64,000 bases of DNA from a virus. The notes under the pieces were generated by a model. That model was not told where the DNA came from and did no database searches. It was given only the letters and a program-made list of their open reading frames with translations. Location of the stretch: the UHGV virus genome UHGV-1374526. One strand, given 5' to 3'. Shown here piece by piece: positions 1-64,000 of this stretch. A program made the translations under genes and the position numbers. Positions within the stretch are counted from its first letter, which is position 1; each line of letters opens with the position of its first letter.

Positions 1-56
1 ACGGGTTCAACGGGTTCAACGGGTTCAACGGGTTCAACGGGTTCAACGGGTTCAAG
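1..56. repeat. Tandem 10-bp repeat (ACGGGTTCAA) x ~5.6 at the window start
   Basis: Direct reading: acgggttcaa repeated head-to-tail from position 1. It may continue upstream of the window. Confidence 0.9.
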
Positions 57-102
57 ATAGTTAAGGATTCATAACTATTAAGGATTCTTAAACATTCCCC
101 TG

Positions 103-303
103 TAAGTCCGGTCTAACTTTTAAGTCCAGCCTAACATTGTAAGTGCCGTCTAACTTTATAAGTCCAGCCTAACTTATTAAGTGCCGTCTAACTTTTAAGT
201 CTGGACTAACTTTTAAGTCTGGACTAACTTATTAAGTCTGGACTAACTTTTAAGTCCAGCCTAACATTGTAAGTGCCGTCTAACTTTATAAGTCCAGCCT
301 AAC
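103..303. repeat. Iteron-like array of ~11 tandem 18-19-bp units TAAGT-N5-CTAAC plus a 3-4-nt linker
   Basis: Constant flanks TAAGT and CTAAC surround a variable 5-nt core (CCGGT, CCAGC, GCCGT, CTGGA) in an ordered pattern. The units carry no spacers, so this is not CRISPR. Confidence 0.85.
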
Positions 304-310
304 AATCTTT

Positions 311-345
311 GAAGATAGATAGTCCGATATTTGACTATCTGACGG
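311..345. repeat. Left copy of a ~33-bp direct repeat (AGATAGATAGTCYRATATTTGACTATYWG); the right copy is at 581-616
   Basis: Near-identical copies flank the 346-580 segment that holds the triple 42-bp repeat. Confidence 0.8.
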
Positions 346-446
346 CAAATCCGCAAGGACGGGCCGCACGCCGATTGCACCGCTACAGGTGCGCAAGATA
401 TAGGGGCATGACAATTTGACATACAAGATATAGAGGTTTTACATTT

Positions 447-572
447 TTGTAAAAAGAGATATAATTTTATATCAATATTGCTATAATGTCTCAAAAAGAG
501 ATATAATTTTATATCAATATTGCTATAATGTCTCAAAAAGAGATATAATTTTATATCAATATTGCTATAATG
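447..572 (+). promoter_or_regulatory. Three perfect tandem 42-bp repeats, each with an extended -10 promoter (TGcTATAAT) and a 7-bp inverted repeat GATATAA-TTT-TTATATC
   Basis: TATAAT sits at 482-487, 524-529 and 566-571, each preceded by TGc. An AT-rich segment lies upstream and there is no good -35. The embedded hairpin has a 7-bp stem and 3-nt loop. Confidence 0.6.
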
Positions 573-580
573 TCTCAAAA

Positions 581-616
581 AGAGATAGATAGTCTAATAT
601 TTGACTATTAGTGAGG
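581..616. repeat. Right copy of the ~33-bp direct repeat
   Basis: Matches 311-345 at ~30 of 33 positions. Confidence 0.8.
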
Positions 617-1512
617 GAAAGATACTTATACCCGTATGGGTATGCTTCATAGGTTGCTGATACTTAATCAGTCCCAGACTGGACAATTTGAGGGCAAGAC
701 CCTGCCCCTTTTCTGCCTTCTCCAGCACCTTCAATTTCATTCCCTATCGGATTAGTAGGATTACCATTTGCCGATTTTGCATTATATGTATTATGCGAAG
801 TATGGAAGCGGATTGCTTAGAGTATCAATGAGTTACGCATATCAGGGTGTCAATGGGAAACAGACTTTGCACCCTCGGATTCCTAGGAGACCAAGGCACA
901 CCGTTTCCCTACAAGTCCCACATGCTCAAACGGTTGCAACAGATTCCGAGGATTCAATGGGTTGCATGCCGTACCGTTCCCGTGACAGGGGCAGGGGCAG
1001 TTCAGGGTAGGCAATGCACCATTCCCGTTGCAACACGGTGGCATGTCTTACCGATTCCGGTGCATGTGGGGGAGAGGCAGGCCCCTGAAACATACCGATT
1101 CCGGTGCAATCAGGGGCAAAAAGGTTCCGTGATGCACCGATTCCGTGGGCATAGGGGGAAACTGGATGCCAAGAAATACCAAGTACCACCACGGTTTCCC
1201 GGGCTCCGGGGTTGCACGCGGCCCATAGTAAATAGTTGGGTCAAATTTTTTCCGTGGGGTACGGGGGAGGGAGTACCCTTCTGGGCATGTCAAGCAAAAT
1301 CGACATGCGGCGGGTACATGGGTGGGTACATGGTCATGGCCGCTTCGCGGGGTGCGTGGGTTCCGGAGGTTCAACATGATGGTCATGACCTCTGGTCTGT
1401 TTCAGCCTCGTCTGGTCTGTGACCCATTCCCTCTATGTCAAGCAAAATCGACACGCGGCCATTCCACGGGGGACGTATCGACCTAGAAGGCGGGTATACC
1501 CTTCGGGCGGGC

Positions 1513-1575
1513 AGTTATAGCGGACCAGCGGTTGTGGCGCGTTCTAGGGTAGGACCCTCGATTAAATTCGGGCAA
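1513..1575. repeat. Copy 1 of a ~62-bp GC-rich repeat (agtt.tagcggacc...gcgcgttctagggtaggaccctcgatt.aattc)
   Basis: Near-identical to 1990-2052. A second pair (tgtcaagcaaaatcgacaYgcggc) lies at ~1289-1322 and 1437-1470. Confidence 0.8.
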
Positions 1576-1989
1576 ATTTACAAGAGTGTGACGGGGTATA
1601 GGTAGCGAGATGGTACATTAGTCATGAAACAGGAGATAGGGCACTACCATCGACCAAATTTGCGCACGGCGGGCATAATGCGACGGAGCGGCTCTCGCGG
1701 ATTTGGCGGCAAAGAAAAAGCCCGCAGGTAGCTTGACGAGACTACCCACGGGCGTAACTATGGAAAATGCCTGTAGAAAGGAGAGTGTTTAGTCCGCTCC
1801 TGTGGCGAGCAAGTTCCTTGCTTGGGATAGCCAGAAGCATTGGGCTTAGCTGGTTCGGTTGCCGTTCGGAGCGAACAGGTGCAACATACCACATCAGGGG
1901 AGAAAGTCAAGAGGAAATTGGTGTGATGGCGCGTTTACGAATTTAATCCAGTGTGGCGGGGTAGAAGGAGGGGATGGGGTCCGGGTGGA

Positions 1990-2052
1990 TAGTTGTAGCG
2001 GACCGCCCCGTGCGGCGCGTTCTAGGGTAGGACCCTCGATTGAATTCAGGGG
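1990..2052. repeat. Copy 2 of the ~62-bp GC-rich repeat
   Basis: Matches 1513-1575 with few substitutions. Confidence 0.8.
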
Positions 2053-2112
2053 ATTTGGGGATGGGGCGTACACACATGTGGGCGCGTGCGCACAAGAGGA
2101 CACACAAAGGTC

Positions 2113-2140
2113 TTGACATTGGTGTGAGGTTTGGTATAGT
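2113..2140 (+). promoter_or_regulatory. Sigma70-type promoter TTGACA-N16-TATAGT
   Basis: TTGACA at 2113-2118 and TATAGT at 2135-2140, with a 16-nt spacer. Confidence 0.55.
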
Positions 2141-2146
2141 TGCCGC

Positions 2147-2214
2147 AGTGTTCCGACTGGTGCATTGTGGTATGGCCCCGGGGTAGACTTGTTCTGCCTC
2201 CGGGGTTTTCTTTT
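2147..2214 (+). ncRNA. Putative ~70-nt small RNA: promoter at 2113-2140, intrinsic terminator at 2176-2214
   Basis: A predicted TSS ~2147 is followed ~30 nt later by a GC stem (ccccgggg / cctccgggg) and the U-run ttttctttt. No ORF lies between the signals. Confidence 0.35.
2176..2214 (+). terminator. Rho-independent terminator-like hairpin plus T-run
   Basis: An ~8-bp GC stem (2176-2183 pairs with 2198-2205) is followed by ttttctttt. Confidence 0.45.
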
Positions 2215-2381
2215 GGAGAAAGGACAAGGCCTCTCGCCCTGTCAAATTCGACACATCTCGTTCCAGCTCAATACACAATGACGCGGAAGAGAGCCGAGTT
2301 AGGACAGGAAGGACAGGAAGGACAAGAGGAAAGTACTCGCGTAAGAGGTTTACCCTCATCAGGTTAGAACGATTTTGACCG

Positions 2382-2488
2382 GAAAGGACGAAGGACAAAC
2401 TCTCTGCCCCATATATATATATATATAAACCCCTATATAATATATAATATAATATATAATATTTTTTTACTTGTCCTTTGTCCTTTTC
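2382..2488. promoter_or_regulatory. Large inverted repeat of GGACAA half-sites (gaaaggacgaaggacaaa ... ttgtcctttgtcctttt) flanking a (TA)n / AT-rich tract at 2411-2468
   Basis: Direct reading. Further GGACAA/GGACAG copies sit at 2298-2330. It is candidate origin or operator architecture. Confidence 0.6.
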
Positions 2489-2622
2489 AAAAAAAGGAAC
2501 CTCACCCATGTTGAAAATCAATGAGTTATGAAAGGACAACCACCTTGTCCTCGGAACCCCCGGAACCCACGTACTCCAAGGTCTCCAAAAGCACCTAACA
2601 TGCACAGCATAAGCGGATTATG

Positions 2623-2657
2623 AAAAGGACAAACCGCCCTCATCCTCTTGTCCTTTT
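2623..2657. promoter_or_regulatory. Operator-like inverted repeat AAAAGGACAA-N15-TTGTCCTTTT, with a related site AAAGGACAA-N5-TTGTCCT at 2531-2551
   Basis: Perfect 10-bp arms, with the same half-site as the 2382-2488 region. Confidence 0.6.
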
Positions 2658-2684
2658 CTCCAAGGCACAGAGTATCAACGGATT

Positions 2685-2708
2685 CCACGGATTCCGTGGG
2701 TTCCGTGG
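2685..2708. promoter_or_regulatory. Perfect 15-bp palindrome CCACGGATTCCGTGG followed by GTTCCGTGG
   Basis: An intergenic instance of the dispersed CCACGGAWTCC motif, sitting upstream of the first gene's promoter. Confidence 0.6.
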
Positions 2709-2825
2709 CACGGAGCACGGAAATCTCCCGGACAACCATGTCCCGGTACTTGTCCGGGGGTCCAGCCAAAACCGCAAAGCTCTCCATTCTTTCTGGGGAC
2801 CTACAAGAAGCTTGCAAATTTTTAC

Positions 2826-2854
2826 TTGACAATCCTTCGCCCCTGTCCTACTGT
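2826..2854 (+). promoter_or_regulatory. Sigma70-type promoter TTGACA-N17-TACTGT
   Basis: -35 at 2826-2831 and -10 at 2849-2854. The first ATG (2866) is ~5 nt beyond the predicted TSS. Confidence 0.5.
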
Positions 2855-2865
2855 GTGCTCGGCCC

Positions 2866-3849
2866 ATGTGGCGGCCATTATTATCACAAACCAAAACGAA
2901 CATGCAAATAAATTATACCAATGACATGCAGAAGAGAGGGGCATTCCACCTCTTCCTCCTGAACGAAGTCCTCTACAACATGGGAGAAAGTTATGCCAGC
3001 CCGAAGGTACTTGCTCCCGTCTACTTGCAGGAACTGCTCATTCATGGATTGCTTACTCCCACAAAGAAACACCCCGCGAAGCGGAGGACGTTGGGAGAGG
3101 TCTCCTATCAGCACCGGGCACTCTTTGAGCGATTGAACAGGGTGAAAGATACGGGCTACCTCAATCCAATAGCGGAGGACATTCCCTTCCATCGAGACAC
3201 CTTGTACGGTCCCATGACCTCGATGGAACAATTCGAAACCACCGACACGGTGACGAAAATAACTCCCGAACTGCCCGAATCCCTTAACGTCCTCATCTCG
3301 CTTGTGCTTCTCAACGGCGCACCTGTAACCGAGGAATACATCACACAGCGGGCGAAAGGACCGGAGGGTAATCTGGACTTCGACTTCCGCTGGTTCAGTG
3401 CCATGTTCCTCACGTCCTGCCCCTATGGCCGTGAGCCTCGCTACTGTCTCTCCCAAGTGGGCATGGACTTTGGCTGGAAGGTATATGACTATGTTCTTGA
3501 CCACTATGAGCATGTGCCTAATGCCAGCTATTGGAGAACGAAGTTGCCAGCTACGGAATTGGGGTCTCCTTTCACTCTCAACCCCAACCCGGCTCCGGGG
3601 TTCCAATATAAACACAGCTTCATTATCCTTAGTCTCCTTGGTGACTTTATGGATGTCTCGCGCATAACGAAGTCCGACCTTGTTCGCATCCTTCAGCTCC
3701 CCGGCGGTGAGCGTAGCGTAGAGAATGCGCTCTCCGAGCTGACGTCCGAAGGTTTTGCCGAGTATGATGAAGAGACGCGTACCTATGCTCTCACCCACCT
3801 CGGCGCAGTCATGTATGGCCTATACGCTACCCGCATCATGGAAATCTAA
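2866..3849 (+). CDS. Hypothetical early protein; a C-terminal DNA-binding-like region is possible
   Basis: A 327-aa ORF sits directly downstream of the promoter. The overlapping antisense ORF 2884-3798 was rejected from context. The start could also be the internal Met at 2902. Confidence 0.45.
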   Translation: MWRPLLSQTKTNMQINYTNDMQKRGAFHLFLLNEVLYNMGESYASPKVLAPVYLQELLIHGLLTPTKKHPAKRRTLGEVSYQHRALFERLNRVKDTGYLNPIAEDIPFHRDTLYGPMTSMEQFETTDTVTKITPELPESLNVLISLVLLNGAPVTEEYITQRAKGPEGNLDFDFRWFSAMFLTSCPYGREPRYCLSQVGMDFGWKVYDYVLDHYEHVPNASYWRTKLPATELGSPFTLNPNPAPGFQYKHSFIILSLLGDFMDVSRITKSDLVRILQLPGGERSVENALSELTSEGFAEYDEETRTYALTHLGAVMYGLYATRIMEI

Positions 3850-3862
3850 TCTCTTACCTCGA

Positions 3863-6733
3863 ATGACCACAGCACTACTCAACGATGAAACAGTTCAGAA
3901 ACTTGAACTGACCTTTACCGCACCCCGCATCTCCCAGTTGCAACTGGCCGAAGGTATGAAGAAGCTCCCCACCGGGGGTAGTTGCAACCGCGCCGTCGCC
4001 ATTGCCCTGCCGGAGGTCCTTCGCCTTCTCATGGACATGCCGATTGAGAATCGGGAACTGATGCAGTATTACTATCAGGTACAACTCTTTAAGGTGATGC
4101 AGGGAAAGCTGGACGAGAACTCGCTCTCCATGCCTCCCGTATATAAGACCATCCTCTCCAACTGGCGCAAGCATGGGCTGGAAGCTAAGGATATTAAGCC
4201 CGCGCTTCCTGCCCTCGTTCCTTCTGTCCAGTTCCTAAGCAAGCCCGGATTGTATGACTACGCCCTCGACAGCAAGGGTGCAAGGTACTATACCAACCGT
4301 AGCCTCGTCAGCGTGGATGGCACGTCGTGGCGGCATACGGGTATCTTCGGAATTGACGTGGACCTCAAGGAGAACAAGAAACATACCGCGGAAACCCTTC
4401 TCGCTACAGCGCAGGAGAAACTCCCCCAGCTGGATGGCTTCCTCTTCGCGTATGTCAGCCCCAATCAGGGGATTAAGGCGTTCTTCCAAATCTCCAACTC
4501 TACGCTCCAATACCTGAACCAGAACCCGCAGGTGGTGGAGGATGAGGGAAATGAAGAACTGGACGTGAAGCGATTGGCAAATGAACGCATCTATCTCCAC
4601 AAAGCAGTATATCATTCCCTCGCGCAGTACATCCACGAGGGAACCGGATTTGTTCTCGACATGGCCTGTACTGACCCTGCGCGGATGCAGTTCTTCTATC
4701 TGGACACCTTCATCCCCGGAACCCCCGGAACCCCTCGATTCCATGTCCCCGACATGGAGAAGGCGAAAGCGGACTACCTTCAATACGACAAGAACCGGGC
4801 GGTCAGTTACGAACTCCCGTCCGTGGCTCCCGGTGCGCCTCGCCCCAAGATATTCGAGGACTTCATTGCGTGGTTGAAGGTGAACGAGTATTACGATACC
4901 GCCGAAGGCCTCTCCCGCATGGACTATATTAAGGGGGACGGTTGCCTCTATGGCGAGTGCCCACAGTGCAAGGGAGGCAAGTCGGGCAATAGTCAGAACA
5001 CGGACCTTCGCTTCTACCCCAATCCCCAGTACCCCCGGCAGTCCTACTTCCACTGCTTCCATGCCAGTTGCAATGGCGCGAACCCGGAGATTACGTCGGT
5101 GCAATGGCTCTTCGACATGTACTTGACGGAGTTGGAGGGGGAAGCCGAGAAGAAGGCAGGGGTTGAGCCGTGGTGTCAGGACCCTCTCCTGATGAAGTGC
5201 TTCATGCAGGGAATTGCTCCGGTAAATACGAACACCCCTCTCCCGGAGGTCAGCGCGTTGAAGCTCTGCTCTCTCAAGTTCCCCTATGTCCGAAAGAACA
5301 AGGCGGGCAAGAGCATCCCCATCCTGACGGACGAGAACATCAAGTATCTTCTCCATCATGGCCTAAATCTCCGTGCCTTCCGTCGAATGAACACGAACGA
5401 ACTCCTGCTCTTGGACTTTAAGAACAGTAGGTGGTACGAGACGAGCAATACTATATTGAGCAAGATTTCAAGCTTCTGGCAGTTGATAGTTCCCGGTCAG
5501 GCGATTCCTATTCAACGCCTTCGCGAAGCCTTGTCGAGTATTGCACAGGCCAATTACTACCACCCGCTGGCTACGTTCGTCAGCTCCCGTCCTTGGGATG
5601 GGCAGGACCGTTTGCGTGCGTTCTTGGACTACCTCCCCATGAATCAGGATGTAGACATGCCCGAAGGCTGGACCCCGGACAAGTATCGGGACATGGTGCT
5701 TACGACATGGCTCATCACCCTGTGGAAGCGCGTGACCCGCCGTCTCTGCTTCCTCACCCATGTGGAATCCCAGACCAGCTTCCCGCAGAACTACATCCCC
5801 ATGCTCACTGGTGCACAGGGGCTGGGTAAAACGAAAGCCACGGACTGGTTGTTCCGTGGGGTCCGTAATGACGTGGCTAGCTCCATCGAAGGATTGAATA
5901 GTGCGGATAGCGTTGTCCAGATGGCCCGGCACTCTGCCATCATCTTGGACGAGATTGATGAAGAAGTCGCTAACAAGGCGAAGGAGAGTAAGTTGAAGCG
6001 AATCATTACCGGGGAATCTGAAAGTTGCCGTGTTGCTTTCTCCCAGTCTCCGGGAACCTATGAGTACTGCGCAAGTATCATTGGGAGTACGAACCAAGAA
6101 GAGGTATTGAGAGATACCACAGGTACTCGCCGTTACTATCCGGTAATCCTAGGTCCACGTACCATGTCGGAGGAAGAAATCCCTGCCGGGTTTAGTGCCA
6201 ATAGCTGGGCGGTGGAGAAGCTCTTTAAGCTGGACAACCAGCAACTCTGGGCACAGATTAAATACATGGTAGACGCCCATGAAGATGGCGAATACCGTTG
6301 GGCTAATCTGGAAAAAGTCGGTGCATTCCTCGCAGAACAGTATGCCAGTTGCCGAGGCAATGATACTGACCTGACGAAGTACCTCGTCCCCGTGGCTCTC
6401 AAGGATATGGACACGAAGGGAGAGAGGCTCTCCAAGAAGATACCGGGCGACTTTGGCACTATGCACAATATCCTCGCCTATGTCCGTAAGAACTTCGGAG
6501 ACATGGAGAAGGTGGAGAACTGGGCAGACGCTAACTTCAAACGAGACCTCATTGCGGCCTACGGTTCCGATTCCTTGGTCCGCCACAATGTCAAACGCAC
6601 CGAGGACCCGAGGCAAATGAAACGCTACTTCTTCATGCCGATTGACATTTGGATGAAGGAAGCAAGCGCAGAAACGAAGGCGCGGGTATATTCGCAATAT
6701 GAACACATTAAGGCACTTGCGGAAACCCTGTAA
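3863..6733 (+). CDS. Primase-helicase fusion (AEP/PrimPol-type primase, zinc-binding region, SF3/D5-like helicase)
   Basis: N-terminal GIFGIDVDLK (AEP DxD motif) and Cys/His cluster CPQCKGG...HCFHASC. C-terminal Walker A LTGAQGLGKTKA and Walker B AIILDEIDE. The start was moved to the in-frame ATG at 3863 to avoid overlapping the upstream gene. Confidence 0.75.
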   Translation: MTTALLNDETVQKLELTFTAPRISQLQLAEGMKKLPTGGSCNRAVAIALPEVLRLLMDMPIENRELMQYYYQVQLFKVMQGKLDENSLSMPPVYKTILSNWRKHGLEAKDIKPALPALVPSVQFLSKPGLYDYALDSKGARYYTNRSLVSVDGTSWRHTGIFGIDVDLKENKKHTAETLLATAQEKLPQLDGFLFAYVSPNQGIKAFFQISNSTLQYLNQNPQVVEDEGNEELDVKRLANERIYLHKAVYHSLAQYIHEGTGFVLDMACTDPARMQFFYLDTFIPGTPGTPRFHVPDMEKAKADYLQYDKNRAVSYELPSVAPGAPRPKIFEDFIAWLKVNEYYDTAEGLSRMDYIKGDGCLYGECPQCKGGKSGNSQNTDLRFYPNPQYPRQSYFHCFHASCNGANPEITSVQWLFDMYLTELEGEAEKKAGVEPWCQDPLLMKCFMQGIAPVNTNTPLPEVSALKLCSLKFPYVRKNKAGKSIPILTDENIKYLLHHGLNLRAFRRMNTNELLLLDFKNSRWYETSNTILSKISSFWQLIVPGQAIPIQRLREALSSIAQANYYHPLATFVSSRPWDGQDRLRAFLDYLPMNQDVDMPEGWTPDKYRDMVLTTWLITLWKRVTRRLCFLTHVESQTSFPQNYIPMLTGAQGLGKTKATDWLFRGVRNDVASSIEGLNSADSVVQMARHSAIILDEIDEEVANKAKESKLKRIITGESESCRVAFSQSPGTYEYCASIIGSTNQEEVLRDTTGTRRYYPVILGPRTMSEEEIPAGFSANSWAVEKLFKLDNQQLWAQIKYMVDAHEDGEYRWANLEKVGAFLAEQYASCRGNDTDLTKYLVPVALKDMDTKGERLSKKIPGDFGTMHNILAYVRKNFGDMEKVENWADANFKRDLIAAYGSDSLVRHNVKRTEDPRQMKRYFFMPIDIWMKEASAETKARVYSQYEHIKALAETL

Positions 6734-6752
6734 AATTTCTTCTAAAAACTTC

Positions 6753-6780
6753 TTGACAAAAATCTAATCTTTGATACATT
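6753..6780 (+). promoter_or_regulatory. Sigma70-type promoter TTGACA-N16-TACATT
   Basis: It sits in the 6734-6856 intergenic gap. Confidence 0.5.
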
Positions 6781-6856
6781 GGCCTCGTCACCGGGATTCC
6801 GGGGCGGGGCCAATCCCGTTCCGCTAATCCCCTCGAATACAACTAAGCAAACAAGC

Positions 6857-7246
6857 ATGACTACGACAACCGACGACAACATGATTACCGAGTTGAAAGC
6901 TCTTGAATCCGAGCTTCGCTCACAGGTGGAAAAAGCCGAAGCGGAATTGAAGTCCCTTCGCAATAATCACAACCGCATTGTCAAGCTAATCAATCTCCTT
7001 GATGGTCTTGGCAACTTGATGAAGAATACGCACGTTACCACGGTTGCGGATTCCCCTCGCCCCGGCTATAGCAAGAATGGCAAGAAGCTGGGCCGCCCGT
7101 CCAATGAACGTCTCGCCAACTTGAAGGCGCAGAACCAGAACCTCCGCGAACGGTATGAACTTAGCCAGAAGCGTGACCAGCTGAACAAGTGCATTGATAG
7201 CCTCGACTGGATTATCGACTTGCAGGAAGAAGAAGGTGAATACTAA
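6857..7246 (+). CDS. Hypothetical coiled-coil protein
   Basis: ORF in the rightward gene train. Its first in-frame ATG lies downstream of the promoter (the ORF-track start at 6779 is TTG). The sequence is heptad-like (ELKALESELRSQVEKAEAELKSL). Confidence 0.4.
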   Translation: MTTTTDDNMITELKALESELRSQVEKAEAELKSLRNNHNRIVKLINLLDGLGNLMKNTHVTTVADSPRPGYSKNGKKLGRPSNERLANLKAQNQNLRERYELSQKRDQLNKCIDSLDWIIDLQEEEGEY

Positions 7247-7258
7247 ATCTAACCTCTT

Positions 7259-7591
7259 ATGCCCAAAAGACTTATGACATTGGAAGATACAACATACTCT
7301 CAAAGATTTAAGGATAACTTCATGGACATGGTACGGATGCTTCCGTATGCCTTCTTCTGTCCTTTACTCTTTGTCACGTACCTTAAATCACACCTGCCCC
7401 AGTCTTCTTGGATGATGTGCTTCTTGACCGTTGTCGGCATGAGCCTGATTCAGATTCTCTTTGCCGCGGCTATGGTTTCCATTCCGAAGAAGGAGCATAT
7501 GTTCTATGGACTGGTCATTCTCGGTACTGCCTTCTTTATTGTCCCTTTCCTCTTCTGCCACTGGATGGGTATTAACATAAATAAATTATGA
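7259..7591 (+). CDS. Small membrane protein (multiple hydrophobic helices)
   Basis: Hydrophobic segments FFCPLLFVTYL, MMCFLTVVGMSLIQILFAAAMV and LVILGTAFFIVPFLF. Confidence 0.4.
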   Translation: MPKRLMTLEDTTYSQRFKDNFMDMVRMLPYAFFCPLLFVTYLKSHLPQSSWMMCFLTVVGMSLIQILFAAAMVSIPKKEHMFYGLVILGTAFFIVPFLFCHWMGININKL

Positions 7592-7848
7592 AAGACCTAG
7601 CAGAATTATCCCCCTACATGGGCATCTATTACCTCTCCCTATTTATGGGCCTTCTGGTCAATGGTATGCCCCTACTGGCCTCCCTCATCTTCTCGCTCAT
7701 TCTCGTCCTCATCGTTCTGTGGGTGTGGTCCTTCATCTACATCACCCTCACGCATCTGTTGAAACGGAGTAACCGGGACATGAACGTCAATATCTTTGGC
7801 CTCTCCGCGACATTGGTCACTCTCTTCTTCATAATTATATCACACTAA
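7588..7848 (+). CDS. Small membrane protein
   Basis: Its start overlaps the previous stop (ATGA). It has two long hydrophobic helices. Confidence 0.4.
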   Translation: MKDLAELSPYMGIYYLSLFMGLLVNGMPLLASLIFSLILVLIVLWVWSFIYITLTHLLKRSNRDMNVNIFGLSATLVTLFFIIISH

Positions 7849-7851
7849 ACT

Positions 7852-8235
7852 ATGTACAACGAAATTGCAATCGCCGCCCAAACTGTTGATTCCCACTTCT
7901 CCTATATGGGATTAGAGGAATCAGCCGCTGACCTCCTGCGCCATCTTCTGTGGGAGATTGAAGAATACCGGGAAGCTGACGCGGAGGACCGCGTAAAGGA
8001 GGCAACCGACATCGCCATTCTCGCATTGCGCCTAGTAGCCGCTACGGGGCGCGATGAAGGTTTCTCCTTTGAGGATGGGATATTCCTCGCAAACGAAAAA
8101 TGCCGGGAAGTCGTGAACCGCATGAACCGTGCCGTGAAGATGTACAAGAAGGACAGAACCGCCGGAATTCCTATGAGCACCCCACAAGAATACTACGCGC
8201 AAGCGAAGGAACAACTAAATACACCCAAACACTAA
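7852..8235 (+). CDS. MazG-like nucleotide pyrophosphohydrolase
   Basis: An EExxE...E..D-type acidic helix pair (LLWEIEEYREADAEDRVKEATDIAILALRL) typical of the MazG/HisE fold. It is a common auxiliary gene in phage replication modules. Confidence 0.45.
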   Translation: MYNEIAIAAQTVDSHFSYMGLEESAADLLRHLLWEIEEYREADAEDRVKEATDIAILALRLVAATGRDEGFSFEDGIFLANEKCREVVNRMNRAVKMYKKDRTAGIPMSTPQEYYAQAKEQLNTPKH

Positions 8236-10154
8236 TGCACGAAGAAATAGACCACCCCCCTATATCATTTTCACTGCCTCGCATTCCGGGGTATGAAATG
8301 GAGATTACAGACGACCAGACCAAACTCACAGGCGATACTCTTGCCGTTGACTTTGAAACGTATTATGAGGGGAAATATTCCCTCAAGTTCATGGACCCGC
8401 ATTCCTACTGTCTGGACCCACGGTTCGACGCATACATCATGTCCGTCTATGACGGGAAGTATTGCTGGGTAGGACATCCGAAGGATTTTGACTGGGAGAA
8501 AACTACGAAGGACAAAACCCTCGTCGCGTTTAACGCCAGCTTCGACTATGCCGTTTACCTCTTCGCACTTCACGCACCGGGGGCCAAGGGCATCCCGTGC
8601 ACGCCAAGCTTCCAGCCGCCCTTCAAGGAGTGGCTCTGTTCCCGTGCCGCTTCCAACTATCTCGCCATCTATGGCTCTCTTGACAAGATTGTCGCAAAGC
8701 TTTGGGGTGTAGAGATTAGCAAGGAGGTCCGAGCCAAGGCCGAAGGCGTTGATTTCCGCAAGATGGAAGTCATCCCAGACGACATGAAGGAATACGTGGC
8801 GGGCGATAGTTACTACTGTCTCGCCTTGTGGGACAAGATGAAGAACTTCTGGCCGGAAGATGAACGGGAATGTTGGCTCAATACCTGCATCATGGGATGG
8901 CGCGGAGTTCCGACTTCCCGTCAGTATCTTCTTGACGGATTGGAGAAACTCCATCAGGCGCAGGAGGAATACAAGGAAGCTATCCCGCTTGAAAAGAAAC
9001 TCTCCATTCCCCAACTACGTAGAGCGTGCGAGGAACTGAACATCCCGCCGCCGGAGACGACGAGTAAGGCCAGCGAACTATTTACGGACTGGCTGGAAGA
9101 GTATGGCCACCTCGTCCCGTGGGTAACTCTTATCGGGAAGTACAGGAGCGTGAACCGCATGATTAGCATTACCGAGCGCATGCTTTCCCGCGTCTATACT
9201 GACCATGAAGGGATAGAACGTCTCCCCTATACGCTGACCTACTGTGGCGCAAGCACGGGTCGTTGGACTGCCGGGGGCGACAAGCTCAACCTGCAACAGC
9301 TTAACCGTGAAGACGTTCTGGGCTTTAACCAGCGCAACGCCATTCAAGCACCCGAAGGGTATAAGCTCGTGGTATGTGACTGGGCTGGGATTGAAGCACG
9401 TCTGACCGCTTGGCTCTGCGGGCAGGAGAAAATTCTTGATACCCTCCGTGCTGGTGAGAAGGACATCTATGCCGCTAACGCGAAAGGTTGGGGCCTCATC
9501 CCCGCGGATGTCAAGGACTTCAAACAGTACTGCAAGGAAACTCCGGGGCAAGCGGACCTTCGTCAGCATGTGAAGGCGGGGGTACTTGCTTGCGGCTTTA
9601 GTGCTGGATGGAAGGCTATTCAACGCTCGAACCCCGGAATGGACAGGGACCAGTGCCAAGCGATTGTGGACATGTACCGCAGTCGTAGCCCAGAAGTGGT
9701 AGCATGGTGGAGAGAGTTGGACGCATTAGCGGCTCGCGGCTATCGTACCCCCTCCCATAGCTTCGCGCTCTCCCTTCCCTCTGGCCGGAAGCTCTATTAT
9801 CGTAACTGTTACAAGAAACTCATTCAACCCAAGGACGGTCGTCGTCCCTATTTCGCAACCTGCGTCGATTTCGGGTACAAGTCCTCCATCGTCAATACTA
9901 ACCTCCTTAGCAACAATAACATCCAGTCAATCGCACGTGACCTCATGGTCCGCACGTTCAACCGCCTGTGCAAGGAATTAGAGGGTGCGCAACCTATCCT
10001 TCTCGTGCATGACGAAGCCGTAGTGATGGTTCCGGCTGACCATGCCGAGGAATACGCCCAGCGCATCGAACAGATAATGGAAGAAACTCCGCAGTGGGCT
10101 TCATCCCTTCCGCTCCTTGCCGAACCTGAAATCATGGACAAGTATCGCAAATGA
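8235..10154 (+). CDS. Family A DNA polymerase with 3'-5' exonuclease domain
   Basis: Exonuclease motifs LAVDFETY, FNASFDY and YVAGDSYY. Polymerase motif A VCDWAGIEARL, motif B KAGVLACGFSAG and motif C LLVHDEAVV. The start was placed at ATG 8235 to avoid overlapping the MazG-like gene. Confidence 0.8.
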   Translation: MHEEIDHPPISFSLPRIPGYEMEITDDQTKLTGDTLAVDFETYYEGKYSLKFMDPHSYCLDPRFDAYIMSVYDGKYCWVGHPKDFDWEKTTKDKTLVAFNASFDYAVYLFALHAPGAKGIPCTPSFQPPFKEWLCSRAASNYLAIYGSLDKIVAKLWGVEISKEVRAKAEGVDFRKMEVIPDDMKEYVAGDSYYCLALWDKMKNFWPEDERECWLNTCIMGWRGVPTSRQYLLDGLEKLHQAQEEYKEAIPLEKKLSIPQLRRACEELNIPPPETTSKASELFTDWLEEYGHLVPWVTLIGKYRSVNRMISITERMLSRVYTDHEGIERLPYTLTYCGASTGRWTAGGDKLNLQQLNREDVLGFNQRNAIQAPEGYKLVVCDWAGIEARLTAWLCGQEKILDTLRAGEKDIYAANAKGWGLIPADVKDFKQYCKETPGQADLRQHVKAGVLACGFSAGWKAIQRSNPGMDRDQCQAIVDMYRSRSPEVVAWWRELDALAARGYRTPSHSFALSLPSGRKLYYRNCYKKLIQPKDGRRPYFATCVDFGYKSSIVNTNLLSNNNIQSIARDLMVRTFNRLCKELEGAQPILLVHDEAVVMVPADHAEEYAQRIEQIMEETPQWASSLPLLAEPEIMDKYRK

Positions 10155-11506
10155 GTGCGCTTACTCCATTCCCGCCTCAAGAAGATTGCATCCACGATAT
10201 GGTGGATGCAATTACCCGGCACGGCTATGTGATAAATAAATCCTGCACGGGTACGGGGAAGACATTGGTTACTATCGAAACCGCGAAGGCTATGGGCAAG
10301 AGACTTCTCGTCGTCTGCCCTGCCATCGTAGTGACCCAATGGAAGCGAGCGATTGAACAGCAAGGAGCGGACGCGGTGGATGTCCTCTCATGGGAGAAGG
10401 TGCGCAGGGGGAGCACCCCCTATTACAAACGCCCCACAAAGATTCCCAAGTCCCGGATAGTCTTCGGGGCTTGGACCCTTCCCGACGATTCCTTGCTGGT
10501 CCTTGATGAAAGCCATAAGGCCAAAACCTATGGTAGCCAAAGCAACATCATGGCATTAACTGCGGCCCATCAAGGACTTCCGACGATTATGCTCTCTGCC
10601 ACTCCTTTTATGTCTCCCCTCGATATGAGTGTCCCCGCAACATATGCCAAGTGGATTCAAGACCCCCGGCGAGGGTTCTGGCTCTGGGCACGTATGCACG
10701 GATGCACCGACAGCTTCTGGGGAGGTATCGAGTTTAAGCTCAACCCACGTAACCACGCCATGATGGAGAACCTGAAACAAAAGCTCTTCACTGCTGGGGT
10801 TATGACAGAGATTGACAAGGATAGACTTGACACATTCTTCCCGGAGAATAGAATCGAATATCTGTCCGTGGACGTAGACATGAAAGGTATGAAAGAGATT
10901 AAACAATTACAGAAAGCACTTGACAAGCTGGACAAATCATGGGACCAGTCCATCGAACGGGCTAACGAGAAGGGAATCGAACTTCCTGCTATCGTTGAAC
11001 TCCTTCGGCTTCGCCAGCAATCTGAATTGGCTAAGCTCCCCACGATGGCAGAGAAGGCAGTTGAACTTCTGGACAGTGGATATAGCGTCGCCATCTTCGT
11101 GTCTTTCCTCGACAGTCTCTCCACACTCTCGGAACTCATTAACAATAAATCGGGGAGAACAGTTCCCTACTCCGAGATTAGTGGAGCGGTGACTGGGAAG
11201 AACCGACAGGAAGAGGTGGACAAGTTCCAACGGAATGAAGTTCCTCTCGCTCTCGTGCAGATTAGTGCAGGAGGAACTGGGGTGTCGCTTCACGATACCG
11301 AGGGAGGCCACCCCCGCGCCGCACTCATCTCGCCCGATTTTTCCCTTTCGTCACTCCTGCAAGCTCAAGGACGTATCGCCCGCCTCGGTGCAAAGTCACA
11401 CACCTTGCAGTACATTGTGACCGCCTCCGGTACGGTGGAGGAACGAATCATACAATCACTCAACACAAAAGAAATTTGCTTTAACGCATTAACATCAAAT
11501 GGCTAA
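10151..11506 (+). CDS. SF2 (SNF2/DEAD-like) DNA helicase
   Basis: Walker A SCTGTGKT and DEAH-like box LVLDESHKAK, plus a C-terminal helicase domain (QISAGGTGVSLHDT...QGRIARLG). Confidence 0.7.
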   Translation: MSALTPFPPQEDCIHDMVDAITRHGYVINKSCTGTGKTLVTIETAKAMGKRLLVVCPAIVVTQWKRAIEQQGADAVDVLSWEKVRRGSTPYYKRPTKIPKSRIVFGAWTLPDDSLLVLDESHKAKTYGSQSNIMALTAAHQGLPTIMLSATPFMSPLDMSVPATYAKWIQDPRRGFWLWARMHGCTDSFWGGIEFKLNPRNHAMMENLKQKLFTAGVMTEIDKDRLDTFFPENRIEYLSVDVDMKGMKEIKQLQKALDKLDKSWDQSIERANEKGIELPAIVELLRLRQQSELAKLPTMAEKAVELLDSGYSVAIFVSFLDSLSTLSELINNKSGRTVPYSEISGAVTGKNRQEEVDKFQRNEVPLALVQISAGGTGVSLHDTEGGHPRAALISPDFSLSSLLQAQGRIARLGAKSHTLQYIVTASGTVEERIIQSLNTKEICFNALTSNG

Positions 11507-12713
11507 TAACGAAACCAACACTCATAGTAAGTACAGTCCGAGTAAGATGGCATTGCTCGCTACCTGTCCCGGATATGTCCCACGCCCCCTGACTAAAGAG
11601 GAAGAAGAGGATGACTTCTCCCCGGCGGCCATTGGGACCCGTGTTCACGCGGCCCTCGAAACCAAGAACCCAGAATCCCTTCTTACCAAGCATGAGCACA
11701 TCCTCTACACTGCGGCATCCAACATGGTGGATAGGCTCATGTCCATCTTCGCAACCGAGGTACAAACGGACAAGGTAGAAGTACTCCCGGAACACAAGTT
11801 TGAAGGAATCGTCTTCAACCCAGACGACGAAGCACAAACCGGAACGGCTGACGTTCTTGTCCGGCATGGTGATACTTCCATGATTATCGACTACAAAATG
11901 GGGATGGTCCCTGTCTCTGACCCTGCCGAGAATACCCAGTTCATCTACTATGGTTTGCTGGAAATGGCAGAACGCCCTGAATGTAAGCGCATTATCCTCG
12001 CGGTGGTACAACCCAGCCAGACCGAAAGCATGAAGATTGCGGCGTTCTACCGCGACGGTAAGGGGCCGAAGTTCACCACCGACATGTCCGCAGTCCCTAT
12101 GGACGAGGCTACCGCAAGGGGAAACATGTCCGCAGTCATTGCCCGCCATTGCCGTGACGCGGAGAACCCCTACGCTTACTCATCCTCTCCGCACGTCTGC
12201 CCCTACTGTTCCCGTCTCGCCCGGTGTAAGAAGGTGACTAGCATGGCCCGTAACTTCTCACTTAAAGTATTGAAGGACAAGGACCTAGCCGAGGGAATGA
12301 TTGACAATGTCGGTACGGCGATGGACAACCCGGAAACCCTTGGCTCCCTTCTTTCCTTTGCGAACATTATCGCGGAGGCCAACAAGGTGCATAAGGACTA
12401 TGCCAAGACCCTCTTCGCTTGCGGCGTTGATGTTCCCGGATGGAAGTATGCACGGCGAGGTAATACCGTAAAGGTGGACAACGATGCCTTCCGTGCCTAC
12501 GTCGAGCAGTACATTTCCCCAGAGGAAATTCTGGACAGCATCTCCCGCCTCCCTGTGTCGAAGCTTCTTGACATGGTGGTAGATAAAAACAAAGTTGAAG
12601 GAGCCACCCGTGCCGAGATGAAGGAGGCCAAGGAATCCTTACTCGAAGAGCTTCAAGAACTTGGAGTAGTGAAAGAAGTGACGAGCGCGATGGCTTTGCT
12701 CAAAATCAAATAA
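11499..12713 (+). CDS. PD-(D/E)XK (RecB/Cas4-like) nuclease
   Basis: Nuclease core DVLVRHGD...IIDYK and a C-terminal Cys cluster CPYCSRLARC. The gene sits between the helicase and the resolvase. Confidence 0.55.
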   Translation: MANNETNTHSKYSPSKMALLATCPGYVPRPLTKEEEEDDFSPAAIGTRVHAALETKNPESLLTKHEHILYTAASNMVDRLMSIFATEVQTDKVEVLPEHKFEGIVFNPDDEAQTGTADVLVRHGDTSMIIDYKMGMVPVSDPAENTQFIYYGLLEMAERPECKRIILAVVQPSQTESMKIAAFYRDGKGPKFTTDMSAVPMDEATARGNMSAVIARHCRDAENPYAYSSSPHVCPYCSRLARCKKVTSMARNFSLKVLKDKDLAEGMIDNVGTAMDNPETLGSLLSFANIIAEANKVHKDYAKTLFACGVDVPGWKYARRGNTVKVDNDAFRAYVEQYISPEEILDSISRLPVSKLLDMVVDKNKVEGATRAEMKEAKESLLEELQELGVVKEVTSAMALLKIK

Positions 12714-12718
12714 ACATC

Positions 12719-12746
12719 TTGACATTTCACGAACTTGTGATATAGT
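12719..12746 (+). promoter_or_regulatory. Sigma70-type promoter TTGACA-N16-TATAGT
   Basis: It lies immediately after the nuclease stop codon, ~75 nt upstream of the next ATG. Confidence 0.55.
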
Positions 12747-12822
12747 CGCGTCAGAGAAGTTACCGAGGGTAGTTCACTCACCAAAGAAGCCCTCAACCCA
12801 AAACCAAGAATAAACGAATACT

Positions 12823-13590
12823 ATGGCTACTAAGAAAACAGAACACGAAACCTTGGGAATAGACCCGGGAGACGCATTGGAACTGGGAACCCCGGAACCC
12901 AATCAACTCGCAACCGCTACGGAATACCACTCTTTCGAGGGTGAGACCGACGCTTCGGACATTCAGATTCCCTACCTCAAACTGTGGCAAGCCTCTTGCG
13001 ATGAGGCTAAACTGGAAGAACCGATTGGCAGTTTGGGTGCGTTCCTTCTCAACGGTCTGGTCGTTGCCGAGCGCAATAATCCTCTTGAATGTATCGTATT
13101 GAAGGCTCGTAAGTTCTTCCGCGAATACATCCCGTACAACGAACGTCAGCCCGGCGTATATGCCAAGACGTGGAATACGAAGGAAGAGTATGAAGCAGAA
13201 GGATTTGACAAGTCGCAGGTCAACCGTGCCCTTGCCATGTGGCTACTGGTTAAGAAGCCGCAGGGTATTAAGGACGCAAGTACCACCGAGGATGACCTTG
13301 ACGCTCTCTTCACCATTGACTTCATGGGCGACCAGTGGACGCTGGCACGCTACACCCCGGAAGGTAATCAGTACACGGGCGTTGGTGCTCCCTTCATTCA
13401 GTTCATGATGTTGAAGGGGAACAAGCTCGGCTCCCTGCCCTTCCGTGTGCAGATTGGTGCACAACGCGCCGTCTCCCGCGACGGGAAGAACAGCTACGCC
13501 AAAGCGTTCCTCAAGTTCAAACCGCACCCGGTGGAAGGTCAGGTTGAAGCCATCCAAGAGATGGGCCTCCTTTCCGCGGTAACTAAGTAA
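12823..13590 (+). CDS. Hypothetical protein; by position it could be an ssDNA-annealing or SSB-type recombination partner
   Basis: A 255-aa ORF between the nuclease and the RuvC-like resolvase. No diagnostic motif was recognised. Confidence 0.4.
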   Translation: MATKKTEHETLGIDPGDALELGTPEPNQLATATEYHSFEGETDASDIQIPYLKLWQASCDEAKLEEPIGSLGAFLLNGLVVAERNNPLECIVLKARKFFREYIPYNERQPGVYAKTWNTKEEYEAEGFDKSQVNRALAMWLLVKKPQGIKDASTTEDDLDALFTIDFMGDQWTLARYTPEGNQYTGVGAPFIQFMMLKGNKLGSLPFRVQIGAQRAVSRDGKNSYAKAFLKFKPHPVEGQVEAIQEMGLLSAVTK

Positions 13591-13701
13591 CCCCCTCCCG
13601 GCCCTGACGGGTTTATCCCGTAGCACCGCATTGCGGGTAAAAAAGGGGCACGTTCTATTCGGCCATCATAGTACGCTATGGTGGCCGTCTTATTTTTGTG
13701 C

Positions 13702-13730
13702 TTGACCTTCTGGACTTTGTGGGATATATT
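13702..13730 (+). promoter_or_regulatory. Sigma70-type promoter TTGACC-N17-TATATT ending 5 nt before the ATG (leaderless)
   Basis: -35 at 13702-13707 and -10 at 13725-13730, with the ATG at 13736. Confidence 0.45.
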
Positions 13731-13735
13731 CTCCT

Positions 13736-14251
13736 ATGCAACTAGTAGGAGTTGACCCCGGAACCCACGGAGCCCTTGTACTCGCGGACACCCGGAGCAA
13801 GAAAATCTGGATAAAGCACATGCCAGAAGACGAAAGGGAACTGGAAATCATATTGAACAAACTGCCACGTAGCCGTCATCGTATCATGTACATTGAGAAG
13901 ATGAGCTATGCCATGAGCGGAGGCGGCAAGGTGTCCAATCCGAGAAGTAGTGGCGTATTGGGAGAGGCAACCGGGAAGGTCCTCGGTTACGCCGCGGCGG
14001 CGGGGTACACCGTCACAAAGGTTTCCCCAATCGTATGGATGCGGGCTATGGGCGCGTATGATACGGGCCTGACTGCCCGGGACCGCACGAAGTGGAAGAA
14101 CAACCTGAAACGCATCGCGATGGAGAACTTCCCCGGCGCGAAGGTGACATTGCAGAACGCGGACGCTCTTCTCATTCTATTGTACGCGTACCGGGAACTG
14201 AACGACGACCACACACTGACCCTCGACAACTGGGATATAGAAAGAATCTGA
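13736..14251 (+). CDS. RuvC-like Holliday junction resolvase
   Basis: N-terminal MQLVGVDPGTHGALVL matches the RuvC ...G(I/V)DPG motif. Later acidic residues are present. The size (171 aa) fits. Confidence 0.6.
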   Translation: MQLVGVDPGTHGALVLADTRSKKIWIKHMPEDERELEIILNKLPRSRHRIMYIEKMSYAMSGGGKVSNPRSSGVLGEATGKVLGYAAAAGYTVTKVSPIVWMRAMGAYDTGLTARDRTKWKNNLKRIAMENFPGAKVTLQNADALLILLYAYRELNDDHTLTLDNWDIERI

Positions 14252-14252
14252 A

Positions 14253-16091
14253 ATGGCACGACACTTTACCCGCTACGGACGACAATGGGAGTACGGAGTA
14301 TCAGAGCTTGACATCGAACTCTGGTGCTTCAAATACGCATGGCCCGAAGAGAAGGGAGGGCTGGGCAGGTATGGACACGCTAAGAACGCCATCAATCTCC
14401 TGTGGAATTACAAGGGCAGTCCTACTCCCATTATCTGGACGCCGTGGATTGAACGGATGATTGAAACCGCGTGCAAATATGATGTGGTCATCATGGGTGG
14501 AGGCTCGTCCTCTGGGAAGTCATTATCTATGGCTATCATGGCGACGCTCTTCTATCTGGCCGACCCCGTCGATACCCTTTGCCTAGTCACATCGACTACT
14601 ATTGAAGGTGCGAAGAAACGTATCTTCAAGGATATTAAACGGTTGTGGCGCAAGGAATTTCCGGGCAAGCTCGTTGATGGCAAGGGACAGATTAAAGGCG
14701 TGAACGAGGACGGAGATATTGACGATTCCCGCGGCATCTCCATTATCCCCTGCGCGAACGTCGGCGACCCCAGTAGCCGATTTATCGGTATTAAGGCAAA
14801 GAACATGCACGTCTTTTACGACGAGCTTTCCGAATTGCCGATTGAACTCGTCGAGGTGTGGCGTACCAACCTCATCACCAACAGAGCGGACACGCCTCCT
14901 ACCCTGATGGCCGCCTCTAACCCCAAGAGCCGCACCGATGCCTTTGGTGTTATGGCTATGCCCAAGGATGGGTGGAACAGCGTTGACATCTTTGAGGAAT
15001 ACGAGTGGGAGACCAAGGACGGGATTTACATCCGCTTCGACAACACCCAGAACCCCCGCATCAAATATGGCCGCGAGGATTGGAGCTTCTACACCCCGTT
15101 GGACATCGTTCAGCAAACGATTGAACAATATGGGGAGAATAGTCCGTTCGTGATGCGGTTCCACCGGGCAACCTTTTCAGACGATACGGAAGAAGGTTCA
15201 CTAATGTCGGAGGCTGAAATTTACGGCAGTGGCGCGGATGCCATGCCCGTCTGGGGAGACGGCGAGTTGATTACCATCGCAGGATTGGACCCTGCCTACA
15301 CCAACGGCGGGGACCAGTCATGTTTGAAGCTCGCCAAAGTCGGACGAACGGTTGAAGGGCTTTGGGCGTGCGCGGTGTTCCGTACCTATTTGTTGAAGTC
15401 TACGTCCGACAAGGAACGGATGAAGCAAAGGAACTTCGACATCGCCCAGCAAGTTGGAGAGATTCTCCGGGCCAACGGGGTTGAAAGTAAGTACCTTGCC
15501 GTAGACGTAACCGGAGGTACTGGTTTCATCGACATCCTCGCCCAGCATGTCGGCACGGACTTCCAGACGGTCAGCTTCGCGGGTATGGCGAGCAAAGTGC
15601 CCATTGGCCTGTTGCAGAATCAGGAGGCATGCCAGCAATATAGCAACAAGGTCTCCGAGCTTTGGGGATGTATGAAACTGGCAATCAATGCTCGCCAACT
15701 TTATGGCCTCGACCCGACAACTATCGTCGAGCTTAAATCCCGGCTCTACACCATGAACGGAACCCGAATTGCCGTGGAACCCAAGGCGGCCATGAAGAAA
15801 CGGATTCATAAATCCCCGGACAACGCGGACGCACTAGCACTTCTCGTCCACGTGTGCCGGGGAATCATGGGACCGGAGTTCGGTAAGATTAGGCTTGACA
15901 TTCAGAACCATAAGGTGGTAGAACATCAAGAGGTAATCAAATATCGCGAAGACGGAACCGCATATATTGAAGCCGCAGACATTGGCAGGTATCTCGGAGG
16001 CTTCGTCGGAGGCAATGCCCCCGCTCCCGCTCCTGCCCGCGACACCTTTGCCTCCGACGTAACCGCCGCAATGAACATGCTATGGACCTAA
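14253..16091 (+). CDS. Terminase large subunit
   Basis: Walker A VVIMGGGSSSGKSLS followed by an ATPase and nuclease-domain-sized ORF (612 aa). It sits at the head of the morphogenesis block. Confidence 0.75.
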   Translation: MARHFTRYGRQWEYGVSELDIELWCFKYAWPEEKGGLGRYGHAKNAINLLWNYKGSPTPIIWTPWIERMIETACKYDVVIMGGGSSSGKSLSMAIMATLFYLADPVDTLCLVTSTTIEGAKKRIFKDIKRLWRKEFPGKLVDGKGQIKGVNEDGDIDDSRGISIIPCANVGDPSSRFIGIKAKNMHVFYDELSELPIELVEVWRTNLITNRADTPPTLMAASNPKSRTDAFGVMAMPKDGWNSVDIFEEYEWETKDGIYIRFDNTQNPRIKYGREDWSFYTPLDIVQQTIEQYGENSPFVMRFHRATFSDDTEEGSLMSEAEIYGSGADAMPVWGDGELITIAGLDPAYTNGGDQSCLKLAKVGRTVEGLWACAVFRTYLLKSTSDKERMKQRNFDIAQQVGEILRANGVESKYLAVDVTGGTGFIDILAQHVGTDFQTVSFAGMASKVPIGLLQNQEACQQYSNKVSELWGCMKLAINARQLYGLDPTTIVELKSRLYTMNGTRIAVEPKAAMKKRIHKSPDNADALALLVHVCRGIMGPEFGKIRLDIQNHKVVEHQEVIKYREDGTAYIEAADIGRYLGGFVGGNAPAPAPARDTFASDVTAAMNMLWT

Positions 16092-16741
16092 GAGCCGCCG
16101 CAAAGATAGCCGCCCCCAAACCGATTTCCAACGAGAACACCGTTATACGGAAGGCCATTGAGATGTACAAGGCAGGGACCCCGGTTCCTGTCATCTCGGA
16201 AGTTACTGGCCTCCCCCGTGAACGTGTTGATAAGATTGTTGATAGCGTCCAACTCTCGAAGGAGGAACTGGCTATCCGCAATGAACTTCTCAATACGTAC
16301 ACACAGAACACACAGGCACGCATCCTCCAACGCCAAGAGGCGAGGACGAAGATAGAGCTTGACATCGTTGAATCCATGAGTAGCCAGTACAAAGAACTGA
16401 TGAACAGTGGATTCTCCCGTGTCGCTTCCTTCATGGCCGACGCAGAGATACAATCAATTAAGGATGTACCTCTCTTCCTCTCTATCATGGAGCGAAGCCA
16501 CGGTCTGTGGGAGAAGTTTAACGAAGCGATTGCGAAGCGCGACATGGACCTACTGTCACAGGTCATTCAGCAGTTCGAGCTGGAACAAACCGAGATAGTG
16601 ACGCAGATGGGATTGCAGGGTGGACCAGTAACTCTGAACAAGGATGGCACTCGTCCTGAACTGGAAGAAGGAAGCGCGGCCAGAACTATTACCTTGAAGC
16701 TAAAGAAGAAAGGCGAAAAGCCCGAAGCTGACGAAAAATAA
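16082..16741 (+). CDS. Hypothetical protein with HTH-like segment
   Basis: ISEVTGLPRERVDKIV is helix-turn-helix-like. The C-terminal half is coiled-coil. Its function is unknown, and terminase small subunit is not excluded. Confidence 0.35.
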   Translation: MDLRAAAKIAAPKPISNENTVIRKAIEMYKAGTPVPVISEVTGLPRERVDKIVDSVQLSKEELAIRNELLNTYTQNTQARILQRQEARTKIELDIVESMSSQYKELMNSGFSRVASFMADAEIQSIKDVPLFLSIMERSHGLWEKFNEAIAKRDMDLLSQVIQQFELEQTEIVTQMGLQGGPVTLNKDGTRPELEEGSAARTITLKLKKKGEKPEADEK

Positions 16742-16743
16742 TA

Positions 16744-16771
16744 TTGACAACGTCGTCCATTCGCGTATAGT
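16744..16771 (+). promoter_or_regulatory. Sigma70-type promoter TTGACA-N16-TATAGT ending 6 nt before the ATG (leaderless)
   Basis: -10 at 16766-16771 and the ATG at 16778. Confidence 0.5.
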
Positions 16772-16777
16772 GGGGCC

Positions 16778-17542
16778 ATGCCGAAACCCGAATCAATTCA
16801 AGAAGTCTTCCGTCGTTGGACCCCGGTAGCTCTCATGAACTTGCCGGAGGAAGTGAAGACCCCAGAAACGTTCCCCGATTATATGGGGACGGATGATGAA
16901 CCGTTGCCTGTTGGTCATAGTCAGGGAATTCTAACGGTCATTGGGTACTCCCACGATGTCCGATATCCGTATGTCGCGCAATGTGCATGTGGGAATGTGG
17001 TCACGATGAACCGTCTGCAATTAACGCGCAAGCAACACCATTGTGGATGCCTGACCCAAATCATGCGCTCATCCTATCTTATCCGCTTGCGGGTAGAAGC
17101 TATGCGTTCATGGTGGCAACAGGTTCCTCTGTGGCTCGATGACCTTGACAAGCTTCGCGAACACGCGAAGAAGTACAAGAAGGCCGTCAAGAGAACGAAC
17201 AAGTACAATGCCAAGCTCTCCCATGTCGAGTACGCGGACGACCCGCTGACGTTTGACAGGGAGGTAGAGACCTCCGGTAGCCCTGACGGGGTGGACGCTT
17301 TCCTTTCCCTCATCGCACCGTCGGAGGAATATAGTCAGTTCCTACGCAGTATTGCCGAGAAGCTGACCAAGGAATATAAACCTTGGCCCGCAATCCCGAT
17401 GGCGAATACAAGCGCGTATGCCAGTTACAAGAACGAACTGCCCGAATTTGACGCGGCTACCTTCATTAACTTCGTCAACTACCTTGCAGACGCACAAGAG
17501 GATAAAAACCTGAAACCTACGTCCGACAATGGCGATAAGTGA
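16778..17542 (+). CDS. Hypothetical protein
   Basis: A 254-aa ORF in the gene train. Confidence 0.4.
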   Translation: MPKPESIQEVFRRWTPVALMNLPEEVKTPETFPDYMGTDDEPLPVGHSQGILTVIGYSHDVRYPYVAQCACGNVVTMNRLQLTRKQHHCGCLTQIMRSSYLIRLRVEAMRSWWQQVPLWLDDLDKLREHAKKYKKAVKRTNKYNAKLSHVEYADDPLTFDREVETSGSPDGVDAFLSLIAPSEEYSQFLRSIAEKLTKEYKPWPAIPMANTSAYASYKNELPEFDAATFINFVNYLADAQEDKNLKPTSDNGDK

Positions 17543-18020
17543 GAATGCCGCCGTCTTCCATGAGGTAGCACGGGATAAGGAGGTGTGGGGAAAAGCATGG
17601 AGATACCGTGCCTACTACCTTGCGTGGGTGAACGGGAAGTCCGCGAGGCTTGCGCCTACACGTGGCGAGGTCATGCACCCCTACCCCGACCGGGCGAACC
17701 CTACACACGTGATGGCCTTTAAGGATGTTGACCCGGTGCATGGAGTGCGTCCTAAATACTTTCGGACAAAGATATTCTCGAATAGTACGGAAACCCCACT
17801 CACTAGACCCCTCACGCTAACTCCGGGCAGTCCTCGAAAGTACCCCTTCTTCTCCTATCTAATGTATGAGCCTCTCGTCGAATCCCAGCTCTACTTCCGC
17901 TGGTATCTCTTCCAGCAGTTGGTAACTGAATGGGCATTCAATATCCTGCCGCCTCAAGCGGACACATCCTTGGGCATACAGGCTGAACGCCGCGCCCTCA
18001 AAGCAACTAAAACAAAATAA
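17529..18020 (+). CDS. Hypothetical protein
   Basis: A 163-aa ORF overlapping the neighbouring stop. Confidence 0.4.
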   Translation: MAISENAAVFHEVARDKEVWGKAWRYRAYYLAWVNGKSARLAPTRGEVMHPYPDRANPTHVMAFKDVDPVHGVRPKYFRTKIFSNSTETPLTRPLTLTPGSPRKYPFFSYLMYEPLVESQLYFRWYLFQQLVTEWAFNILPPQADTSLGIQAERRALKATKTK

Positions 18021-18026
18021 ACGACA

Positions 18027-18917
18027 ATGGCTACAATAGCAATCCCTTGTGAACCTCGCGTCCTTATCAACGGCGCGAACATTGCACAGAACCTCATTGA
18101 CAGCGTTGCGGCTTCCAGCCGTGGCGACCACGATGTTTGGCTCCTGCTCCCTTACCGGGCCAAGGCCGCCGCTGAACCCATGATTAAAATCTTGAAGAAT
18201 CAGTTCCGGGACCTTCGCACGATTGAGTTGCTGACCCCTGTCACGGGTAGCTACGCTCTCGTTACTCATCTCTTCGCCCGACTGCAACAGGCTCTGGCTT
18301 ACGAGAACGCGCCGGACGAACGAGCTATCATTTGGGTTTCCGAACGCGGCAATGAAAAGTTTAAGCCCGGCGCGATTGATACGCTGGATGCAACGTTCTA
18401 TCGCAAGAAGGCTCCGGTTATTGCGGGTAAATACTTCACCGTTCCCGCTACCGAAGGTTCCTACGAATCTCGCACCGTGGACGGAACCTTCGTCATGTCC
18501 AGCCAGCTGGCGAAGCTCTATCCCCAGCGAGTTCCCTACGTCACCATCTCCCAGCATTTCCGTCTCTTCCTTGACAAGGTGCTGACCGAGAAGTGCTTCA
18601 ACGTGGAGAACTGGGACGACCTCATCACCTTTGGTGAAATCCCCGACGCGGACAACTTTAAGCTTCCCCAAGTTCTTGGCGAAGTCACGGTGACGACCCC
18701 TGCCGAGGTATCTATCGCCAGCATCAAAGCGGAATCTATCAATATGATGGGACAGTCCGAGCAAGTAGGTGGAGCAACTAAAGCCCGCGAGGATTTAAGT
18801 GAAGCAGAAGACTTGACACCCAGCGCGAAAGTTGTTACACCTGCACCTGTGAAGCCCAAGACCAAGAAAGCCATGAAGGCTGATGCGGTTGAGGGTAAAG
18901 ACGAAATTGACAAATAG
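18027..18917 (+). CDS. Hypothetical protein
   Basis: A 296-aa ORF with a Lys/Ala/Pro-rich C-terminal tail. Confidence 0.4.
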   Translation: MATIAIPCEPRVLINGANIAQNLIDSVAASSRGDHDVWLLLPYRAKAAAEPMIKILKNQFRDLRTIELLTPVTGSYALVTHLFARLQQALAYENAPDERAIIWVSERGNEKFKPGAIDTLDATFYRKKAPVIAGKYFTVPATEGSYESRTVDGTFVMSSQLAKLYPQRVPYVTISQHFRLFLDKVLTEKCFNVENWDDLITFGEIPDADNFKLPQVLGEVTVTTPAEVSIASIKAESINMMGQSEQVGGATKAREDLSEAEDLTPSAKVVTPAPVKPKTKKAMKADAVEGKDEIDK

Positions 18918-18922
18918 TAGAT

Positions 18923-21193
18923 ATGCCGAAACCAGACGCAAATGCTCCCGTAGGTCCGGGGGTTATCGGCGTGGTTGACGAGAACGGAACCCTTCTCAAG
19001 CGGAGGGTTCCGACCGCCGACCAAGCCCGCGCCTTGCTCTACTTCTGCCTCACCGCTGACCAGCTATCCATGCAAGCGAGGACAGAGGCACAGGCAGAGC
19101 TGGACGGACAACGCCCGTATGACCCAATGGCCCTTTCCGCAGTTGGTCAGAATTATCGAACCAACTACAACTTCCGCACGATGCGGATTGTTCGTGAAAA
19201 GGTGGCGGCTAGCCTCCGCGAAGTGTGGGATAACCCCGAACTTGTTTCGGTGCAGACCACCTTCGGAGATAACGCTCGTCGCCCCATTTATTCTGACATC
19301 CTTTCCACCGAGGTGACGAAGATGGTCAAGTCCATGCCGGGATTCACTTCCATCATGACAGACCTTCTTCACAACTTCTCCTTCCACGGCTTCGGCCTTG
19401 CCTACTTTGAGGACCCTGACACTTGGTACTTCAAGGCAGGTAGTCTGAACGAGTTTGCCTTCGAGCGAAAGGTTAAGCCGGACAGTAGCACCCTTGAGGT
19501 TGTGTTTGCTACTCGTACCCTTCGTGCCCATGAACTCTACGATTTCATTCGTGACCCGCAGACCGCAAGGGAAGCTGGCTGGGATGTGGAAGAGGTCATG
19601 AAGGTGTTGAAGACCTGTAGTTACAATCAGACGGTACAGCCCCAGCGCATTTCTTGGGAGACCGAGAAGATGCTCAAAAACGGAGACTACACCCTGACCG
19701 ACGTAATTGGAACCAGTATTCCGATTGCCCACATGTGGGTACGCGAATTCAACGGTACGGTTACTCACTCCATCTTCTTTGTCAACGGAAGCGGCGGCAA
19801 TGGTCAGGATGTGAAGCGTGACCAGAACCGCGATGTAGATGACACCAAGTTCCTCTACACCAAGGAAGGAGCCTACAACTCTATGGAAGAAGCGTTCGTC
19901 CTCTTCCCGCTGGGCAGTAGCACCAACGGCGACATCCATGCTCTCCGCGGATATGGGAATGACCTCCTGCCCCACACTCGTGTCATTGACAAGTTGATGA
20001 ACCAAGCGACGGACGCGGCGTTCCTCGGCATGGCGTTAAACGTCTCTGCCACCAATGAAACCTCCCGTCTCTCCGCAATGGTGAACCCGATGGGGGCCTA
20101 TACCATTTTGGACCCGTCAACGCAAGTGGTTCCTAATCCCGTGCCGAATCTGCAACAGGTTGCCGGAACTCCCCTCGCATTCTTGCAGAACCAAATCCGG
20201 GAACGCTTGGGCGAGATTGACGTGAATGCTGATGGAGGCATGGGCCGCACCCAGCTGGAAGCTGAAATCCGTATGGGCAATGCGAGCAAGGTCAGCAATA
20301 ACATCATGGATATGCTCTTGGAGCACATGACCATCCTTCTCCGTGAAATCGTTCGCCGTATCATCCGCAAGGACTACGATGAAGGGATTGGCGGGTTTAA
20401 GGAACGTGAACGCATGCTCCAACGTCTGGACGAAGCAGGTGTGCCAAGGGATGCCTTCTTCGCTATCGACCTTGACAGCGTTACCGCTCTTCCCCCTATC
20501 GGTGCGGGCAGTAAGGTTCGCCGCACGATGGCTCTCCGTCAGTGTCTCAACTACATGCAGTTCATGCCACGAGCTGGGCAGGAACGTCTCATCCGCATGG
20601 CCATTGCCAATGAAACGAATGGACGCACCGCGCAGTTGTTCATGCCGTTGAAGGATGACCCCAACCCGTCCGAAACCGTGGCCGCCTCTATCGCATCCAT
20701 CCAGAACAACCAGCTCATGGCAGGTCAGGAAGTTCCGGTTATGCCGAACGAGGACCACAGGACGCACGCGGAAGTGCATGCCAACTTCATCATGTCCATG
20801 CTACCGGACGCACAGCTGGAACCCGAAGAGATGGCCCAGCTAGCTCAACCTCTACAGCTTCTGGTCGCCCAGTTGGCAGGACACATGGACTATTTGCAGG
20901 CCGCCAAGGAAGTTGTCCCCGAATTTGAACAGTACGAGAAACTGGTCAAGAGGTGCAACGAGGGTATTACCAACGGCATGCGGGCCTTGGAAGCGATGCA
21001 ACAGAACGAAGAAGCGGCTCCCCAAGAAGGACCTACTCCTGAACAGATGAAAGCCGAAGCCGAAATTGAATTGAAGCGCATGAAGACGGAAGCTGAAATC
21101 CAGTTGGCTAAGGAAAAGCAGGATGCCGAGATTACTCGTAACGCCGTAGAAGCCAACGCTAAAGCGGCTCAATCGCTGGGAGGTGCACGATGA
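18923..21193 (+). CDS. Putative portal protein
   Basis: A 756-aa ORF between terminase and the scaffold/capsid genes. It has a long C-terminal coiled-coil barrel-like tail (EAEIELKRMKTEAEIQLAKEKQDAEITRNAVEANAKAA). The call rests on position and size. Confidence 0.5.
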   Translation: MPKPDANAPVGPGVIGVVDENGTLLKRRVPTADQARALLYFCLTADQLSMQARTEAQAELDGQRPYDPMALSAVGQNYRTNYNFRTMRIVREKVAASLREVWDNPELVSVQTTFGDNARRPIYSDILSTEVTKMVKSMPGFTSIMTDLLHNFSFHGFGLAYFEDPDTWYFKAGSLNEFAFERKVKPDSSTLEVVFATRTLRAHELYDFIRDPQTAREAGWDVEEVMKVLKTCSYNQTVQPQRISWETEKMLKNGDYTLTDVIGTSIPIAHMWVREFNGTVTHSIFFVNGSGGNGQDVKRDQNRDVDDTKFLYTKEGAYNSMEEAFVLFPLGSSTNGDIHALRGYGNDLLPHTRVIDKLMNQATDAAFLGMALNVSATNETSRLSAMVNPMGAYTILDPSTQVVPNPVPNLQQVAGTPLAFLQNQIRERLGEIDVNADGGMGRTQLEAEIRMGNASKVSNNIMDMLLEHMTILLREIVRRIIRKDYDEGIGGFKERERMLQRLDEAGVPRDAFFAIDLDSVTALPPIGAGSKVRRTMALRQCLNYMQFMPRAGQERLIRMAIANETNGRTAQLFMPLKDDPNPSETVAASIASIQNNQLMAGQEVPVMPNEDHRTHAEVHANFIMSMLPDAQLEPEEMAQLAQPLQLLVAQLAGHMDYLQAAKEVVPEFEQYEKLVKRCNEGITNGMRALEAMQQNEEAAPQEGPTPEQMKAEAEIELKRMKTEAEIQLAKEKQDAEITRNAVEANAKAAQSLGGAR

Positions 21194-21507
21194 AGGCAGT
21201 TCCTACCTACACTGTCGAAGGGTTCAAAAGCAACAAGGCGGCGACTGGCCGCCTTGCTGAACTCCTGCATGACCCGGTAATGGAAGAAGCTCTCTGCATT
21301 GTTCAGTCAAAACTCAATGCGACATTACAGCCCACAATGGAAGCCGCCGCATTAAACGGGGCTTTCGCGGCTGGGGCTAAATCCGTTATCGCCGCTCTCT
21401 TCAATCTGGCCGAAGAGAATGAAGAAACCGAATCCCCGGTAACTATGATGAATCATCCCATGACCGAGCGTAACGCTTGGATTAACTCACTTTCACCCAA
21501 CAGGTAA
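21190..21507 (+). CDS. Hypothetical small protein
   Basis: A 105-aa ORF overlapping the portal stop. Confidence 0.4.
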   Translation: MKAVPTYTVEGFKSNKAATGRLAELLHDPVMEEALCIVQSKLNATLQPTMEAAALNGAFAAGAKSVIAALFNLAEENEETESPVTMMNHPMTERNAWINSLSPNR

Positions 21508-21514
21508 TACATAG

Positions 21515-22732
21515 ATGGACAACGTAAATATTCCCGCAGTAGCGGAGGGCATCATAGATGGTGCTATTCACAACGACATACATAACATTTTCGAACAGAC
21601 CCTGTTCGCCCCGGATTCCACGGATTCCACTCAACCCTCCAATCCCGCTAACCCCACGGCTCCCATTGAATCCCCGGATGGTACGGTAGTCATGCCAGAT
21701 GCTGGGCCTCGCATCGCGGATGATGAAGTAGTCAATACCACGGGAACCCCGGTTCCCCCGGATGACACGGAAACCGAGGAAACCGAGGAAGAACAGAACG
21801 AAGAGGGGGAAAACGAAGAGGAAGAAAACGAAGAGGAAGAAAACGAAGAAGGGAAGAAGGAAGAACAGAACAACGGTCCTAAGGAACAGAAAGCGAGCAA
21901 GGCCGCGAGCAAGGCATTCGCTGAAATGCGCGTCCAGTTGAGGGGCGCGAAGAAAGAAATCGCGGACTTGAAGGCCAAGTTGGAAGAAGCGGGTAAATCC
22001 TCTCCCAACAATGAAGAGCTTGAATCTCTGCGAGAAATTGTACGCGGCTATGCCTTCACCGCAACCGAAGAATACAAGACCAATGTAACTGCCCCGTACA
22101 ATAAGGCTAACGCCAAACTTGCAGAGATTGCCCGCGCCTCTGGTGCATCTCTGGACATGGACAAGCTGAATGAAGTTGCCCTTAATCCTGACCTCGACGA
22201 GTACGACCGGGAAGAAGCGTATGAGGCCATTGGGAAGGAACTGGGCATCAGCGATTCTGCCGTGTTCAAATTTGTCCGCATGGCTAAGGTCCGCGACGCG
22301 GCCATTGTCGCCCACGGAAACTATCAGGCCGAAGCCGACAAGTATGTGGAAGAGTTGAAGGCCAGCCGCGGCGGCAAATCCGAAGGTGCAACCTACACCG
22401 TCAACCTCGACAACTACACGTTGGAAGCGATGAAGGAACGCGCCAAGGAACTGGGCATGACCACGGAGATTACCGAAGAGAATGTGAAGCATGCCCGCCA
22501 TCTTGCTCACAAGATAAATAATGGCTCCTTCATGGACGGCGCACTGGCCGAACTCATGGTGAAGGAACTGGCAGATGCTCGCGCGACAATCGAGGCTCTC
22601 AACGTGAAGGTGGCCAAACTTCGCAAGGCCCGCCCCTCCGCTAACAGTGGTAGCTCCAAAGCTCCGGAGACCCAGCCACCCGCCGGGCCGACCGCAGTCG
22701 GGGACATTATTGGTAGTGCCTTCGGATTATGA
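21515..22732 (+). CDS. Putative scaffolding protein
   Basis: It has an acidic low-complexity stretch (EETEEEQNEEGENEEEENEEEENEEGKKEEQ) and long coiled-coil helices. It sits immediately upstream of the capsid gene. Confidence 0.45.
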   Translation: MDNVNIPAVAEGIIDGAIHNDIHNIFEQTLFAPDSTDSTQPSNPANPTAPIESPDGTVVMPDAGPRIADDEVVNTTGTPVPPDDTETEETEEEQNEEGENEEEENEEEENEEGKKEEQNNGPKEQKASKAASKAFAEMRVQLRGAKKEIADLKAKLEEAGKSSPNNEELESLREIVRGYAFTATEEYKTNVTAPYNKANAKLAEIARASGASLDMDKLNEVALNPDLDEYDREEAYEAIGKELGISDSAVFKFVRMAKVRDAAIVAHGNYQAEADKYVEELKASRGGKSEGATYTVNLDNYTLEAMKERAKELGMTTEITEENVKHARHLAHKINNGSFMDGALAELMVKELADARATIEALNVKVAKLRKARPSANSGSSKAPETQPPAGPTAVGDIIGSAFGL

Positions 22733-22944
22733 TAAATAATCCTTGACATACTGGTAATTTTATGACAAGAATGGGGCATCAAATGCGGTGTCCCATTCTT
22801 GCTTTCCCGCGAGCAAACCAAAACAAACCTTTATGCAGGTGTGAAAATTCTTGGTCCTGACCCTGCCATGACCGCGTAAGACCCCAAAACAAAATCTTCC
22901 AAAGAGAACTAGGCGTTGCAAATTAAACCAAATTTAATTTACAA

Positions 22945-24201
22945 ATGGCTACTTCTCCTAACGATATTCAGGCCCAAGAATTGAAGCTGGTCACGATGAC
23001 CAACCTTCTTAACGCCAACATGTTCAGCACCTTTGCTCGTACTTCTCCGTGGAACTCCCAGATGATTATGACGGGAGAATGGACTGACGGTGTTGGTGAT
23101 TCCGGGCGCATCGCAACCTTCGGTGCTACGGACCCCCGTGCCGAATGGATGAACATTAACCTCGCTTCCACCTCCAACCAGATTCCGATTACGGTAAATG
23201 ATACTGGGGCTACGGAATACTCCTACAGCCGCTTCATCACGAGGCTTTCCTCCCAGAAACTGGACGTACTCCGTATGCGTCAGTCTTGGCAGGCTAAGCA
23301 ACAGGCCGAGAATGCGGTGAAGCAGTTGGTCCGTGCCGTCGGTAATACTTGGTCTCGCTTCTATCGTCAGAGCTACATCAACATCGCCAGCTACAAACTC
23401 ATCCCCACGAAGGCGGGTGTTGTTGGTCTCGATGTCGTGAGCAACGATATTAACTCCATGCCGGAAGTTAAGCCCGAAGCCGCTCTGAACGACGACCTGA
23501 TGAACCAAGCTTGGCAGTTGCTCATCAATGAAGGTGCTGGCGAATCTGCCGCTCTGATGGACCAAGGTTCCCCTGTCTTCTTGGCTTACACCTCGAAGGA
23601 CACCGTGGACTTCATCCTGCGTCACAACGAAGTTATCCGCAAGGACTGGAACTTCGCAGAGGCCGCGGAAGGCAAGGATGCTACCCTCCTGCGTCAGCTG
23701 GGCGTGAAGTGGACGTACAAGGGCTTTACCTACATCGTGGACAACATGAACCCCCGCTACACCTTCGACGACACCAAGCCGACTGGTCAGAAGTGGGTGG
23801 AAGTTCCCCAGTATATCAAGGTGGAAACGACTGTTGGTAATCGCTATGTGCCGAACCCCGCGTACATGAACGCCCCCTACGAAGATACGATTATCTTTGT
23901 GAAGGACGTGTACAAGTCCCTCGTTCCTCGTCCGGTGTCTGCCTACGGTCAGGCCAAGTGGGACCCCGTGACTTACGCTGGTGAGCTGGTTTGGGTGAAC
24001 AACAAGGACAACGGCGATAACTACATGGGTACGCAGGGCATGTTCATCGCGACGCTTTCTGCCGCTCCGATGCCTGTCTTCCCGCGTCACGGTGTAGTCA
24101 TCCGACACATTCGCACGACCGCTGGCCGCGAACTCGTTGGTGCTGACGGCAAGCCCGTTGGCTCTCTGGTAAGTACCCCCGCGGCAGTGCCGGGCCTCTA
24201 A
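22945..24201 (+). CDS. Putative major capsid protein
   Basis: A 418-aa ORF following the scaffold gene. It is followed immediately by the strongest intrinsic terminator in the window. Confidence 0.5.
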   Translation: MATSPNDIQAQELKLVTMTNLLNANMFSTFARTSPWNSQMIMTGEWTDGVGDSGRIATFGATDPRAEWMNINLASTSNQIPITVNDTGATEYSYSRFITRLSSQKLDVLRMRQSWQAKQQAENAVKQLVRAVGNTWSRFYRQSYINIASYKLIPTKAGVVGLDVVSNDINSMPEVKPEAALNDDLMNQAWQLLINEGAGESAALMDQGSPVFLAYTSKDTVDFILRHNEVIRKDWNFAEAAEGKDATLLRQLGVKWTYKGFTYIVDNMNPRYTFDDTKPTGQKWVEVPQYIKVETTVGNRYVPNPAYMNAPYEDTIIFVKDVYKSLVPRPVSAYGQAKWDPVTYAGELVWVNNKDNGDNYMGTQGMFIATLSAAPMPVFPRHGVVIRHIRTTAGRELVGADGKPVGSLVSTPAAVPGL

Positions 24202-24225
24202 GTCTAAACCTATAACTCTTAAACC

Positions 24226-24263
24226 GAGGCGGGCGGGATGAACCCGCTCGCCTCAATTTTTAT
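24226..24263 (+). terminator. Rho-independent terminator (12-bp GC stem gaggcgggcggg/cccgctcgcctc plus AATTTTTAT)
   Basis: Direct reading. There is one G-U wobble in the stem. Confidence 0.7.
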
Positions 24264-24267
24264 CTGC

Positions 24268-24537
24268 ATGAAGATTACGTATGACCCTGAAAAATTTGGA
24301 GACCTTAAACCGGGGGATGATGTTCAGCTCATGGGAGTTGGCGTTGTTTCAGATGACGGCAAATCTATTGAGATTGTTTCTATCGAGGACCAAGAAATAG
24401 GTGACGACGATAGTGACGAGGATGAGACCGAAGAAGAAACCGAATCTCCCAAACAGGAAACCGAAACCGAAGAAGCCGAAGAACTGGCAGAAGGAGCCGA
24501 CATTGGTTCTATTATCGCCTCTGGCTTTGGAGCATAA
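24268..24537 (+). CDS. Small acidic protein (possible capsid decoration or accessory protein)
   Basis: The start was moved to ATG 24268 because the ORF-track start sits inside the terminator loop. The C-terminus is D/E-rich. Confidence 0.4.
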   Translation: MKITYDPEKFGDLKPGDDVQLMGVGVVSDDGKSIEIVSIEDQEIGDDDSDEDETEEETESPKQETETEEAEELAEGADIGSIIASGFGA

Positions 24538-24567
24538 CCTTTTAACTAAAACTCTTAACGAAGAATT

Positions 24568-25539
24568 ATGGCAATAGAAAATCTTCCCATCCCCGCAGAG
24601 AATGCAACTATCGCTCGCGGGCAAATCTATCAGCTTACCGGACTGACCGAGGCTACTCGGTATAAGTTTATTGTCACGTCTACCAAGTGCCCGCATGTGG
24701 TCATCGCGAAAGATGAAGCGTTGGAGCAGGTGGAAGCCGAAGGGTATCTTTCTGGCCGTGCTTTCTACTTCGTGACGGAAGGTGGTCAGACTAACGCGTA
24801 CCTCCGCATCGATGCCCTTGAGGGCGCGGAGATTACCCTGACTATGAAGGCTGACCAAATTCCGGCCCCCGAAGAAGCAACTCTTCCCGCAGACTTATCA
24901 CCTGACAAGTGGTATAGTATCGGTGATTTAGTCGCAGATACGGGATATGAATTGAAAGTAAGTGCGGAAGTCCCTGTAACCGTATTTGTCAAGACGGGAG
25001 ATACCATTGCAGACGCAATAGAAGAACCTCCGTTTGTAACTGCCGCAGGGACCACTCGTTTCACTTCCACTGGCACGAAAGCGTGGGTGTACGTAGATGG
25101 AGCAGTAAAGGCTAACGTTGACATCGTAGCCGCGCAGGGGATTGAGGGTCTTACCGCTCCCCAGCTTACGACCCTTTCGGACACCGTTTCCGACGTAGCT
25201 CTTGTAGGTCCTACCCCTGCCGGATATTACCGCGTGGACTTCGTGACCGAAGCCGCCGCACCTGAATTCCAATACGATGGCAACATCACTATCCAGAACC
25301 AGAACGTAGTCCTTACCAACGTAGTTGGGGAAGCAGGGGCGCAAGGTCTTCTTCCTCTCGAGGCCGCGCAGGGTATTGTGACTGGTAAGAACCTTCGAGG
25401 AACTCTTATCTTTTCACAGGGGACTGCTCTTGGTGCGGGACAGCGAGCCGCCGTTGCCTCGTTCCAGATTCCTACGGGCGGTGATGCCGGGACCTTTAAG
25501 GGGACTGCGGTGATTACCTTCGTTGGAAATATCGCATAA
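24568..25539 (+). CDS. Putative virion structural protein
   Basis: A 323-aa Thr/Val/Ala-rich beta-like sequence, followed by a terminator. Confidence 0.4.
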   Translation: MAIENLPIPAENATIARGQIYQLTGLTEATRYKFIVTSTKCPHVVIAKDEALEQVEAEGYLSGRAFYFVTEGGQTNAYLRIDALEGAEITLTMKADQIPAPEEATLPADLSPDKWYSIGDLVADTGYELKVSAEVPVTVFVKTGDTIADAIEEPPFVTAAGTTRFTSTGTKAWVYVDGAVKANVDIVAAQGIEGLTAPQLTTLSDTVSDVALVGPTPAGYYRVDFVTEAAAPEFQYDGNITIQNQNVVLTNVVGEAGAQGLLPLEAAQGIVTGKNLRGTLIFSQGTALGAGQRAAVASFQIPTGGDAGTFKGTAVITFVGNIA

Positions 25540-25558
25540 CCAACAATTAAACCTTGAC

Positions 25559-25609
25559 GGGGCTGAACTCATGAGCTAAACTTCTATGGGTTCAGCCCCA
25601 AATTTTTAC
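25559..25609 (+). terminator. Terminator-like hairpin (10-bp stem ggggctgaac/gttcagcccc) plus AAATTTTTA
   Basis: Direct reading. The loop is long (21 nt). Confidence 0.5.
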
Positions 25610-25613
25610 TATC

Positions 25614-27761
25614 ATGGCACGTAAACGTTCTTCTGAAATCCAAATTGAAAATTACGTCAACGGCTCCCCTATTACGCCGGGCGTAACCTATAAGCTGGGC
25701 GATGCCGACACGCACACCGCGTGGCTTCTTGCTTCCAGTTCTCCCTGTCTCTTCAAACTTTCCGCTACCGCTCCTACCGACGAACTGTGGTCCAACATTA
25801 CGCCGGAACAGTTCATCATCAATGGTTCGGTCGCGGGACAGGTGATTGAGATTGAATCCCCCGACGGTAAGTACTTCGTCGTCCCTACTAACGCACAGGA
25901 CAAGAACGCCTCCGTCGAAAGTGCACACGCGACGATTGCACTTCACCCGCTGGGGTTCGACTACGACCAAGAGTATCAGGCCCTCCCGCTGGATGGTGAT
26001 GGTCCTGTCTCCGAAGGTTTCTACAAAATCTCCAACCTCGAAAGCGGTAAGCTCTACTCTATCAATGTGCATCCTGACTTGGGCGGCTTGATGGAAACGA
26101 AGCCTAATCCGGAATTCAGCTATGCGCTCTTTAGCGTAGGAGCCGACAACAATCCTAAGGCATTCCTCGCTGGTGGTAAGACTACTGACCAGCTGGTCTT
26201 TGTGGCAACTGAAACTTCTGCAATTCTTTCTCTCGGCAGTACGATTGAAGAAGCGGGCTACTTTGTCTCCATCAGAAATTTTAGTTTAGGCTCCGGTGAG
26301 GGTGGCGGTTCTGGCACTGGCTTTGACCCAGCTAGTGACCAGACAATCTCCGGGGCATGGAGTTTCACCAACACGGCGGGATTGGTTCTCGGAAACGAAG
26401 TTCCTTTAGTTCTCGGACAAGGGGATGACGCGGTGAAAATCCACGGCGATGGTAACGGAGCCGCAGTCATTGAGGGGACGAACGCTTCCCACATGGACGT
26501 TGCGATTCCTGTCAAGTTCCAAGGCTCTACCACTTTCGATGACAGCGTTTCCTTCGTCGCCGCTACTGGCGAGAAGATGAAGTGCATCCTCTTCGGCAAG
26601 GAGAGCGGTCCTACGCGAGCCATACTTTACGAAGAATCCAACGGTTTCCTCTCCATAACTGACCCCAATAACGTCAACGATAAGACATTGACCATCGATG
26701 GGGCTGGGGACTTGTGGGTCTACAGAAATGAAAACCATAACGGGGTAGTTACGTTCAACTCCCAAACCCGTATGCACGGCACTATTGACGTGGGCGGGGT
26801 TATGACGTTCCGCAAAACTCCCAATGCCAACAGCGGCATCAACATCCCGCTGGCCGCGGGCGCACCGACGAATACGGGGGCGGTTAATCGCTTTTATGCG
26901 TTGGGATTGGCTAGCGAGGCGAACATCCTGACCACTAATGCTTTCCTCAATACGACGACCATTACCAAGACAGGGACTTCGACGGTGACACAAACAGTTC
27001 CCTACCATTTGGCTAGCATTAAGGTTCCACCGGGAACTCATTCGACCATTCAGGCGAACTTTAAGGTGAGCAACCCTCAATGGAATTATTCCAGTTTCGC
27101 AGGGTTCTCTTTCGTTTGGCGTGCTACTGGTGCGGCAAAGTTGACCTTTGGTATCGGACGTGGCGCGAAGACGGTTCGTTCCGACCTTTCCATAGATTCT
27201 TACAGTATTATCCCGGCAAACGATTTGGCGTACAATCATGGCGAAATTCTGGATATTACCTTTGACAACGTCAGAGATACCCAGCGCAACGGTTATACGG
27301 TGCGGGTGCGTGAGATTTACGCACTCGATTCCACGGCGGGCTGGCAGGTGAAAACCACCACCAGCTTCATCCCGGCCAGTCAAAACGAACCCGTCCCTTG
27401 GACGATTGCCAAGGTTATTTACCAGCAGAACGCTTCGGCCAATATTGCCCTGTATGATAATCTGGGTGCACTCTGGCTCATGCTCACCGGAGGTCAGGCA
27501 AATAATCTGTATAAAATTGCCACCTGCCGTGGCGTCAGTACTTTTGAGACTGGTGTCGGCATTTCCAGCTGGGTGACTGATGTGGTGAATAATTCGACTG
27601 GCAACATTTCTGTTTATGCAGGGAACGGAGAGTACACCTATTACCAGCCGGGAGGCACAAACCCGGTCTTTTATGGACTGGAAGCAATGGCCGTCGATGC
27701 CATTGAATCCGAGGAAGCCACGGATTTTGTGGATATTAACAACCCCATTGAACAGGCATGA
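25614..27761 (+). CDS. Putative tail fiber/spike-like structural protein
   Basis: A 715-aa ORF rich in G/T/N/S and predicted beta repeats. Confidence 0.4.
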   Translation: MARKRSSEIQIENYVNGSPITPGVTYKLGDADTHTAWLLASSSPCLFKLSATAPTDELWSNITPEQFIINGSVAGQVIEIESPDGKYFVVPTNAQDKNASVESAHATIALHPLGFDYDQEYQALPLDGDGPVSEGFYKISNLESGKLYSINVHPDLGGLMETKPNPEFSYALFSVGADNNPKAFLAGGKTTDQLVFVATETSAILSLGSTIEEAGYFVSIRNFSLGSGEGGGSGTGFDPASDQTISGAWSFTNTAGLVLGNEVPLVLGQGDDAVKIHGDGNGAAVIEGTNASHMDVAIPVKFQGSTTFDDSVSFVAATGEKMKCILFGKESGPTRAILYEESNGFLSITDPNNVNDKTLTIDGAGDLWVYRNENHNGVVTFNSQTRMHGTIDVGGVMTFRKTPNANSGINIPLAAGAPTNTGAVNRFYALGLASEANILTTNAFLNTTTITKTGTSTVTQTVPYHLASIKVPPGTHSTIQANFKVSNPQWNYSSFAGFSFVWRATGAAKLTFGIGRGAKTVRSDLSIDSYSIIPANDLAYNHGEILDITFDNVRDTQRNGYTVRVREIYALDSTAGWQVKTTTSFIPASQNEPVPWTIAKVIYQQNASANIALYDNLGALWLMLTGGQANNLYKIATCRGVSTFETGVGISSWVTDVVNNSTGNISVYAGNGEYTYYQPGGTNPVFYGLEAMAVDAIESEEATDFVDINNPIEQA

Positions 27762-28150
27762 ACAACGCAGAAATACAAATTCAATTCCCACAGCCCGGCG
27801 ACTGGACCAAGCTCATTATGAGTGTAATCTACGCGGACGCACTGGGCTTTACGCACCTTGACCAGTACAGTGAGACCACGTTGCCGAAGGAGCAGATACC
27901 CGCCCTCGCGGGGGCTATCGAGGCCATTGCCGCTCTTGACGAACAGTGGCAAGCGTGCCAAGTTTGGGCACGATTGGGAGATATTCCCTCCCCTTCCAGC
28001 CCGACGGACAAAGTGCCCGCAGTCCTTCTGACTGTCGAGGCTACCGGGGATTCCGGGGGTACAAAAATATTTACCCCTGACCAATATCCCCAGTTCGTAC
28101 TCACCGATAGTGGTACACTATCCTTCTTTAACTTCTTCACAAAAGGATGA
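27758..28150 (+). CDS. Hypothetical protein
   Basis: A 130-aa ORF overlapping the previous stop (ATGA). Confidence 0.4.
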   Translation: MNNAEIQIQFPQPGDWTKLIMSVIYADALGFTHLDQYSETTLPKEQIPALAGAIEAIAALDEQWQACQVWARLGDIPSPSSPTDKVPAVLLTVEATGDSGGTKIFTPDQYPQFVLTDSGTLSFFNFFTKG

Positions 28151-28210
28151 TAATCATGAGCTTACTCGAACTTCTTGACTTACTTGGCTGGAAGCGCAAG
28201 TAGCACATCG

Positions 28211-28244
28211 CCCCGGAGGCTAACCCCCTCCGGGGATTTTTATT
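28211..28244 (+). terminator. Rho-independent terminator (ccccggagg-ctaaccc-cctccgggg plus ATTTTTATT)
   Basis: A perfect 9-bp GC stem and a T-run. It ends the structural operon. Confidence 0.7.
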
Positions 28245-28253
28245 AAAATAATT

Positions 28254-28281
28254 TCTTGACAAATAATAAAATTATTATATG
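28254..28281 (+). promoter_or_regulatory. Sigma70-type promoter region (TTGACA at 28256-28261; AT-rich -10 around 28276-28281)
   Basis: The -10 assignment is ambiguous (spacer 14-16). The ATG at 28290 is within ~9 nt, so the transcript is probably leaderless. Confidence 0.4.
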
Positions 28282-28289
28282 GTGGTGGC

Positions 28290-28877
28290 ATGTCCAAGAC
28301 ATCAAACACCAAACAGATAACCAAGATTGTTATTGACGAGGCCAATGGCTTGACACACGTTTATATGTCAGACCTTAGCCCGAAGATAGTTAAAGCCAAT
28401 ACCTCGGCCCCAACGAACATTCCTACCAAGAGCGAATTCTCTTTTCGCGATGAATCCGTAGAATCGCAAGCAGTAGTTGAGAAGGCCTTTGACGAAGTAT
28501 TCCCGGAGGAAGATGGGCATCCTCAACTGTTCTGCCCAATCTGCGGTGGTCTATTGAGAGAAGCACGTCGCGGCAACTACGTGTTCGTAGAGTGTATGAG
28601 TTGCGAATTAGCGGTGCTGGGAGATGATAGTGACGATTATGAAGAGGCGAAGGAAAAGGCATGGCTTACCGCCCGCCAGTTTATTGAAGAACTCCCTCCG
28701 CTTCTGCGTCTCCAACCCGGCGCCGAAATCCAGTACTACGACGGCATGTTCCATAGGCATACCGGAATCGTTGCAGGAAGAACCCGCGTCTCCATGCGCA
28801 TCCTGTTGGAGGATGGGCGAAGCATTGACCCCAGCAGGATAGTTGAATGGCCGTGGGGAATGGAGCAAGCCGAGTAA
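28290..28877 (+). CDS. Zn-ribbon protein, paralog A (CPICGG...CMSCE)
   Basis: Two CxxC pairs. Its C-terminal domain is shared with the next gene (…IVEWPWGMEQAE versus …IEKWPWELERVN). Confidence 0.45.
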   Translation: MSKTSNTKQITKIVIDEANGLTHVYMSDLSPKIVKANTSAPTNIPTKSEFSFRDESVESQAVVEKAFDEVFPEEDGHPQLFCPICGGLLREARRGNYVFVECMSCELAVLGDDSDDYEEAKEKAWLTARQFIEELPPLLRLQPGAEIQYYDGMFHRHTGIVAGRTRVSMRILLEDGRSIDPSRIVEWPWGMEQAE

Positions 28878-28879
28878 CC

Positions 28880-29254
28880 ATGAAGGAGAGCAAAATGAAA
28901 ACGCCTAAATGCCCGGTGTGCGGAAATGAGATGCAGTTGCAATCTGATGAAGTATGTTCAGGGTATTACACACCATTATATTATTACGAGTGCATAGCAT
29001 GTCCTCTTGCCACAACGCCAGCAGATACCGCAAAAGACGCCGAGAATCAGATAAAAGAGCTTATTTCCAAGTTCCCGCCTATCATGAGGGTCTGGCCCGA
29101 AGATACAGTAGTATGGAAAAATACTCCTGTCACGATTCTTGATAAGGACGTTCCGTGCGGAGAACTTCTGGTGATAAACTCGCAAGGACGCAAATTCCTC
29201 ATACCTCATCATGCTATTGAGAAATGGCCGTGGGAACTTGAAAGGGTAAACTAA
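28880..29254 (+). CDS. Zn-ribbon protein, paralog B (CPVCGNEM...YECIACP)
   Basis: It is paralogous to 28290-28877. The start was placed at ATG 28880, just after the upstream stop. Confidence 0.45.
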   Translation: MKESKMKTPKCPVCGNEMQLQSDEVCSGYYTPLYYYECIACPLATTPADTAKDAENQIKELISKFPPIMRVWPEDTVVWKNTPVTILDKDVPCGELLVINSQGRKFLIPHHAIEKWPWELERVN

Positions 29255-29256
29255 CC

Positions 29257-29718
29257 ATGAATACATTGCATCTATCAACCACACAATACTTCGCGCTTGC
29301 GGTTCTTTTCGCGCTTGCGGGTGTAGCTCTCCGCGGCTTAGGGGGTACTGCCCTCACCGAGATGGCCAAGAGGCTGAAAGCTCACTTGAAGCTCATTGGC
29401 ATTGAGACCAATAGCTACCGGACGAGAGGAAGCGAGTATACCCTATATGAGCGCAAGGAAATGGAGAACATATACAACCATATCTTCAATACCTCGGTTC
29501 AGTGGGTTATCTTTGGGCTAATCGGACTGACCGTAAGTATCATTGCCGAGTGCCTCTACACTCTTCCCGCACCTCCGCTTTATGTCCTCTCTCTTATCTC
29601 CGCATGGATTGCCGCATGGTATCTCTTTATTGTTTTATCTAACTACATAACCACGGGGGTTTTCATGTGGATGACCCGCTATCGACTTTACCGCGAATAC
29701 CCAAACATCAAATTCTAA
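29257..29718 (+). CDS. Membrane protein (about 3 hydrophobic helices)
   Basis: Hydrophobic segments YFALAVLFALAGVAL, WVIFGLIGLTVSIIA and LSLISAWIAAWYLFIVL. Confidence 0.45.
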   Translation: MNTLHLSTTQYFALAVLFALAGVALRGLGGTALTEMAKRLKAHLKLIGIETNSYRTRGSEYTLYERKEMENIYNHIFNTSVQWVIFGLIGLTVSIIAECLYTLPAPPLYVLSLISAWIAAWYLFIVLSNYITTGVFMWMTRYRLYREYPNIKF

Positions 29719-29719
29719 T

Positions 29720-30130
29720 ATGGAAAAGAATCAAATTAAACTCGGAATGATTGTCCGCGTCGACGGCGGCCCTTGCGGTCGCGTCGTGGAAATCGACAAC
29801 GAACGTTCTTCCTACCCGTACAAGGTACGCTATTCGGGAGGATTAGCGGAGTGGGCCTCTGCTAACCAGATGGAAGAAATTCTAGATGCGCCAGAAGAAT
29901 CTGTCCGCGCTGGTTGCACTAACGCCGCCAAACCCCGGCGACCGTTCAAGAGAGGGGATAGGGTACAATACGTTCCTCGCGGCTGGGTAAGCTATGATGA
30001 AGAGCCTACGCCCTATCAGGAGTACGCGGTTTACGATGATGAAGACAGCGACGGCTGGGTAGCTATCGATGGAGTAACCGTCAACTACTTCAACACCGTT
30101 ATGTTCTTTGACCTCAAACTAATCGATTAA
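29720..30130 (+). CDS. Hypothetical protein
   Basis: A 136-aa ORF. Confidence 0.4.
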   Translation: MEKNQIKLGMIVRVDGGPCGRVVEIDNERSSYPYKVRYSGGLAEWASANQMEEILDAPEESVRAGCTNAAKPRRPFKRGDRVQYVPRGWVSYDEEPTPYQEYAVYDDEDSDGWVAIDGVTVNYFNTVMFFDLKLID

Positions 30131-30135
30131 CCTCC

Positions 30136-30261
30136 ATGATTGCCTACCTCTTATTCATTATCTTCATCGTATGTCCCATGAGCATCGCCGCTCTCGGAAT
30201 GGTCCTCGCGTATTACGCTGGGCTAAGGGCAGGTATGAAGCAGAAGGAGGAAGGAGTATGA
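30136..30261 (+). CDS. Tiny membrane peptide 1 (41 aa)
   Basis: MIAYLLFIIFIVCPMSIAALGMVLAYYAGL plus a charged tail. Its stop overlaps the next start (ATGA). Confidence 0.35.
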   Translation: MIAYLLFIIFIVCPMSIAALGMVLAYYAGLRAGMKQKEEGV

Positions 30262-30389
30262 CACTCTTCCTCAATTTAATCCTTGCATTCTGTATCATAA
30301 CGAGTACATCTATCCTCGTAAGAATTCTATTCTTATTCCTACTAAATCCCAGCAAATACATTCACCATGACCACAACGATATTTGTTAG
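30258..30389 (+). CDS. Tiny membrane peptide 2 (43 aa)
   Basis: MTLFLNLILAFCIITSTSILVRILFLFLL plus a His/Asp tail. It is an internal start within ORF-track entry 30171-30389. Confidence 0.35.
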   Translation: MTLFLNLILAFCIITSTSILVRILFLFLLNPSKYIHHDHNDIC

Positions 30390-30492
30390 TATTACTGACA
30401 TCCTTGCATGGATAGGAATTACTCTGTGCATCCTCGCCCTATTCACCCTGTGGGTAATCGAAACCATTAAGAAGCATATCAAAAGAAAATGA
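30367..30492 (+). CDS. Tiny membrane peptide 3 (41 aa)
   Basis: MTTTIFVSITDILAWIGITLCILALFTLWVIE plus a KKHIKRK tail. Its stop overlaps the ATG of the 30489 gene. It was not listed in the ORF track (too short). Confidence 0.3.
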   Translation: MTTTIFVSITDILAWIGITLCILALFTLWVIETIKKHIKRK

Positions 30493-31514
30493 ACGACGAC
30501 GAACCAAATTGTTGGACCTGCGCATACAGCAACTTCCCCGAAACCGCGGAACCCTGTGCATCCTGTGACATGTACTTTAGCCACTTTGAATCCAGTGAAC
30601 CCACGGAATCCACGGACACCGCGGCAAGCGAGGATGCACGGAGGTGCTCCCTCTGCAAATTCCGTGATATCCCGATAGTGCAATCCCCCTGCCAGAGGTG
30701 TGCTATCACTCCCGGACTTCCCTGCTTCACCTCCGATACCAACAAATTGGTAGAGATGGAGAAGTTGAAGCGGGAAGAAGCAAAGCGGAGGGAAGCCAAG
30801 ATGGCTGGTCCTACCTGTCTGGCATGTAAACATAAGGGGGTATCTATCCTAGAGGAACCCTGCATCTCCTGCAACGGCTATCAGAATTATACCCCAGATG
30901 AATCTGCGCCATGTGCCGAAGGTACGGACGAGAACGATGATGTCATCGAACCGTGCAATACTTGCACTCACCGGGATAACCTCCGTTGCAATCCTCCATG
31001 CTCTCATTGCCGACAGGAGCGGGGAATTGAGTACCCGGAATATGAAGAGGATAAAGGGGATGAAGAGGATGTCCCCTCCCCCTGCTCCACATGCAAGTAC
31101 GGGGACTTGCCCGGAACCGTGGGACCCTGTGCTTCCTGTTTCGACGAGGGGCTGGACCATCCCCTGAACTACGAGGAAGCCACGGAATCCGGGGACGAGG
31201 AATCCAAGGACGAGGATTCCGGGGTCACAGAAATTGTGCCGAAGCATATTGTTGATATGTTTGTCGAAAGAGTGGGGCAAGAGGTGCGACGGCATTTTGA
31301 AGCCCACAATGCTCATCCACGTCCTTGCCCCTACTGCGGAGAAATCCCGGAGGTCGTGGGGGAAACCATCTATCCCGGAGAGGAACATTGCTATGTCGTC
31401 TGCAACGGGGCCAAGCTTCTTCCTCATAGCATTTCCATTCATGGCCTCACTCGCGAAGAAGCGGTAGCCCGCTGGAATAGCTTCGTATTAACTATGAAGT
31501 CCCAAGAAAAATGA
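30489..31514 (+). CDS. Repetitive multi-zinc-ribbon protein (six C-x2-C-x10-13-C-x2-C units)
   Basis: CWTCAY..CASCD, CSLCKF..CQRCA, CLACKH..CISCN, CNTCTH..CSHCR, CSTCKY..CASCF and CPYCGE..CYVVCNG. Acidic linkers sit between the units. Confidence 0.5.
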   Translation: MNDDEPNCWTCAYSNFPETAEPCASCDMYFSHFESSEPTESTDTAASEDARRCSLCKFRDIPIVQSPCQRCAITPGLPCFTSDTNKLVEMEKLKREEAKRREAKMAGPTCLACKHKGVSILEEPCISCNGYQNYTPDESAPCAEGTDENDDVIEPCNTCTHRDNLRCNPPCSHCRQERGIEYPEYEEDKGDEEDVPSPCSTCKYGDLPGTVGPCASCFDEGLDHPLNYEEATESGDEESKDEDSGVTEIVPKHIVDMFVERVGQEVRRHFEAHNAHPRPCPYCGEIPEVVGETIYPGEEHCYVVCNGAKLLPHSISIHGLTREEAVARWNSFVLTMKSQEK

Positions 31515-31611
31515 ACGCTCACTGGATAACCATTAGCGGGGGAGGATTCGTCCTCCCCATTAACTCCATACTAATCGCGGAGGGAGACCTCGCCGCATAA
31601 CATTTCATCTC

Positions 31612-31842
31612 ATGAACCTTCCATACATTGGACAAATCAAAGGGCTTCGCCAATATCTTATTGACGAGCGCATTCTCTCTCCTATCGAAGTTGGTCTAGC
31701 CTCCGACACAGAGCTACTCGACACAATCATTAAACGAGGATATTCCTTCGTCGTACCCTACAATGGTAGCTATACGACTGGGGATGAAATCCTTCTAATC
31801 CCTAATGACGCATTGAACCATGCAGTCAAATTCTCACGCTAA
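31612..31842 (+). CDS. Hypothetical small protein
   Basis: A 76-aa ORF. Confidence 0.35.
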   Translation: MNLPYIGQIKGLRQYLIDERILSPIEVGLASDTELLDTIIKRGYSFVVPYNGSYTTGDEILLIPNDALNHAVKFSR

Positions 31843-31846
31843 ACGT

Positions 31847-31933
31847 ATGTACACACTAATCGGATTCCTTCTCGGTATTCTCTTTTACTACATCATCGAG
31901 AACAATAACGACAACGACTTTACCCCTGCATGA
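31847..31933 (+). CDS. Tiny membrane peptide (28 aa)
   Basis: MYTLIGFLLGILFYYIIENNNDNDFTPA. Its stop overlaps the next ATG (ATGA). It was not listed in the ORF track (too short). Confidence 0.25.
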   Translation: MYTLIGFLLGILFYYIIENNNDNDFTPA

Positions 31934-32406
31934 AGAAGAACAGTAGAGGACTAATCGTCCATCCCGGATTGAAACATTCACGGAGGCCACGGCATAGTAC
32001 TCCCCCGGTAAAGAACGTGCCACGGGGCTACATTGCCACTGGGGAGATTGCCGATAAAATCGGGAGAAGCTCCGTATGGGTAATTCACGCCCTGAACCGA
32101 TTGAAGGTCAAACACGTTCGTTGTGGGCATACCATGTACTGGGAAGGGGAAGGAGCCAATGAATATATTCAGATGCAGGTCAAAGGTCTATATGACAGCA
32201 TCCCGGAAGGGTACGTTGATGTAGCTACCGCATTGGAATCTACGGGCTTGAAGTCTCCGGCGTATCTGACCACCCTATTCAAGCGGGGCAAAGTTCAACG
32301 TGTACGGTATCGTGATGATAGCGACCCTCGCGGTCGTAGGACACGGTTTGCGTATAATTTGCTTGACCTCCTTTCTCATTTGGGTTTAGATAGCTCTGAC
32401 GTATGA
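31930..32406 (+). CDS. Putative DNA-binding protein with HTH-like segment(s)
   Basis: GYIATGEIADKIGRSSVWVIHALNRL is helix-turn-helix-like. A second similar segment is VDVATALESTGLKSPAYLTTLF. Confidence 0.4.
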   Translation: MKKNSRGLIVHPGLKHSRRPRHSTPPVKNVPRGYIATGEIADKIGRSSVWVIHALNRLKVKHVRCGHTMYWEGEGANEYIQMQVKGLYDSIPEGYVDVATALESTGLKSPAYLTTLFKRGKVQRVRYRDDSDPRGRRTRFAYNLLDLLSHLGLDSSDV

Positions 32407-32756
32407 GAACGACCTACTCTACAACCAGAACCATACAGAAGGGCCAGAGCAATCAGCGAGCCTTGCTCGGTCTCCTTCTGAATATTGACCTCCTTGACTT
32501 CTCCCTCACCGTTGATAACATACGTGTCCTTCTGTACATGCACGCCAATGGATTTGAGAGTGAGCATAGTAACCCGGAAATTAGCAGGGGTACTCGCATC
32601 CAGATATCATCTCTCTACTATGTCCTGCGCAAGCTGGAAGAAAAAGGGTATATTGAATACGAGGGAGTGAGGGGGTCGAGGAAACAAACTAAAAGTAAAC
32701 TAACTCCGAAAGGTATCACTTTCTGTCGTGACATCTTCCGGCCACAAACAATCTAA
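32403..32756 (+). CDS. Winged-helix (MarR/PadR-like) transcriptional regulator
   Basis: ISSLYYVLRKLEEKGYIEYEGVRGSRKQTKSKLTPKG has the recognition helix and wing (LTPKG) pattern. Confidence 0.4.
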   Translation: MRTTYSTTRTIQKGQSNQRALLGLLLNIDLLDFSLTVDNIRVLLYMHANGFESEHSNPEISRGTRIQISSLYYVLRKLEEKGYIEYEGVRGSRKQTKSKLTPKGITFCRDIFRPQTI

Positions 32757-32764
32757 TCAACGAC

Positions 32765-33199
32765 ATGGAAAAGAACAATCTCGATGAACAGGCAGAAGTC
32801 GCGGCCAAGCTCTATAGCATGGCTGAACTTCCAACCCCGTGGGACCAGCTCACCGCGGTAAAGAAGAAGCCCTACATGAACATGGCGGGCAAACTAATCA
32901 AGGGAGAGGCTGACATCTTTGCCCAGCTGACGGCGAAGTACTGTGTCCAGCTTGGTGTACCCGGCAAGTACAAGACCATCATCTCCGGGATTATTAGTGC
33001 CGCCCTTGGAGCTTTAGCTATGTTTGGAGCGTTGGGGCAGAGTAGTTGCACCTACGCGGATGTGAGTAAGGACCGCGCAGTTATCTGCAATGGAGAATCC
33101 TGTGTAATCGTTAGCCCCGGAAGGTTGACCTTTACGCAGGAACAGCCTAAGACGGATGCAGGTCCGGTGGTAATCCCCTCCAAAGAATACTGCAAATAA
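32765..33199 (+). CDS. Hypothetical protein with one transmembrane helix
   Basis: Transmembrane-like segment IISGIISAALGALAMFGALG. Confidence 0.4.
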   Translation: MEKNNLDEQAEVAAKLYSMAELPTPWDQLTAVKKKPYMNMAGKLIKGEADIFAQLTAKYCVQLGVPGKYKTIISGIISAALGALAMFGALGQSSCTYADVSKDRAVICNGESCVIVSPGRLTFTQEQPKTDAGPVVIPSKEYCK

Positions 33200-33200
33200 T

Positions 33201-34232
33201 ATGGCAGAAGAGTATCAAGAGATTCCACAAGCTCCTGACCTCTTTAATCATCCCGTACCCTCGGTTCCCGTGGGTACGGAGATGTTTAATGAGGCCCCGC
33301 CATTTGATTCAATGCCGGACCCGATTGCCCCTGTCTATGGGGATAGTGATGTAGGGACGTTCCATACCCCGGTATATAATGATGACCCCCTCATGCGCAA
33401 CCGGGAAGAGAGCATGTTCGCCATTGTGTATGACCCAAAGGATTCCGGGACTAACGCAAAGGTCATGTACACCTGCGGTGTTGTCATTGATGATAATGAG
33501 GTGCATGAAATTGGAGGTGCGCCGGGGACGTTGAAGGCAGTGGATAGTGGAGAGAAAGCACCATTAGATGATGACATCGTCTGGTATGTCAATGTTAAAT
33601 CCGACCGCAAGTCCTCCACCGTGTCTAGTAAGAAAGACACCAGCGCGGACTTCTCCGTCCCCATTGCGAGGACGAGCAAGGGCAGGAACGGATATATCCA
33701 GCAACTTCACCGTGGTGCTATCTTCATTGGAGGCGGCGGTGGTGGCGGCAAGTTCCCATACAAGGTCACGACGACTAAGGAGCAGGACGCAAACAAGAAC
33801 TGGCATACCTACGCAGTTATCGAGCCGGGCGGTTTCCGTGATACCGAACGGAAGAAGGTGGAGATTGACGGGTTCAAAGACGGGGCGGCTAAGAAGGAAA
33901 TCGTAACCGACGGTGAACTTCCCGTACTCCTTGAATGGGAATACACTTGGCCCGCCAATACCGTGACGAACGCCAAGCTGGTTGTTGATGATAAGCCGTG
34001 GGATGGTAAGGAGGTAATCACTCCGATTGAGAGTGCCGAGGGAACGGGTAAGAGCAAATGCGCGATTGCCATCCTGACGGTAACGCGAAACCCGCAGGAC
34101 AATAGTCTTGACGCAACCGTGAAATCCCAGCTGGTCAATACTGGACTGGCCGCCGTCTGGTACAGCGGATATGTTGATGGCGTTAGCGGACGTGTTGGGC
34201 AATATGCAGAAGTAAGTACCGTAGCACCATGA
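33201..34232 (+). CDS. Hypothetical protein (Gly-run GGGGGGK)
   Basis: A 343-aa ORF. Confidence 0.4.
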   Translation: MAEEYQEIPQAPDLFNHPVPSVPVGTEMFNEAPPFDSMPDPIAPVYGDSDVGTFHTPVYNDDPLMRNREESMFAIVYDPKDSGTNAKVMYTCGVVIDDNEVHEIGGAPGTLKAVDSGEKAPLDDDIVWYVNVKSDRKSSTVSSKKDTSADFSVPIARTSKGRNGYIQQLHRGAIFIGGGGGGGKFPYKVTTTKEQDANKNWHTYAVIEPGGFRDTERKKVEIDGFKDGAAKKEIVTDGELPVLLEWEYTWPANTVTNAKLVVDDKPWDGKEVITPIESAEGTGKSKCAIAILTVTRNPQDNSLDATVKSQLVNTGLAAVWYSGYVDGVSGRVGQYAEVSTVAP

Positions 34233-35041
34233 AGTCTCACCTCTTACTCCCCACGAACTCGTCGAAGGATATTTCGGTTTTAATGAGGAAGAATAATCCT
34301 GACTACACTGAACAATATAAAAGTAGTTTGTGGTATGGAACCCAAGGACCCACGGTTTCCGGGCTTCCTGTACCTCTAGGTCGAGCCGTAGCTATTTCAC
34401 CAAACGCAACGCATAAACCGGGGATTAAGTGCAAGAACCTTGTGGACGCGTGGAAAGTCTTCAACACATTGAAAGGATTTAATTCCATCGCGCTTCCGGC
34501 GAAGTTGCCTAGTCAGAATGGCATTCCCGGAGGCGTCGATGCTCGTACTCAATTTCGAGTATACGAGCCAGCACTTTGGTTCGCATGGCAGGGAGTGCCG
34601 GAAGGAACTGAAATTACTCCACATGAAGTCACATTGCAGGAAGCCCGCGATTGGCCCTACTATGACGACGGCTGGCTATACCAAAACAGTACATACGGAC
34701 CACATTATGGAAGCGGATTTATGGATAATATGTGGTACATTGAATCAGAAAGTGGAGCAGTTTATCTGGATGTAAGTATCGATTTAAGCTTCAAGTATGA
34801 GAGAAAAACATCCTCTGGTGTATGGCAGACCTTTTCGATACTTGCCTATGTAGGCTACCCCATTAAATATTGGGCGAATGGGAATAAGGCTTCCATGCGA
34901 ACAGTCACATGGAGCACCACGATAGGTGGAGTAGAAGTTGACTGCCTTGGAAGTTATTACTGTTGGACCCCCTACGTTGCCGCTCCCGAAATCTCCCAAA
35001 TGAATCAATGGTTTAAGGGATTACAGTTCACGACACTTTGA
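34229..35041 (+). CDS. Hypothetical protein
   Basis: A 270-aa ORF rich in Trp/Tyr. Confidence 0.4.
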   Translation: MKSHLLLPTNSSKDISVLMRKNNPDYTEQYKSSLWYGTQGPTVSGLPVPLGRAVAISPNATHKPGIKCKNLVDAWKVFNTLKGFNSIALPAKLPSQNGIPGGVDARTQFRVYEPALWFAWQGVPEGTEITPHEVTLQEARDWPYYDDGWLYQNSTYGPHYGSGFMDNMWYIESESGAVYLDVSIDLSFKYERKTSSGVWQTFSILAYVGYPIKYWANGNKASMRTVTWSTTIGGVEVDCLGSYYCWTPYVAAPEISQMNQWFKGLQFTTL

Positions 35042-35103
35042 TATAGCAGTACAACTGGCTTATCGATTTCGTACATCGAAATGTCAGGACGTTAAACTCC
35101 CAC

Positions 35104-35154
35104 GGAACCCACGGAACCCACGGCCAAATGGTCACAATGGGTTCCGTGGGTTCC
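35104..35154. promoter_or_regulatory. Perfect 16-bp inverted repeat GGAACCCACGGAACCC-N19-GGGTTCCGTGGGTTCC (hairpin), followed by two 13-bp direct repeats GTTGTGTCATACC (35158-35170, 35185-35197)
   Basis: It is built from the dispersed CCACGGAACC motif and lies between gene 34229-35041 and the promoter at 35211. It may act as a terminator and/or operator. Confidence 0.6.
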
Positions 35155-35210
35155 TTCGTTGTGTCATACCCACTAGCGTGTGCGGTTGTGTCATACCAAT
35201 TAAAAATTTC

Positions 35211-35238
35211 TTGACCAGAATCTTCTTCTGTGTATGAT
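35211..35238 (+). promoter_or_regulatory. Sigma70-type promoter TTGACC-N16-TATGAT (leaderless: the ATG at 35246 is ~8 nt after the -10)
   Basis: Direct reading. Confidence 0.5.
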
Positions 35239-35245
35239 GGCGGGC

Positions 35246-35911
35246 ATGGACAACAACATCCATTACATCATTAGCGCGTATAACCCCTCCCTTCATTGGC
35301 CGGAGAGGGAATCGAACCTAATCCATTACACGGTCAATTATCTTAAATCCCTGCACATCCCCGGCGAGCACATTACTGTCATGTCCGAGGACCTTGGCGT
35401 TCTTTCATGGGCCAAAGCGGAGGGGCTGAACGTTGCCCGCGTCCCTGATGCACCCGATGAAGCCATCCTCTCCATCGCCGCAGAGCATGCGGGAATGGAC
35501 ATCATGGTGCTCGATACTCAATGCCCGGTGCGCGAAGCGGACCTTCTCGACGTTATGGCTAGCCAGATAGCTACCGAGAAGGATGTCATCTTCATCTCCG
35601 CATACATGGGAATGAAGCGGACGAACATCGAAGACTACCCCGCATGGACCAGCATAGTTGATGGTAGTGTGTGGGGGTTCCGGCACGATAGCGACCTGAA
35701 AGCCATTAAGAAAATGAGAAGTATCTATTATGTCTATCATGACGCGTTCGCCGGACACTTCGGAGTGAGCCTCGACTACCAATACGACAAGGAGGTTCTC
35801 GACATCGCCGTGAAACGCGGCTGGGAAAAGAGCGCAAGCACCGCTCCCTGCTCTGCGGATTATCCGCGCCGCGTGCAGATTATAGTTGACAAACCCAAAC
35901 AGAATATCTAA
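35246..35911 (+). CDS. Hypothetical protein, possibly a nucleotidyl/glycosyl-transferase-like fold
   Basis: The start was moved to the ATG downstream of the -10 (the track start at 35234 lies inside the -10). Alternating beta/alpha hydrophobic pattern (IHYIISAY...ITVMSED...IMVLDT). The fold assignment is weak. Confidence 0.35.
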   Translation: MDNNIHYIISAYNPSLHWPERESNLIHYTVNYLKSLHIPGEHITVMSEDLGVLSWAKAEGLNVARVPDAPDEAILSIAAEHAGMDIMVLDTQCPVREADLLDVMASQIATEKDVIFISAYMGMKRTNIEDYPAWTSIVDGSVWGFRHDSDLKAIKKMRSIYYVYHDAFAGHFGVSLDYQYDKEVLDIAVKRGWEKSASTAPCSADYPRRVQIIVDKPKQNI

Positions 35912-35925
35912 TCTTCATCCACATC

Positions 35926-36375
35926 ATGAACACAAACCAAATATATTTTGACGGAAGCCTTGGACAGTTCATTCGCAAGGCGAACTATGAACTGGTAAGC
36001 GTAAACCCTACGTTGGAAGTTCAGCATGGAATATCCTCCCTTGTCCTCCATTTTGGCGCAGGATTTAAGGGAGACCTCCAATTTAATTTCTCCCATGCCT
36101 CTGCTCTTGGCAACATCTCTCTGGAATACCCCTTTATATGGAAGATTCAGTTAGCCCCGCTCAACGCCGGAGCCTTGCCTGTATGGAAGACAGTCGCGTC
36201 TGGCATGACGGGCCCGGAGGAACCCGGAGGCACTGCTGACACCATTATCCTTCCGATTGGTCCATTGGAATTAGACCCTGCCGAATACCCTATCGGGACC
36301 TACTGGATGACTGTTGAGTTCTCCGATTCGGTTAACTGGACCTGCACCTTCCCCTTCACTCTTCAAATCATCTAA
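35926..36375 (+). CDS. Hypothetical protein
   Basis: A 149-aa ORF. Confidence 0.4.
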   Translation: MNTNQIYFDGSLGQFIRKANYELVSVNPTLEVQHGISSLVLHFGAGFKGDLQFNFSHASALGNISLEYPFIWKIQLAPLNAGALPVWKTVASGMTGPEEPGGTADTIILPIGPLELDPAEYPIGTYWMTVEFSDSVNWTCTFPFTLQII

Positions 36376-36377
36376 CC

Positions 36378-36749
36378 ATGCAACTTGATTTATCTCACAT
36401 CCTGCAACTCTACCCCGTCCTGAAGGTCCTCCATTACCAGACAAGTAGTGGATTCCATCATGAACGATACGACGATGCGGTAGAAGAATTGGGCGGCATT
36501 GCCGACAGTTTCATTGAAACCTATCTCGGACTACATGGCCGCGACTGGATGGTAAAGCCCATGTCGTTGCGCCCCGTGTTGCCTGATACTTCTACTAATT
36601 GCATTCTCCTGTACAGAAATGTCATCCTACATGACATCGTTCCCTACCTCTACACCATTGCGGGGAATGAACCCGCGCTAAGGAAACTGGCAGAGGACTT
36701 CGAGCAGAGTGCCCAAAAGATTTACAGCCTACTGAACAATTACGTCTAA
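36378..36749 (+). CDS. Hypothetical protein
   Basis: A 123-aa ORF. Confidence 0.4.
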   Translation: MQLDLSHILQLYPVLKVLHYQTSSGFHHERYDDAVEELGGIADSFIETYLGLHGRDWMVKPMSLRPVLPDTSTNCILLYRNVILHDIVPYLYTIAGNEPALRKLAEDFEQSAQKIYSLLNNYV

Positions 36750-36757
36750 TAGAACCC

Positions 36758-37267
36758 ATGCCTACAACAACTCGCGTCCGAGAATTTTTCCTCTGCTCCG
36801 ATGGCCCGGAGAGCAACCCCGAAGTAATAGCCACGGTACTTCCACGGCTTGACGGGGTTTGCTCCCGCGCCCGGTCCTTGACATGGGGCGTTATTGCCTA
36901 TTCCCTCTCTCACTTCAACCTGCCCTTCGGTGTTGCCTTGGAGAACATGAGGAACGGTTATTGTGCCCGCGTCGTAGGAACGCCTACTGGGGAGGAAACC
37001 GAGGATGGGAATGAAGCCGCTGACGTTACCCCTTGGTTCATCCTGCAATCGTTCAAGACCGAGAGCGACGAATGGGACTACCGTTTCATGGCGTTGGAAC
37101 CAATAGAGGCAGGAGCCGCCATTGATATGAAGAGGGATTATCTCCTGCCCGACGGGTGGTATAAAGTCGGAGAAGAGGTAACTCTTCGCAACGATTTCAT
37201 CGCCTCCTTCTGTTGGGAGATTGCCATTCCCGGCGACACCTTAAAAGTAGAAACCGCAAACGCATAG
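36758..37267 (+). CDS. Hypothetical protein
   Basis: A 169-aa ORF. Confidence 0.4.
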   Translation: MPTTTRVREFFLCSDGPESNPEVIATVLPRLDGVCSRARSLTWGVIAYSLSHFNLPFGVALENMRNGYCARVVGTPTGEETEDGNEAADVTPWFILQSFKTESDEWDYRFMALEPIEAGAAIDMKRDYLLPDGWYKVGEEVTLRNDFIASFCWEIAIPGDTLKVETANA

Positions 37268-37271
37268 ACCA

Positions 37272-37526
37272 ATGAAGAAGACCAACGATATTAGTATTGT
37301 AGATAATAAGAGAGTAGGAATCCTCAAGGTGAAATATGATGGAGATACCTTTGCCATCTTTAACTATTGTCGGGAGGGAGACGAGAAGGAACAGTGTTAT
37401 CCCACGCGCGAAAGGGCTATAGAAATGGCGAAGATGGTTGCTCGCCATCTCATCCACGCGAATCCCGTTATGACAGAAAGGGGCATTGACCTTTACCCGA
37501 CAGACTGTACAATCCAAGACGAATAA
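37272..37526 (+). CDS. Small-protein paralog family, member 1 (divergent)
   Basis: Shares the ...F.YC.....G...T...A.K.A..I... core with members 2-6. Confidence 0.45.
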   Translation: MKKTNDISIVDNKRVGILKVKYDGDTFAIFNYCREGDEKEQCYPTRERAIEMAKMVARHLIHANPVMTERGIDLYPTDCTIQDE

Positions 37527-37529
37527 ACC

Positions 37530-37769
37530 ATGAACGACAAAGTAGCTATTTTAGAAGACAAAGGATTTGGATTCTTCCGAGTAACTCACTGTGGAAGTGT
37601 CATTGCAGATTTTCTTTACTGCACAGGCTCTGGTGAACAAGGATATATGACACGAGATTCCGCAAAGAAACTGGCAACGAAGATTGCCCGCTACGTAGTT
37701 AGCAGAGGGACAGTTTGTACCATCGAGGGAGTATCACTTAACCAAATCATTTTCAACATCGATGACTGA
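37530..37769 (+). CDS. Small-protein paralog family, member 2
   Basis: GFFRVTHCGSVIADFLYCTGSGEQGYMTRDSAKKLATKIARYV. Confidence 0.5.
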   Translation: MNDKVAILEDKGFGFFRVTHCGSVIADFLYCTGSGEQGYMTRDSAKKLATKIARYVVSRGTVCTIEGVSLNQIIFNIDD

Positions 37770-37998
37770 CACTCTAAATATTACCACCATAGATGACCCC
37801 GATATCGGGTTTTTCTGGGTCCTGCTTGAAAACTGTTGCGTTGCCACCTTTTACTATTGCGTGAAAGATGATAGTGGCTTCTTCACCAAGGAGCAAGCTA
37901 AGAAACTAGCCAACAAGCTCGCCCGCAAAATTGAGAAGAGCATGATTATCGAAACCGAAAAGGGAATCAAATTGGAAAGGAACAACATCAATGAATAA
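37762..37998 (+). CDS. Small-protein paralog family, member 3
   Basis: GFFWVLLENCCVATFYYCVKDDSGFFTKEQAKKLANKLARKIEKS. Its start overlaps the previous stop. Confidence 0.5.
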   Translation: MTDTLNITTIDDPDIGFFWVLLENCCVATFYYCVKDDSGFFTKEQAKKLANKLARKIEKSMIIETEKGIKLERNNINE

Positions 37999-38227
37999 CG
38001 ATTCAGATACCCGTGTTTATGACATCCCTACTAGCGGAATGTTCCGCGTCAGGCACAGAGGAAGTTGCGTCGCCGTTTTCAACTATTGCGTGGCAGATGA
38101 AAGCGGCTTCTTCACCAAGAAGCAAGCTAAGAAACTAGCCATCAAGTTCGCCCGCAAAATTGAGAAGAGCACGGTCATAGAAACAAAGATGGGAATCAAA
38201 CTTAAAAGGAACAATACTAATGACTGA
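37991..38227 (+). CDS. Small-protein paralog family, member 4
   Basis: GMFRVRHRGSCVAVFNYCVADESGFFTKKQAKKLAIKFARKIEKS. Its start overlaps the previous stop. Confidence 0.5.
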   Translation: MNNDSDTRVYDIPTSGMFRVRHRGSCVAVFNYCVADESGFFTKKQAKKLAIKFARKIEKSTVIETKMGIKLKRNNTND

Positions 38228-38468
38228 CACTCTAAATATTACCACCGTAGATGACCCCATTGCCGGATTTTTCCGGGTCATGCTTGAAAACTGTTGCGTT
38301 GCCGCCTTTTACTATTGCACGGAAGGCGAGGAAGGACATTTCACCAAGAAGCAAGCCAAGAAGCTGACCGAGAAGCTAGTCCGCAAAATTGAAAATAGTA
38401 CGACCATCAAAACCAAAAAAGGATTCAAACTACTTAAACCGAAAGGGAACGACAATGACCAACGATAA
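38220..38468 (+). CDS. Small-protein paralog family, member 5
   Basis: GFFRVMLENCCVAAFYYCTEGEEGHFTKKQAKKLTEKLVRKIENS. It is nearly identical to member 3 at the N-terminus. Confidence 0.5.
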   Translation: MTDTLNITTVDDPIAGFFRVMLENCCVAAFYYCTEGEEGHFTKKQAKKLTEKLVRKIENSTTIKTKKGFKLLKPKGNDNDQR

Positions 38469-38712
38469 GTATCTGCTGGAAACCTTCTTAATGGAATACC
38501 CGCGAGCAGGAATCATTGCGGTGATTCATCGAAACTACCGTATTGCCATGTTCCCCTATCACAGGAGCGAGGATGAGAAGGGACTTCCGACAAGGGACTG
38601 CGCCCTCAACATGGCAATCGAACTTCGTGACAAGATTAAGAAATGCACGACGGAAGAATCCGACACGGGGATTACCTTCGTCGAAAAGGAACAACCAATC
38701 TTCAATGACTAA
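38455..38712 (+). CDS. Small-protein paralog family, member 6 (divergent)
   Basis: The start was moved to the internal ATG (MTNDKYLLETF...). IAVIHRNYRIAMFPYHRSEDEKGLPTRDCALNMAIELRDKIKK fits the family pattern. Confidence 0.4.
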   Translation: MTNDKYLLETFLMEYPRAGIIAVIHRNYRIAMFPYHRSEDEKGLPTRDCALNMAIELRDKIKKCTTEESDTGITFVEKEQPIFND

Positions 38713-39136
38713 CAAACGCAAATTCAAAAAGGGAGACCTTGTTCGGTTCATCAACACAGGAAGGCATCCAGAAATACGTGAGAGTTTAGCGGAGGGTTCC
38801 CTAGTATACGTCCAAGAAGAGGAAGGTATGGACCGTCGCATCCTTGTCAAGACCGGGGATGGGACACATAAGCGGTTCCCCTTCTATGAGTTTGAGCTAG
38901 TGGAAGAGACCAAACATGAAGTCTTCGTCCGATACACACGGGACGAGGCTATCATCCTCTTCAACTATCAGCCCGTTCTCCGCATACCTACCAGATATAA
39001 GCTGGGCGACCAAGAGGTCGATATGTGCTGGGAAGTAGAGGGCTGGGCCAAGTGTATTGTTGAAGACCTCAACGAGCATGTCATGTTGCCAGATATAGAC
39101 AAAACCAAAAACGAAAATGGAACTGGGAAAGTATAA
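38543..39136 (+). CDS. Hypothetical protein; N-terminus paralogous to the next gene
   Basis: KFKKGDLVRFINTGRHPE compared with RFKCGDVVLRIDTGRCGM in 39117-39572. It overlaps member 6 in another frame, so its boundaries are uncertain. Confidence 0.3.
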   Translation: MPCSPITGARMRRDFRQGTAPSTWQSNFVTRLRNARRKNPTRGLPSSKRNNQSSMTNKRKFKKGDLVRFINTGRHPEIRESLAEGSLVYVQEEEGMDRRILVKTGDGTHKRFPFYEFELVEETKHEVFVRYTRDEAIILFNYQPVLRIPTRYKLGDQEVDMCWEVEGWAKCIVEDLNEHVMLPDIDKTKNENGTGKV

Positions 39137-39572
39137 GAACAGATTTAAGTGCGGCGACGTTGTTCTTCGGATAGATACGGGAAGATGTGGCATGTGTGGG
39201 GATAGCATCCCAACAGGGTCTATCCTCCGGGTAATGTCCGACGAGGATGTTGCTGGTGTCGTTCGTGTCCAATATCCCCAAGCGAATGATGAAGACGAAG
39301 AGATACAGGATGTTATGTGGTACGAAATCGACCACTTACCCGCGAAAGCCAAGGTAGAAGAATTCTCGGATGCCGTGAGGGTGTCCATGAATGGGAACGC
39401 TATTGCCACCATTCTCACGGACATTGCCACCCCATTGGGCACTCTTCATTTCGAAAGCTGGGCCAGAGAAATTGCCCAGTCGATGGCGAACATTATTAAC
39501 CTTCAAATCTCATTGGGGAAGCTAACCTCGGATGGAATCAAAGTAGAAAAAACTAATGACAAGGAAAGATAA
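39117..39572 (+). CDS. Hypothetical protein (paralogous N-terminus)
   Basis: See 38543-39136. Confidence 0.35.
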   Translation: MELGKYKNRFKCGDVVLRIDTGRCGMCGDSIPTGSILRVMSDEDVAGVVRVQYPQANDEDEEIQDVMWYEIDHLPAKAKVEEFSDAVRVSMNGNAIATILTDIATPLGTLHFESWAREIAQSMANIINLQISLGKLTSDGIKVEKTNDKER

Positions 39573-40323
39573 GATAAAGGAAATACAGAAGTGGGCGGGA
39601 ACTACGCCCGATGGCATCCTTGGTGATAAGACCATTGATGCTATATGGAAGAAGATACAACCCACGGAATCCACGGTTCCCGATGAACAACCCAACGATT
39701 CCCCGGAATCCGCGGGTCCCGCGGCATACGTGTCTCCGGCAGAGCTTGTCCGCAAGGGCATGGCTAAGAAGATTCTCAACATGGAGGACTACAAGATTAC
39801 AGGTCCCGATTCTCTGCGCGTAACTCGCCTCCCCTCCGGTGACGGCGGTGGCAAGTGGGAGATTGCAGGTATCTGTGATGGGATTGAACCCAAGGAATTC
39901 AATCTAATCAAATCCATGATGGACCGGGGCGACAGGGATGCGGCATGGGAGGAATGCCTCCGCTATGTTCTCGCCAATACGGAACCGTTGGTTGCCAAGG
40001 GAGTTGCAGGATGCTACGCCATTGAGTTCATGCTTCGTGACATGACCTTCAACATGGGTGTGGCGGGAACGACTAAGGTCGTCCAGCGCATGCTCGACAT
40101 TGATATTGATGGCAAGTGGGGGAAAAATACTCAAGCCAAATGGACAGACGCCATTCAATCATGGGATGAAAAGGAAGTTCTCGATTCGCTGGACCGCGCT
40201 TGTCGTGCCCGCTATTGCTCCATTGTAAGAGCCAATCCGGTGAAGGCGAAGTTCCTTACGGGCTGGTCCAACCGATGCAATGCACGGCTTGCCTACGCTC
40301 TTACTCTGTTGTCAAGGAAATAA
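39556..40323 (+). CDS. Putative endolysin / peptidoglycan-binding hydrolase
   Basis: There are two PG_binding_1-like segments (IQKWAGTTPDGILGDKTIDAIWKKIQ and IDIDGKWGKNTQAKWTDAIQ). The central domain is unassigned. It is followed by small membrane and coiled-coil genes. Confidence 0.4.
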   Translation: MTRKDKIKEIQKWAGTTPDGILGDKTIDAIWKKIQPTESTVPDEQPNDSPESAGPAAYVSPAELVRKGMAKKILNMEDYKITGPDSLRVTRLPSGDGGGKWEIAGICDGIEPKEFNLIKSMMDRGDRDAAWEECLRYVLANTEPLVAKGVAGCYAIEFMLRDMTFNMGVAGTTKVVQRMLDIDIDGKWGKNTQAKWTDAIQSWDEKEVLDSLDRACRARYCSIVRANPVKAKFLTGWSNRCNARLAYALTLLSRK

Positions 40324-40335
40324 TCGGGAATTTTC

Positions 40336-40364
40336 TTGACCCATTAAATCCCAAATGCTAACAT
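40336..40364 (+). promoter_or_regulatory. Sigma70-type promoter TTGACC-N17-TAACAT overlapped by a 9-bp inverted repeat ACATGGCGG...CCGCCATGT that includes the ATG at 40390
   Basis: Direct reading. Confidence 0.45.
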
Positions 40365-40389
40365 GGCGGTGAGGTAATTCCTTGCCGCC

Positions 40390-40743
40390 ATGTTTAATTT
40401 CATCGCACAGCTTAATGCTACTGACGGCAACGTGTGGGCATTGTTTCTCACTCGTATCGTCGATGAAATGTCCCCCGCGTATCTCGTATTCGTGGGGGTT
40501 ATTTACGTGGCAGTAAAGCTGGCATATAAGTACCTCTCAAAAAAGATAGAGTTTAGTCTTGATAAGGAGAAGTCATTTCTCATACTATTGCAAGAAGCTC
40601 TAAGAGTTATATCCGAGTTGGATGATTCTCTAGACCAACTACATGGAAAAATAGACAATCTACGAAGCGACCATGAAGAGATAATCGACCGCGCCTTCTG
40701 CGCTATCTCGCAACAAGATACACACCCCCTCCGACAGAAATGA
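40390..40743 (+). CDS. Holin-like small membrane protein
   Basis: It has a single TM helix (AYLVFVGVIYVAVKLAY) and a charged C-terminal region. It sits next to the putative endolysin. Confidence 0.35.
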   Translation: MFNFIAQLNATDGNVWALFLTRIVDEMSPAYLVFVGVIYVAVKLAYKYLSKKIEFSLDKEKSFLILLQEALRVISELDDSLDQLHGKIDNLRSDHEEIIDRAFCAISQQDTHPLRQK

Positions 40744-41252
40744 AACTATTCAATCTGTTCCGAAAAAGCCACGAGCAGGAACAACTCGAAAACGAGTTGA
40801 CCCAGAATCTTAATCAATTACAGGAAAGCATCCGTGCGTGTACTGAAAAACTCCGCTCAAGGAATCGGTTCTATGCCTCCCTTCCTATTGGTCGCGAGGG
40901 TGAGCTGAAACTGCCCAGAAACCAATGGGCCTATTTTTTACGGGGGAAAGTAGGAATTCGTTATGACGGAGAAACCCTTACCTCTTCGGTTACACAGGTT
41001 AAAACTCGTGAAGAAGTTCAACTGCCAAGAATTATTGACGCGGAGAGAAGTCATAAATTACTTGTCATACGAGGATATGTTATTGACAGGAGAACAAACC
41101 GCACCTATTATCAGGGCGAGACAGTAAGTTTTCAGCGGGGAGAACCAATGCAATTAACGTTGAACGGGCATATTAGCATGATGTGGACACCCCCGCTTCC
41201 CGATGCAATTATGCCGTTCTATCAAACCAATATACATGGCCTTGATTCCTAA
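40740..41252 (+). CDS. Hypothetical coiled-coil protein (spanin-like by position)
   Basis: The N-terminus is heptad-like (EQEQLENELTQNLNQLQESIRACTEKL). The start overlaps the previous stop. Confidence 0.3.
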   Translation: MKLFNLFRKSHEQEQLENELTQNLNQLQESIRACTEKLRSRNRFYASLPIGREGELKLPRNQWAYFLRGKVGIRYDGETLTSSVTQVKTREEVQLPRIIDAERSHKLLVIRGYVIDRRTNRTYYQGETVSFQRGEPMQLTLNGHISMMWTPPLPDAIMPFYQTNIHGLDS

Positions 41253-44118
41253 CACTCCGGCCTCCAACCCACAGCCTCCGACGATACCCATTGGAACCAC
41301 GGATTCCTCGTGGCGCAATGGGTTCAGTCCTGACAGGCCAATGGGTGAGCCGATAATTAACTTTCCCACTCCTGTGGTAAAGAACGTGATGTTCTTCGTT
41401 GAGAGGATTGCCAAGAATCCCAGCGAGATTACCATTGAATTGGGAACGCCGTTCGTACCCACCGCAGGTACGACCTTCCTCCCGTTTATGCGGGATGCAG
41501 TTCTCGTGCATGTCGAACCCGTCAATGAGGCGGCGAGACAGCACGTTTATCGTTTCTACTACATGGTCCCGCCGGAACAGCAGTTCCGATATAACATTCA
41601 GGACATGAAGAAAATCCGTGACGGCTATACGTTGAAAGATACTGCCGCTACGGGTAAGTTCATGGGTCCGGATGCAGACACGGAAGAGTTGAAGGACTTC
41701 TACGAGATTACACGGGAATGGGTGGAACCCACGGATTCCGCGTATGCCCCGCTCCCCCTTGGCTCGTTTGACCCCAGCAACGAAAAGCTTGACCCTGACT
41801 TCTATGACCAGCATTTCTACACGGCATACGATGCCCAGCTGGTATATGAAGAAGTAGCCCAGTTCGAAGAGGAACACCTGCGCAAGTACTTTCGTAAGGT
41901 CATCCGTGTGTATAAAACCCTGCCGGGACCTGTGGTTAAAGAGTTCGTCCCTTATAACATTTGGCAGAAGGGAGATACGGTGTGGGATGAAGGTGGTCCG
42001 GGAACGAACCAGCCCGAATCTGAATGGGTGGCGCAGCCTGCAATTAAGTTATCAAGAGAGGTCTGGGCCGCGCCGCTTTGGCCCGTCGATGGTGGAGGGA
42101 AGGAACCGGGTCAGGCCCGCATTCCTCACATGCCCCTCCTTGAACTGGACAATAAGCCCGTTAGTGCTGGCTGGGACAAGGGCAGTTATCCGAGTACGCA
42201 GATGTACACCCTTGTATCTATGTACAAACGGAACAGTAACATTGCGGAGAAAGAGGAACAGAACAGCCTCTCCGGTAATTGTTGTAACCCTGATTCCCGT
42301 TTTGTCCGGTGCATCAACACAACCGTGACGACTAGCCAGTCCGTTGACTGGACAGCAAACGGCGATGTCCCGGCGATTGACCCCCCGGACCCCAGCGAGA
42401 ACTGTAGCCAATGGCGTGTAGATTCCTCTGTGGTAGTACATGAAGGGTACTCTCATAAGGAAACGCGAAAGAGTTGCACCACCTACGACCAGATTGATGA
42501 ATTCTGGGAATCCTCATTCGATAGGATAACCAATCAGGTCTATCCTGTACTGCGGAAGATTGTACATAATCCGAGCACTGACTTCGATACTGATTGGCAG
42601 AATGAAGGATTCACCAAATACACGGATGCCGTGGGCAATACCTACTATGGCCGTAAACTGGAATCCCCGGAATCCGTGGCTCCCATTACTATCCCGGACT
42701 CCGCTTGGGAGAAGATAGGCTACAACCTTGCGGACTTCACCGTAGAAGAGGAACCGACGTTTAATACCAAGATGCTCACCGGACTGTCCATGATTAACGG
42801 ATGGAACGACCCAGCCTATCCCCAGTTCTCTGACTACTTCGCTATGCTTGGTAGCTTCACCTCCGACAATAAGGGAGTCCCACGTGGTTCTCTCTACAAC
42901 GTCCGGTTTAAGGGTCAACGCTGGTGGCAACTCTGGATTCAAAACGAGATGCCCACAGAAATGTCTCCCGGAACTATCACCGCCACTCCCTTCTATCATG
43001 CTCCCAATCCTGACGGCCCTTGGTTCTCACAGGATGGGGTTTATAAGGTAAGGGGCGAAATGATGATTAACGATGTCCTCTATGGCGAGGGAGTTACGAG
43101 CAATGTCTGGACATTCCCCGTAGGTTTCATGGATGGTACGCAGATATATAAGCGGAAGGCCTATAACCCTGAAATGAAATTTACCACAGGGGCATTACCT
43201 ACAGGTATTGGGAAGGCGTTCACCACGGTGGAGAACGGAGAATTACTTCTCACCTGCTGGGTACTGAACAGCAATAAGGTTGCCATCAATGGGGAGATTC
43301 CCATCATGATGAATAGTACGAAGATATTCGACATCAATGTATCTAGCTCTGATGCTCCCAGTACCACGCCGGAACCGAACATAAGCACAACTACCGTGGC
43401 TAAGGCAAAGTATACCGTTGGCAATTATGTATTAGACGCGCAGGTAGTGAATAACCTCAACATCACTTACAACCGGAATAAGTTCCCATTCTTCCAATTC
43501 ACCATCACGCTCTGCTCTCTCCGCGGCAATACGTTCAAGGTCACGCAGGGGGATAAGATTCAACGCGTCGTCCTGCGCCAATGGGTGAACCCCTGTTACG
43601 CCGTAGATAGTTACATGCAGATTCCGGGAATCGGGTACTACAAAAAATATACCACGACGATGAACTACAGTTTCCCTGCCGTGTTCGGTTCGGTTAGTTG
43701 GGTTCCGTGGAATACGAGGCCCGACCTTTCTGGCAAGAATGCTGGACAGTACTTCCCGCAGACCCGGATGATGAGGGACAGTTACTCCGGCCCCTGCACC
43801 GCCGTGGTAGAGGAAGCCTTCTCCCCTGACGGAACATGGCCTAAAGGCTGGGGCCTTGGGACGTCGGTACAGTTCACGACGAACAGTGGATATTTCTCTT
43901 CACCGCTTTGCGATTACCGTCTGCCCGCATGCCTCCACGGCCCGCTGGCTATAACCGTAGTCATTGGCAATCAGGACGCCAAGTGGCTTCCCGGCGCGTT
44001 TAATACGGCCTTTCCGGGGACTACCCACACAGATTGGAAACCCGTGACCTCCTATTACGCATCCCCGTGGAACGGGGGCATGATGTGCAAGAAAGTAACC
44101 ATTTATCCACCCAGTTAA
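41236..44118 (+). CDS. Large virion structural protein (tail/adaptor-like)
   Basis: It is ~960 aa, rich in W/Y/N/T, and sits before the ejection-protein cluster. The start was moved to the internal ATG at 41236. Confidence 0.4.
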   Translation: MALIPNTPASNPQPPTIPIGTTDSSWRNGFSPDRPMGEPIINFPTPVVKNVMFFVERIAKNPSEITIELGTPFVPTAGTTFLPFMRDAVLVHVEPVNEAARQHVYRFYYMVPPEQQFRYNIQDMKKIRDGYTLKDTAATGKFMGPDADTEELKDFYEITREWVEPTDSAYAPLPLGSFDPSNEKLDPDFYDQHFYTAYDAQLVYEEVAQFEEEHLRKYFRKVIRVYKTLPGPVVKEFVPYNIWQKGDTVWDEGGPGTNQPESEWVAQPAIKLSREVWAAPLWPVDGGGKEPGQARIPHMPLLELDNKPVSAGWDKGSYPSTQMYTLVSMYKRNSNIAEKEEQNSLSGNCCNPDSRFVRCINTTVTTSQSVDWTANGDVPAIDPPDPSENCSQWRVDSSVVVHEGYSHKETRKSCTTYDQIDEFWESSFDRITNQVYPVLRKIVHNPSTDFDTDWQNEGFTKYTDAVGNTYYGRKLESPESVAPITIPDSAWEKIGYNLADFTVEEEPTFNTKMLTGLSMINGWNDPAYPQFSDYFAMLGSFTSDNKGVPRGSLYNVRFKGQRWWQLWIQNEMPTEMSPGTITATPFYHAPNPDGPWFSQDGVYKVRGEMMINDVLYGEGVTSNVWTFPVGFMDGTQIYKRKAYNPEMKFTTGALPTGIGKAFTTVENGELLLTCWVLNSNKVAINGEIPIMMNSTKIFDINVSSSDAPSTTPEPNISTTTVAKAKYTVGNYVLDAQVVNNLNITYNRNKFPFFQFTITLCSLRGNTFKVTQGDKIQRVVLRQWVNPCYAVDSYMQIPGIGYYKKYTTTMNYSFPAVFGSVSWVPWNTRPDLSGKNAGQYFPQTRMMRDSYSGPCTAVVEEAFSPDGTWPKGWGLGTSVQFTTNSGYFSSPLCDYRLPACLHGPLAITVVIGNQDAKWLPGAFNTAFPGTTHTDWKPVTSYYASPWNGGMMCKKVTIYPPS

Positions 44119-44122
44119 GCTC

Positions 44123-44866
44123 ATGGCATTTATTACCAAATCCTATTTGACCTATCGCAATGTTTGTGACGAGCTTTGTATGCTTATCACAAACCAGCCG
44201 CCATCCAAGTCCAATGTTGACTTCCGTCGTATATTGAAGGAAGCGCAGAACCTCCTGCTCAATGAGGCCACGGTATCTCCGGATTCCGTGGAAACCTTGG
44301 ACTTTGAAGGAATCCCTCGCGGGGGTTCTATCTCCCTGCCCGAAGAGTATGATAGTATTGTCGAGGCATGGACACCTAGTGGCAAGAAATACAACATCAT
44401 TGACCGGGCCATGTTCGAAAGCAACACTTGGTTCCGTTCCGAATATCCCAAGCACGACAGCGGTTATCATGCTATCATGCTGGACATGGGACTGAATGAA
44501 CAGAACCTCCGTACCTACTCGGTATTGTCTGGCAGTAACGGCATCAACGATAATCCTACGAGCAACGTCATGACGGTTTCGGCACGGTGCGCATTGCGCG
44601 GCCTGTCCCTTAACATTTATGACGACGCGGCATGGGAGGACAAGGAGGTTCGTATCTACCCCGGATGTCTTCCCGCATTGAAGGCGATGATGCTGGCCGT
44701 GGTCTATAACGAGCAGGGCAATACCCAAATGGGGACGGACAGCTACGGCCTTGCCGTCAAATACCTGAACGACCACCTGCGCAAATATCGTCAGGGCACA
44801 TATCAGGCTCCGAACATTATTCAGAACGGCGGCATCATGCAGTGCCCCGGACTTAACCTCATGTAA
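44123..44866 (+). CDS. Putative virion protein
   Basis: A 247-aa ORF in the structural gene train. Confidence 0.4.
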   Translation: MAFITKSYLTYRNVCDELCMLITNQPPSKSNVDFRRILKEAQNLLLNEATVSPDSVETLDFEGIPRGGSISLPEEYDSIVEAWTPSGKKYNIIDRAMFESNTWFRSEYPKHDSGYHAIMLDMGLNEQNLRTYSVLSGSNGINDNPTSNVMTVSARCALRGLSLNIYDDAAWEDKEVRIYPGCLPALKAMMLAVVYNEQGNTQMGTDSYGLAVKYLNDHLRKYRQGTYQAPNIIQNGGIMQCPGLNLM

Positions 44867-44868
44867 TT

Positions 44869-45999
44869 ATGGCAACCAAACGTACAGACATATCGAGCGA
44901 GACGAAAGCGAGCGGGGGCATCCCCGCCGCCAAGTCCATTAAGCAGAAGACGATGGACGAGGTGCTTCCGAAGACGAACCCTGACATCCCTCTCCGTCCA
45001 ATGAATAACAACGACCCGAACAAACCCGTCGACGCGAAGGAGATGAACACCATCGCCGCGGCCAATAGTAACCACGGCATCAAGAATCCCCCGGCATCCG
45101 CGGCTCCCGCGGCGGCCCAGTCTCCTAGTCCTTACGGGCGGGGGATTACTGAACCAGCAGTGCCGGGAGCGGTTGACCCTAACAGCGCGGCCTACGCCGC
45201 CCAGCAACGGGCAACCTATGCGGCGGGCATGCAACAAGCCGCGGCGGGGAAACTCTCTGCGGAGGACAGGCTCATGCTTCGTGGCGTGGACCAGAACATA
45301 AGCCGGGGGCAGATGCCCACCATATCTCCGGCTATGCCGACGCAAGCGACGGCTACACCCCGGCAAGCGACGGCTACCGCTCCAACCGCTAGCCCCGACA
45401 CCTCCACGGCTGGGTTCTATGCGCATGCGGAGAAGATGCTTGGCCCGGATAAGTTCAAGACATTTATGTCCATGCCGGAAGCGCAGAGGAACGCGATATA
45501 TAGCAAGTTTGTAGAGAGCCGGACCAAGAACGCGCCCGCCGCGGGAGCTACCGCGGGGGCTACCGCGGGAACCACTGCCGCCCCCTCTGGCTCTAGGTTC
45601 CCCGCCTCTGCTCTCCCCTCTGGCAATGCTCCCGTACCCACGAGCGTCCCGACGACTGCGGGTACTGGAACTGCCGAGAGTATGCTACGAACCTTGAGGG
45701 ATGATACGGCAAGCCCCGAAGCAAGAGCACAGGCGCAAACATACCTCCGCGTCCGAACCATGTACGCCCAGCCGGAAAAGTTTGGTAAGGAGATTAAGAC
45801 CCTCGAAAAATTGGAACGCGCCAAAATAAAGGAACTTAGCAACATGTTCAGGAATAGATTGAATATCCGGGACCCCCGCTTCGCCCGCCAGTACGCCCAG
45901 TATCAGGCCCTGCGGAAGAAAGACCCGCAAGCGAAGCTCACCCTCTACACTGAACTGATGAAGGGACCGGAGTTCACTCACTTGGACTTCCGAAAATAA
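44869..45999 (+). CDS. Ala/Pro/Thr-rich low-complexity protein (internal-virion-protein-like)
   Basis: Long A/P/T/S tracts, with a structured C-terminus. Confidence 0.4.
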   Translation: MATKRTDISSETKASGGIPAAKSIKQKTMDEVLPKTNPDIPLRPMNNNDPNKPVDAKEMNTIAAANSNHGIKNPPASAAPAAAQSPSPYGRGITEPAVPGAVDPNSAAYAAQQRATYAAGMQQAAAGKLSAEDRLMLRGVDQNISRGQMPTISPAMPTQATATPRQATATAPTASPDTSTAGFYAHAEKMLGPDKFKTFMSMPEAQRNAIYSKFVESRTKNAPAAGATAGATAGTTAAPSGSRFPASALPSGNAPVPTSVPTTAGTGTAESMLRTLRDDTASPEARAQAQTYLRVRTMYAQPEKFGKEIKTLEKLERAKIKELSNMFRNRLNIRDPRFARQYAQYQALRKKDPQAKLTLYTELMKGPEFTHLDFRK

Positions 46000-46030
46000 A
46001 TTTGACATAATACATATTTCACTTGACCCT

Positions 46031-46073
46031 CGCCCCACTCATGATAGGATGTTGAAGACCCACATGAGTGGGG
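46031..46073. promoter_or_regulatory. Perfect 12-bp inverted repeat GCCCCACTCATG-N19-CATGAGTGGGGC upstream of the giant gene
   Basis: Direct reading. There is no adjacent T-run, so it is not a classic terminator. TTGACA/TTGACC hexamers at 46002-46028 lack a convincing -10. Confidence 0.5.
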
Positions 46074-46102
46074 CAAACTTATTATACTAATACTCAACAA
46101 AC

Positions 46103-49100
46103 ATGGCTATTGACTTTAGTACCGCCAATATGTCCGACTTCACTCCGAAGTCGGGAAGCAGTATTGCACGTGAACAGCGAGCCGCAGAAAGGCACGCCGC
46201 GTGGCAAGAGACGCAAGCGCAGAAACAGCAGGACCGAGAACAGAAAGCACTGGACCGCGAGCAAAGGTTAGCGGAAAAGAAACAGACCCGTGCCGAGAAG
46301 GGAGCGACGGCGACCGCAGACTATGACACCTTCCTCTTTAAGTCTGTTGATGACTTTGCGGAGAAACAGAAAAAGGATGCGGAACACGCAAATAATGTAG
46401 AATGGCAAAATAAATCCCGCGCCCATACGGAACAAGAATGGAAAACCGCCGAGGAAAATAAAGCCCTCGACATCTTGAACAAAGGAAACCGTGGGTACAG
46501 CTTTGAGGGAATCGACTACATGAAAGACTATGTAGACCGCGGGGAAGATGCGCTGGTCGATTTGAAGGCCGCTTCCCGCGGTGATAGCGAGGCCATTAAG
46601 AAGCTTGCCAACAATACGGGACTTACCGTTGTGTCTTCTTCCGAGCTTACGCCTACGCACCCCACCTTCTTATCCCGCTCTGGCTTCGGAAGTGGAGAGG
46701 ACGGGAACCCCGTCGTAACGGAAAAGTTCCTCGCCATTGCCGCGGACAGAAACCGTAACGCAAAGGCGGTTGCCAAAGGCATTGCCAACACAATGGAAAA
46801 GGCCCGGAAGGATTACCTCAACTCGAATCTAGATGTTGGAACGGGTAAACCTACGGCGCAAGCCATCGAGACCGCACCTATTGCTTACACCGCAGAAGAA
46901 ATAGAAAGCGTCATCAATACGATTAGGCGCGAAGACATTGGCAACTATCGTGCCGCTAAGGCTCTTTACGACAAACACCGCTCTTCTTCGACGGAAGGCG
47001 TGCAGAAGAAAACCCCCAGCCAAACGAGCGTGGGGGAGCTTGGCGTTGGCGAATTCTCTGATTCAGCACCTTCATTTACTGGGAATGTTTTTGCTGAACT
47101 CGCCAACCTTTCCAAGTCTCCCAGCAAAATGTTCCAGCTTGTCCGCGACTACGGGGATTACCTTTCCCGGAGTACGGAAGATATTGAATCCCCGGAATCT
47201 GCTACAGCGGATGCGAAACAACTCCATACAGACCAAGCAAAACTCATTTCAAAAAAAGAAAAACCTGTTGAGGATAGGATTCGTGAACAGATAGAAACAG
47301 CCGACAAAATCGTAAGACGCCTCGAAGAGGACTACACTGGCCTTCCCTATCTCGAACTTCGCGACGCGCTTCTCAATCCAGAGGCCGCGGCCTCTGCCCT
47401 TCTGTCTTTAGTCCCCGGTGCTGACATGGACGCAATACGTGCACGGGCAAAGGTCATTACCGAGGAAGTTCGCCGCCAGAAGGACCGCCCTCTGACCGTC
47501 GAAAACCCCGAACAGATTGGCATGAGTGAGGCTATACTGGAAGCCGTGGCCACAAGGTTTCCGGGGGTTCCAAAATCTGCCCTGCGCCAAGCGGGAGTAA
47601 CCAAACTGATTCAGGACTATACCGCCAAAGCCACGCCGAAAGGCACTCTCATGGATGCAGTCAAAGGCGCACTGGCTAACTACCGAAGCACGGCGGGACA
47701 AATTGCGGACGTACTTACCTTCCAACCGGATAATAGTGTGGGTAAGTACGCCGACCCAATGAGCTTGATGGAATGGAGGAAGGGAACGAGGCGTGGCTCA
47801 TGGTGGTATGGCATGCCGGGCGGCCCGTCCTTTGAAGTCGGACCGGAGAGGTTGAAGGAATACATGGCCCAGTACCATATTGAAAGTACTCGCGATGCCC
47901 TCAACTCCCTCTCCCATGCCGCACGTATGGGTGACTTGGGCGTTGGCCGTGGCAGTCTCTTTGCGTACAATCCGCACACCAAGGAAGTTGATACGAACGC
48001 CACGCTCGAACTGAATCCCAATGCTCTCTACAATGATAAGCTGATGGACCAGAGCATTGAGGCTCTCCGTGCTAGTGGCGCGGACGAGAAGCTTATCAAT
48101 CGCACCATTGAGAAGTTCCAGAACCTCCGCAAGAAATCCGCACAGGAACTTGTGAAGGACAACATGGCATTGGACGAGACGCTGGGGACGCTTCGCGATA
48201 CGTGGCTTGGCTCCGGCTTGCAGTTCAACCCTGTCTTGACTGAATCCATGAAGCATCTGGACAAGTACCTTTCCTTCAAGAATTTCTACAACGAACAGAA
48301 GGAAGCGGGCAAGAGCGACGAGGACATCCTCTCCGCATGGCAGGAGAAAGGGCAAGCCACCTTCGATTCTGTTCTCCGTGGGTTACAGATAGGTACACAC
48401 AAGGCAATCGACCTTGGGACAAGTACCGCCTATGGTGCTCTTCTCTTTGCACAGAATGCAGTTGGCAGTCGTGCGGCGATGGAACATACCCGCACCCTCT
48501 GGGACCAGCTGAACAAAAAACAGGAAGCAGAAGCCGAGTTGGTTCGAGGCAATATCCTTGCGGACTATACTGCGGAAATCGCTAACCTCGGCTACCAAAT
48601 GGTAGCAACCGCGGGGGCTGGTAAAGTTGGTGGCCTCGCTGGCCGTGCACTGACACGTACCGCGCTCAATAAATTCATGAAGGCAACGGCTAACGTCGTA
48701 GCGAAGCGGGCCGAAGCTCTTGTCCCTGCCGCCCGTCCGGGATTGGCGGGACGTTTGAGTGGAACTATTCAGCGCAACCTCGACAACCTTGCGGCGTTGA
48801 ACCTCGAACGGGCAGGAGCCGGAGCCGGGGTAAATCTTAGCATCATCTCGCAGGTTGCACCGAATGCTTACTCCGACATCTTCTATACCATTTATGATAG
48901 GGAGATGGAAGGGAAGGAACCGACTGCCGAGAACACGAACAGGGCACAGAGCATTGCCAACATGCGTGCTCTCTTTGGTGCGGCTCTCGTATCTACTGGT
49001 AGTACTCTCATCAACAACCGCGCAGGTATGGATTCCTTCATGCGTAAGATTGTTGGGGCTAAAAACCTTCGCGGTCAATCTCCATTCCAAACTCTTGAAC

Positions 49101-52100
49101 GGAAGATGGCCGGATGGAGAAGCAAGCCATTTAAGGAGATGAACACGAAGGAAAAGACGTTTGCCGTTGCTTCCTATCTGTACAGCCAGAGCAAGGCCGT
49201 AGTGGAAGGAGCCACCGAAGAACTGGCAGACGAATTCCAAGAGTGGGCGTTTACCGAACTGGTGAAGAACGGAGAAATCTCCGAATCCTCTATTGCCACT
49301 ACTGACCAAGTGATTAGCACAGGCATGAAGATTGCTTTCCTCGGAGGTATCGGCGGCTACGTTGGTAGCCACTTAGCTGGTGAAGGGAACATACGTTTCC
49401 AAACCGAAGCCGCTCCCACTCTCGATGTAAAGGATGCTACTTCCATGCTACCGGATATTACGAAAGATGCGAGCAACATCATCGAGGAAACGGGCAAAGC
49501 CATTACCAAAAACAATGTGCCGGAAAGCTTGGTAGAAACCGGAAAGAAGGTTATCGAGATTGCCGGGGAGAAGGGAGATGCCGCGGAAGTTGCCCGCGAA
49601 TGGGTGGACAAATCCATTGCCCATGAAAGTCTGGCAGTCTCCGATGAAACCCGCAAGGCGTGGGTGGAAGGAGCAACCCGTATGGGCATCAGCAACTTCA
49701 CCCAGTTCCGCAACCTAGTGGAACGGGCCTCCGAAATATATACCTATGAGGGCAGTGCCGCGGCAAGCTCATTCATGGCAGAAGCCATTAACGACCTGCC
49801 CAATACCCTGTCATTCCCAAATAAGGAAAACCTCGACACCATGCGCACCATGCTTTCGGAGGCCCTTGATGCTATGGGAGACCGGGTTCAGGTTATCGAA
49901 GTAGACGACGACCTGTCCATCATTACTACAGGGGACGAGGACCTTGATGCCGCCATTAACGTTATTAACGGATTGACGGAAGCCGCGGCTACCACGGAAC
50001 CCAAGGAATCCCCGGCTACCGCGGAACCCACGGAATCCCCGGTAGCTATTGCCCGGAAGGAGAGGGACAATGCTATTGCCCCCATCACTGCTATGGTAGA
50101 GACGGGAGTAGTTACCCCAGAAGCTACCGCTTCCGTGGATAACATGGATGCGGCAATCACCTCGTTCGACCCCAACACCGGGGCATGGCTCTCATCCGGT
50201 TCACCTCTGGACCGCGGCGCGAAGCTCGTCTCCCTGAACGAGATGACCGGGATTAACGCCCCCATGATTACCAGCAACACGGGAGAAACCGTTGTCATCG
50301 CTCCGCACGCAAGCATGTACAACACAGGTGAGGGAGGGACACCCAGCACCAAGTGGGGGGACAAGGTCTCCGCTCTCAATCTCCCGACGGATGGGACTGG
50401 CGCAAATGCCTACGGCACGCTTCGCGGCCTTCAAGTTAATGCCTCCCCCGCACAGGCCGCGGCCATTGATGGAGTGCTCCGCGCACTGCATGCCGCTGGT
50501 TTGGACGTCGCTATCCGTGCAACCAATGCCCCGGCGAACATCTCTTCCCCTGCCAGTATCACCTACATGAACGGCACGGACGGGAAGCTTGTCGGCGGTG
50601 TCATTGACCTGTACGTGAACCGGGATAACCCGATTGAAAGCGTAACGGGAACGGTACTACACGAAGTCATCCACCTCATTGACCGTCATCTTCGTACCAC
50701 CAACACGGACTATTCCCAGCGGATGGATAGGATTAGAAGCGCGATTGCAGAGAACTACAACAACATTGTCGATAGTCTCTCCGCTATGTATGACGCTAGC
50801 GTGGACATCAATGAGATGAACGCCATCGCCGCGCTCGCTTCCGACCTCAACTACGGTCTCCGCGGTGCGGACGAATTTGCCAGTGTCGCGTTCTCCAATC
50901 CTGTCATGAACTTCATGGTAGCGGAAGCTAGCGGAGACAATATCACCATCACGGATTTGGCTCGCTATGCCGAAGCGGCGGGAGGCCGGAAGCCCGTGCA
51001 CGTGCGCCTCGTCGAATGGCTTAAAGATTTGATTAGGGACATCAAAGATACTGCGGACGATATGGACGGAACCACCGCCGCAGAACGCGTGGCTGAATGG
51101 GATTCCTATGTGGCCCGCGTCGCGGACATGACCCCCGGCAAGTGGTTCGATATGCCTCGCACTCCGTCATGGAAAGTAGATGATACGGATTATACTATGG
51201 GCAACGGGGTAGATTATTTTAACCCGATGGCCTATGAGACCGACATGACCCGGAGATTGTCCTTCGGCCTTGGCGCAGAAATCATTGGCACGAAGGCCGG
51301 GAACTGGGTAACTAGTATTAAGAACGTATGGCAAGGCGTGTCTAAGGGCTTGGACAAAGCAGGCATCAATGTTAAGTCCGAGGAACAGAAGCTGGTTGTG
51401 CTGGAACAAATGGCCAATGTTAATGCGGCGTATGAACGCAGTATTAAACGCATTGACAAAATTGGTGATATGCTTCAACGCCGTGCGGATAATCTGGGCT
51501 GGGATGCCGCTACGCGAAAGAAATGGAGCAAGTCCATTCTTGACATGTCGGGGAATATGGACAACGATATTGACCCTGAAACTGTTGCACGCATTAACGC
51601 AGAGGCTCAAGCAGAAGTTCGTCAGCATGAACAGACCCGCGACTTCCGTATCGCGTTGGCTAAGAAGACTGTCACCGATGCCGTCAATAGGCACGCGGAA
51701 GCGGTGCGTCTGGCTAACTCCCTTGCGCTTAATAGTGAAGGGCGATTGGAAATCAACGACATGATGCGCCGGATTAAAGACATGAGCGGCAAGGGATATG
51801 GAGCCATGCTGGACAAGCAGGTAGCTCTCCCCATGCTCTCCCAGCAGATTCACAAATCTCTCTCCGACCTTGGCTCTCGTATCTCCGCGACGGGGGATGC
51901 CAATCTGGATATCACCTACTTTGGCCTTGCCCGCGACACGCAAAACTATCTCGCGGATATGATTAACGAAGTGGATAGTCCCTTCTCTATGGATGAACTT
52001 CTGGACAGGTGGTCCAACCTTCGCAATGACTTCCTCTATGCGGAGAGTACAAACCATCCCGTCATCGCTCCTATGATTCAGGACATCGCTAAGGCACGGG

Positions 52101-55100
52101 CCGAAGCTAAACAAATCATCCGGGAAGCCAATGATGATTTCCACGCCGCAACAAAGAGGGCAGGTGTAACTCGCGCTGGCGTAGCTACCCCTGCTGGTTC
52201 CGTGTGGCTGAAACGAGACAACGCTATCCTCAATGCTCGCCGTCAAAAACAAGCGGAGTATATGGCTAAGCGGGATGCCGCTGAACAGTGGCTTCTGTCA
52301 CAAGGAGTTGTAGGCCAACTGGTCCACAATGTCATCGCCGATTCCCGTAAAGAAATTGCCGCAACGCAAATCTCTATTGCCAAGCTCATTGGAGATAGCC
52401 GTATGGCTGACAACGCCGCGGAGATGAATTATCTTCATCGCACCTACATGGCCGTTGGACGCCATGCCGGAGACTTCACCCGGACGATGAAGGACATCAT
52501 CGCAAACCCCAACGGAGAACTGGCGCAGAAATACGATGGTCTGACGAAACTGTTGCAGGAAGCCGCAATCTCTCATGCCGAAGCGCACCAGAGAGAACTA
52601 TCCGAAAACGTAAGCCAAGTGCTGGACAACATGCAGGCATTGGCCGCGCTCCACGACGAGTTGAAACTTCCGCTGGTGTCAGCTCCCACGGGAGCCTCTT
52701 CGAATTATAAACTCCTGTTCGAAGGTGTAGCCAAGAACTACAGGACCAGAGAAATTCTTGACTTCATTCAGAACAACTTCGGTCAGGTTCAAATGCTTGC
52801 GGACTTGAGGGACGGCCACAACATCAGTGCCATATATAATAAGGCCATGAGCATGATAGCACAGGCAGACTATCGCACGAAGTCAAAGATGACAGAGAGG
52901 AAGGAAACTCTGGACATGAATGCCAGAGATAGTTTCCTCGCTGATGTCTTCTCCAGCCTTCCGGGAAAAACGATTGCGGACAAAATCGGCAGTCTTCAAT
53001 CCCCGGCATCCGTGGCTTCCGAAGTGAACAAGGCCATCCCCACTATCCCGACTTCGGCCATTGACCAGATATGGAACACGCCTAATATGAATGCCGCAGA
53101 ACGACTGGACAAGACGCTCAATCTTCTTCGCGGTCAGGCTGGCGTTCTCATGAGGATGAACGGCATGGGCAACGTCATCTCCGCTACCGACTTGAAAGCG
53201 TTGCAATATCCGGAACTCTCCCGTCTTGCGGTGAACGATGCCATGAAGGCCATTGACGAAGTACTGTCCAAGAAGAGGACGAATGAAGATGCGCTGGCCC
53301 AGCGGAAACGCTTGCCCGAATGGCAGAGGAAAGCTATGTATGAACTTAGCGACCTCACCATTGGGGATGCCATTGGGACGTTACAGAATACCCTATCCAT
53401 GCAGTCGAAGATTGCCGTGAACCAGTTGCTTGCTGACGAGTATACCTCCGTACTGAAAGCGCAGGGTGTGGTCGTACCCCCGAATTCCACGAACCGTACT
53501 TCGGACATGGTGGAAATCTCCTTGAAGAATACGAAGAATGCGTTGAACGGAATGTACGCCGACAAGGATGTAGCCGATGCCATCTACCGCATCTACAGGC
53601 CGAGCGACGACATCCTGAATAGCAGGACGGACGACTATAAGGAGGTCCGCGAGTACTGGCAGAAGTCCGGCAAGGGGCAAGGATGGTGGAGTAAGGCGGG
53701 TGGCTTGGCTAACCTTTCTGTCTTAATAGCGAGTCCTAATTCCACGTTACGTAACTTATATGGTACAGTAGCTCAAATGACCCATGCGGGTGCACTTCCA
53801 TTCACGGGGAGTAAAGAAATCGCAAAGCTTATCGGAGATTGGAGCCAGATGTATAAACTGCGGAAGTTGTCCCGCGGTAAAGACCTTGCTTCACAGGCTT
53901 CCGCGGATAGACTGCTGGCCGCGGAAGACAGGTACAACGAGAAGATTCGCTACTGGCAAGAGCTTGGTCTGCTGGACGCAGGTCAAGGGGAGTTCCTGCG
54001 CAACGTCTGGAAGTCTGACGAGTTCAGTAAGATGGCAGGAGAATTTGAAGAAGTGAATGAGGATTCCTTCTTCAAACTGGCCGAAGCTCTGAACGAGAAA
54101 CAGGAACGGACGAAGGGCGAGGTGGCTAAGGATGTCGCCAAGACGGCGGGCAAAGTCGTAGCATGGCCCATCAAAACGATGTCCTTCGCCTATGGCTTGC
54201 CGGACGCGGCGGCCAAGATTGCTCTCTTCACTAACCAGAGAGCGATTGCCGATACCCAATTAAAGGTACAACTGGCACGGGCGAAAGGCAAGGCCAACCC
54301 CAATGCACGGGACCAGATACTCCTTGACGCGAGCCAGACTACCCAGAGTTGGGATGCTTATGTGGACAGGTATACTGCCAACATGGTGAAGAGCTTGCTC
54401 CCCACGGGTTCGCGTACTCCTTCGTGGGTGAAAACCCTGAATATAGTTGCGGCTCCGTTCTTCATGTTCCAGTACCATACCTTCCAGTCTGTAGCCTACA
54501 ACCTTGGCCACGCCATAGGTGAAGGGGTAGACGGTGTGTGGGCTATCAATAACGGCATGAAGAAGGAGGGGGCTTACCTCTTGGGACGCGCTATCCTTCG
54601 CATCGCTGGTTCCGCAGTAACTATTGGTGCAACCTCTGCGGTCTCTTCCTGGGTTGCCCGACAGATTATCGCCAGTGTCTTGGGAGATGACGATGACCAT
54701 AAAATCATTGACGACGCGGAAGTCATGAGGAAGCTGGCAGATAGTGGGCTAATTCCTGACTATGATAAGTTCGGGGACTTGATTGGCATCATAGATATGA
54801 AGCGACATGAGTTCGAGTATTTGACCCTTGAATACATGAACCCGTTCAAGACCATCAGGGTGTTAGCCAAACCCCTGCCCAGCCTCTTCATGGATATGGA
54901 TGTGGACAAGTGGGGGATGAACAAGGTTGCCGAACTGAAAAACCTGCTGGAAAATACGGTGCTTGAAGAATCCCTCCTTCTGAACACAGCTACTGAATTG
55001 TTTAATGAGGAAGACTTCAATTACAAGCATAGCCTCTCCGGTGATGAAAGCGTCAACGTTCTCCCGGCAGTCGGCAACGCAATCCTGTTGGCCGCAGGGC

Positions 55101-55798
55101 TGAACCCCTCGTTCGGCAGTGGACACACGTGGCAAGCCCTTGAACGTGTCGCGACGGTTGCCAATAAAAAGATTCCCGTCTACGGCTGGTTAGTCAAGTC
55201 TGGTAAACAAATGTTTAGTGATACGCCCGACATGAGTGCCGAGGCATACGGGTTACAGACCTTTGGTACTGGTCTCCGTCGTCCGAAGGATTTGACCGAA
55301 GCCCTTGCCGCCGGGTTAAAGAATGCCAACGCGGCAGTCACTAAGTCGAAGCGAATGAGCGTCCTTCGTCCGGACTTCTACAAGAGAATGGAATCCGGGG
55401 TGGATGTGGAATCTATGGAAGCCGTGGAAACCGCGGATGCCGTGAAGAATTTCACCAAGCTAGTCAATAGTGTCCGGTTTGTTACGGAAATTACAAACAT
55501 GCTTGACCCCGCTCTGCGGAAGGAAGTTCTGGCTTCCGCGATTGAGAGTTCCGGTATGAGTGCCAAGACCTACGGCGCGGCCATGAAAGGCATCATGCCC
55601 TACATCATTAGCCCGCAAGCAGGACGTGAGGCTATCGCGAAACTCAACCGCGAATTGCAGAAGTCTAATACCACGGACGAGGGCAAACGCCTAATCGAAG
55701 AGCAGAAGAAACTCATTATCAACCTCATGAGGAAGGGTAGCATTCAGATTGATGGGGCATTGAGTGCGGAGGAAATTCATAATCGGATGAAGCAGTAG
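46103..55798 (+). CDS. Giant virion/ejection protein (3231 aa) with zincin-like HExxH motif
   Basis: It is a single uninterrupted ORF. HEVIH lies within TGTVLHEVIHLIDRH at ~50650-50700. There are long helical regions and Gly/Ala-rich segments, and the gene sits after the tail genes. No polymerase catalytic motif was recognised by eye. Confidence 0.6.
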   Translation: MAIDFSTANMSDFTPKSGSSIAREQRAAERHAAWQETQAQKQQDREQKALDREQRLAEKKQTRAEKGATATADYDTFLFKSVDDFAEKQKKDAEHANNVEWQNKSRAHTEQEWKTAEENKALDILNKGNRGYSFEGIDYMKDYVDRGEDALVDLKAASRGDSEAIKKLANNTGLTVVSSSELTPTHPTFLSRSGFGSGEDGNPVVTEKFLAIAADRNRNAKAVAKGIANTMEKARKDYLNSNLDVGTGKPTAQAIETAPIAYTAEEIESVINTIRREDIGNYRAAKALYDKHRSSSTEGVQKKTPSQTSVGELGVGEFSDSAPSFTGNVFAELANLSKSPSKMFQLVRDYGDYLSRSTEDIESPESATADAKQLHTDQAKLISKKEKPVEDRIREQIETADKIVRRLEEDYTGLPYLELRDALLNPEAAASALLSLVPGADMDAIRARAKVITEEVRRQKDRPLTVENPEQIGMSEAILEAVATRFPGVPKSALRQAGVTKLIQDYTAKATPKGTLMDAVKGALANYRSTAGQIADVLTFQPDNSVGKYADPMSLMEWRKGTRRGSWWYGMPGGPSFEVGPERLKEYMAQYHIESTRDALNSLSHAARMGDLGVGRGSLFAYNPHTKEVDTNATLELNPNALYNDKLMDQSIEALRASGADEKLINRTIEKFQNLRKKSAQELVKDNMALDETLGTLRDTWLGSGLQFNPVLTESMKHLDKYLSFKNFYNEQKEAGKSDEDILSAWQEKGQATFDSVLRGLQIGTHKAIDLGTSTAYGALLFAQNAVGSRAAMEHTRTLWDQLNKKQEAEAELVRGNILADYTAEIANLGYQMVATAGAGKVGGLAGRALTRTALNKFMKATANVVAKRAEALVPAARPGLAGRLSGTIQRNLDNLAALNLERAGAGAGVNLSIISQVAPNAYSDIFYTIYDREMEGKEPTAENTNRAQSIANMRALFGAALVSTGSTLINNRAGMDSFMRKIVGAKNLRGQSPFQTLERKMAGWRSKPFKEMNTKEKTFAVASYLYSQSKAVVEGATEELADEFQEWAFTELVKNGEISESSIATTDQVISTGMKIAFLGGIGGYVGSHLAGEGNIRFQTEAAPTLDVKDATSMLPDITKDASNIIEETGKAITKNNVPESLVETGKKVIEIAGEKGDAAEVAREWVDKSIAHESLAVSDETRKAWVEGATRMGISNFTQFRNLVERASEIYTYEGSAAASSFMAEAINDLPNTLSFPNKENLDTMRTMLSEALDAMGDRVQVIEVDDDLSIITTGDEDLDAAINVINGLTEAAATTEPKESPATAEPTESPVAIARKERDNAIAPITAMVETGVVTPEATASVDNMDAAITSFDPNTGAWLSSGSPLDRGAKLVSLNEMTGINAPMITSNTGETVVIAPHASMYNTGEGGTPSTKWGDKVSALNLPTDGTGANAYGTLRGLQVNASPAQAAAIDGVLRALHAAGLDVAIRATNAPANISSPASITYMNGTDGKLVGGVIDLYVNRDNPIESVTGTVLHEVIHLIDRHLRTTNTDYSQRMDRIRSAIAENYNNIVDSLSAMYDASVDINEMNAIAALASDLNYGLRGADEFASVAFSNPVMNFMVAEASGDNITITDLARYAEAAGGRKPVHVRLVEWLKDLIRDIKDTADDMDGTTAAERVAEWDSYVARVADMTPGKWFDMPRTPSWKVDDTDYTMGNGVDYFNPMAYETDMTRRLSFGLGAEIIGTKAGNWVTSIKNVWQGVSKGLDKAGINVKSEEQKLVVLEQMANVNAAYERSIKRIDKIGDMLQRRADNLGWDAATRKKWSKSILDMSGNMDNDIDPETVARINAEAQAEVRQHEQTRDFRIALAKKTVTDAVNRHAEAVRLANSLALNSEGRLEINDMMRRIKDMSGKGYGAMLDKQVALPMLSQQIHKSLSDLGSRISATGDANLDITYFGLARDTQNYLADMINEVDSPFSMDELLDRWSNLRNDFLYAESTNHPVIAPMIQDIAKARAEAKQIIREANDDFHAATKRAGVTRAGVATPAGSVWLKRDNAILNARRQKQAEYMAKRDAAEQWLLSQGVVGQLVHNVIADSRKEIAATQISIAKLIGDSRMADNAAEMNYLHRTYMAVGRHAGDFTRTMKDIIANPNGELAQKYDGLTKLLQEAAISHAEAHQRELSENVSQVLDNMQALAALHDELKLPLVSAPTGASSNYKLLFEGVAKNYRTREILDFIQNNFGQVQMLADLRDGHNISAIYNKAMSMIAQADYRTKSKMTERKETLDMNARDSFLADVFSSLPGKTIADKIGSLQSPASVASEVNKAIPTIPTSAIDQIWNTPNMNAAERLDKTLNLLRGQAGVLMRMNGMGNVISATDLKALQYPELSRLAVNDAMKAIDEVLSKKRTNEDALAQRKRLPEWQRKAMYELSDLTIGDAIGTLQNTLSMQSKIAVNQLLADEYTSVLKAQGVVVPPNSTNRTSDMVEISLKNTKNALNGMYADKDVADAIYRIYRPSDDILNSRTDDYKEVREYWQKSGKGQGWWSKAGGLANLSVLIASPNSTLRNLYGTVAQMTHAGALPFTGSKEIAKLIGDWSQMYKLRKLSRGKDLASQASADRLLAAEDRYNEKIRYWQELGLLDAGQGEFLRNVWKSDEFSKMAGEFEEVNEDSFFKLAEALNEKQERTKGEVAKDVAKTAGKVVAWPIKTMSFAYGLPDAAAKIALFTNQRAIADTQLKVQLARAKGKANPNARDQILLDASQTTQSWDAYVDRYTANMVKSLLPTGSRTPSWVKTLNIVAAPFFMFQYHTFQSVAYNLGHAIGEGVDGVWAINNGMKKEGAYLLGRAILRIAGSAVTIGATSAVSSWVARQIIASVLGDDDDHKIIDDAEVMRKLADSGLIPDYDKFGDLIGIIDMKRHEFEYLTLEYMNPFKTIRVLAKPLPSLFMDMDVDKWGMNKVAELKNLLENTVLEESLLLNTATELFNEEDFNYKHSLSGDESVNVLPAVGNAILLAAGLNPSFGSGHTWQALERVATVANKKIPVYGWLVKSGKQMFSDTPDMSAEAYGLQTFGTGLRRPKDLTEALAAGLKNANAAVTKSKRMSVLRPDFYKRMESGVDVESMEAVETADAVKNFTKLVNSVRFVTEITNMLDPALRKEVLASAIESSGMSAKTYGAAMKGIMPYIISPQAGREAIAKLNRELQKSNTTDEGKRLIEEQKKLIINLMRKGSIQIDGALSAEEIHNRMKQ

Positions 55799-55814
55799 TC
55801 CTCTGTTTATATCC

Positions 55815-55843
55815 TTGACCTTCGGGGGCATGGGAGATATAAT
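55815..55843 (+). promoter_or_regulatory. Consensus sigma70 promoter TTGACC-N17-TATAAT whose -10 is flanked by a perfect 12-bp inverted repeat GGGCATGGGAGA / TCTCCCATGCCC (55826-55855); leaderless ATG at 55850
   Basis: Direct reading. The start codon lies inside the right arm. Confidence 0.55.
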
Positions 55844-55849
55844 TCTCCC

Positions 55850-56455
55850 ATGCCCTCTTTTCGTATAGTACCCAATCATATCATGGCCACCCCTCCGGGA
55901 GGCTGGAAGTTTATTGTCCCTGAATCCATGAGTGTCAGGCTCAAGGGAACCAAGGTTTCCGCGGGTTCACTGGAACAACTCCGCAAGGCGGTCGCCCGTC
56001 TCTTCATGAATAACGGAGAACCCTTTCAGGTTGCGCTCTTTGAATCAGAGCTTTGCGCTTCTCTCCCTCCCCAGTACTGCACCACCTGCGGTGATAAGGG
56101 AATTGAATGGAAGGAGTATGAACCCATGAGTGCCAAGAAGATATTGGCCTTCTTCGGTACTATGGTTCTCTGGTATCGACGGGGACACAGGTTTGTAGAC
56201 GAGGCAGAAGCTCGCCGCCGCTATGCTATCTGCGCCTCCTGTCCGTATGCTACCTCTACGCCTCCCCCGGATTTAGAGAAGCAAGGGTGCGCCACATGTG
56301 GAGCCGAAGGAGCTGGCCGCAAATTCCTCAAGGAAAAAATCTCCGGGCTTGCGGACCTGACCAACGGGAAGGCCCCTCTCTATTGTACCTTATGTGGTTG
56401 CGACCTATCAGTAAAGGCTCACTTCGATATTGAATCTGACTGCTGGCTAAAATAG
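55850..56455 (+). CDS. Cys-rich hypothetical protein (CTTCGD, CASCPY, CATCG, CTLCGC)
   Basis: A 201-aa ORF with several CxxC pairs. Confidence 0.45.
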   Translation: MPSFRIVPNHIMATPPGGWKFIVPESMSVRLKGTKVSAGSLEQLRKAVARLFMNNGEPFQVALFESELCASLPPQYCTTCGDKGIEWKEYEPMSAKKILAFFGTMVLWYRRGHRFVDEAEARRRYAICASCPYATSTPPPDLEKQGCATCGAEGAGRKFLKEKISGLADLTNGKAPLYCTLCGCDLSVKAHFDIESDCWLK

Positions 56456-56458
56456 TCC

Positions 56459-56486
56459 TTGACATTATTTCAAGTTGATACATACT
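56459..56486 (+). promoter_or_regulatory. Sigma70-type promoter TTGACA-N16-CATACT (near-leaderless; ATG at 56496)
   Basis: Direct reading. The -10 is imperfect. Confidence 0.4.
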
Positions 56487-56495
56487 TCCCTCCGT

Positions 56496-56855
56496 ATGAA
56501 CTCAATATTCACAGCAGAAGAAGCTAGCAAGCTCCCCCTGTATAAGGGATGCACGGTGTTCATTAACGTACATTGCGGTGGCATGCCCACAGTGAGAGCC
56601 GTTGAAGTATCTGATGTCGCCTTCGAATGTTTCGTTTCTCGTGTCAGAATCGAATACATCAACCACCGATTCAGAACCACAGATAATGGCTATCTCAACC
56701 ACACTGTCTTCCTCACCTATCAGGACGCGGCCAAGCATGCGTGCCACGATTACGTCGAAGAGATAGAGAGGCTCGAACAACTACTCGAAACCAAAAAGAA
56801 AAAGCTCGCCGAACTGATGGCGAGCATTGAGAAAAACGAAGTTCCTGTCAGTTAG
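56496..56855 (+). CDS. Hypothetical protein
   Basis: The start was moved to the first ATG downstream of the promoter. The C-terminus is coiled-coil. Confidence 0.4.
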   Translation: MNSIFTAEEASKLPLYKGCTVFINVHCGGMPTVRAVEVSDVAFECFVSRVRIEYINHRFRTTDNGYLNHTVFLTYQDAAKHACHDYVEEIERLEQLLETKKKKLAELMASIEKNEVPVS

Positions 56856-56945
56856 GTATTGACATCATAGGTACTGCATGGTATAAAGAATCCACAACGA
56901 CATCATTCTGTTTGGACTGTAAGTTGTTTGGGTTCTAAGCGAAAA

Positions 56946-56980
56946 CCCCGGAAGGAAATATCTTCCGGGGTTTTTGTTTT
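56946..56980. terminator. Bidirectional rho-independent terminator (AAAA-ccccggaag-gaaatat-cttccgggg-TTTTTGTTTT) at the convergence of the rightward and leftward modules
   Basis: A perfect 9-bp stem has an A-run on one side and a T-run on the other. It lies between the + gene ending at 56855 and the - gene ending at 56979. Confidence 0.75.
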
Positions 56981-57485
56981 AGTTCTGTTTCGCTTCGAGG
57001 GATTCTATTAGCTGGGTAATCTCTCCGATACATCGTTGCAATTCCGATGCGGGGTTTACCTCAACCAACTTATCATGCGCCCAGATATAGAAGAGCCGTA
57101 CCAGAATGGAATCTTCGGGGCTACGTTGGTAGCTATGGCTCATGACTGTACGCCTGAACTGTTCAAGGATAAGGTAAAGGTCAAACGTTTCGAACACCTT
57201 GGACCAGTGCTTAGCGTGGTACTCCAAATACCATCGTGCTTTCTTGAGGTCTTCAATACGGTTCTTCTTGTACTGTGACCGCATCAAATACTTGACGGCG
57301 TTCCCTAATGCGAAGGGAAGCTTGCCAGTAATTTCTATGGTCTCGATTCCGCTGGGGTGGGAGGTGTAATGCTTCGGGTGGTTGACGGCATCGTTCATGG
57401 ATTCCTTTCCTTCCGGCAGGTCGGGGAAAGCCTGTGAGTTTACCTTGGTTGAAACGATTGCGTTGATTGCTTCGTGAGCGTGCAT
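56979..57485 (-). CDS. DUF3310-like small phage protein
   Basis: Motif NHPKHY...IE..I....NAVKYLMR...K...DLKKA.WYL is characteristic of this widespread phage family. Confidence 0.4.
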   Translation of the reverse strand: MHAHEAINAIVSTKVNSQAFPDLPEGKESMNDAVNHPKHYTSHPSGIETIEITGKLPFALGNAVKYLMRSQYKKNRIEDLKKARWYLEYHAKHWSKVFETFDLYLILEQFRRTVMSHSYQRSPEDSILVRLFYIWAHDKLVEVNPASELQRCIGEITQLIESLEAKQN

Positions 57486-57486
57486 A

Positions 57487-58092
57487 CTATTTGGTGAGGT
57501 GCTTGTAAATTTGTTTGTTGATATATTTGCGAATAGACATCTTGGCTATGACGAAGAGGCGGGGAGAGGGTAGAGTTAAACATCCCTCTTTGACTGTCCA
57601 CTTCCTTGTAATTCTCCGTGCGAACTTGTACGCCTTCCTGCATATTTCCAGAGCCGCAGAGGAACTTCCAACAAGAGCCACGGGGACTTCACCTTTGATG
57701 AAATAGCCATGAAATTTAAACTGGAAGAAAAAGGAGTTGTCCTCCTTAATCCAGCTAGGGGTTTCATCTGGGGTAGTTTCTCCAACTGCACCTATGGAAA
57801 GTTTACTGGACGCAAGGATGCGACCATAGGTTAGTTGTTCCTCGGTCAGTTGTTTCTTCGACCGGAGAGAGGCATGGATAAGTTGCTTATGTTCAGGCAT
57901 GATGCGAGACCGAAGCTTGTTAGCTTTTGTCTCCCTCAAGAACTTCCTTTGCTCCGCGGGACTATCTCGATACCAGTAAAATTTGTCTCCGTATTTCTTG
58001 CACTTGAACTTTCCTCTTCGACGCTTCGCAGTTGGGGCTTTCATGTTAGCCGCCATCTGTTCCCGATACTTCTTGAGACTTATTTTGCCCAT
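57487..58092 (-). CDS. Basic hypothetical protein (possible nucleic-acid-binding or homing-endonuclease-like)
   Basis: The N-terminus is Lys/Arg-rich (KRRRGKFKCKKYGDKFYWY). It overlaps the ThyX stop. Confidence 0.35.
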   Translation of the reverse strand: MGKISLKKYREQMAANMKAPTAKRRRGKFKCKKYGDKFYWYRDSPAEQRKFLRETKANKLRSRIMPEHKQLIHASLRSKKQLTEEQLTYGRILASSKLSIGAVGETTPDETPSWIKEDNSFFFQFKFHGYFIKGEVPVALVGSSSAALEICRKAYKFARRITRKWTVKEGCLTLPSPRLFVIAKMSIRKYINKQIYKHLTK

Positions 58093-58751
58093 AGTTCTGG
58101 AACGGAATGAAGTCGGTTAGCATTAACGGGGATGTCCTTGAATGCCCATGCGAGGTCGTACTTCAATTCCATCTTTTGCCGGAGGGCCAGAAGGAGCGCA
58201 CGGATTTGCGGTTGGGCCGCGCCGTCCAATCGCATACGGAAGATGTGCCTCCACTCGCGGAGGTTAGCAGTCACGCCAATCACCGTAGCCGTACAGTTCG
58301 GAAGCAATCCCCGCGCTTCTTCGGGAGGCAGTCCTCCTTGGACAAGTTCCACGTACTTCTCCGCAAGGTTCTGGCAGGTATTCTTAAACTCTTCAATGGT
58401 CTTCGGGTCAACCTTCTCGTCGCTAAAGAACTGCGGACGGACGAAGCAAATGATTCCCTTCCGGGAGTAGTTGACAAACCTCTGGCTCTCCATGCTGACG
58501 CTCATGTGACGATGACGGACAAGCTGATGTGTCACCGCTCTATCCGTCGAGAGGACTGCCGGGATGTTGATATGCTCGATGACACTTTCATGTCCGCGGT
58601 TAATGATACGGGAGAGAAACGCAATGGGGTCGCCCTTCGGTTCGCTTTTATAGCAGACACGGCCCATTATCTCTGCGGCCTCAACCTGTTTATCTATTAC
58701 TGATTTAGTTAGCGGAAGTGTGACTTCCTGATTTATCCATAGAACGTTCAT
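58080..58751 (-). CDS. thyX: Flavin-dependent thymidylate synthase ThyX
   Basis: It carries the RHRX7S signature (LVRHRHMSVSMESQRF) and the ThyX-like GRVCYKS motif. The start was placed at MNVLWINQ (58751). The full ORF extends to 58907 and would overlap the upstream gene more. Confidence 0.7.
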   Translation of the reverse strand: MNVLWINQEVTLPLTKSVIDKQVEAAEIMGRVCYKSEPKGDPIAFLSRIINRGHESVIEHINIPAVLSTDRAVTHQLVRHRHMSVSMESQRFVNYSRKGIICFVRPQFFSDEKVDPKTIEEFKNTCQNLAEKYVELVQGGLPPEEARGLLPNCTATVIGVTANLREWRHIFRMRLDGAAQPQIRALLLALRQKMELKYDLAWAFKDIPVNANRLHSVPELWAK

Positions 58752-59025
58752 GAATGATATGTTTGGCTTTGTAGTTTGCGAGTTCAAGAGTGGGGAATGT
58801 CCATCCATACTGGCCCCACTCACTGGTGCTGGGGAGGTATTCATCTCCGGCTTTAACCTTGATGAAATCATTGTCCGCTTTGTGCTGACGGATGATGACA
58901 ACCTCATAATTGTTTACCTTCCCGCTTCCTTTATGGGTTAGCTCATAGATGGCAACGCCAGCCTCACGGAAAATGAGGCGACAGGTGAAGGGGTTGCGTG
59001 TAAATTCGTTAGGAATTTTTTTCAT
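58705..59025 (-). CDS. Hypothetical small protein
   Basis: A 106-aa ORF between the ligase and thyX. Confidence 0.35.
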   Translation of the reverse strand: MKKIPNEFTRNPFTCRLIFREAGVAIYELTHKGSGKVNNYEVVIIRQHKADNDFIKVKAGDEYLPSTSEWGQYGWTFPTLELANYKAKHIIHERSMDKSGSHTSAN

Positions 59026-60979
59026 TTGTAATTGAAGGGTTAATCATTTGCATGAATTCTTCTTCTGTAATTGAAGGAATCTTGTGGAGCCTCGCAATCT
59101 TTTGCTTGTGCTCCCCCGGTTCCTTACCGACAACAAGGTAGTTGGTCTTCCTTGACACGTTCTCCTTGACCGTGCCTCCCATGTCCTGAACGAGCAGGTT
59201 ATATACATGGCGAGGCTGGGACAGGGTTCCCGTGATGACGAAGTTTACTCCCCGCAACGCGGTGCTCTTGGGAACATTGCCCTCGGCATTGGGAATATCT
59301 CCTGTCATAACCATTGCCGTCATCTCGTTCCACGTTGGCACGGTCTCCATGTAATTCAGAATTGCCTCGGTCATCAGGGGGCCGAACTCCGCATGACGCT
59401 TGTTCCTTAAATCTTCGGGGAAGAGAGTGAGGAAAGAGTAGAGATTGGGGTAAGCATAGGAGAGACTTTCCGCACGGGTGCAACCGACATGGGGAATCTC
59501 CATCGCAGTAATCCATTGAGCAAGGGTTGCATGGTGCTTCCGTTCCTCCACGATTTCAAGGAATCCTCTGTACCCTTGGGTTCCGGGGATTCCGTTGATG
59601 AGATTGTCCATCGTGCCGGACATGAGAAGCAGGAACGGGTGATGGAGGTAAGCAGTTTCTGCGGTCGGAGGCTCTACATCATTCTCCCCGGCGAGCAGTT
59701 TGTCTGCAATCATACGTGAGAATACAAGTCCCATGCCATCAATGTCCAGTGCATTCTTACCGCATGCGTATTCCAGCTTGGCCGCTACCTTATCCCTGCA
59801 CAACGGATTGGTACAGAAGATGTTGAGGTCACTAGAGGATAACGTGGAGCCGCAACAGGGACAGGTCAGAGGGACAACGGAAACCGTATTGCCACAGCCG
59901 CGGACCCTACGAACGTAGGGAATAATCTCCCCTGCCTTAATCACCTCCACGGTATCACCAATGTGGAAGGAGGCCGCATTAGCCACGTTGGAGAGGGTGG
60001 CACGGGAAACGTTGGTTCCACCAATCTTCACCGTATCGAAGACAGCAACCGGGGTAAGAACTCCGGTTCTGCCTACTTGCCAAATGACATCTCGGAGGGT
60101 AGTTTCAACTCCCTGCGGGTTGAACTTAAAGGCTACCGCGTCCTTCGGGTGATGGGCGGTAGCCTCTCCCGCATGGATTATAGCATTCTTCTGGTTCAAC
60201 TTAAACACAATACCATCAGTGGGATAGGCATTGTCGTCGCGCAGGTACTTGGCCATGTCCCGGATGTATTCATCCGTCAGAGCTTCACCTTCTGGCCATT
60301 CATTGGGGAGGGTTACGAGGTCAAACATTTCCATCAGCCACCCATGCAGTTCCATGCGGGATTCAACACCCTCCGGGAAGGGACTTGCATCGAACGGGAT
60401 GAAGGTAATGAGCCAGTCAGACCACTTGAGCTTATTGTTGCGGAGTTGACCAACGGCACAGGCGCGGAGGTTGGAGTACCCCATGCTTTCCACCCGCCCC
60501 TCTTCGCTCTTAGCTACGACCACTTCCCCACGGATAGCTCCCGTGTAATTGCCATAACTTGGCGGGACCATGTAGAGAACCTTATCAAGGGGGATTACTT
60601 CCCCCTCGGTTCCGTTGCCACGGGTAACGGCCTTGACGAGCCGCCCCTTTTCAATGTACAGGACGAGGGTGAGGCCGTCATACTTTGGTTCAACCACGAC
60701 GTCACGTCCGGCAATCCAGCCGCGAAGCTGGTCCATACCAATGCCGTCCTTGCCCTCATGAATCTTGGCAAGGGAGAGCACGGGATTAGGATGCCGGAAG
60801 GTCTTGGCTCCCCGTTGTACGTCGTCCCCAAGACTATCGAGTTCCTTGGATTCCGGGGAACGGGAACGCAGTTCTTCAACCAGCGTATCGTAAACCGTGT
60901 CAGGGAGAAGGGTTTTCCCCTCTTTGTAGTAGGAGCTATTGAAGATAGCAATCACTTCTTCCAACTCCATCACGCTCAT
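59009..60979 (-). CDS. ligA: NAD-dependent DNA ligase
   Basis: Adenylation motif KxDG (EPKYDGLTL), a four-Cys Zn finger (CPCCGS...C..C) and a LigA-like N-terminus (ELEEVIAIFNSSYY). The start was trimmed to Met-26 to remove the overlap with the upstream gene. Confidence 0.75.
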   Translation of the reverse strand: MSVMELEEVIAIFNSSYYKEGKTLLPDTVYDTLVEELRSRSPESKELDSLGDDVQRGAKTFRHPNPVLSLAKIHEGKDGIGMDQLRGWIAGRDVVVEPKYDGLTLVLYIEKGRLVKAVTRGNGTEGEVIPLDKVLYMVPPSYGNYTGAIRGEVVVAKSEEGRVESMGYSNLRACAVGQLRNNKLKWSDWLITFIPFDASPFPEGVESRMELHGWLMEMFDLVTLPNEWPEGEALTDEYIRDMAKYLRDDNAYPTDGIVFKLNQKNAIIHAGEATAHHPKDAVAFKFNPQGVETTLRDVIWQVGRTGVLTPVAVFDTVKIGGTNVSRATLSNVANAASFHIGDTVEVIKAGEIIPYVRRVRGCGNTVSVVPLTCPCCGSTLSSSDLNIFCTNPLCRDKVAAKLEYACGKNALDIDGMGLVFSRMIADKLLAGENDVEPPTAETAYLHHPFLLLMSGTMDNLINGIPGTQGYRGFLEIVEERKHHATLAQWITAMEIPHVGCTRAESLSYAYPNLYSFLTLFPEDLRNKRHAEFGPLMTEAILNYMETVPTWNEMTAMVMTGDIPNAEGNVPKSTALRGVNFVITGTLSQPRHVYNLLVQDMGGTVKENVSRKTNYLVVGKEPGEHKQKIARLHKIPSITEEEFMQMINPSITNEKNS

Positions 60980-60989
60980 GTTTTTAGGA

Positions 60990-61298
60990 TTACCTATCTC
61001 CATTGTCGTCTTCCTTTCTGACTGGAATAATACCTTCACTAATGAGATTGTCAAGTTCTTTCTCTACTATCTTGTGACAATCTGAAGGAGGCATAAGTAC
61101 AAACTCCAATAAGGTAACATACTCCATCCTCAAAGGGACTGTGTTATACTCGCTAGCTTTCTTCACTAAATTCTTACAGATTGTCCGAATAATTTTCCGT
61201 ACAAGTTTACGATATTTCTCCTGTTCTCTAGTCATTTCCATTGCTTTATGCTTCGTGGGGCAGAATAATTTTACGGGTGTTAGCTTCCTTCTCGGCAA
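60990..61298 (-). CDS. Hypothetical small protein
   Basis: A 102-aa ORF. Confidence 0.35.
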   Translation of the reverse strand: MPRRKLTPVKLFCPTKHKAMEMTREQEKYRKLVRKIIRTICKNLVKKASEYNTVPLRMEYVTLLEFVLMPPSDCHKIVEKELDNLISEGIIPVRKEDDNGDR

Positions 61299-61845
61299 GC
61301 TCCGACTTATCTACGAAGGTAAGAGTGGATTGTTCCAATAGGTTCATGGAAATTACATTGCTCGCCACGGAGAAGAGACGGAATGCGGAGATGCCTCCCT
61401 TCTCTTCATCAATGCGGTCCGGGTCGTTCTGACTGGCATACGCTACCAAGAGGTGAATGGCCATGAAGAGGACGAGTGCCTTAATCATGACGTGGGAATC
61501 TGTAAAGATATTGCACGCCTTGCCGGGGTTCTCAAGCTCCTGCATAAAGGCAATGTATTCCTTTACAGTGACGAGGTTCTCGGCGACTTCTGCCATGATG
61601 AACTGAACTCCCGCCAACGGCGGGGGTTCAATATCAAAGATGTTGGAGGCGTAGTCCCCCAGTTCAAGAGCCTTCTCGGCAACCGCCTCCGCGGGCGCGT
61701 CGATGGGCAGGTTGAAGGCAGGGACTGCATCCCACTCCCGTTGCAGTCTTTCCTTCAACATGATAGACTTCGGTTCGGTGAGAATGCGGGCTACCTCTTC
61801 CTGAATATTATCAAGGCTCAATTCGTTTGGTTCTGTGGTATTCAT
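61246..61845 (-). CDS. Hypothetical protein
   Basis: A 199-aa ORF. A sigma70-type promoter lies immediately upstream (leaderless). Confidence 0.4.
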   Translation of the reverse strand: MNTTEPNELSLDNIQEEVARILTEPKSIMLKERLQREWDAVPAFNLPIDAPAEAVAEKALELGDYASNIFDIEPPPLAGVQFIMAEVAENLVTVKEYIAFMQELENPGKACNIFTDSHVMIKALVLFMAIHLLVAYASQNDPDRIDEEKGGISAFRLFSVASNVISMNLLEQSTLTFVDKSELAEKEANTRKIILPHEA

Positions 61846-61854
61846 GTGGGGATA

Positions 61855-61882
61855 ATAGTATCTGGGTTTTATTACTTGTCAA
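61855..61882 (-). promoter_or_regulatory. Sigma70-type promoter on the minus strand (TTGACA-N16-TACTAT) ~3 nt upstream of the start of gene 61246-61845
   Basis: The reverse complement of 61850-61883 reads cttgacaagtaataaaacccagatactattatcc. Confidence 0.45.
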
Positions 61883-62408
61883 GCTCTTTCTTTTCGTCTT
61901 TATCTATTTCATTCAGAAGATTGCAGAGACGTTCCATTTCGGTTGTTCCCTCACATGAAGGGTTGACACGTAAGGACTGGTTCTTCTTGAAGTCCCAAAT
62001 AGCTCCGTCGATAACTCTGAACCGATAATGCAGGTCGATTGGCCTGATGAGAAGAAGAGAGGCAGGGGTTACTGCTTTGATAGTTCCTGTACATTTATCC
62101 TTAATACCGACAAGAACGGAATCCTTCTCGTCCTCCATTACAGTCCATTTACCTATATGTTCTCTACAAATTACCTCGTCCCCCTCCTTAAACTTCCGAA
62201 GAGGTGTAGGGTAACATTTGATTGCTTCTTCATGACGGACAACCCCCTCACCCAGAGGGAAAGCATTTAAGACTTTGTATCTGTAGAAGTTCGGGGAAAG
62301 CTCGACTACTCTCCCCACGTAATACTCTCCACCCAGTTCTCTGACAATGTAGTCACCGGGGTTAATGTCCTCGTCGATATATCTTTGATAGTCTTTGGGT
62401 TCTAACAT
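61872..62408 (-). CDS. Hypothetical protein
   Basis: A 178-aa ORF. Confidence 0.4.
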   Translation of the reverse strand: MLEPKDYQRYIDEDINPGDYIVRELGGEYYVGRVVELSPNFYRYKVLNAFPLGEGVVRHEEAIKCYPTPLRKFKEGDEVICREHIGKWTVMEDEKDSVLVGIKDKCTGTIKAVTPASLLLIRPIDLHYRFRVIDGAIWDFKKNQSLRVNPSCEGTTEMERLCNLLNEIDKDEKKELDK

Positions 62409-62522
62409 ATTCTTGATAGTAGTGGTTATAACTTTTTGGATTTCGTTCGTATTCTTTTTTCTGTTCCTCCATTATCTCCCGAGTTAAACGGGAAACCCGA
62501 AGGAGTGCAAGAAATTGTTGGG

Positions 62523-63098
62523 TTAAACTCTTAGATTGCATTGGAAGGAATCTTTGTGGAGCGAGAGGATTTCATCCTTAGATAGCGTGCTCATGTTAAG
62601 CACCATGTGGTCAGGCGTCATGGACAGAATCTCCGCACCCGGCTCCGTAGGAAATATACAACCCAATTTAACGGAGCGGGCAAGAGATGGGCGGGCCTTA
62701 AACATAGCGTCGTAAAGGGTTTTGCTATACCTAACGGCGTAAAAATTATGGTAGGAAAATAGGGTCGCATAATCATGGTTTTCTCCGCGCTTCACCTTAT
62801 GGTAGTTGAGACGAATGATGCGCACCGTTCTATCCTCATAGGCATTTGGGTCGTAGAGTGTCCTAACCGCAAAGAAGATGCCTGACGTGAATACCTCCCC
62901 AATACCGAAGGATTCAATCTGGAATTTGGTCTGTTCAGATTGGAGAATATTATCCTCCGGGTTCCGGGGAATATAGAACTCTCCCTTGACATGGGCAGGA
63001 AGAACCATAGGGCTTCCAAGTTTTCCGGTACGACCATTATTATCCCGTGCCCAAGAATGAAGGAGCATGATTTGTTGAGCGAGTGCGATAGGTTTCAT
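62523..63098 (-). CDS. Hypothetical protein
   Basis: The start was moved to MKPIALAQ (63098) so that the conserved upstream 22-bp motif is intergenic. Confidence 0.4.
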   Translation of the reverse strand: MKPIALAQQIMLLHSWARDNNGRTGKLGSPMVLPAHVKGEFYIPRNPEDNILQSEQTKFQIESFGIGEVFTSGIFFAVRTLYDPNAYEDRTVRIIRLNYHKVKRGENHDYATLFSYHNFYAVRYSKTLYDAMFKARPSLARSVKLGCIFPTEPGAEILSMTPDHMVLNMSTLSKDEILSLHKDSFQCNLRV

Positions 63099-63114
63099 AT
63101 CTGTTTTGTTTTTG

Positions 63115-63136
63115 TAGAGCGATGTGAGGTTTCTAA
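63115..63136 (-). promoter_or_regulatory. Conserved 22-nt element, copy 3 (minus-strand TTAGAAACCTCACATCGCTCTA)
   Basis: It is identical at 21 of 22 positions to copy 1 and sits ~17 nt upstream of the start at 63098. Confidence 0.5.
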
Positions 63137-63486
63137 ATATCCAGTTTCCAGCGAATAGTTGGGTAGCCGTCCTCACTGGATTCAAGGTAAAGGAAGATGC
63201 CGTCACGAGATATTACGAAGGTCACGCTATCTGGGACGTACCCGCACAGATAAATGTATATATCCTTGACAACCATAGAATAGGGCAACCTATAGGTTCG
63301 TATGGGGAAGATGTTTTCTCCAGTCTTTGATGATATTGTTTGTTGAAGACAAAGTAGCATCCGCTTTTTCCGACTAGATATTTTGAAGCTGATTGCAAGA
63401 GGGTCCTGCTCTTTCGGCTTATCGGGGTACGGCTTCCTTCCAGTTGTGGTTTCTGCTTGGCTAAGTATTAGGTCAAAATTCTCCAT
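63133..63486 (-). CDS. Hypothetical protein
   Basis: A 117-aa ORF preceded by the conserved motif. Confidence 0.35.
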   Translation of the reverse strand: MENFDLILSQAETTTGRKPYPDKPKEQDPLAISFKISSRKKRMLLCLQQTISSKTGENIFPIRTYRLPYSMVVKDIYIYLCGYVPDSVTFVISRDGIFLYLESSEDGYPTIRWKLDI

Positions 63487-63494
63487 AATAATTT

Positions 63495-63517
63495 CTAGCG
63501 TGCTTTGAGGTTTCTAA
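63495..63517 (-). promoter_or_regulatory. Conserved 22-nt element, copy 2 (minus-strand TTAGAAACCTCAAAGCACGCTAG)
   Basis: It shares TTAGAAACCTCA..G..CGCT. It begins at the stop codon of the upstream gene. Confidence 0.45.
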
Positions 63518-63871
63518 TTAGAAGATAGGTCGAGTGAATCCCATGTCTTCAAGGCAACGGGCGAGGCGATTTGCTTCCAGCTGATGCCGCTTTAGGCGTC
63601 GGCGTATGATGTCAATGCCCCATTCTACCAGTAGCTGGAAGACAAACCAGCCCGTGATGATGACGCACCATGTAAGGTACGATACGAGAAGTTCACCAGT
63701 GGCAAGGAGATAACCTAAACAAACCAGCGCACTTACGAGGGCAACAATGTCCACTACCGAGTGCAGGTGCTCCACGAGGCTCCACAAGGCATGAAGCCTA
63801 TCGGCTCGCCCGATGTGGTGGAGACAGTTCTTGCGGAGGATGACGACGTTAGATTCTTTTTCGGATGTCAT
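63518..63871 (-). CDS. Small membrane protein
   Basis: Hydrophobic helices (LVCLGYLLATGELLVSYLTWCVIITGWFVFQLLV). It is preceded by the conserved motif. Confidence 0.4.
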   Translation of the reverse strand: MTSEKESNVVILRKNCLHHIGRADRLHALWSLVEHLHSVVDIVALVSALVCLGYLLATGELLVSYLTWCVIITGWFVFQLLVEWGIDIIRRRLKRHQLEANRLARCLEDMGFTRPIF

Positions 63872-63875
63872 ACTA

Positions 63876-63897
63876 TAGAGCTATGTGAGGTTTCTAA
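63876..63897 (-). promoter_or_regulatory. Conserved 22-nt element, copy 1 (minus-strand TTAGAAACCTCACATAGCTCTA), directly followed by TAGT-ATG
   Basis: It abuts the start codon of 63518-63871. Confidence 0.5.
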
Positions 63898-63901
63898 GGG
63901 T

Positions 63902-64000
63902 TCAACGGAGTACGAGCTTCACGGTTTCCAGATTCAATTCATCGTGCCATTTGTTGCTCGTAAACTTCACCATGCAGGGGAGGAAGAAACGTTCTGCCAG
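63902..64000 (-). CDS. 3' end of a leftward gene that begins beyond the window
   Basis: The open frame ...LAERFFLPCMVKFTSNKWHDELNLETVKLVLR ends with stop TGA at 63902-63904, 4 nt before the conserved motif. Confidence 0.3.
   Translation of the reverse strand: MAERFFLPCMVKFTSNKWHDELNLETVKLVLR

Follow-up and report, generated by a model that had tools for sequence, protein, structure and literature searches.

Here, we identified an 11-mer, CCMCGGAWYCC (i.e., CC[A/C]CGGA[A/T][C/T]CC), that is approximately 60 times more common than expected by chance in UHGV-1374526, the genome (~70 kb) of a virulent-looking gut phage that probably has Akkermansia as its host. All counts refer to the window, that is, the whole 64-kb stretch of DNA that was analysed, unless stated otherwise. 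We tentatively favour, with a probability of about 45%, the reading that this 11-mer is a lineage-specific word, fitted into permissive coding frames, that is recognised by a protein binding or processing DNA in a sequence-specific manner. According to this proposal, an ongoing force at the level of the DNA would maintain a hyper-abundant double-stranded word at its density, the most likely force being recognition by such a protein of the phage-host system, and the binding of this protein might create recombination or nicking hotspots, organise the genome or provide dispersed regulation.

The window contains 33 exact matches (19 on the plus and 14 on the minus strand) between 2558 and 62969, on average about 5 copies per 10 kb, whereas dinucleotide shuffles contain 0.48 on average and never more than 3. 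A first-pass annotation of this DNA had claimed at least 20 instances, beyond chance, between 2551 and 55460. The excess and the dispersal over the window were confirmed, with copies extending past 55460, and all examples cited there were present (2685, the hairpin at 35104-35154, PTESTD at 30601, PTESTVP at 39662, 49992-50038, 21609/21618 and 4714/4723). As few one-mismatch neighbours accompany the exact copies (33 versus ~11.5 expected), the 11-mer is sharply defined. Within a family of sequences with a 9-bp period, GGNNNCC-NN with the junction CC[A/C]CGG, it is the sharpest, and it is palindromic only in its GGAWTCC core and in some 15-mers (2685, 31180 and 42665); the GGAACCC variant is not palindromic. 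While 26 of the 33 copies lie inside genes (18 sense and 8 antisense), the seven non-coding copies represent a 2.8-fold higher density (1.25 versus 0.45 per kb). The core has no polarity (sense:antisense 37:42 for CCACGG, 29:28 for CACGGA and 15:12 for CCACGGA), and skew is confined to the codon-linked GGAACCC (21:6).

The excess exceeds every null model that we built. Against the 18 sense and 8 antisense genic copies, synonymous shuffling within genes gave 0.88 and 0.33, a codon shuffle that fixed the two bases following each codon gave 1.67 and 0.81, and an MCMC shuffle that held proteins, codon usage and the avoided restriction sites of the phage constant (these sites being forbidden) gave 0.83 and 0.47, or ~1.3 in total. 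Since shuffles that preserve proteins, codons and site avoidance remove the excess, the 11-mer is a DNA-level word and not a product of codon usage or linker peptides alone. The excess asserted in the first-pass annotation survives all codon-shuffled nulls, and among the explanations offered there, a DNA-level target fits best.

Table 1. Loci of the 11-mer and its 9-nt units in the window, with their settings and their behaviour in related genomes
Feature	Position	Strand	Setting	Fold, or state in relatives
Three tandem 9-nt units TCGGAACCC CCGGAACCC ACG	2549..2571	+	Poorly coding left region; exact at 2558, one-mismatch at 2549	
Palindromic cluster ACGGATTCCACGGATTCCGTGGGTTCCGTGG	2676..2710	both	Exact copies 2685+, 2689-, 2698-; upstream of TTGACA promoter-like site at ~2826	CCACGGATTCCGTGG at 2685, palindromic without mismatch over 15 nt; RNA fold -20.3 kcal/mol, z -2.3
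Two tandem copies (CCCCGGAAC x2.3)	4714..4733	+	Primase-helicase gene 3755-6733, PGTPGTP; copies at 4714/4723	Perfect copy shifted by one unit in sister-clade L021
One copy	6794..6804	-	~10 nt downstream of promoter-like site 6753-6780; leader/first codons of ORF 6779-7246, which weakly matches a transcriptional regulator	Loop-proximal part of hairpin 6780-6812 (-26.8 kcal/mol, z -2.7); unchanged in 26/27 relatives versus 11.3 expected from flanks
Single copy	12890..12900	+	ORF 12823-13590, GTPEP	Polymorphic in close relatives: two linked synonymous changes, ACT CCC <-> ACC CCG
Single copy	13756..13766	+	RuvC-like resolvase gene 13736-14251, DPGTHG	Absent in sister clade (GGAGTCC/GGTGTCC instead)
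Two tandem copies, then degenerate 9-nt units	21609..21628 (21609/21618)	+	ORF 21515-22732, PDSTDST	Unit swap GGATTCC <-> GGAACCC; one 9-nt deletion
Single antisense copy	28048..28058	-	ORF 27758-28150, GDSGG	Unchanged in 22/22 relatives
Unit array AGTGAACCC ACGGAATCC ACGGACACC	30592..30620	+	ORF 30489-31514, SEPTESTDT; exact copy 30601	Cassette-like exchange of units and 9-nt indels
Inverted pair CCACGGAATCCGGGG ... GGATTCCGGGG	31180..31224	both	ORF 30489-31514 (ATESGDEESKDEDSG); exact 31180+, 31184-, 31214-	Much variation; sole coding locus with significant fold (z -3.5)
Intergenic hairpin, left arm (CCCACGGAA)x2.8, right arm GGGTTCCGTGGGTTCC	35099..35154	both	Between stop codon at 35041 and promoter-like site 35211-35238	-39.7 kcal/mol, z -6.2; identical in 44-54 of 46-54 relatives (flanks 82-90% identical)
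Two copies and degenerate units	39662..39715	+	N-terminal linker, endolysin-like ORF 39556-40323, PTESTVP ... SPESAGP	Unit swaps and 9-nt indels; partly retained in sister clade
Single copy	41297..41307	+	971-aa ORF, TTDSS	Same peptide in sister clade as ACC ACG GAC AGT (GAC AGT <-> GAT TCC)
Single copy	41725..41742 (site 41729)	+	971-aa ORF, EPTDSA	Longest nucleotide-identical codon run of its gene, across all 8 sister-clade loci
Palindromic 15-mer CCCCGGAATCCGTGG	42665..42679	both	Variable segment of 971-aa ORF, SPESVA	
Single antisense copy	43700..43710	-	971-aa ORF, VPW	No copy in sister clade
Single antisense copy	44281..44291	-	ORF 44123-44866, SPDSVE	
Seven 9-nt units (27-nt period x2.4)	49978..50042	+	3231-aa ORF (AATTEPKESPATAEPTESP); exact 49992, 50028; 49992-50038 translates as TTEPK..AEPTESP	13 or more different indels of 9 or 18 nt
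Single antisense copy	55390..55400	-	Near end of 3231-aa ORF, MESGV	
Copy, sense to gene	59578..59588	-	Minus-strand NAD-dependent DNA ligase gene 59009-61054, IPGTQG	
Copy, sense to gene	60848..60858	-	NAD-dependent DNA ligase gene 59009-61054, SPESK	
Copy, sense to gene	62959..62969	-	Minus-strand ORF 62523-63206, PRNPE	

Genes host the word only where the encoded peptide is a harmless linker. Half of the genic copies (13/26) are sense in the frame xCC-MCG-GAW-YCC and six more are antisense with GAW-TCC in frame, so that 19 encode Glu/Asp-Ser/Pro; four sense copies are in a Pro-Gly-Thr frame and three in other frames. The frame bias described earlier is real. Because adjacent copies are 9 bp (three codons) apart, genes can tolerate them in tandem as repeats of a tripeptide, which read as Thr/Pro-Glu/Asp-Ser/Pro within segments rich in Pro, Ser, Thr and acidic residues. 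Coding sequence takes up the word mostly as xCC-(A/C)CG-GA(A/T)-(T/C)CC, giving these tripeptides in segments that are often N-terminal.

Inverted copies form stable and conserved hairpins at three intergenic places, including a terminator position, in agreement with an earlier description of the intergenic copies as palindromic. The hairpin at 35099-35154 is probably a transcription terminator, judging from its G+C-rich stable stem-loop that follows a stop codon and precedes the next promoter-like site. Its arms (35104-35120 and 35138-35154) are 100% complementary over 17 nt, giving a perfect 17-bp stem, and enclose a 17-nt loop. The sequence after the stem is TTCGTTGTGT, and a terminator consensus scan made no call because the loop exceeds 8 nt and fewer than five of eight bases are T. 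At this position, the sister clade carries a perfect hairpin of unrelated sequence followed by ATTTTAT, which implies that the 11-mer itself is dispensable there.

The 11-mer is present in every relative whose DNA polymerase is 81-99% identical, and it is absent from relatives with 30% identity and from Chantilly, the one Akkermansia phage available, which is temperate and also lacks the site avoidance described below. Between clades, positions turn over and density stays: the sister clade (71% identical) retains 3 of 12 sites of the window, and in the reverse direction 3 of 19 are shared; one sister-clade locus (L021) has 20 copies in 21.9 kb. A more distant clade has its own word, CCAGGGAWYCC (7 copies versus 0.08 expected, in frames that encode QGT, PRDSA and QGIR). 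The window has no copy of this word, which lacks the 9-nt period and differs by G for C at position 4, thereby containing CCAGG.

Recognition by a protein is supported by the occurrence on both strands and in several frames, the non-coding preference, the sharpness and the turnover at a kept density, as well as by multi-nucleotide synonymous changes that create the word at 12890 and 41297. Non-coding copies conserved far above their flanks (mismatch rate among relatives 0.021 versus 0.192) and the nucleotide-identical run at 41729 also support this reading, as do the excess over all shuffles, the presence in close but not in remote relatives and the related word of the distant clade. On the other hand, most coding sites are not kept between clades, relatives vary loosely in the inner triplet (with arrays of GGTACCC, GGGAACC, GGATACC and GGCACCC), the word is not needed at 35100, and conservation in coding copies is modest, synonymous positions being only ~2-fold more conserved than in flanks (0.080 versus 0.149) and first and second codon positions being more variable than background (0.095/0.087 versus 0.053/0.039). 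Moreover, arrays of five to nine units look more like slippage than selected sites, and a copying process could also yield sharpness and concerted changes. No candidate reader protein was identified, ORFs 6779-7246, 32403-32756 and 36378-36749 having only weak regulator- or initiator-like matches.

The first-pass annotation had described neither the 9-bp period nor how variable the loci are in relatives and how their positions turn over from clade to clade. In near-identical relatives, 9-nt indels and swaps of units cluster at the tandem-unit loci, where the tripeptide repeats slip. Among relatives with at least 85% identity, coding indels of 9 nt (42) were as frequent as those of 6 nt (37) and far more frequent than those of 12 nt (9), 20 of the 42 falling in the 2.7% of the genome that matches GGNNNCCNNGG. 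The main alternative, which is somewhat unlikely, needs no reader protein: the 9-nt repeat would propagate itself and stay uniform by slippage in arrays and by microhomology-mediated template switching or short-patch gene conversion between dispersed copies (concerted evolution, or 'molecular drive'), selection merely purging those that damage proteins and so leaving linker frames and non-coding DNA, with the hairpins incidental. Consistent with this are the indel concentration, the replacement of units as cassettes without intermediates (30570-30650, 31160-31250 and 39640-39740), the linked multi-base changes at 12890 and 41297 and the dispensability at the terminator position. The same is true of the long arrays in relatives, i.e., (GGGAACCAC)x7, (GGATACCAC)x9 and the non-coding (GGGGTTCCG)x5-6, and of a non-coding 9-nt array, (ACGGGTTCA)x6, at 1-55 of the window. 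Identity breakpoints among relatives within 60 nt of motif loci are enriched ~2-fold (15 versus 6.9, P ~0.002), which also points in this direction but is confounded by the hypervariability of these loci. However, lone copies occur in conserved, structured segments (DPGTHG of RuvC, IPGTQG of the ligase and EPTDSAY of the 971-aa protein), and the distant-clade word lies without a 9-nt period in ordinary protein sequence and in several frames. To our knowledge, no phage process homogenises about 35 dispersed sequences of 11-27 nt across unrelated genes.

Restriction-site avoidance in the window is extreme: GATC and CTCAG are absent (~499 GATC expected), GCAGC and CCWGG occur once each, GAGTC/GACTC occur three times, and five 6-mer palindromes are at zero. 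As a consequence, codon choice is fixed for Glu-Ser (GAA-TCN in 56/56), Asp-Ser (GAT-TCN in 38/39) and Asp-Pro (GAC-CCN in 51/51), and with GAGTC/GACTC and GATC avoided, only AAT, ATT or AAC can stand as the inner triplet of the 11-mer. Avoidance thus shapes the allowed variant (GAG/GAC-TC and CCWGG being forbidden) without creating the excess. The distant clade has 260 CCWGG sites, and the window clade, having almost none, cannot hold the CCAGGGAWYCC version. It is very unlikely that a methyltransferase of host or phage that recognises part of the word, together with biased short-patch mismatch repair as suggested for HIP1, or else restriction escape, drives near-matches to the exact word. 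The extreme avoidance with its fixed codons, the loss of the CCAGG site between the words of the two clades and the precedent of HIP1, a hyper-abundant word with links to methyltransferases (PMC4390886), are in line with such a process. The MCMC shuffle that respects avoidance nevertheless leaves hardly any copies, Chantilly shows neither word nor avoidance, and no methyltransferase was matched in about 70 ORF scans within the window, which covers 64 kb of the ~70-kb genome. We also know of no common methylation target shared by the CCACGG and CCCCGG variants. The earlier suggestion of methylation or restriction evasion found no confirmation in these results.

Arms of the (CCACGGAAY)2-3 type, as in the 35099-35154 hairpin, are also found in bacterial inverted-repeat elements of 64-336 nt, with many copies among the matches listed, in Gemmatimonadales, several Gammaproteobacteria (Oceanisphaera, Marinobacter and MAGs) and Opitutaceae; a genome scan revealed no clear host enrichment among the matches listed. 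These look-alikes, together with two relatives (L098/L054) whose homology to the window begins exactly at the left arm of this hairpin, would suit a small mobile palindromic element (MITE-, REP- or RPE-like) inserting into genes in frame and intergenically. Such an element is scarcely probable, considering that coding copies and motif-less alleles differ by substitutions or single 9-nt units. The bacterial look-alikes were accompanied by neither a target-site duplication nor a transposase, no autonomous copy was seen, and no Rfam family matched. For coding copies, the mini-insertion proposed earlier was likewise not supported when orthologues were compared, gain and loss having occurred by substitution (12890 and 41297) or 9-nt slippage. 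A rather improbable but broader reading is that the 11-mer is the genome-wide signal of an undescribed sequence-specific DNA-binding or nicking protein common to this phage lineage. The word would then track the host restriction landscape (CCAGGGAWYCC where CCWGG would be allowed, CC[A/C]CGGAWYCC where it would not), mark recombination or repair hotspots and, arranged as (CCACGGAAY)3, be the element of the undescribed multi-copy hairpins of Gemmatimonadota, Gammaproteobacteria and Verrucomicrobiota. If true, it would belong to a widespread, unnamed pair of DNA element and reader.

Pure protein-level selection, in which flexible Pro/Thr/Glu/Ser linkers are favoured and the word is only their preferred codons, is extremely improbable: the Glu/Asp-Ser/Pro frames, the enriched peptide context (P 2.2-fold, S 1.55-fold, and E, D and T ~1.4-fold), the T-x-[T/P/S] reading of all long arrays of relatives and the proximity of 8 of 19 coding loci to a start codon (no more than 160 nt away) agree with it and with the PTES-like linkers suggested earlier, but it is contradicted by the codon-shuffle nulls (~1 copy versus 26 with proteins held fixed), the use of the full word in 13 of only 38 [TP][ED][SP] peptides, the seven non-coding copies with their 2.8-fold density, the Pro-Gly-Thr-frame and antisense copies, and the other frames in the distant clade.

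Among known systems, the 11-mer resembles the USS of Pasteurellaceae and the DUS of Neisseria, inverted pairs of which also act as terminators. It shares with them the frame bias, the linker context, the sharp consensus and a hairpin at a terminator position; its excess is of orders of magnitude with few near-matches, and its frames are concentrated at poorly conserved residues. In the published account, USS and DUS are described as short exact words in huge excess, mostly genic and encoding tolerated tripeptides in particular reading frames at poorly conserved residues (PMC2817400). However, a virulent-looking phage is not a competent bacterium, so that molecular drive through DNA uptake could not act in it as in such a host, and the tandem 9-bp phasing with copy-number slippage of the phage word is not known from USS/DUS. 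Cyanobacterial HIP1 (GCGATCGC) is likewise an over-represented word, in 15- to 300-fold excess within and between ORFs, whose function has stayed obscure for decades; methyltransferase or repair links and nucleoid organisation have been put forward (PMC5861425, PMC4390886). Unlike HIP1, a perfect 8-mer palindrome with sites conserved between genomes, the 11-mer is only partly palindromic and its sites turn over across diverged genomes.

Dispersed operators, such as the stoperators of cluster A mycobacteriophages, the C1 operators of P1 and the inverted repeats of phiC31, comprise tens of 13-17-bp sites with one phage reader. These sites lie mainly between genes or at their ends, follow the direction of transcription and occur in temperate phages with a known repressor. 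The 11-mer does not fit this type, with 26 of 33 copies intragenic and in both orientations, a core lacking strand bias, and no repressor or integrase found in the ORFs scanned within the window; nor, given the absent strand skew of the core, does it fit a Chi/KOPS-type polar sequence. Rickettsia palindromic elements, REP/BIME and MITEs share with the 11-mer the palindromic character, some in-frame copies within ORFs and the bacterial look-alikes with the same arms, but they are whole insertions of 100-150 bp, whereas the coding copies of the phage span 11-27 nt and come about through substitutions or the slippage of units; this class was rejected on the nature of its alleles and the lack of a transposase or target duplication. 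Coding minisatellites and contingency repeats are similar in their 9-nt unit, low-complexity peptides and in-frame copy-number change in near-identical genomes, the period of 9 and the polymorphic copy number, up to nine units in relatives, being typical of them. In contrast to such repeats, the same unit recurs singly, on both strands and also in non-coding DNA at more than 20 unrelated loci, for which local slippage alone is insufficient.

The word CCMCGGAWYCC (either strand counted; CCACGGAATCCACGGAACCC is a stretch of DNA that bears it) occurs 33 times in the window against 0.48 copies expected, and the curated genes contain 18 sense and 8 antisense copies. A synonymous shuffle inside genes that kept the proteins gave 0.88 and 0.33 copies, respectively, a shuffle also retaining the two bases following each codon gave 1.67 and 0.81, and an MCMC shuffle also barring new avoided sites gave 0.83 and 0.47. 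The first-pass annotation had placed the motif far above chance, which all three shuffles bear out; they also rule out codon usage, the simple explanation it had considered, and codon-pair bias. The examples cited there are all present, and the motif also extends into the minus-strand genes, to position 62969. The word is sharply defined: besides the 33 exact copies there are 33 one-mismatch copies (~11.5 expected). It is used in full by 13 of the 38 [T/P][E/D][S/P] peptides of the proteome, and its density is 1.25 per kb in non-coding DNA versus 0.45 per kb in genes. A compositional signature of the host was rejected, as the temperate Akkermansia phage Chantilly has 1 copy in 37 kb and lacks the 9-nt periodic pattern. 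The word is a real feature at the level of DNA.

In a position matrix around GGAWYCC, GG and CC return every 9 bases on both flanks. Because of this period, the 11-mer spans a whole 9-nt unit and the end of an adjoining one. Shuffles yield 1.8 matches to the general pattern GGNNNCCNNGGNNNCC where the window has 38, and Chantilly has none. Units join as CC[A/C/G]CGG in tandem and as CCG[T/G]GG when inverted.

Coordinates of repeat copies, promoter-like sites and recognisable genes (window positions unless a handle is given)
Feature	Location
Tandem copies	2549-2571, 4714-4733, 21609-21628, 30592-30620, 35099-35123, 49978-50042
Inverted copies	2676-2710, 31180-31224, 35099-35154, 42665-42679
Promoter-like sites	6753, 12719, 16744, 2113, 35211 and others
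Primase-helicase	3755-6733
Family-A DNA polymerase	8100-10154
Helicase and exonuclease genes	
RuvC-like resolvase	13736-14251
Large terminase	14253-16091
HNH-like protein	16778-17542
Endolysin-like protein	39556-40323
ThyX	
NAD-dependent ligase	59009-61054
Long arrays in the phage relative L087	L087:14269-14338, L087:18641-18719
Bacterial inverted-repeat elements, arms GCCACGGAAYCCACGGAAYCCACGGA	L232, L243-L245, L254, L271, L278, L298 and others

The frame bias reported from the sequence was confirmed: the GA(A/T)-(T/C)CC frame is shared by 19 of the 26 coding copies, and the Pro-Gly-Thr frame is used by 4. Pro (2.2x), Ser (1.55x) and Glu/Asp/Thr (~1.4x) are over-represented in the 24 residues around the copies, where Lys, Met, Cys and Leu are scarce, and for 8 of 19 coding loci a start codon is no more than 160 nt away (3.2 expected, P ~0.01). 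Because 9 bp make three codons, tandem sites are able to persist inside genes as repeated tripeptides, which then slip. In relatives, every long array reads NCC ACG GNN, giving TGT, TDT, TAP or TES repeats; two arrays in structural genes of L087, (GGGAACCAC)x7 encoding (TGT)n and (GGATACCAC)x9+ encoding (TDT)n, are longer than those of the window. Collagen-like Gly-X-Y repeats were rejected, as the arrays read T-x-[T/P/S] with Gly in only some of them. Chi- or KOPS-like polarity was discarded on account of the strand symmetry of the core words (CCACGG, 37 sense and 42 antisense). CACGGAA fits the ANGGA of a CsrA/RsmA-type sponge, but the sense-strand bias is missing, which argues against a role in mRNA. 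When viral contigs were searched for CCACGG recurring every 9 nt, most matches were unrelated single local arrays, so that the search did not discriminate.

Several short sites are avoided to an extreme in the whole window (both strands counted), including GATC (0 vs ~499 expected), CTCAG/CTGAG (0 vs 128), GCAGC/GCTGC (1 vs 135), CCAGG/CCTGG, i.e. CCWGG (1 vs 135) and GAGTC/GACTC (3 vs 128), and five 6-mer palindromes (ATTAAT, CAATTG, CTTAAG, ATGCAT and CCATGG) are at 0. Such extreme avoidance implies a putative host repertoire of about ten restriction specificities. The sister clade likewise has 0 GATC and 0 GCAGC, and the avoidance of GATC and CCWGG is absent from the distant-clade relative L107 and from Chantilly. 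As a consequence of avoidance, Glu-Ser is GAA-TCN (56/56), Asp-Ser GAT-TCN (38/39) and Asp-Pro GAC-CCN (51/51), and the inner triplet of the word is AAT, ATT or AAC, never ATC. It is because avoidance is so strong that a null model respecting it matters; avoidance accounts for the inner triplets but, under the MCMC shuffle, not for the 20-fold excess.

IMG/VR sample 3300045988 includes about 40 genomes of 62-71 kb. Dozens of relatives were found in IMG/VR, which fall into three tiers: a close tier with 88-96% nucleotide identity to the window, a sister clade with about 71-75%, and a distant clade (L107 and L108) whose 971-aa protein has 47% amino-acid identity. Word density is 1.4-9 copies per 10 kb in all relatives out to the sister clade (in L021, for example, 20 copies vs 0.14 expected), and relatives whose polymerase is 30% identical have no copy. 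Of the 12 window sites that can be aligned with the sister clade, only 3 carry the word there too, and of 19 sites in the sister clade only 3 carry it in the window; thus, density is maintained although individual sites come and go. Motif loci are the variable spots among genomes otherwise >90% identical: 20 of 42 coding 9-nt indels sit in the 2.7% of the genome matching GGNNNCCNNGG, 9-nt indels are disproportionately common compared with those of 12 nt, and alignments show entire units gained, lost or exchanged without intermediates. At 12890 and 41297 the word toggles by linked, protein-neutral changes (ACT CCC to or from ACC CCG, and GAC AGT to or from GAT TCC, respectively). In the close tier, the mismatch at third codon positions is 0.080 inside the word versus 0.149 in its flanks, and first and second codon positions inside the word vary more than the genome average. 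The longest nucleotide-identical codon run across all 8 sister-clade copies of the 971-aa gene is 41725-41742.

In the distant clade, CCMCGGAWYCC is absent from L107 and L108, and CCAGGGAWYCC occurs 7 times in 22.5 kb (0.08 expected), with the same three endings as the window word (AACCC, AATCC and ATTCC). This variant has 0 copies in the window, whose clade could not carry CCAGG because CCWGG is essentially absent there; the distant clade has 260 CCWGG and 92 GATC sites. The variant is not 9-nt periodic and lies in ordinary protein in varied frames (Q-G-T, P-R-D-S-A and Q-G-I-R). That a word differing at a single position is retained over such divergence, and in different peptides, argues more strongly than any other observation for maintenance of the DNA sequence as such.

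The description of intergenic copies as palindromes or hairpins was correct, as the loci at 35099-35154, 6794 and 2676-2710 all fold. The first has a 17-bp perfect stem (-39.7 kcal/mol, z -6.2), is identical in 44-54 of 46-54 relatives with flanks there 82-90% identical, and is placed between a stop codon and the next promoter-like site, TTGACC-N16-TATGAT. It probably acts as a terminator. Because the sister clade has a different perfect hairpin at the same position, followed by ATTTTAT, the word appears not to be required for this role and to be merely stem material in the window clade. The copy at 6794 is inside a stable, conserved hairpin shortly downstream of a promoter-like site, and the 2676-2710 cluster forms the third hairpin. 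Beyond these three intergenic loci, one coding locus folds better than shuffles; 6 of 7 coding loci tested do not, so that a general RNA or DNA hairpin function was rejected. A promoter or terminator element was also rejected, as the word is missing from most intergenic regions, whose promoters are of the TTGACA type and whose terminators are ordinary.

These observations point to a continuing force that keeps the word and fits it into coding sequence where it is least harmful. The first-pass annotation had listed a DNA-level target among its explanations, and this one stands, given that the excess survives protein-preserving shuffles and that the variant word persists in the distant clade. 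The most likely maintaining force would be recognition by a sequence-specific protein (probability roughly 0.45), which is favoured by the sharpness of the word, its symmetry between strands, its non-coding preference, its turnover at constant density and the clade-specific variant. If such a protein marked hotspots of recombination, nicking or repair, this would explain, too, why the motif loci are locally hypervariable and why identity breakpoints are two-fold enriched near them, an association confounded by the hypervariable loci themselves and not relied on here. PDB sequence searches for a reader with the ORFs at 2866-3849, 6839-7246 and 12823-13590 returned nothing, and Pfam and PHROGs searches gave only weak regulator-like matches. 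Candidate readers would be the ORFs at 6779-7246, 32403-32756, 36378-36749 and 2866-3849 and the HNH-like protein.

The main rival, which we regard as rather unlikely, is that there is no reader, slippage and template switching being what spreads the units and keeps them uniform. In its favour are the long arrays found in relatives, the arrays in non-coding DNA (L021:2792-2880 and window 1-55) and the fact that the terminator position can do without the word. Enrichment driven by a methyltransferase or by repair is improbable, considering that no methyltransferase was matched among the window ORFs scanned and that the two main variants of the word share no known methylation target. Slightly less probable still is insertion of a mobile element, proposed earlier as a mini-insertion, which is contradicted for coding copies, whose alleles differ by substitution or by swap, gain or loss of units. 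Selection for PTES-like linkers alone is very improbable, as the protein-preserving codon shuffles contradict it.

Hyper-abundant words such as USS/DUS, Chi and HIP1 have each revealed, or still hide, a genome-wide DNA transaction. To our knowledge, no comparable word is known in a virulent-type phage, and the word described here is a new form of this phenomenon in a novel gut phage lineage. Uptake sequences of competent bacteria are reported to be fitted into coding sequence where they are least harmful (PMC2817400), and on that account the phage word is similar in being a DNA-level word placed in genes where harm is least. It also resembles HIP1, itself an unresolved case (PMC5861425, PMC4390886). 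What is seen here is a sharp 11-mer whose density is constant, whose positions turn over and whose sequence shifts between clades alongside restriction avoidance, and which moulds dozens of protein linkers. Should there be a reader protein, it would represent a new phage DNA-protein system; if not, this would be a clean natural case in which slippage and template switching carry a short sequence through coding DNA and create hypervariable linkers in structural proteins. Either way, the motif and the extreme avoidance of sites offer practical markers of both this uncultured gut phage lineage and the restriction repertoire of its host.

The window covers 64 kb of a phage genome of ~70 kb, is ~94% coding, and has + strand genes between ~2.9 and 56.9 kb and - strand genes beyond. 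Most structural genes lack a PHROGs match, as does the 3231-aa ORF (46103-55798). A row of small paralogous ORFs (37530-38468) corresponds to a 229-nt tandem repeat (x3, 71% identity) at 37754-38431. Among 50,697 deposited phage records, the sole nucleotide match was Chantilly (ON453895; 82% identity over ~1 kb), between window 18823-19806 and a hypothetical 752-aa gene. This match suggests Akkermansia as the host and likely reflects gene exchange between phages sharing one host.

Strong sigma-70-like promoters, (T)TCTTGACA-N16-TATAGT/TACATT, precede operons, with 11 occurrences each of TTCTTGAC and CTTGACAT, and ordinary hairpin-plus-T-tract terminators are present (e.g. 13660-13697 and about 28230). 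Directly upstream of the 35211 promoter-like site, a 27-nt unit, TTGTGTCATACCCACTAGCGTGTGCGG (window 35155-35200), is found in 1-3 copies across relatives and is a possible operator; TTGTGTCATAC also adjoins (about 2775) the non-coding motif array of L021, (GGGGTTCCG)x5-6, which is likewise longer than the 9-nt arrays of the window and could also form a G-quadruplex. The left end (1-600) is dense in non-coding repeats, namely (ACGGGTTCA)x6 at 1-55, an iteron-like 19-nt unit, TAAGTCCAGCCTAACTTT, x10.8 at 103-303, and a 42-nt unit x3.3 at 451-587 whose every copy holds a TTGCTATAAT promoter-like site; there is also an AT-rich (TA)n tract at 2411-2462. The region is a possible origin or site of early regulation. 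The word copies were rejected as origin iterons, the iteron-like array being separate and the 2.4-2.9 kb region poorly conserved among relatives. Six independent IMG/VR contigs of 60-69 kb (L007, L016, L024, L027, L030 and L031) terminate within ~350 nt of the 2676-2710 cluster, by arithmetic on match coordinates, which may hint at a physical genome end or else mean that assemblies broke where the sequence is hypervariable or forms hairpins.

The word matched no known RNA family, and a literature search on its strings returned nothing relevant. When 185,579 bacterial and archaeal genomes were scanned with CCACGGAAYCCACGGAAYCC, at least 120 matches were obtained, compared with an estimated ~4 by chance. 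Among the matches listed, many are inverted pairs, GCCACGGAAYCCACGGAAYCCACGGA ... TCCGTGGRTTCCGTGGRTTCCGTGGC, of 64-336 nt with many copies per genome, in a Gemmatimonadales MAG, Gammaproteobacteria (Oceanisphaera, Marinobacter and MAGs) and Opitutaceae, and others are coding T-E-P or T-E-S repeats. No transposase was found beside these look-alikes, and no Rfam family or publication was found for them. The arms of the phage hairpin are the same as theirs, and the likeness could be due to a shared reader, a mobile hairpin element or convergence. In one MAG (L240), look-alike elements adjoin REP-like palindromes.

Follow-up and report, generated by a model that had tools for sequence, protein, structure and literature searches.

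Promoters abutting start codons and a scarcity of Shine-Dalgarno sequences in an uncultivated gut phage that most likely infects Akkermansia

RESULTS

Gene content and relatives of phage UHGV-1374526

The window, by which we mean the entire 64,000-nt stretch of DNA analyzed here, derives from the uncultivated gut phage UHGV-1374526 and is most of a dsDNA phage genome of ∼70 kb that is virulent-looking. Among its genes are those for a RuvC-like resolvase, a presumed major capsid protein, a NAD-dependent DNA ligase, and a 3231-aa protein, and the promoters and other signals associated with these and further genes are listed in Table 1. Approximately 30 proteins (the products of the leaderless genes and ∼20 others, with much of the region 28847-45999 lying outside the scan) were compared with Pfam and PHROG, and most have no recognizable family. 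An Rfam scan of the window at gathering thresholds returned nothing.

When ∼55 kb of the window was searched by megablast, the sole match to a GenBank phage was a 919-nt stretch of phage Chantilly. Among 50,697 GenBank phage records nothing matches the terminase, and the best identity found for the DNA polymerase is 27%, so there is no cultured relative to serve as a guide. A protein search with a 715-aa ORF recovered over 1000 phage copies, nearly identical and all on contigs no longer than 71 kb, with no chromosomal match among them, and scanning species-representative bacterial genomes with the same protein yielded no relative.

Table 1. Promoters, associated start codons, and the canonical SD-like sequence in the window. 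The gap counts the nucleotides that separate the 3' end of the -10 element from the ATG.
Feature	Position	Strand	Elements	Gap (nt)	Gene and leader
Promoter and ATG 13736	13702..13738	+	TTGACC (13702-13707), 17-nt spacer, TATATT (13725-13730)	5	171 aa, RuvC-like resolvase, PHROG Holliday junction resolvase match
Promoter and ATG 16778	16744..16780	+	TTGACA, 16-nt spacer, TATAGT (16766-16771)	6	254 aa, HNH-like
Promoter and ATG 28290	28256..28292	+	TTGACA, 16-nt spacer, TATGGT (28278-28283)	6	195 aa
Promoter and ATG 35246	35211..35248	+	TTGACC, 16-nt spacer, TATGAT (35233-35238)	7	221 aa
Promoter and ATG 55850	55815..55857	+	TTGACC, 17-nt spacer, TATAAT (55838-55843)	6	201 aa
Near-leaderless ATG 56496	56459..56498	+	TTGACA, 16-nt spacer, CATACT (56481-56486)	9	119 aa; predicted leader 0-2 nt
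Near-leaderless ATG 61845	61843..61882	-	TTGACA (61882-61877), 16-nt spacer, TACTAT (61860-61855)	9	199 aa
ATG 2866, weakest site	2826..2868	+	TTGACA, 17-nt spacer, TACTGT (2849-2854)	11	327 aa; predicted leader 4-5 nt
ATG 35926, additional site	35886..35928	+	TTGACA, 17-nt spacer, TAATCT (35909-35914)	11	149 aa
Leadered promoter, ATG 6857	6753..6859	+	TTGACA, 16-nt spacer, TGnTACATT (6753-6780)		Leader ∼76 nt, structured
Leadered promoter, ATG 12823	12719..12825	+	TTGACA, 16-nt spacer, TGnTATAGT (12719-12746)		Leader ∼70 nt, A/C-rich, no SD
Leadered promoter, ATG 22945	22743..22947	+	cTTGACA, then covarying hairpin and TTGCTTTCCCGCGAGCAAA motif		418 aa, presumed major capsid; leader ∼170 nt
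Leadered promoter, ATG 46103	46023..46105	+	TTGACC, 16-nt spacer, TAGGAT		3231 aa
Leadered promoter, DNA ligase	61001..61054	-	TTGACA, 16-nt spacer, TATTAT (61054-61027)		NAD-dependent DNA ligase, first in-frame ATG 61003; leader ∼17 nt
Sole canonical SD-like sequence	21178..21192	+	GGGAGGT, 5 nt (gcacg), ATG 21190		

Near-consensus promoters abut the start codons of nine genes

We found at least 17 near-consensus promoters in the window, of the form cTTGAC(A/C), a 16- to 17-nt spacer, and TAnnnT. The pattern cTTGAC-N17/18-TAnnnT occurs 17 times where shuffled sequences give an expectation of 0.74, and a looser sigma70-type definition yields 45 occurrences with 21 expected. A promoter is present 4 to 12 nt upstream of 8 of the 57 gene starts, but of only 4 of 2403 other ATGs (odds ratio, ∼98; p=2e-11). 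An earlier note on this DNA had placed the -10 hexamer 3 to 9 nt before the ATG of at least eight genes; all eight do have cTTGAC(A/C), a spacer of 16 or 17 nt, a -10, and then 5 to 11 nt before the ATG of a real gene, and seven have gaps within that range (5 to 9 nt), with 2866 falling outside it at 11 nt. A ninth site, absent from that note, lies at 35926, and the start codon is ATG in all nine. Describing the architecture as systematically leaderless, however, goes too far, since only about nine of ∼64 genes (∼14%) are abutted by a promoter, the rest being leadered or operon-internal. These are the first genes of about half of the transcription units. Of the strong promoters, roughly half have no leader or nearly none and the others have leaders of ∼10 to 170 nt, and most genes are operon-internal; 35 of the 52 plus-strand gene junctions overlap or are no more than 15 nt long.

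The gaps fall into two groups. At 13736, 16778, 28290, 35246, and 55850 the -10 ends 5 to 7 nt before the ATG, so that the predicted first transcribed base is the A of the ATG, and these five mRNAs should be truly leaderless, a term that we use here in a predictive sense based on promoter geometry and conservation. This arrangement matches the one published for leaderless genes, in which the Pribnow box is 6 to 8 nt from the start and its first T is at about -12 (PMC6028130). At the sites with gaps of 9 nt (56496 and 61845) or 11 nt (2866 and 35926), leaders are probably 2 to 5 nt rather than none. Terminators lie directly upstream at 13660 (13660-13687), 28211 (28211-28235), and 55824, placing the genes at 13736, 28290, and 55850 first in their transcription units.

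Because start codons were assigned from open reading frames alone, it is conceivable that the promoters are real and the adjacent ATGs are not starts, with initiation occurring downstream on leadered mRNAs. The site at 2866 would be in keeping with this, having an atypical 11-nt gap and, in one of the two relatives found, GTG in place of ATG, a change that sits uneasily with strictly leaderless translation. However, comparison with relatives at 55-100% protein identity argues against a downstream start, in that both promoter elements are conserved, as is how far they lie from the ATG, while the spacers drift, the discriminator sequence varies while the -10 to ATG distance stays fixed, and tblastn alignments of the promoter-abutting genes begin at residue 1. 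When the first 20 codons were compared at six of these genes (13736, 16778, 35246, 28290, 55850, and 61845), the changes were mostly synonymous in four, with the extreme N-termini of 16778 and 28290 being more variable than those of the other four; in gene 55850 there are 10 synonymous and 3 nonsynonymous N-terminal changes in one relative (L099), and in gene 35246 the changes are likewise mostly synonymous. Over its first 20 codons gene 13736 changes in the manner of a coding region, and a conserved Asp belonging to a DPG motif is found at residue 7, which we take to be the position of the RuvC catalytic Asp, leaving little room for a downstream start. We consider downstream initiation very unlikely, and treat the abutting ATGs as the starts.

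The individual promoter units are similarly constrained. Relatives at 72-100% protein identity keep both hexamers of the 13736 unit and its 5-nt gap and differ in the spacer, and at 16778 the TTGACA, TATAnT, and gap are conserved down to 55% identity, the gap being 6 nt in most relatives and 7 nt in two (L021 and L029); at the syntenic position in a distant clade (L036 and L037), TTGACA-16-TATTTT-6-ATG matches the 16778 layout. The 28290 unit is conserved in every relative whose protein aligns from residue 1, the 56496 unit is conserved with a 7-nt gap in one variant, and the 61845 unit is conserved in relatives at 92-99% identity. At 35926, TTGACA and TAAT(C/A)T are conserved, and the -10 includes the stop codon of the upstream gene. 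Two in-frame ATGs of gene 35246, at 35234 and 35237, fall within its -10 hexamer, and gene callers that rely on SD sequences will put starts at wrong positions in such genomes, 35234, 56475, and 61054 being examples.

Conservation extends to leadered promoters. The promoter and leader of 12823 are both conserved in relatives, and at 22945 even relatives with only 50% identity still have the TTGACA, the hairpin, and the TTGCTTTCCCGCGAGCAAA motif.

Gene starts are depleted of Shine-Dalgarno sequences

The predicted energy of duplexes with the anti-SD in the region -20 to -1 averages -1.5 kcal/mol for 57 starts, compared to -3.0 kcal/mol for random coding positions. Computing SD enrichment upstream of gene starts, as the earlier note had proposed, places SD sequences below chance, with energies of -4.5 kcal/mol or lower at a fraction of 0.19 of starts versus 0.27 of random coding positions, and SD motifs are rarer upstream of starts than within genes. 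The claim that none are visible thus holds as depletion but has one exception, a GGAGG upstream of 21190 (1 of 57 starts; Table 1). This sequence lies within the 3' end of the upstream gene, and has a duplex energy of -11.5 kcal/mol; every relative, among them those of a clade at 60% identity, has (A/G)GGAGGT here.

The start regions have other shared properties. Upstream of the 51 nonleaderless genes the composition is 41% A, 24% C, 21% T, and 14% G, in agreement with the A/C richness remarked on previously, and A occupies position -3 in 25 of the 51 (49%). Start regions are unstructured (minimum free energy, -4.2 versus -9.5 kcal/mol; p=1e-17), and ATGs near the starts are depleted (6 and 7 versus 23 expected). 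That many genes begin with ATGGC is a fair description (13 of 60) but unremarkable.

Akkermansia is the most likely host

Over its C-terminal 330 aa, a tail-protein-like or receptor-binding-like domain, the 715-aa ORF shares 75% protein and 82.6% DNA identity with Akkermansia phage Chantilly (ON453895). Chantilly, in which SD motifs are also depleted upstream of genes, is otherwise unrelated, being a 37-kb temperate phage with an integrase, and a strict promoter scan of it found no cTTGACA-TAnnnT-ATG unit. Host traits reported in the literature match those of the window. The Verrucomicrobiales lack SD sequences globally and keep the anti-SD (PMC10798248), SD sequences are scarce and CCUCC is conserved in Akkermansia (PMC10783764), and Cappable-seq of A. 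muciniphila revealed -35/-10 promoters, with ∼10% of its transcription starts being leaderless (PMC4782308). Most contigs recovered with Akkermansia 16S primers carried only rRNA or were unrelated, but they gave usable anti-SD tails; Akkermansiaceae-type 16S tails read GGAUCACCUCCUUUCU, with the CCUCC anti-SD kept. Matches to a Chantilly-like integrase led to ∼10 kb of a putative Akkermansia chromosome, whose ∼15 genes are too few for a comparison of leaderless geometry.

Bacteroidota, the best-known SD-less gut lineage, also come to mind as hosts, the TTGACA/TAnnnT matches then being incidental. Bacteroides is the host of many abundant gut phages, and the A-rich, unstructured, ATG-depleted start regions with A at -3 are like those reported for Flavobacterium and Bacteroides (PMC6847099, PMC6028130). 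However, the Bacteroidetes -7 motif TAnnTTTG occurs 28 times in the window with 27.2 expected and shows no association with gene starts, and a Bacteroidetes-type promoter was rejected as a candidate because the motif is at chance level. The sigma70-type motif, by contrast, is enriched more than 20-fold, intergenic, and conserved as phylogenetic footprints. Moreover, transcripts of F. johnsoniae are reportedly mostly leadered (PMC6847099), and the only GenBank phage with DNA similarity infects Akkermansia. A Bacteroidota host is highly improbable on these grounds. With the shared Chantilly domain, the lack of Bacteroidetes-type promoters, and the match to published host traits, we assign Akkermansia (Verrucomicrobiales) as the most likely host with fair confidence; the assignment draws on one shared domain and the matching of expression signals, and is a prediction in that sense.

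Hairpins enclose the -10 elements of some promoters

The -10 of the 55850 promoter lies in the loop of a terminator hairpin at 55824-55857, and the ATG belongs to the 3' arm, with the T-run within codons 3 and 4. Nine sequence variants preserve this hairpin at -25 to -32 kcal/mol, with compensatory or wobble changes. Likewise, a 12-bp hairpin at 46032-46074 encloses the -10 of the promoter for the 3231-aa gene, and a distant clade keeps this hairpin with a completely different stem sequence. There is also a hairpin around a -10 at 25560-25600, and a related form at 22767-22805. These conserved hairpins around -10 elements are more unusual than the leaderless and SD-free pattern.

We speculate that terminator hairpins could be deliberately built around the -10 of the next promoter, as an insulation device that ties translation to leaderless mRNA initiated at that promoter, although we regard this as doubtful. 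If it were true, read-through transcripts would either terminate or have the 55850 AUG held base-paired and untranslatable, and in transcripts from the embedded promoter, with the 5' arm of the hairpin missing, the 5'-AUG would be free; in that case, the conserved SD at 21190 would offer a natural means of probing anti-SD use by Akkermansia ribosomes.

DISCUSSION

The reading that we favor, with a probability of roughly three in four, is that this ∼70-kb phage infects Akkermansia and is expressed from RpoD-type promoters, with leaderless and SD-free starts that copy the habits of its host lineage. The host RpoD-type RNA polymerase would transcribe the phage from near-consensus promoters, and the 5'-terminal AUG of a leaderless mRNA would be bound directly by the ribosome and initiator tRNA; the four promoters with 9- to 11-nt gaps would add a leader of at most 5 nt. 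The remaining genes, most of them coupled tightly to the preceding gene, would be translated without SD pairing from unstructured starts that are rich in A and poor in G, with A at -3 and little competition from other AUGs. The motifs with their statistics and conservation, the lack of SD sequences, and the start-region properties are observed here; the points at which transcription begins, the host identity, and the ribosomal mechanism are predictions. Because both modes of initiation have already been described for the host lineage, the expression signals of the phage may be seen as an adaptation to the Akkermansia transcription and translation machinery.

It could be asked whether the SD-free, leaderless style is instead the phage's own strategy, independent of the host and provided, for example, by a phage-encoded factor. 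Some phages encode ribosomal protein bS21 (PMC9723584), and we suggest that such phages might be linked to SD-less hosts. With most window proteins lacking a recognizable family, a translation or transcription factor could be hidden among them. Also, about half of the strong phage promoters are leaderless, compared to 10% of host transcription starts. Nonetheless, the ∼30 proteins scanned with Pfam and PHROG include no sigma factor, RNA polymerase, bS21, or initiation factor domain, Chantilly is SD-depleted despite being an unrelated Akkermansia phage, and the host lineage is independently reported to be SD-less and rich in leaderless transcripts (PMC10798248, PMC4782308). We give little credence to a host-independent strategy and prefer host adaptation.

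The SD-free and leaderless pattern is therefore real but expected for an Akkermansia phage, and the combination, which the earlier note had called unusual, is not so for this lineage, since each of the two traits has been recorded before in A. muciniphila. The core deduction of that note was right, that the host should belong to a lineage with SD-independent initiation and sigma70-type -35/-10 promoters. The understanding of translation initiation is unchanged, the phage illustrating a pattern reported for its host lineage, but an abundant and otherwise unclassifiable gut phage family gains a host call (Akkermansia/Verrucomicrobiales) from sequence alone. The strong conserved promoters and their leaderless or SD-free start regions are also potential expression parts for Akkermansia genetics.

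Among known systems, the lambda cI mRNA made from PRM is the classic leaderless transcript of a phage, beginning at the A of the AUG and translated without an SD. In lambda, whose host uses SD sequences, it is an isolated regulatory exception, whereas here the arrangement recurs across replication, packaging, and unknown-function modules. Closer in geometry are the genomes of GeneMarkS-2 group C (Actinobacteria and Deinococcus), in which, as in the phage, TAnnnT ends 5 to 7 nt before the AUG with no room for a ribosome binding site, and the leaderless genes are first in their transcription units. However, the internal genes of group C genomes use SD sequences and the remaining genes of the phage are SD-free; in addition, the phage has a near-consensus -35 (cTTGACA) together with the -10, whereas the published logos of high-GC leaderless lineages consist chiefly of TAnnnT, the -35 being weak or missing. 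SD-independent initiation in Bacteroidia and Verrucomicrobiales was reportedly described by Baez et al. in 2019 and Jha et al. in 2021. The start regions of these lineages are like those of the phage, with SD sequences below chance and A-rich, unstructured starts with A at -3 (PMC10798248); AUG is depleted near their starts as in the phage, and the anti-SD is kept in their 16S rRNA. The Bacteroidia nonetheless differ in having TTTG/TAnnTTTG promoters and mostly leadered mRNAs, whereas the phage combines sigma70-type promoters with frequent leaderless starts.

Promoters abutting start codons

At the eight sites cited in the earlier note, cTTGAC(A/C) is followed by a spacer of 16-17 nt, a TAnnnT hexamer, a brief G/C-rich stretch and the ATG (8/8 sites), the one departure from TAnnnT being CATACT in the unit at 56459. 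The -10 had been placed 3-9 nt before the ATG, which holds for seven of the eight (gaps of 5-9 nt) and fails at 2866; a ninth unit, absent from that note, is included in the table. The association of promoter and ATG is real and statistically solid. The window contains 12 copies of cTTGAC-N17-TAnnnT where 0.30 would be expected, and five of cTTGAC-N18-TAnnnT where the expectation is 0.44; under a looser promoter definition there are 45 sites, with 21 ± 5 in shuffles. A promoter 4-12 nt upstream is present at eight of 57 confidently placed gene starts; among the 2403 other ATGs, 4 have one (odds ratio ~98, p=2e-11). Several units are immediately preceded by intrinsic terminators, as expected where a transcription unit begins.

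Promoters of equal strength that carry leaders are also present, and therefore only ~9 of ~64 genes are leaderless or nearly so. Judged from promoter geometry and conservation, this state would apply to about half of the transcription units rather than to the whole genome, and "systematic", as the architecture had been called, is an overstatement.

Positions of the features in the window (gap, nt between the last base of the -10 and the ATG)
Feature	Position	ATG	Gap
Abutting unit		13736	5
Abutting unit		16778	6
Abutting unit		28290	6
Abutting unit		55850	6
Abutting unit		35246	7
Abutting unit		56496	9
Abutting unit		61845	9
Abutting unit		2866	11
Abutting unit (ninth)	35886	35926	11
Leadered promoter	6753	6857	
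Leadered promoter	12719	12823	
Leadered promoter (presumed major capsid gene; region 22743-22945)	22743	22945	
Leadered promoter (first tandem paralogue)	37486-37513	37530	
Leadered promoter	40336	40390	
Leadered promoter (region 46023-46074)	46023	46103	
Leadered promoter, minus strand	61054	61003	
Terminator ahead of unit	13660-13687		
Terminator ahead of unit	28211-28235		
Terminator ahead of unit (terminator-like hairpin)	55824-55857	55850	
Hairpin in promoter region 46023-46074	46032-46074		
Hairpin in promoter region from 25554	25560-25600		
Hairpin in capsid-gene leader	22767-22805		
Terminator after presumed capsid gene	24226-24254	24238	
Canonical SD	21178-21192	21190	
Promoter 2113 and terminator	2113-2215		
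Divergent promoter, minus strand	1911-1883		
Promoter-like matches, both strands	416-576		
Tandem paralogues (37530-38468)	37530-37766, 37762-37998, 37991-38227, 38220-38468		
Large terminase	14253-16091		
715-aa ORF	25614-27761		
3231-aa ORF	46103-55798		

Conservation of the units

Relatives with orthologues at 55-100% identity keep the -35 and -10 hexamers and the spacing between -10 and ATG, while spacer and discriminator change, as in the sequences cttgaccttctggactttgtgggatatattctcctATG, cttgactagtagggatttatccagtatagtctgtcATG and cttgaccccctcctgtttcttcggtatattcccgaATG upstream of orthologues of g13736 (genes are named by the position of their ATG). Units of the same kind are present in a more distant clade (terminase identity 57%), where TTGACA-16-TATTTT-6-ATG stands at the position syntenic to g16778. 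The abutting ATGs themselves appear to be genuine translation starts: tblastn alignments with relatives start at residue 1, and the first 20 codons of g13736, g35246, g55850 and g61845 change mostly synonymously (10 synonymous versus 3 non-synonymous codons for g55850 against L099, a locus of a relative); g16778 and g28290 vary more at their extreme N-termini. The g13736 product begins MQLVGVDPG, which places the conserved Asp of the DPG motif at residue 7, presumably the position of the RuvC catalytic Asp. The weakest unit is that at 2866: its gap is 11 nt and just two relatives were found, one of them with GTG at the start.

Shine-Dalgarno sequences and start regions

Duplex energies of positions -20..-1 with the anti-Shine-Dalgarno (anti-SD) sequence ACCUCCUUU average -1.5 kcal/mol at the 57 starts, whereas random coding positions average -3.0 and internal ATGs -3.1. 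Energies of -4.5 kcal/mol or below are found at a fraction of 0.19 of starts versus 0.27 of random coding positions, and SD-like sequences are therefore under-represented at starts. The claim that none is visible is thus borne out as depletion, with GGAGG at a single start among the 57, 21190. The sequence before 21190 is the window's sole canonical SD: GGGAGGT lies 5 nt ahead of the ATG, with a duplex energy of -11.5 kcal/mol, and overlaps Leu-Gly-Gly codons of the preceding gene. All relatives keep it as (A/G)GGAGGT, even those of a clade at 60% identity.

At the 51 remaining, non-leaderless starts, the start regions are A-rich and G-poor (A 41%, G 14%, versus 27% and 26% in coding sequence) and unstructured, with a minimum free energy (MFE) for -25..+25 of -4.2 kcal/mol versus -9.5 within genes (p=1e-17). 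A occupies -3 in 49% of these genes and is frequent at -6, -7 and -13 too, and counts of ATG triplets within ~20 nt of the start are 6 and 7 where 23 would be expected. Overlaps or distances of at most 15 nt at 35 of 52 plus-strand junctions would allow translational coupling.

Hairpins and other elements

Conserved hairpins and promoters are intertwined at several places. Directly 3' of the 3231-aa gene, a 14-bp terminator-like hairpin carries the TATAAT -10 of the next promoter as loop; the leaderless ATG falls within the 3' arm and the T-run within codons 3-4 of the ORF. The hairpin keeps -25 to -32 kcal/mol in nine sequence variants through compensatory or wobble changes. A 12-bp stem surrounds the -10 at 46032, with the -35 immediately 5' of the stem, and a similar arrangement is found at 25560. 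The former hairpin is kept in a distant clade (loci L098-L101) although its stem there has a wholly different sequence, and this speaks for a structural role rather than a protein operator. Ahead of the presumed major capsid gene, a conserved ~170-nt leader opens with a covarying hairpin and a TTGCTTTCCCGCGAGCAAA motif, both retained in relatives down to 50% identity, immediately behind a conserved cTTGACA whose -10 is poor; this leader may serve attenuation or antitermination control of late genes. The strong terminator after that gene (12-bp stem, 10 G-C pairs) holds the ATG of the following 99-aa ORF in its loop.

Promoter 2113 (TTGACA, 16-nt spacer, TGnTATAGT) is strong, has no ORF behind it and is followed after ~65 nt by an intrinsic terminator, with a divergent promoter nearby. 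Its predicted two-hairpin RNA (MFE -29.2 kcal/mol, z -3.8; no Rfam match), ~65 nt long and ending in that terminator, is a candidate small RNA encoded by the phage within a regulatory region. Near the window start, three promoter-like matches per strand, 42 nt apart (plus strand TTGCTA..TATAAT, minus strand GAGACA..TAAAAT), suggest ~42-bp direct repeats that may be part of an origin or genome-end region. Four tandem paralogous small genes encode 78-82 aa; the first, missing from the 80-aa ORF list, has a leader of ~10 nt.

The phage and its relatives

Genes are densely packed across the 64-kb window (GC ~51%), on the plus strand between ~2.9 and 56.9 kb and on the minus strand between 57 and 63.9 kb. 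Recognisable genes include those for primase/helicase, family A DNA polymerase, helicase, exonuclease, large terminase, a RuvC-like resolvase, an HNH-like protein, ThyX and NAD-dependent ligase; neither tRNA genes nor Rfam families were found in the window. The 3231-aa ORF has no domain recognisable by Pfam search, and identity among relatives over its N-terminal 500 aa spans 39-99%. The phage appears to have no cultured relative, with no tblastn match to the terminase among 50,697 GenBank phage records and a best identity of 27% for the DNA polymerase against GenBank phages. It is nonetheless common in metagenomes: IMG/VR holds 39 loci with the terminase (57-100% identity), and one window protein has >1000 homologues, all on contigs of at most ~71 kb, so the genome is ~70 kb. 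No integrated copy was seen among these contigs.

Probable host and mechanism

Among deposited phages, Akkermansia phage Chantilly alone matches at DNA level (82.6% over 919 nt). The final 330 aa of the product of the 715-aa ORF share 75% identity with the C-terminus of a 752-aa Chantilly protein (L132 16440-18698), and the two proteins are unrelated in their N-terminal parts. A shared C-terminal domain on unrelated N-termini is the usual pattern of receptor-binding domain exchange among phages of one host, and the modular protein looks like the outcome of such horizontal exchange between unrelated phages. Chantilly is SD-depleted too (-1.9 versus -3.6 kcal/mol), and Akkermansiaceae-type 16S rRNA 3' tails keep ...GAUCACCUCCUUUCU. 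A host in the other SD-less gut lineage, the Bacteroidetes, is argued against by their promoter motif TAnnTTTG, which is not enriched in the window (28 versus 27.2 expected). No direct genomic link to the host emerged: a scan of species-representative genomes gave no relative, and the putative Akkermansia chromosome retrieved beside Chantilly-like prophages amounts to ~10 kb only. We consider it probable, at roughly three chances in four, that adaptation to an Akkermansia-type host explains the feature.

Bacterial leaderless genes have an established geometry in which 6-8 nt separate the Pribnow box from the start and TAnnnT has its first T at about -12. At units with gaps of 5-7 nt, the host RpoD-holoenzyme would start transcription on the A of the ATG, and at those of 9-11 nt within 2-5 nt of it; ribosomes would then load on the 5'-terminal AUG of the leaderless mRNAs. 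Internal and leadered genes would be initiated through start-region accessibility and coupling, not SD pairing.

SD sequences are globally lacking in Verrucomicrobiales, like Bacteroidia, with usage below chance in 7/7 species, in a 2024 study that raises the question of whether the anti-SD is occluded in Verrucomicrobiales (PMC10798248); another study counts Akkermansia as one of the SD-scarce organisms whose CCUCC is conserved (PMC10783764). In mouse gut microbiota, Cappable-seq revealed -35 and -10 elements at A. muciniphila promoters, and transcription starting at annotated start codons in 10% of cases versus 0.4% in E. coli (PMC4782308). The earlier note was right to expect a host with SD-independent initiation and sigma70-like promoters, which matches these traits, and overstated the case in calling the combination unusual, since both are published for the probable host lineage. 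The phage would unite both habits of Akkermansia, the lack of SD sequences and leaderless starts at -35/-10 promoters. Its remaining starts are unstructured, AUG-depleted and marked by A at -3, as in SD-independent initiation in Flavobacterium (PMC6847099), and they share an A-rich upstream region with Bacteroides, where an A-rich motif lies upstream of starts (PMC6028130).

Follow-up and report, generated by a model that had tools for sequence, protein, structure and literature searches.

Five small early genes of a human-gut phage are each preceded by a conserved 21-nt element, here named the F box, which we tentatively read as a compact, phage-specific promoter tied to gene cassettes and used by the host polymerase together with a putative phage factor. 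We infer that it acts on DNA as a promoter, and likewise where its transcripts would start and what would recognise it. The initial annotation had noted three such elements and taken them for T3/T7-type promoters of a single-subunit RNA polymerase. The elements turned out to be real and non-random and to act like a compact expression signal of the downstream gene; the T3/T7 assignment did not survive, as no such polymerase was found and the likeness is at chance level.

The window (the whole stretch of DNA analysed, 64 kb) is part of a human-gut phage genome of ~69.6 kb, as mapping on near-identical contigs revealed, and the missing ~5.6 kb wraps from the right end of the window to its left end. 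The contig JGI 3300045988 Ga0495776_014779 is 99.98% identical to the window across 10.5 kb. The exact sequence of a 117-aa protein from the region studied here is indexed in 62 blocks of a metagenome collection and is encoded on many near-complete human-gut metagenome contigs of 67–72 kb. The plus strand carries the genes for a primase-helicase, a family A DNA polymerase, a helicase, an exonuclease, the terminase and the structural proteins, as well as an ORF of 3231 aa. Convergent with these, the minus strand encodes small ORFans, an NAD-dependent ligase, ThyX and a DUF3310 protein that also matches PHROG nucleotide-kinase families. The remaining ~5.6 kb encodes ten small leftward genes, all ORFs of ≤249 aa. 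No tRNAs were found in the phage and no close relative among deposited phages; the search for a host, by a terminase scan of genome contigs and in the literature, gave no match. Via ligase homologs (~50% identity) we reached two sister phage lineages, A and B, which share their gene order with the window.

Copies of the F box and the early gene cluster

The exact 12-mer TTAGAAACCTCA occurs three times in the 64-kb window, on the minus strand only (63125–36, 63506–17 and 63886–97). No further match was found in the 64 kb at 0 or 1 mismatch, and the four other sites in the window with 2 mismatches correspond to chance level. By an arithmetic estimate, ~0.008 exact matches per 12-mer are expected in 128 kb (two strands). 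The repeated unit is 21 nt long, from TAG to CTA, and is followed by an A-rich stretch. Each window copy lies in a gap of 30–34 nt between consecutive leftward genes, encoding 201 (partial), 117, 117 and 191 aa. In order along the direction of the genes, the features are:

Just past the window end: F box copy, TTAGAACCCTCAAATAACTCTA, ahead of the 109-aa gene
Just past the window end: F box copy 5, TTAGAACCAACAAAGAACACTA, ahead of the 201-aa gene
63902..64000, minus strand: 3′ end of the 201-aa gene, conserved; stop codon TGA at 63904–63902
63876..63896, minus strand: F box copy 1, TAGAAACCTCACATAGCTCTA; starts 4–5 nt past the TGA of the 201-aa gene; last A 5 nt ahead of the ATG of the first 117-aa gene
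63518..63871, minus strand: first 117-aa gene, with hydrophobic segments; copy 1 ahead
63496..63516, minus strand: F box copy 2, TAGAAACCTCAAAGCACGCTA; 0–1 nt past the TAA of the first 117-aa gene; last A 10 nt ahead of the ATG of the second 117-aa gene
63133..63486, minus strand: second 117-aa gene, a variable cassette between copies 2 and 3
63115..63135, minus strand: F box copy 3, TAGAAACCTCACATCGCTCTA; its own TAG is the stop codon of the second 117-aa gene; last A 17 nt ahead of the ATG of the 191-aa gene
62523..63098, minus strand: 191-aa gene; copy 3 ahead

The three minus-strand elements before consecutive leftward genes were thus present exactly as first described, and so was their placement at or after the upstream stop codon: shortly after TGA for copy 1, at TAA for copy 2, and with TAG as the stop itself for copy 3. 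The distance to the next ATG, originally given as 0–17 nt, was roughly right, being 4, 8 and 16 nt when counted from the 22–23-nt elements of that description. A search of the rest of the genome for further copies, as had been suggested there, added the two just past the window end, which gives five in the whole genome. In other strains, copy 2 has a second allele, ...CACATAGCTCTA, which from its sequence looks like a product of gene conversion from copy 1.

The five flanked proteins (117, 117, 191, 201 and 109 aa) show no similarity among each other and are not paralogs. We therefore rejected the possibility that the repeat is a by-product of tandem duplication of paralogous genes.

All F copies are located downstream of strong early promoters of the same orientation, without a terminator between. 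Farther upstream in the cluster there are five units in which a perfect TTGACA-N16-TAAAyT promoter is combined with a GC hairpin and with a leader that carries TAGAAAG 9–10 nt ahead of the ATG. With this fixed spacing, TAGAAAG may have a Shine-Dalgarno-like role in those separate leaders. For the TAGAA of the F box such a role was rejected, since its spacing to the ATG varies.

The early cluster also contains a compact sister element, B (yTGAAWAR-y-TACRCCGCYCTA-nAAAA), with 340 sense and 0 antisense occurrences. B and the F box share their build, with T(A)GAA at the 5′ end, then ~12 nt, CyCTA and an A-rich run. Element B is also found just upstream of ordinary promoters and therefore cannot serve the translation of the next gene. 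The plus strand and the late genes showed neither B nor the F box.

Conservation, strand bias and turnover of gene cassettes

Across 55 distinct contexts the consensus of the box is T1 A2 G3 A4 A5 m C7 C8 t C10 A11 m A13 t a r C17 t C19 T20 A21, followed by nAAAA. A11, A13, C17 and C19 are invariant in these contexts, at positions that the search pattern had left free. The box pattern (TAGAA-m-CC-t-CA-m-A-tar-C-t-CTA, then A-rich) matches the window at the three sites only. Over 875 kb of related loci we counted 257 occurrences in gene sense and 0 in antisense.

In the two sister lineages (~50% protein identity) the box is found in the same syntenic gaps ahead of the same genes; its conserved blocks are kept and the interior is lineage-specific. 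Lineage A carries CTAGAAMCCTCATAGAACGCTA and CTAGAAYCYTCATATAACSCTA ahead of the orthologous 202-, 113/115- and 188-aa genes, and in lineage B TAGAACCAAAGACAACGCTA occurs three times and is 20 nt long, as it lacks one base near position 9. The orthologs of the first 117-aa gene in both lineages align from Met1. Among more distant relatives, L101 has loosely similar TAGAACCT sites only and L102 has no such sites.

Strains of the phage differ in the genes that stand between the boxes, and the box-to-box spacings fall into classes of 380+381 nt, 380 nt only, and 380+617 nt. In some strains the second 117-aa gene is absent, replaced or joined by another cassette, in some the 191-aa gene is present as a tandem duplicate with an F box for each copy, and in others an extra 116-aa gene is inserted or a 178-aa gene is preceded by a box. 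All these gains, losses and duplications are bounded by boxes, and every cassette has its own. As the same 21 bp precede unrelated genes, box-to-box recombination would add, delete and duplicate cassettes. In T4-type phages, repeated early promoter/stem-loop cassettes (PeSLs) mediate a similar shuffling of genes (PMC2839356, PMC4122927). Like the F box, they stand before small non-essential ORFs in a plastic early region, and where close relatives differ by inserted, deleted or duplicated small ORFs, the repeats mark the boundaries (PMC2839356, PMC4122927). The F box differs from them in being neither a sigma70-type promoter nor a stem-loop; true PeSL-like units (class H: TTGACA-N16-TAAAyT plus GC hairpin) are those farther upstream in the cluster of the same phage.

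The box might on this account have no expression role of its own and persist as a homology block that serves as a recombination joint for cassettes, or is simply copied along. We consider this improbable. Where strains have lost the second 117-aa gene, duplicated the 191-aa gene or acquired the 116-aa gene, the change is always box-bounded, as a joint would predict, and the second allele of copy 2 resembles gene conversion. A joint needs identity, though, whereas the box keeps a set of fixed and free positions across three lineages at 50% protein identity. Both the 257:0 strand bias and the strict placement between stop codon and ATG indicate that it is read out in gene sense, and the recombining repeats of the T4 precedent are themselves functional promoters and terminators (PMC2839356).

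The exchange between strains also shows to which gene the box belongs. Its interior variant stays coupled to the leader and gene that follow, even where the upstream flank differs, which argues that the box is the 5′ signal of the gene behind it and not a 3′ signal of the gene before it. This linkage bears on another reading, namely that the box is a sequence-specific transcription end or pause signal of the preceding gene. Its 5′ edge does often touch or include the upstream stop codon. In phage P23-45, a conserved 26-nt motif is found at termination sites of the virion polymerase (gp96), so that unstructured conserved motifs can mark such sites (PMC10770324). Besides the linkage to the downstream gene, the distances speak against an end signal, as two copies sit 30–33 nt from the preceding stop and those of lineage A >100 nt. 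Moreover, termination before each small gene would be counter-productive without an antiterminator, as the operon continues into essential nucleotide-metabolism genes. We regard an end or pause signal as very improbable.

Start sites, leaders and the level at which the box acts

No sigma70-like site (≥9/12 matches) was found on the minus strand between 62413 and 64000, though such sites are present at the five early cassettes upstream of the F region and at genes downstream of it. The replication and structural genes carry TTGACA-N16/17-TATAAT sites, for which the host polymerase is thus evidently used, and the F box is not ahead of them. The initial annotation was therefore correct in setting the element apart from the TTGACA/TATAAT promoters used elsewhere. 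Three of the ordinary promoters are:

13702–13730: ordinary promoter, ATG at 13736
16744–16771: ordinary promoter, ATG at 16778
55815–55843: ordinary promoter, ATG at 55850

The -10 hexamers of these three end 5–6 nt ahead of the ATGs, so leaderless or near-leaderless mRNAs appear to be usable in the host.

The position of A21 relative to the start codon limits where transcription could begin. The lineage A box ahead of the 113/115-aa gene ends in ...GCTATG, its last A being the A of the ATG, and four orthologs align from Met1 of this start codon. A start that serves the adjacent gene must therefore be at or before A21. The A21-to-ATG distance is 0 in this case and 5, 7, 8, 8, 10, 12, 13, 16, 17 and 17 nt in others, and 19–37 nt for the copy before the 109-aa gene. 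Distances of 0–17 nt, with one copy up to 37, are natural for a promoter and not for a ribosome-binding element.

Several conventional readings were rejected on these grounds. A sigma70-type promoter is not compatible with the lack of a site at 62413–64000 and with conserved blocks that are too close for a -35/-10 pair. Two-block readings of the sigma70, ECF (GAAC...TCTAA) and sigma32-like types were discarded by eye, because the blocks are 5–7 bp too close or the start would fall inside genes. A -10 hexamer opened by the TA of CTA is excluded, as the start must be at or before A21. A boxA/nut-like reading of GCTCTA-CAAAAACAA rests on a weak resemblance, and one site per gene does not fit it. 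No stable RNA structure was predicted for the box, with folding energies weaker than those of shuffled sequences (z +0.8 to +2.1), and no relevant Rfam match was found at E ≤1 for the whole early cluster. Hairpin and other RNA-structure explanations were rejected on these two results.

The promoter that we propose would work outside the ordinary -35/-10 geometry. A polymerase complex would recognise ~20 bp, contacting the blocks TAGAAmCC (about -20 to -13), CA-A (about -11 to -8) and C-CTA (-4 to +1). Transcription would start at or next to the terminal A and yield leaders of 0 to ~17 nt with no Shine-Dalgarno sequence. The recogniser would most likely be the host RNA polymerase redirected by a putative small early phage protein, as in T4 middle and late transcription, and less likely a phage polymerase that escaped detection. 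The five tandem boxes would drive a block of small accessory genes, and read-through from them would also feed the downstream nucleotide-metabolism genes (ligase, ThyX and kinase). The shuffling of cassettes would be a consequence of the box repeats.

The promoter reading draws on the 21-nt consensus with its invariant A11, A13, C17 and C19 and on the 257:0 strand bias. It is further suggested by the use of the same syntenic gaps in two sister lineages that keep the conserved blocks, and by the box interior that travels with the downstream gene. The identity of A21 with the A of ATG in lineage A and the short distances elsewhere are in line with it, as are the ordinary promoters of the same phage 5–6 nt before ATGs, and so is the absence of any sigma70-like site from the F region. 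RNA structure and Rfam matches are lacking, and promoter-cassette shuffling has its precedent in T4-type phages (PMC2839356, PMC4122927).

Other observations weigh against a promoter. Among the early proteins we found no sigma-like factor, no MotA/AsiA-like protein and no polymerase. The conserved blocks are too close for any -35/-10 pair of the sigma70 family, and if the start is the last A, positions -12 to -7 read TCAmAT, which puts a C at the critical -11 A. Since all copies stand behind strong early promoters without a terminator between, extra promoters are not strictly needed, and since the late genes have ordinary promoters, there is no obvious need for a polymerase switch.

The main rival to the promoter reading is an RNA-level processing or control site, a kind of signal that the initial annotation had also allowed for. 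The box would then be an unstructured 21-nt site in the polycistronic early transcript. A sequence-specific endoribonuclease or RNA-binding protein, encoded by phage or host, would read it and either cut before each cistron or control translation or decay, comparable to T4 RegB or RegA. The box is strictly sense and intergenic and always lies within a transcribed unit behind strong promoters, and its lack of structure would suit such a site. Cleavage at the terminal A would produce the same short leaders as a promoter, and the failure to find a polymerase or sigma-like factor also fits. An unstructured 21-nt target with ~13 fixed positions would, on the other hand, be unusual for known phage RNases; RegB recognises GGAG. 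A distance of 0–37 nt to the AUG argues against a translational operator that covers the start site, and the early proteins showed no nuclease or RNA-binding domain. Sister element B is also located upstream of early promoters, and is there absent from their transcripts. There is a precedent for intergenic processing, as RegB cuts T4 early mRNAs at specific intergenic sites (PMC2988021). On balance we judge an RNA-level site unlikely.

Phage polymerases and known transcription systems

Promoters of the T7/T3/SP6 group span ~23 bp, from -17 to +6. They resemble the F box in being a compact, strand-specific, intergenic single block of ~20 bp conserved up to the likely start, with near-identical copies per genome and lineage-specific variants in related phages. 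In contrast to them, the F box has no cognate polymerase in the complete genome and no initiating GGG, and its similarity is at chance level. The best ungapped matches to the T7, T3, SP6 and K11 promoters cover 10–12 of 23 positions, and 25–95% of same-sequence shuffles match or exceed this resemblance. The group consensus, ..CACTATAG / CTCACTAAAG with an initiating G-run, is not found, and no G-run follows the box. Furthermore, the F copies are limited to five adjacent gaps of the early leftward cluster, with none before the middle and late gene classes.

The initial annotation had also supposed that the polymerase would be encoded outside the window. The remaining ~5.6 kb contains no RNA polymerase match among its ORFs of ≤249 aa, and the profile search proposed earlier, carried out on the whole genome with Pfam and PHROGs, returned no ORF that matches an RNA polymerase family. 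The Pfam and/or PHROG scans covered all eight ORFs of ≥600 aa as well as the early proteins. Four of the eight are the primase-helicase, DNA polymerase A, terminase and ligase. The other four (756, 715, 971 and 3231 aa) have no polymerase match in Pfam, PHROGs or PDB. Judged by eye, the 756-aa ORF resembles a portal, whereas those of 715 and 971 aa resemble tail proteins. T7 polymerase motifs A, B and C are absent from these three, and DxDxD is absent from the 715- and 971-aa ORFs.

The 3231-aa ORF was examined in more depth. Early promoters of the N4 virion polymerase are short hairpins with a stem of 5–7 bp and a 3-nt loop, and the two-barrel virion polymerases (crAss-like gp66 and P23-45 gp96) have a metal-binding DxDxD motif (DFDxD/DFDGD). 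Comparison of the 3231-aa ORF with the N4 polymerase (gp50) gave an hhalign probability of 0.2% (4-sequence profile) and BLASTP E values of 0.17 or worse. The same four-sequence profile retrieved no polymerase from PDB, and no similarity was found in INPHARED. The only D-x-D-x-D of the protein is DNDID at residues 1820–1824; it reads DNDIE in lineage B and is absent from the homologs P0242 and P0243 (28–30% identity), while HExxH is invariant in the protein and its homologs. A search of 1.8 billion representatives yielded only 8 relatives, none of them informative. A low-confidence single-sequence AlphaFold model of residues 1985–3184 (pLDDT 38) was all-helical, with no strands.

These data bear on the reading of the box as a promoter either of a T7/T3-like single-subunit polymerase or of a polymerase, N4-like or two-barrel, concealed in the giant virion protein. 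The length of ~21 bp would fit non-sigma polymerases, as would a conservation that reaches the presumed start and the missing -35/-10 pair, and the virion systems of P23-45 and N4 also combine a short motif before few early genes with a giant conserved protein near the structural genes. Giant virion proteins of N4, the crAss-like phage phi14:2 and P23-45 do conceal divergent polymerases (PMC10770324; 10.1101/2020.03.07.982082), and the 3231-aa ORF is kept in all relatives. Against this stand the want of a polymerase match for any ORF of the complete genome and the chance-level promoter resemblance, together with large ORFs that either have no T7-type motifs (715 and 971 aa) or are portal-like (756 aa). 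As to the giant protein, the N4 comparison was negative, the DxDxD signature is not conserved and the shared invariant motif is HExxH instead; the low-confidence model has no strands. The box itself has no hairpin, which N4 promoters need. The T7-type reading is already largely refuted, and we hold a promoter for a polymerase of either kind to be highly improbable.

Parallels to the proposed redirection of the host polymerase come from T4. Its late promoters, TATAAATA, are read by gp55/gp33 with the host core polymerase and are, as we propose for the F box, short and -35-less, relying on the host polymerase and a small, poorly conserved sigma-like phage protein. The F box differs from them in sequence and in length (21 nt vs 8 nt), and the late genes of this phage have ordinary promoters. 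In T4 middle promoters, the MotA box lies 12 ± 1 bp upstream of the sigma70 -10 element (PMC2988021). A phage-specific box in the place of the -35 is also conceivable here, as TAGAAmC stands 12 bp from a TAnnnn that starts at the TA of CTA. The implied start would, however, fall inside the coding sequence in 5/12 cases (A21 0, 5, 7, 8 and 8 nt from the ATG), the F-box "spacer" has invariant positions, and the hexamer mostly has A instead of T at position 6. Despite the fitting 12-bp spacing the MotA-type reading was rejected, since the start falls beyond the ATG; no MotA/AsiA homolog was found.

Compact phage-specific promoters and promoter-bounded gene cassettes are already known kinds. What is new is the build of the F box, conserved through the presumed start with no -35/-10 and no hairpin, along with its sister element B and the absence of a recognisable reader. 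It would be a long shot that the F box and B are promoters of a transcription system below current profile detection, either an ORFan-redirected host polymerase or a hidden polymerase activity (e.g. in the 3200–3400-aa HExxH family). Such a system, if true, would recognise ~20 bp abutting the start point, in a prevalent uncultivated human-gut phage.

The phage is common in human-gut metagenomes and almost none of its genes has a known function. The 21-nt signal marks which of its early genes form one regulatory class, and with an own box on each cassette it shows how accessory genes are exchanged in this lineage. It also provides a handle for mapping transcript 5′ ends in existing metatranscriptomes and a bait for its reader protein. 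Should that reader prove to be a new polymerase-redirecting factor, the few well-understood phage transcription switches would gain one more case.

Cassettes and leaders of the early genes

The leftward early cluster, which continues past the right end of the window and wraps to its left end, was examined in L001, the locus that covers this stretch. Two repeated features are found there:

L001 3197-8047, leftward early cluster: five repeated cassettes
L001 4970-8000, with the equivalent stretch in ~90 related loci: element B, compact and intergenic

Each of the five cassettes begins with a perfect sigma70-type promoter (TTGACA-N16-TAAAyT, frequently with an extended TG), followed by a GC-rich hairpin placed at the extreme 5′ end of the transcript and by a conserved leader. 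This build is identical to that of the PeSL units (early promoter plus stem-loop) of T4-type phages. Some of the genes served by the cassettes are paralogs of each other (122/109 aa and 142/141 aa). Element B, with the sequence yTGAAWAR-y-TACRCCGCYCTA-nAAAA, is a second element whose general architecture matches that of the F box, the 21-nt element found in front of minus-strand genes. It was found 340 times in gene sense vs 0 times in antisense across L001 and the related loci, and it is located either ahead of a leader or immediately upstream of an ordinary early promoter.

The early-gene leaders of every lineage (L001, L059, L062, L101) carry TAGAAAG at a constant 9-10 nt from the ATG, with AGAAAGGGA in its place in the distant relative L101, and no GGAGG-type Shine-Dalgarno sequences were detected in the leaders of these four loci. 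A 16S rRNA 3′ tail ending ...CCUUUCUA would be complementary to the 7-mer TAGAAAG, which, judged by its sequence, is a candidate that could act as a shifted ribosome-binding site. For the NAD-dependent ligase of the phage (window 59009-61054, minus strand), the closest cellular homologs, ranking after the sister phages, are from Opitutaceae (Verrucomicrobiota) at ~31% identity. Together with a G+C content of 51% this hints at an Akkermansia-like host, for which a genome scan and the literature both gave no confirmation.

Plus-strand operons and the giant open reading frame

Several plus-strand genes are preceded by strong TTGACA/TATAAT-type promoters, and the plus strand also carries a very long open reading frame:

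13702-13738, plus strand: promoter
16744-16780, plus strand: promoter
~28256-28292, plus strand: promoter
55815-55852, plus strand: promoter
46103-55798, plus strand: 3231-aa open reading frame

The promoters end only 5-6 nt before the ATG, which implies that several replication and structural operons would be expressed as leaderless mRNAs, a prediction made from promoter position.

The 3231-aa protein has no match in Pfam, PHROG or PDB, and in a set of 1.8 billion representative proteins its family counts only eight members. All eight have ~3200-3400 aa and are encoded at the end of the structural module. Homologs down to 28% identity retain, without exception, an HExxH..D.H motif (residues 1520-1529), and the C-terminal 1200 residues are all-helical in a low-confidence model. 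We predict that the product is probably an internal virion protein that is injected and contains a zincin-like domain.

Repeats, hairpins and box-like sites

Non-coding features are located at the start of the divergent early region and where the gene blocks meet:

1-55: tandem array, 9-mer ACGGGTTCA x6
103-303: tandem array, 19-mer TAAGTCCAGCCTAACTTT x11
451-587: tandem array, exact 42-mer x3.3
56937-56979: long GC hairpin flanked by T-runs on both sides
56825-56804, minus strand: terminator-like hairpin

The three arrays, which could be iterons of an origin or of a regulatory kind, are contained in a gene-poor 3.7-kb stretch. One 10-mer from the first array, CGTTGAACCC, is seen again at 63907-63898, immediately ahead of F box copy 1. 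Both hairpins are close to the convergence point of the plus- and minus-strand gene blocks, and the long one is predicted to be, probably, a bidirectional terminator. Long perfect hairpins without a T-run were also seen in the sister phages (L029 1828-1861, lineage A, 15-bp stem; L059 ~5620-5700, lineage B, nested 8+11-bp stem), within the non-coding stretch ahead of the first F-cluster gene.

In L101, whose giant protein is 30% identical to that of the phage, box-like sites are found in gene-sense intergenic gaps:

L101 25285-25320, minus strand: TTAGAACCTCAACATAAATCATC-ATG
L101 27890-27935, minus strand: TAGAACCTAAAAATAAT-ATG

On this slender evidence, the 5′ half of the F box (TAGAACCTCA) may predate the three close lineages.
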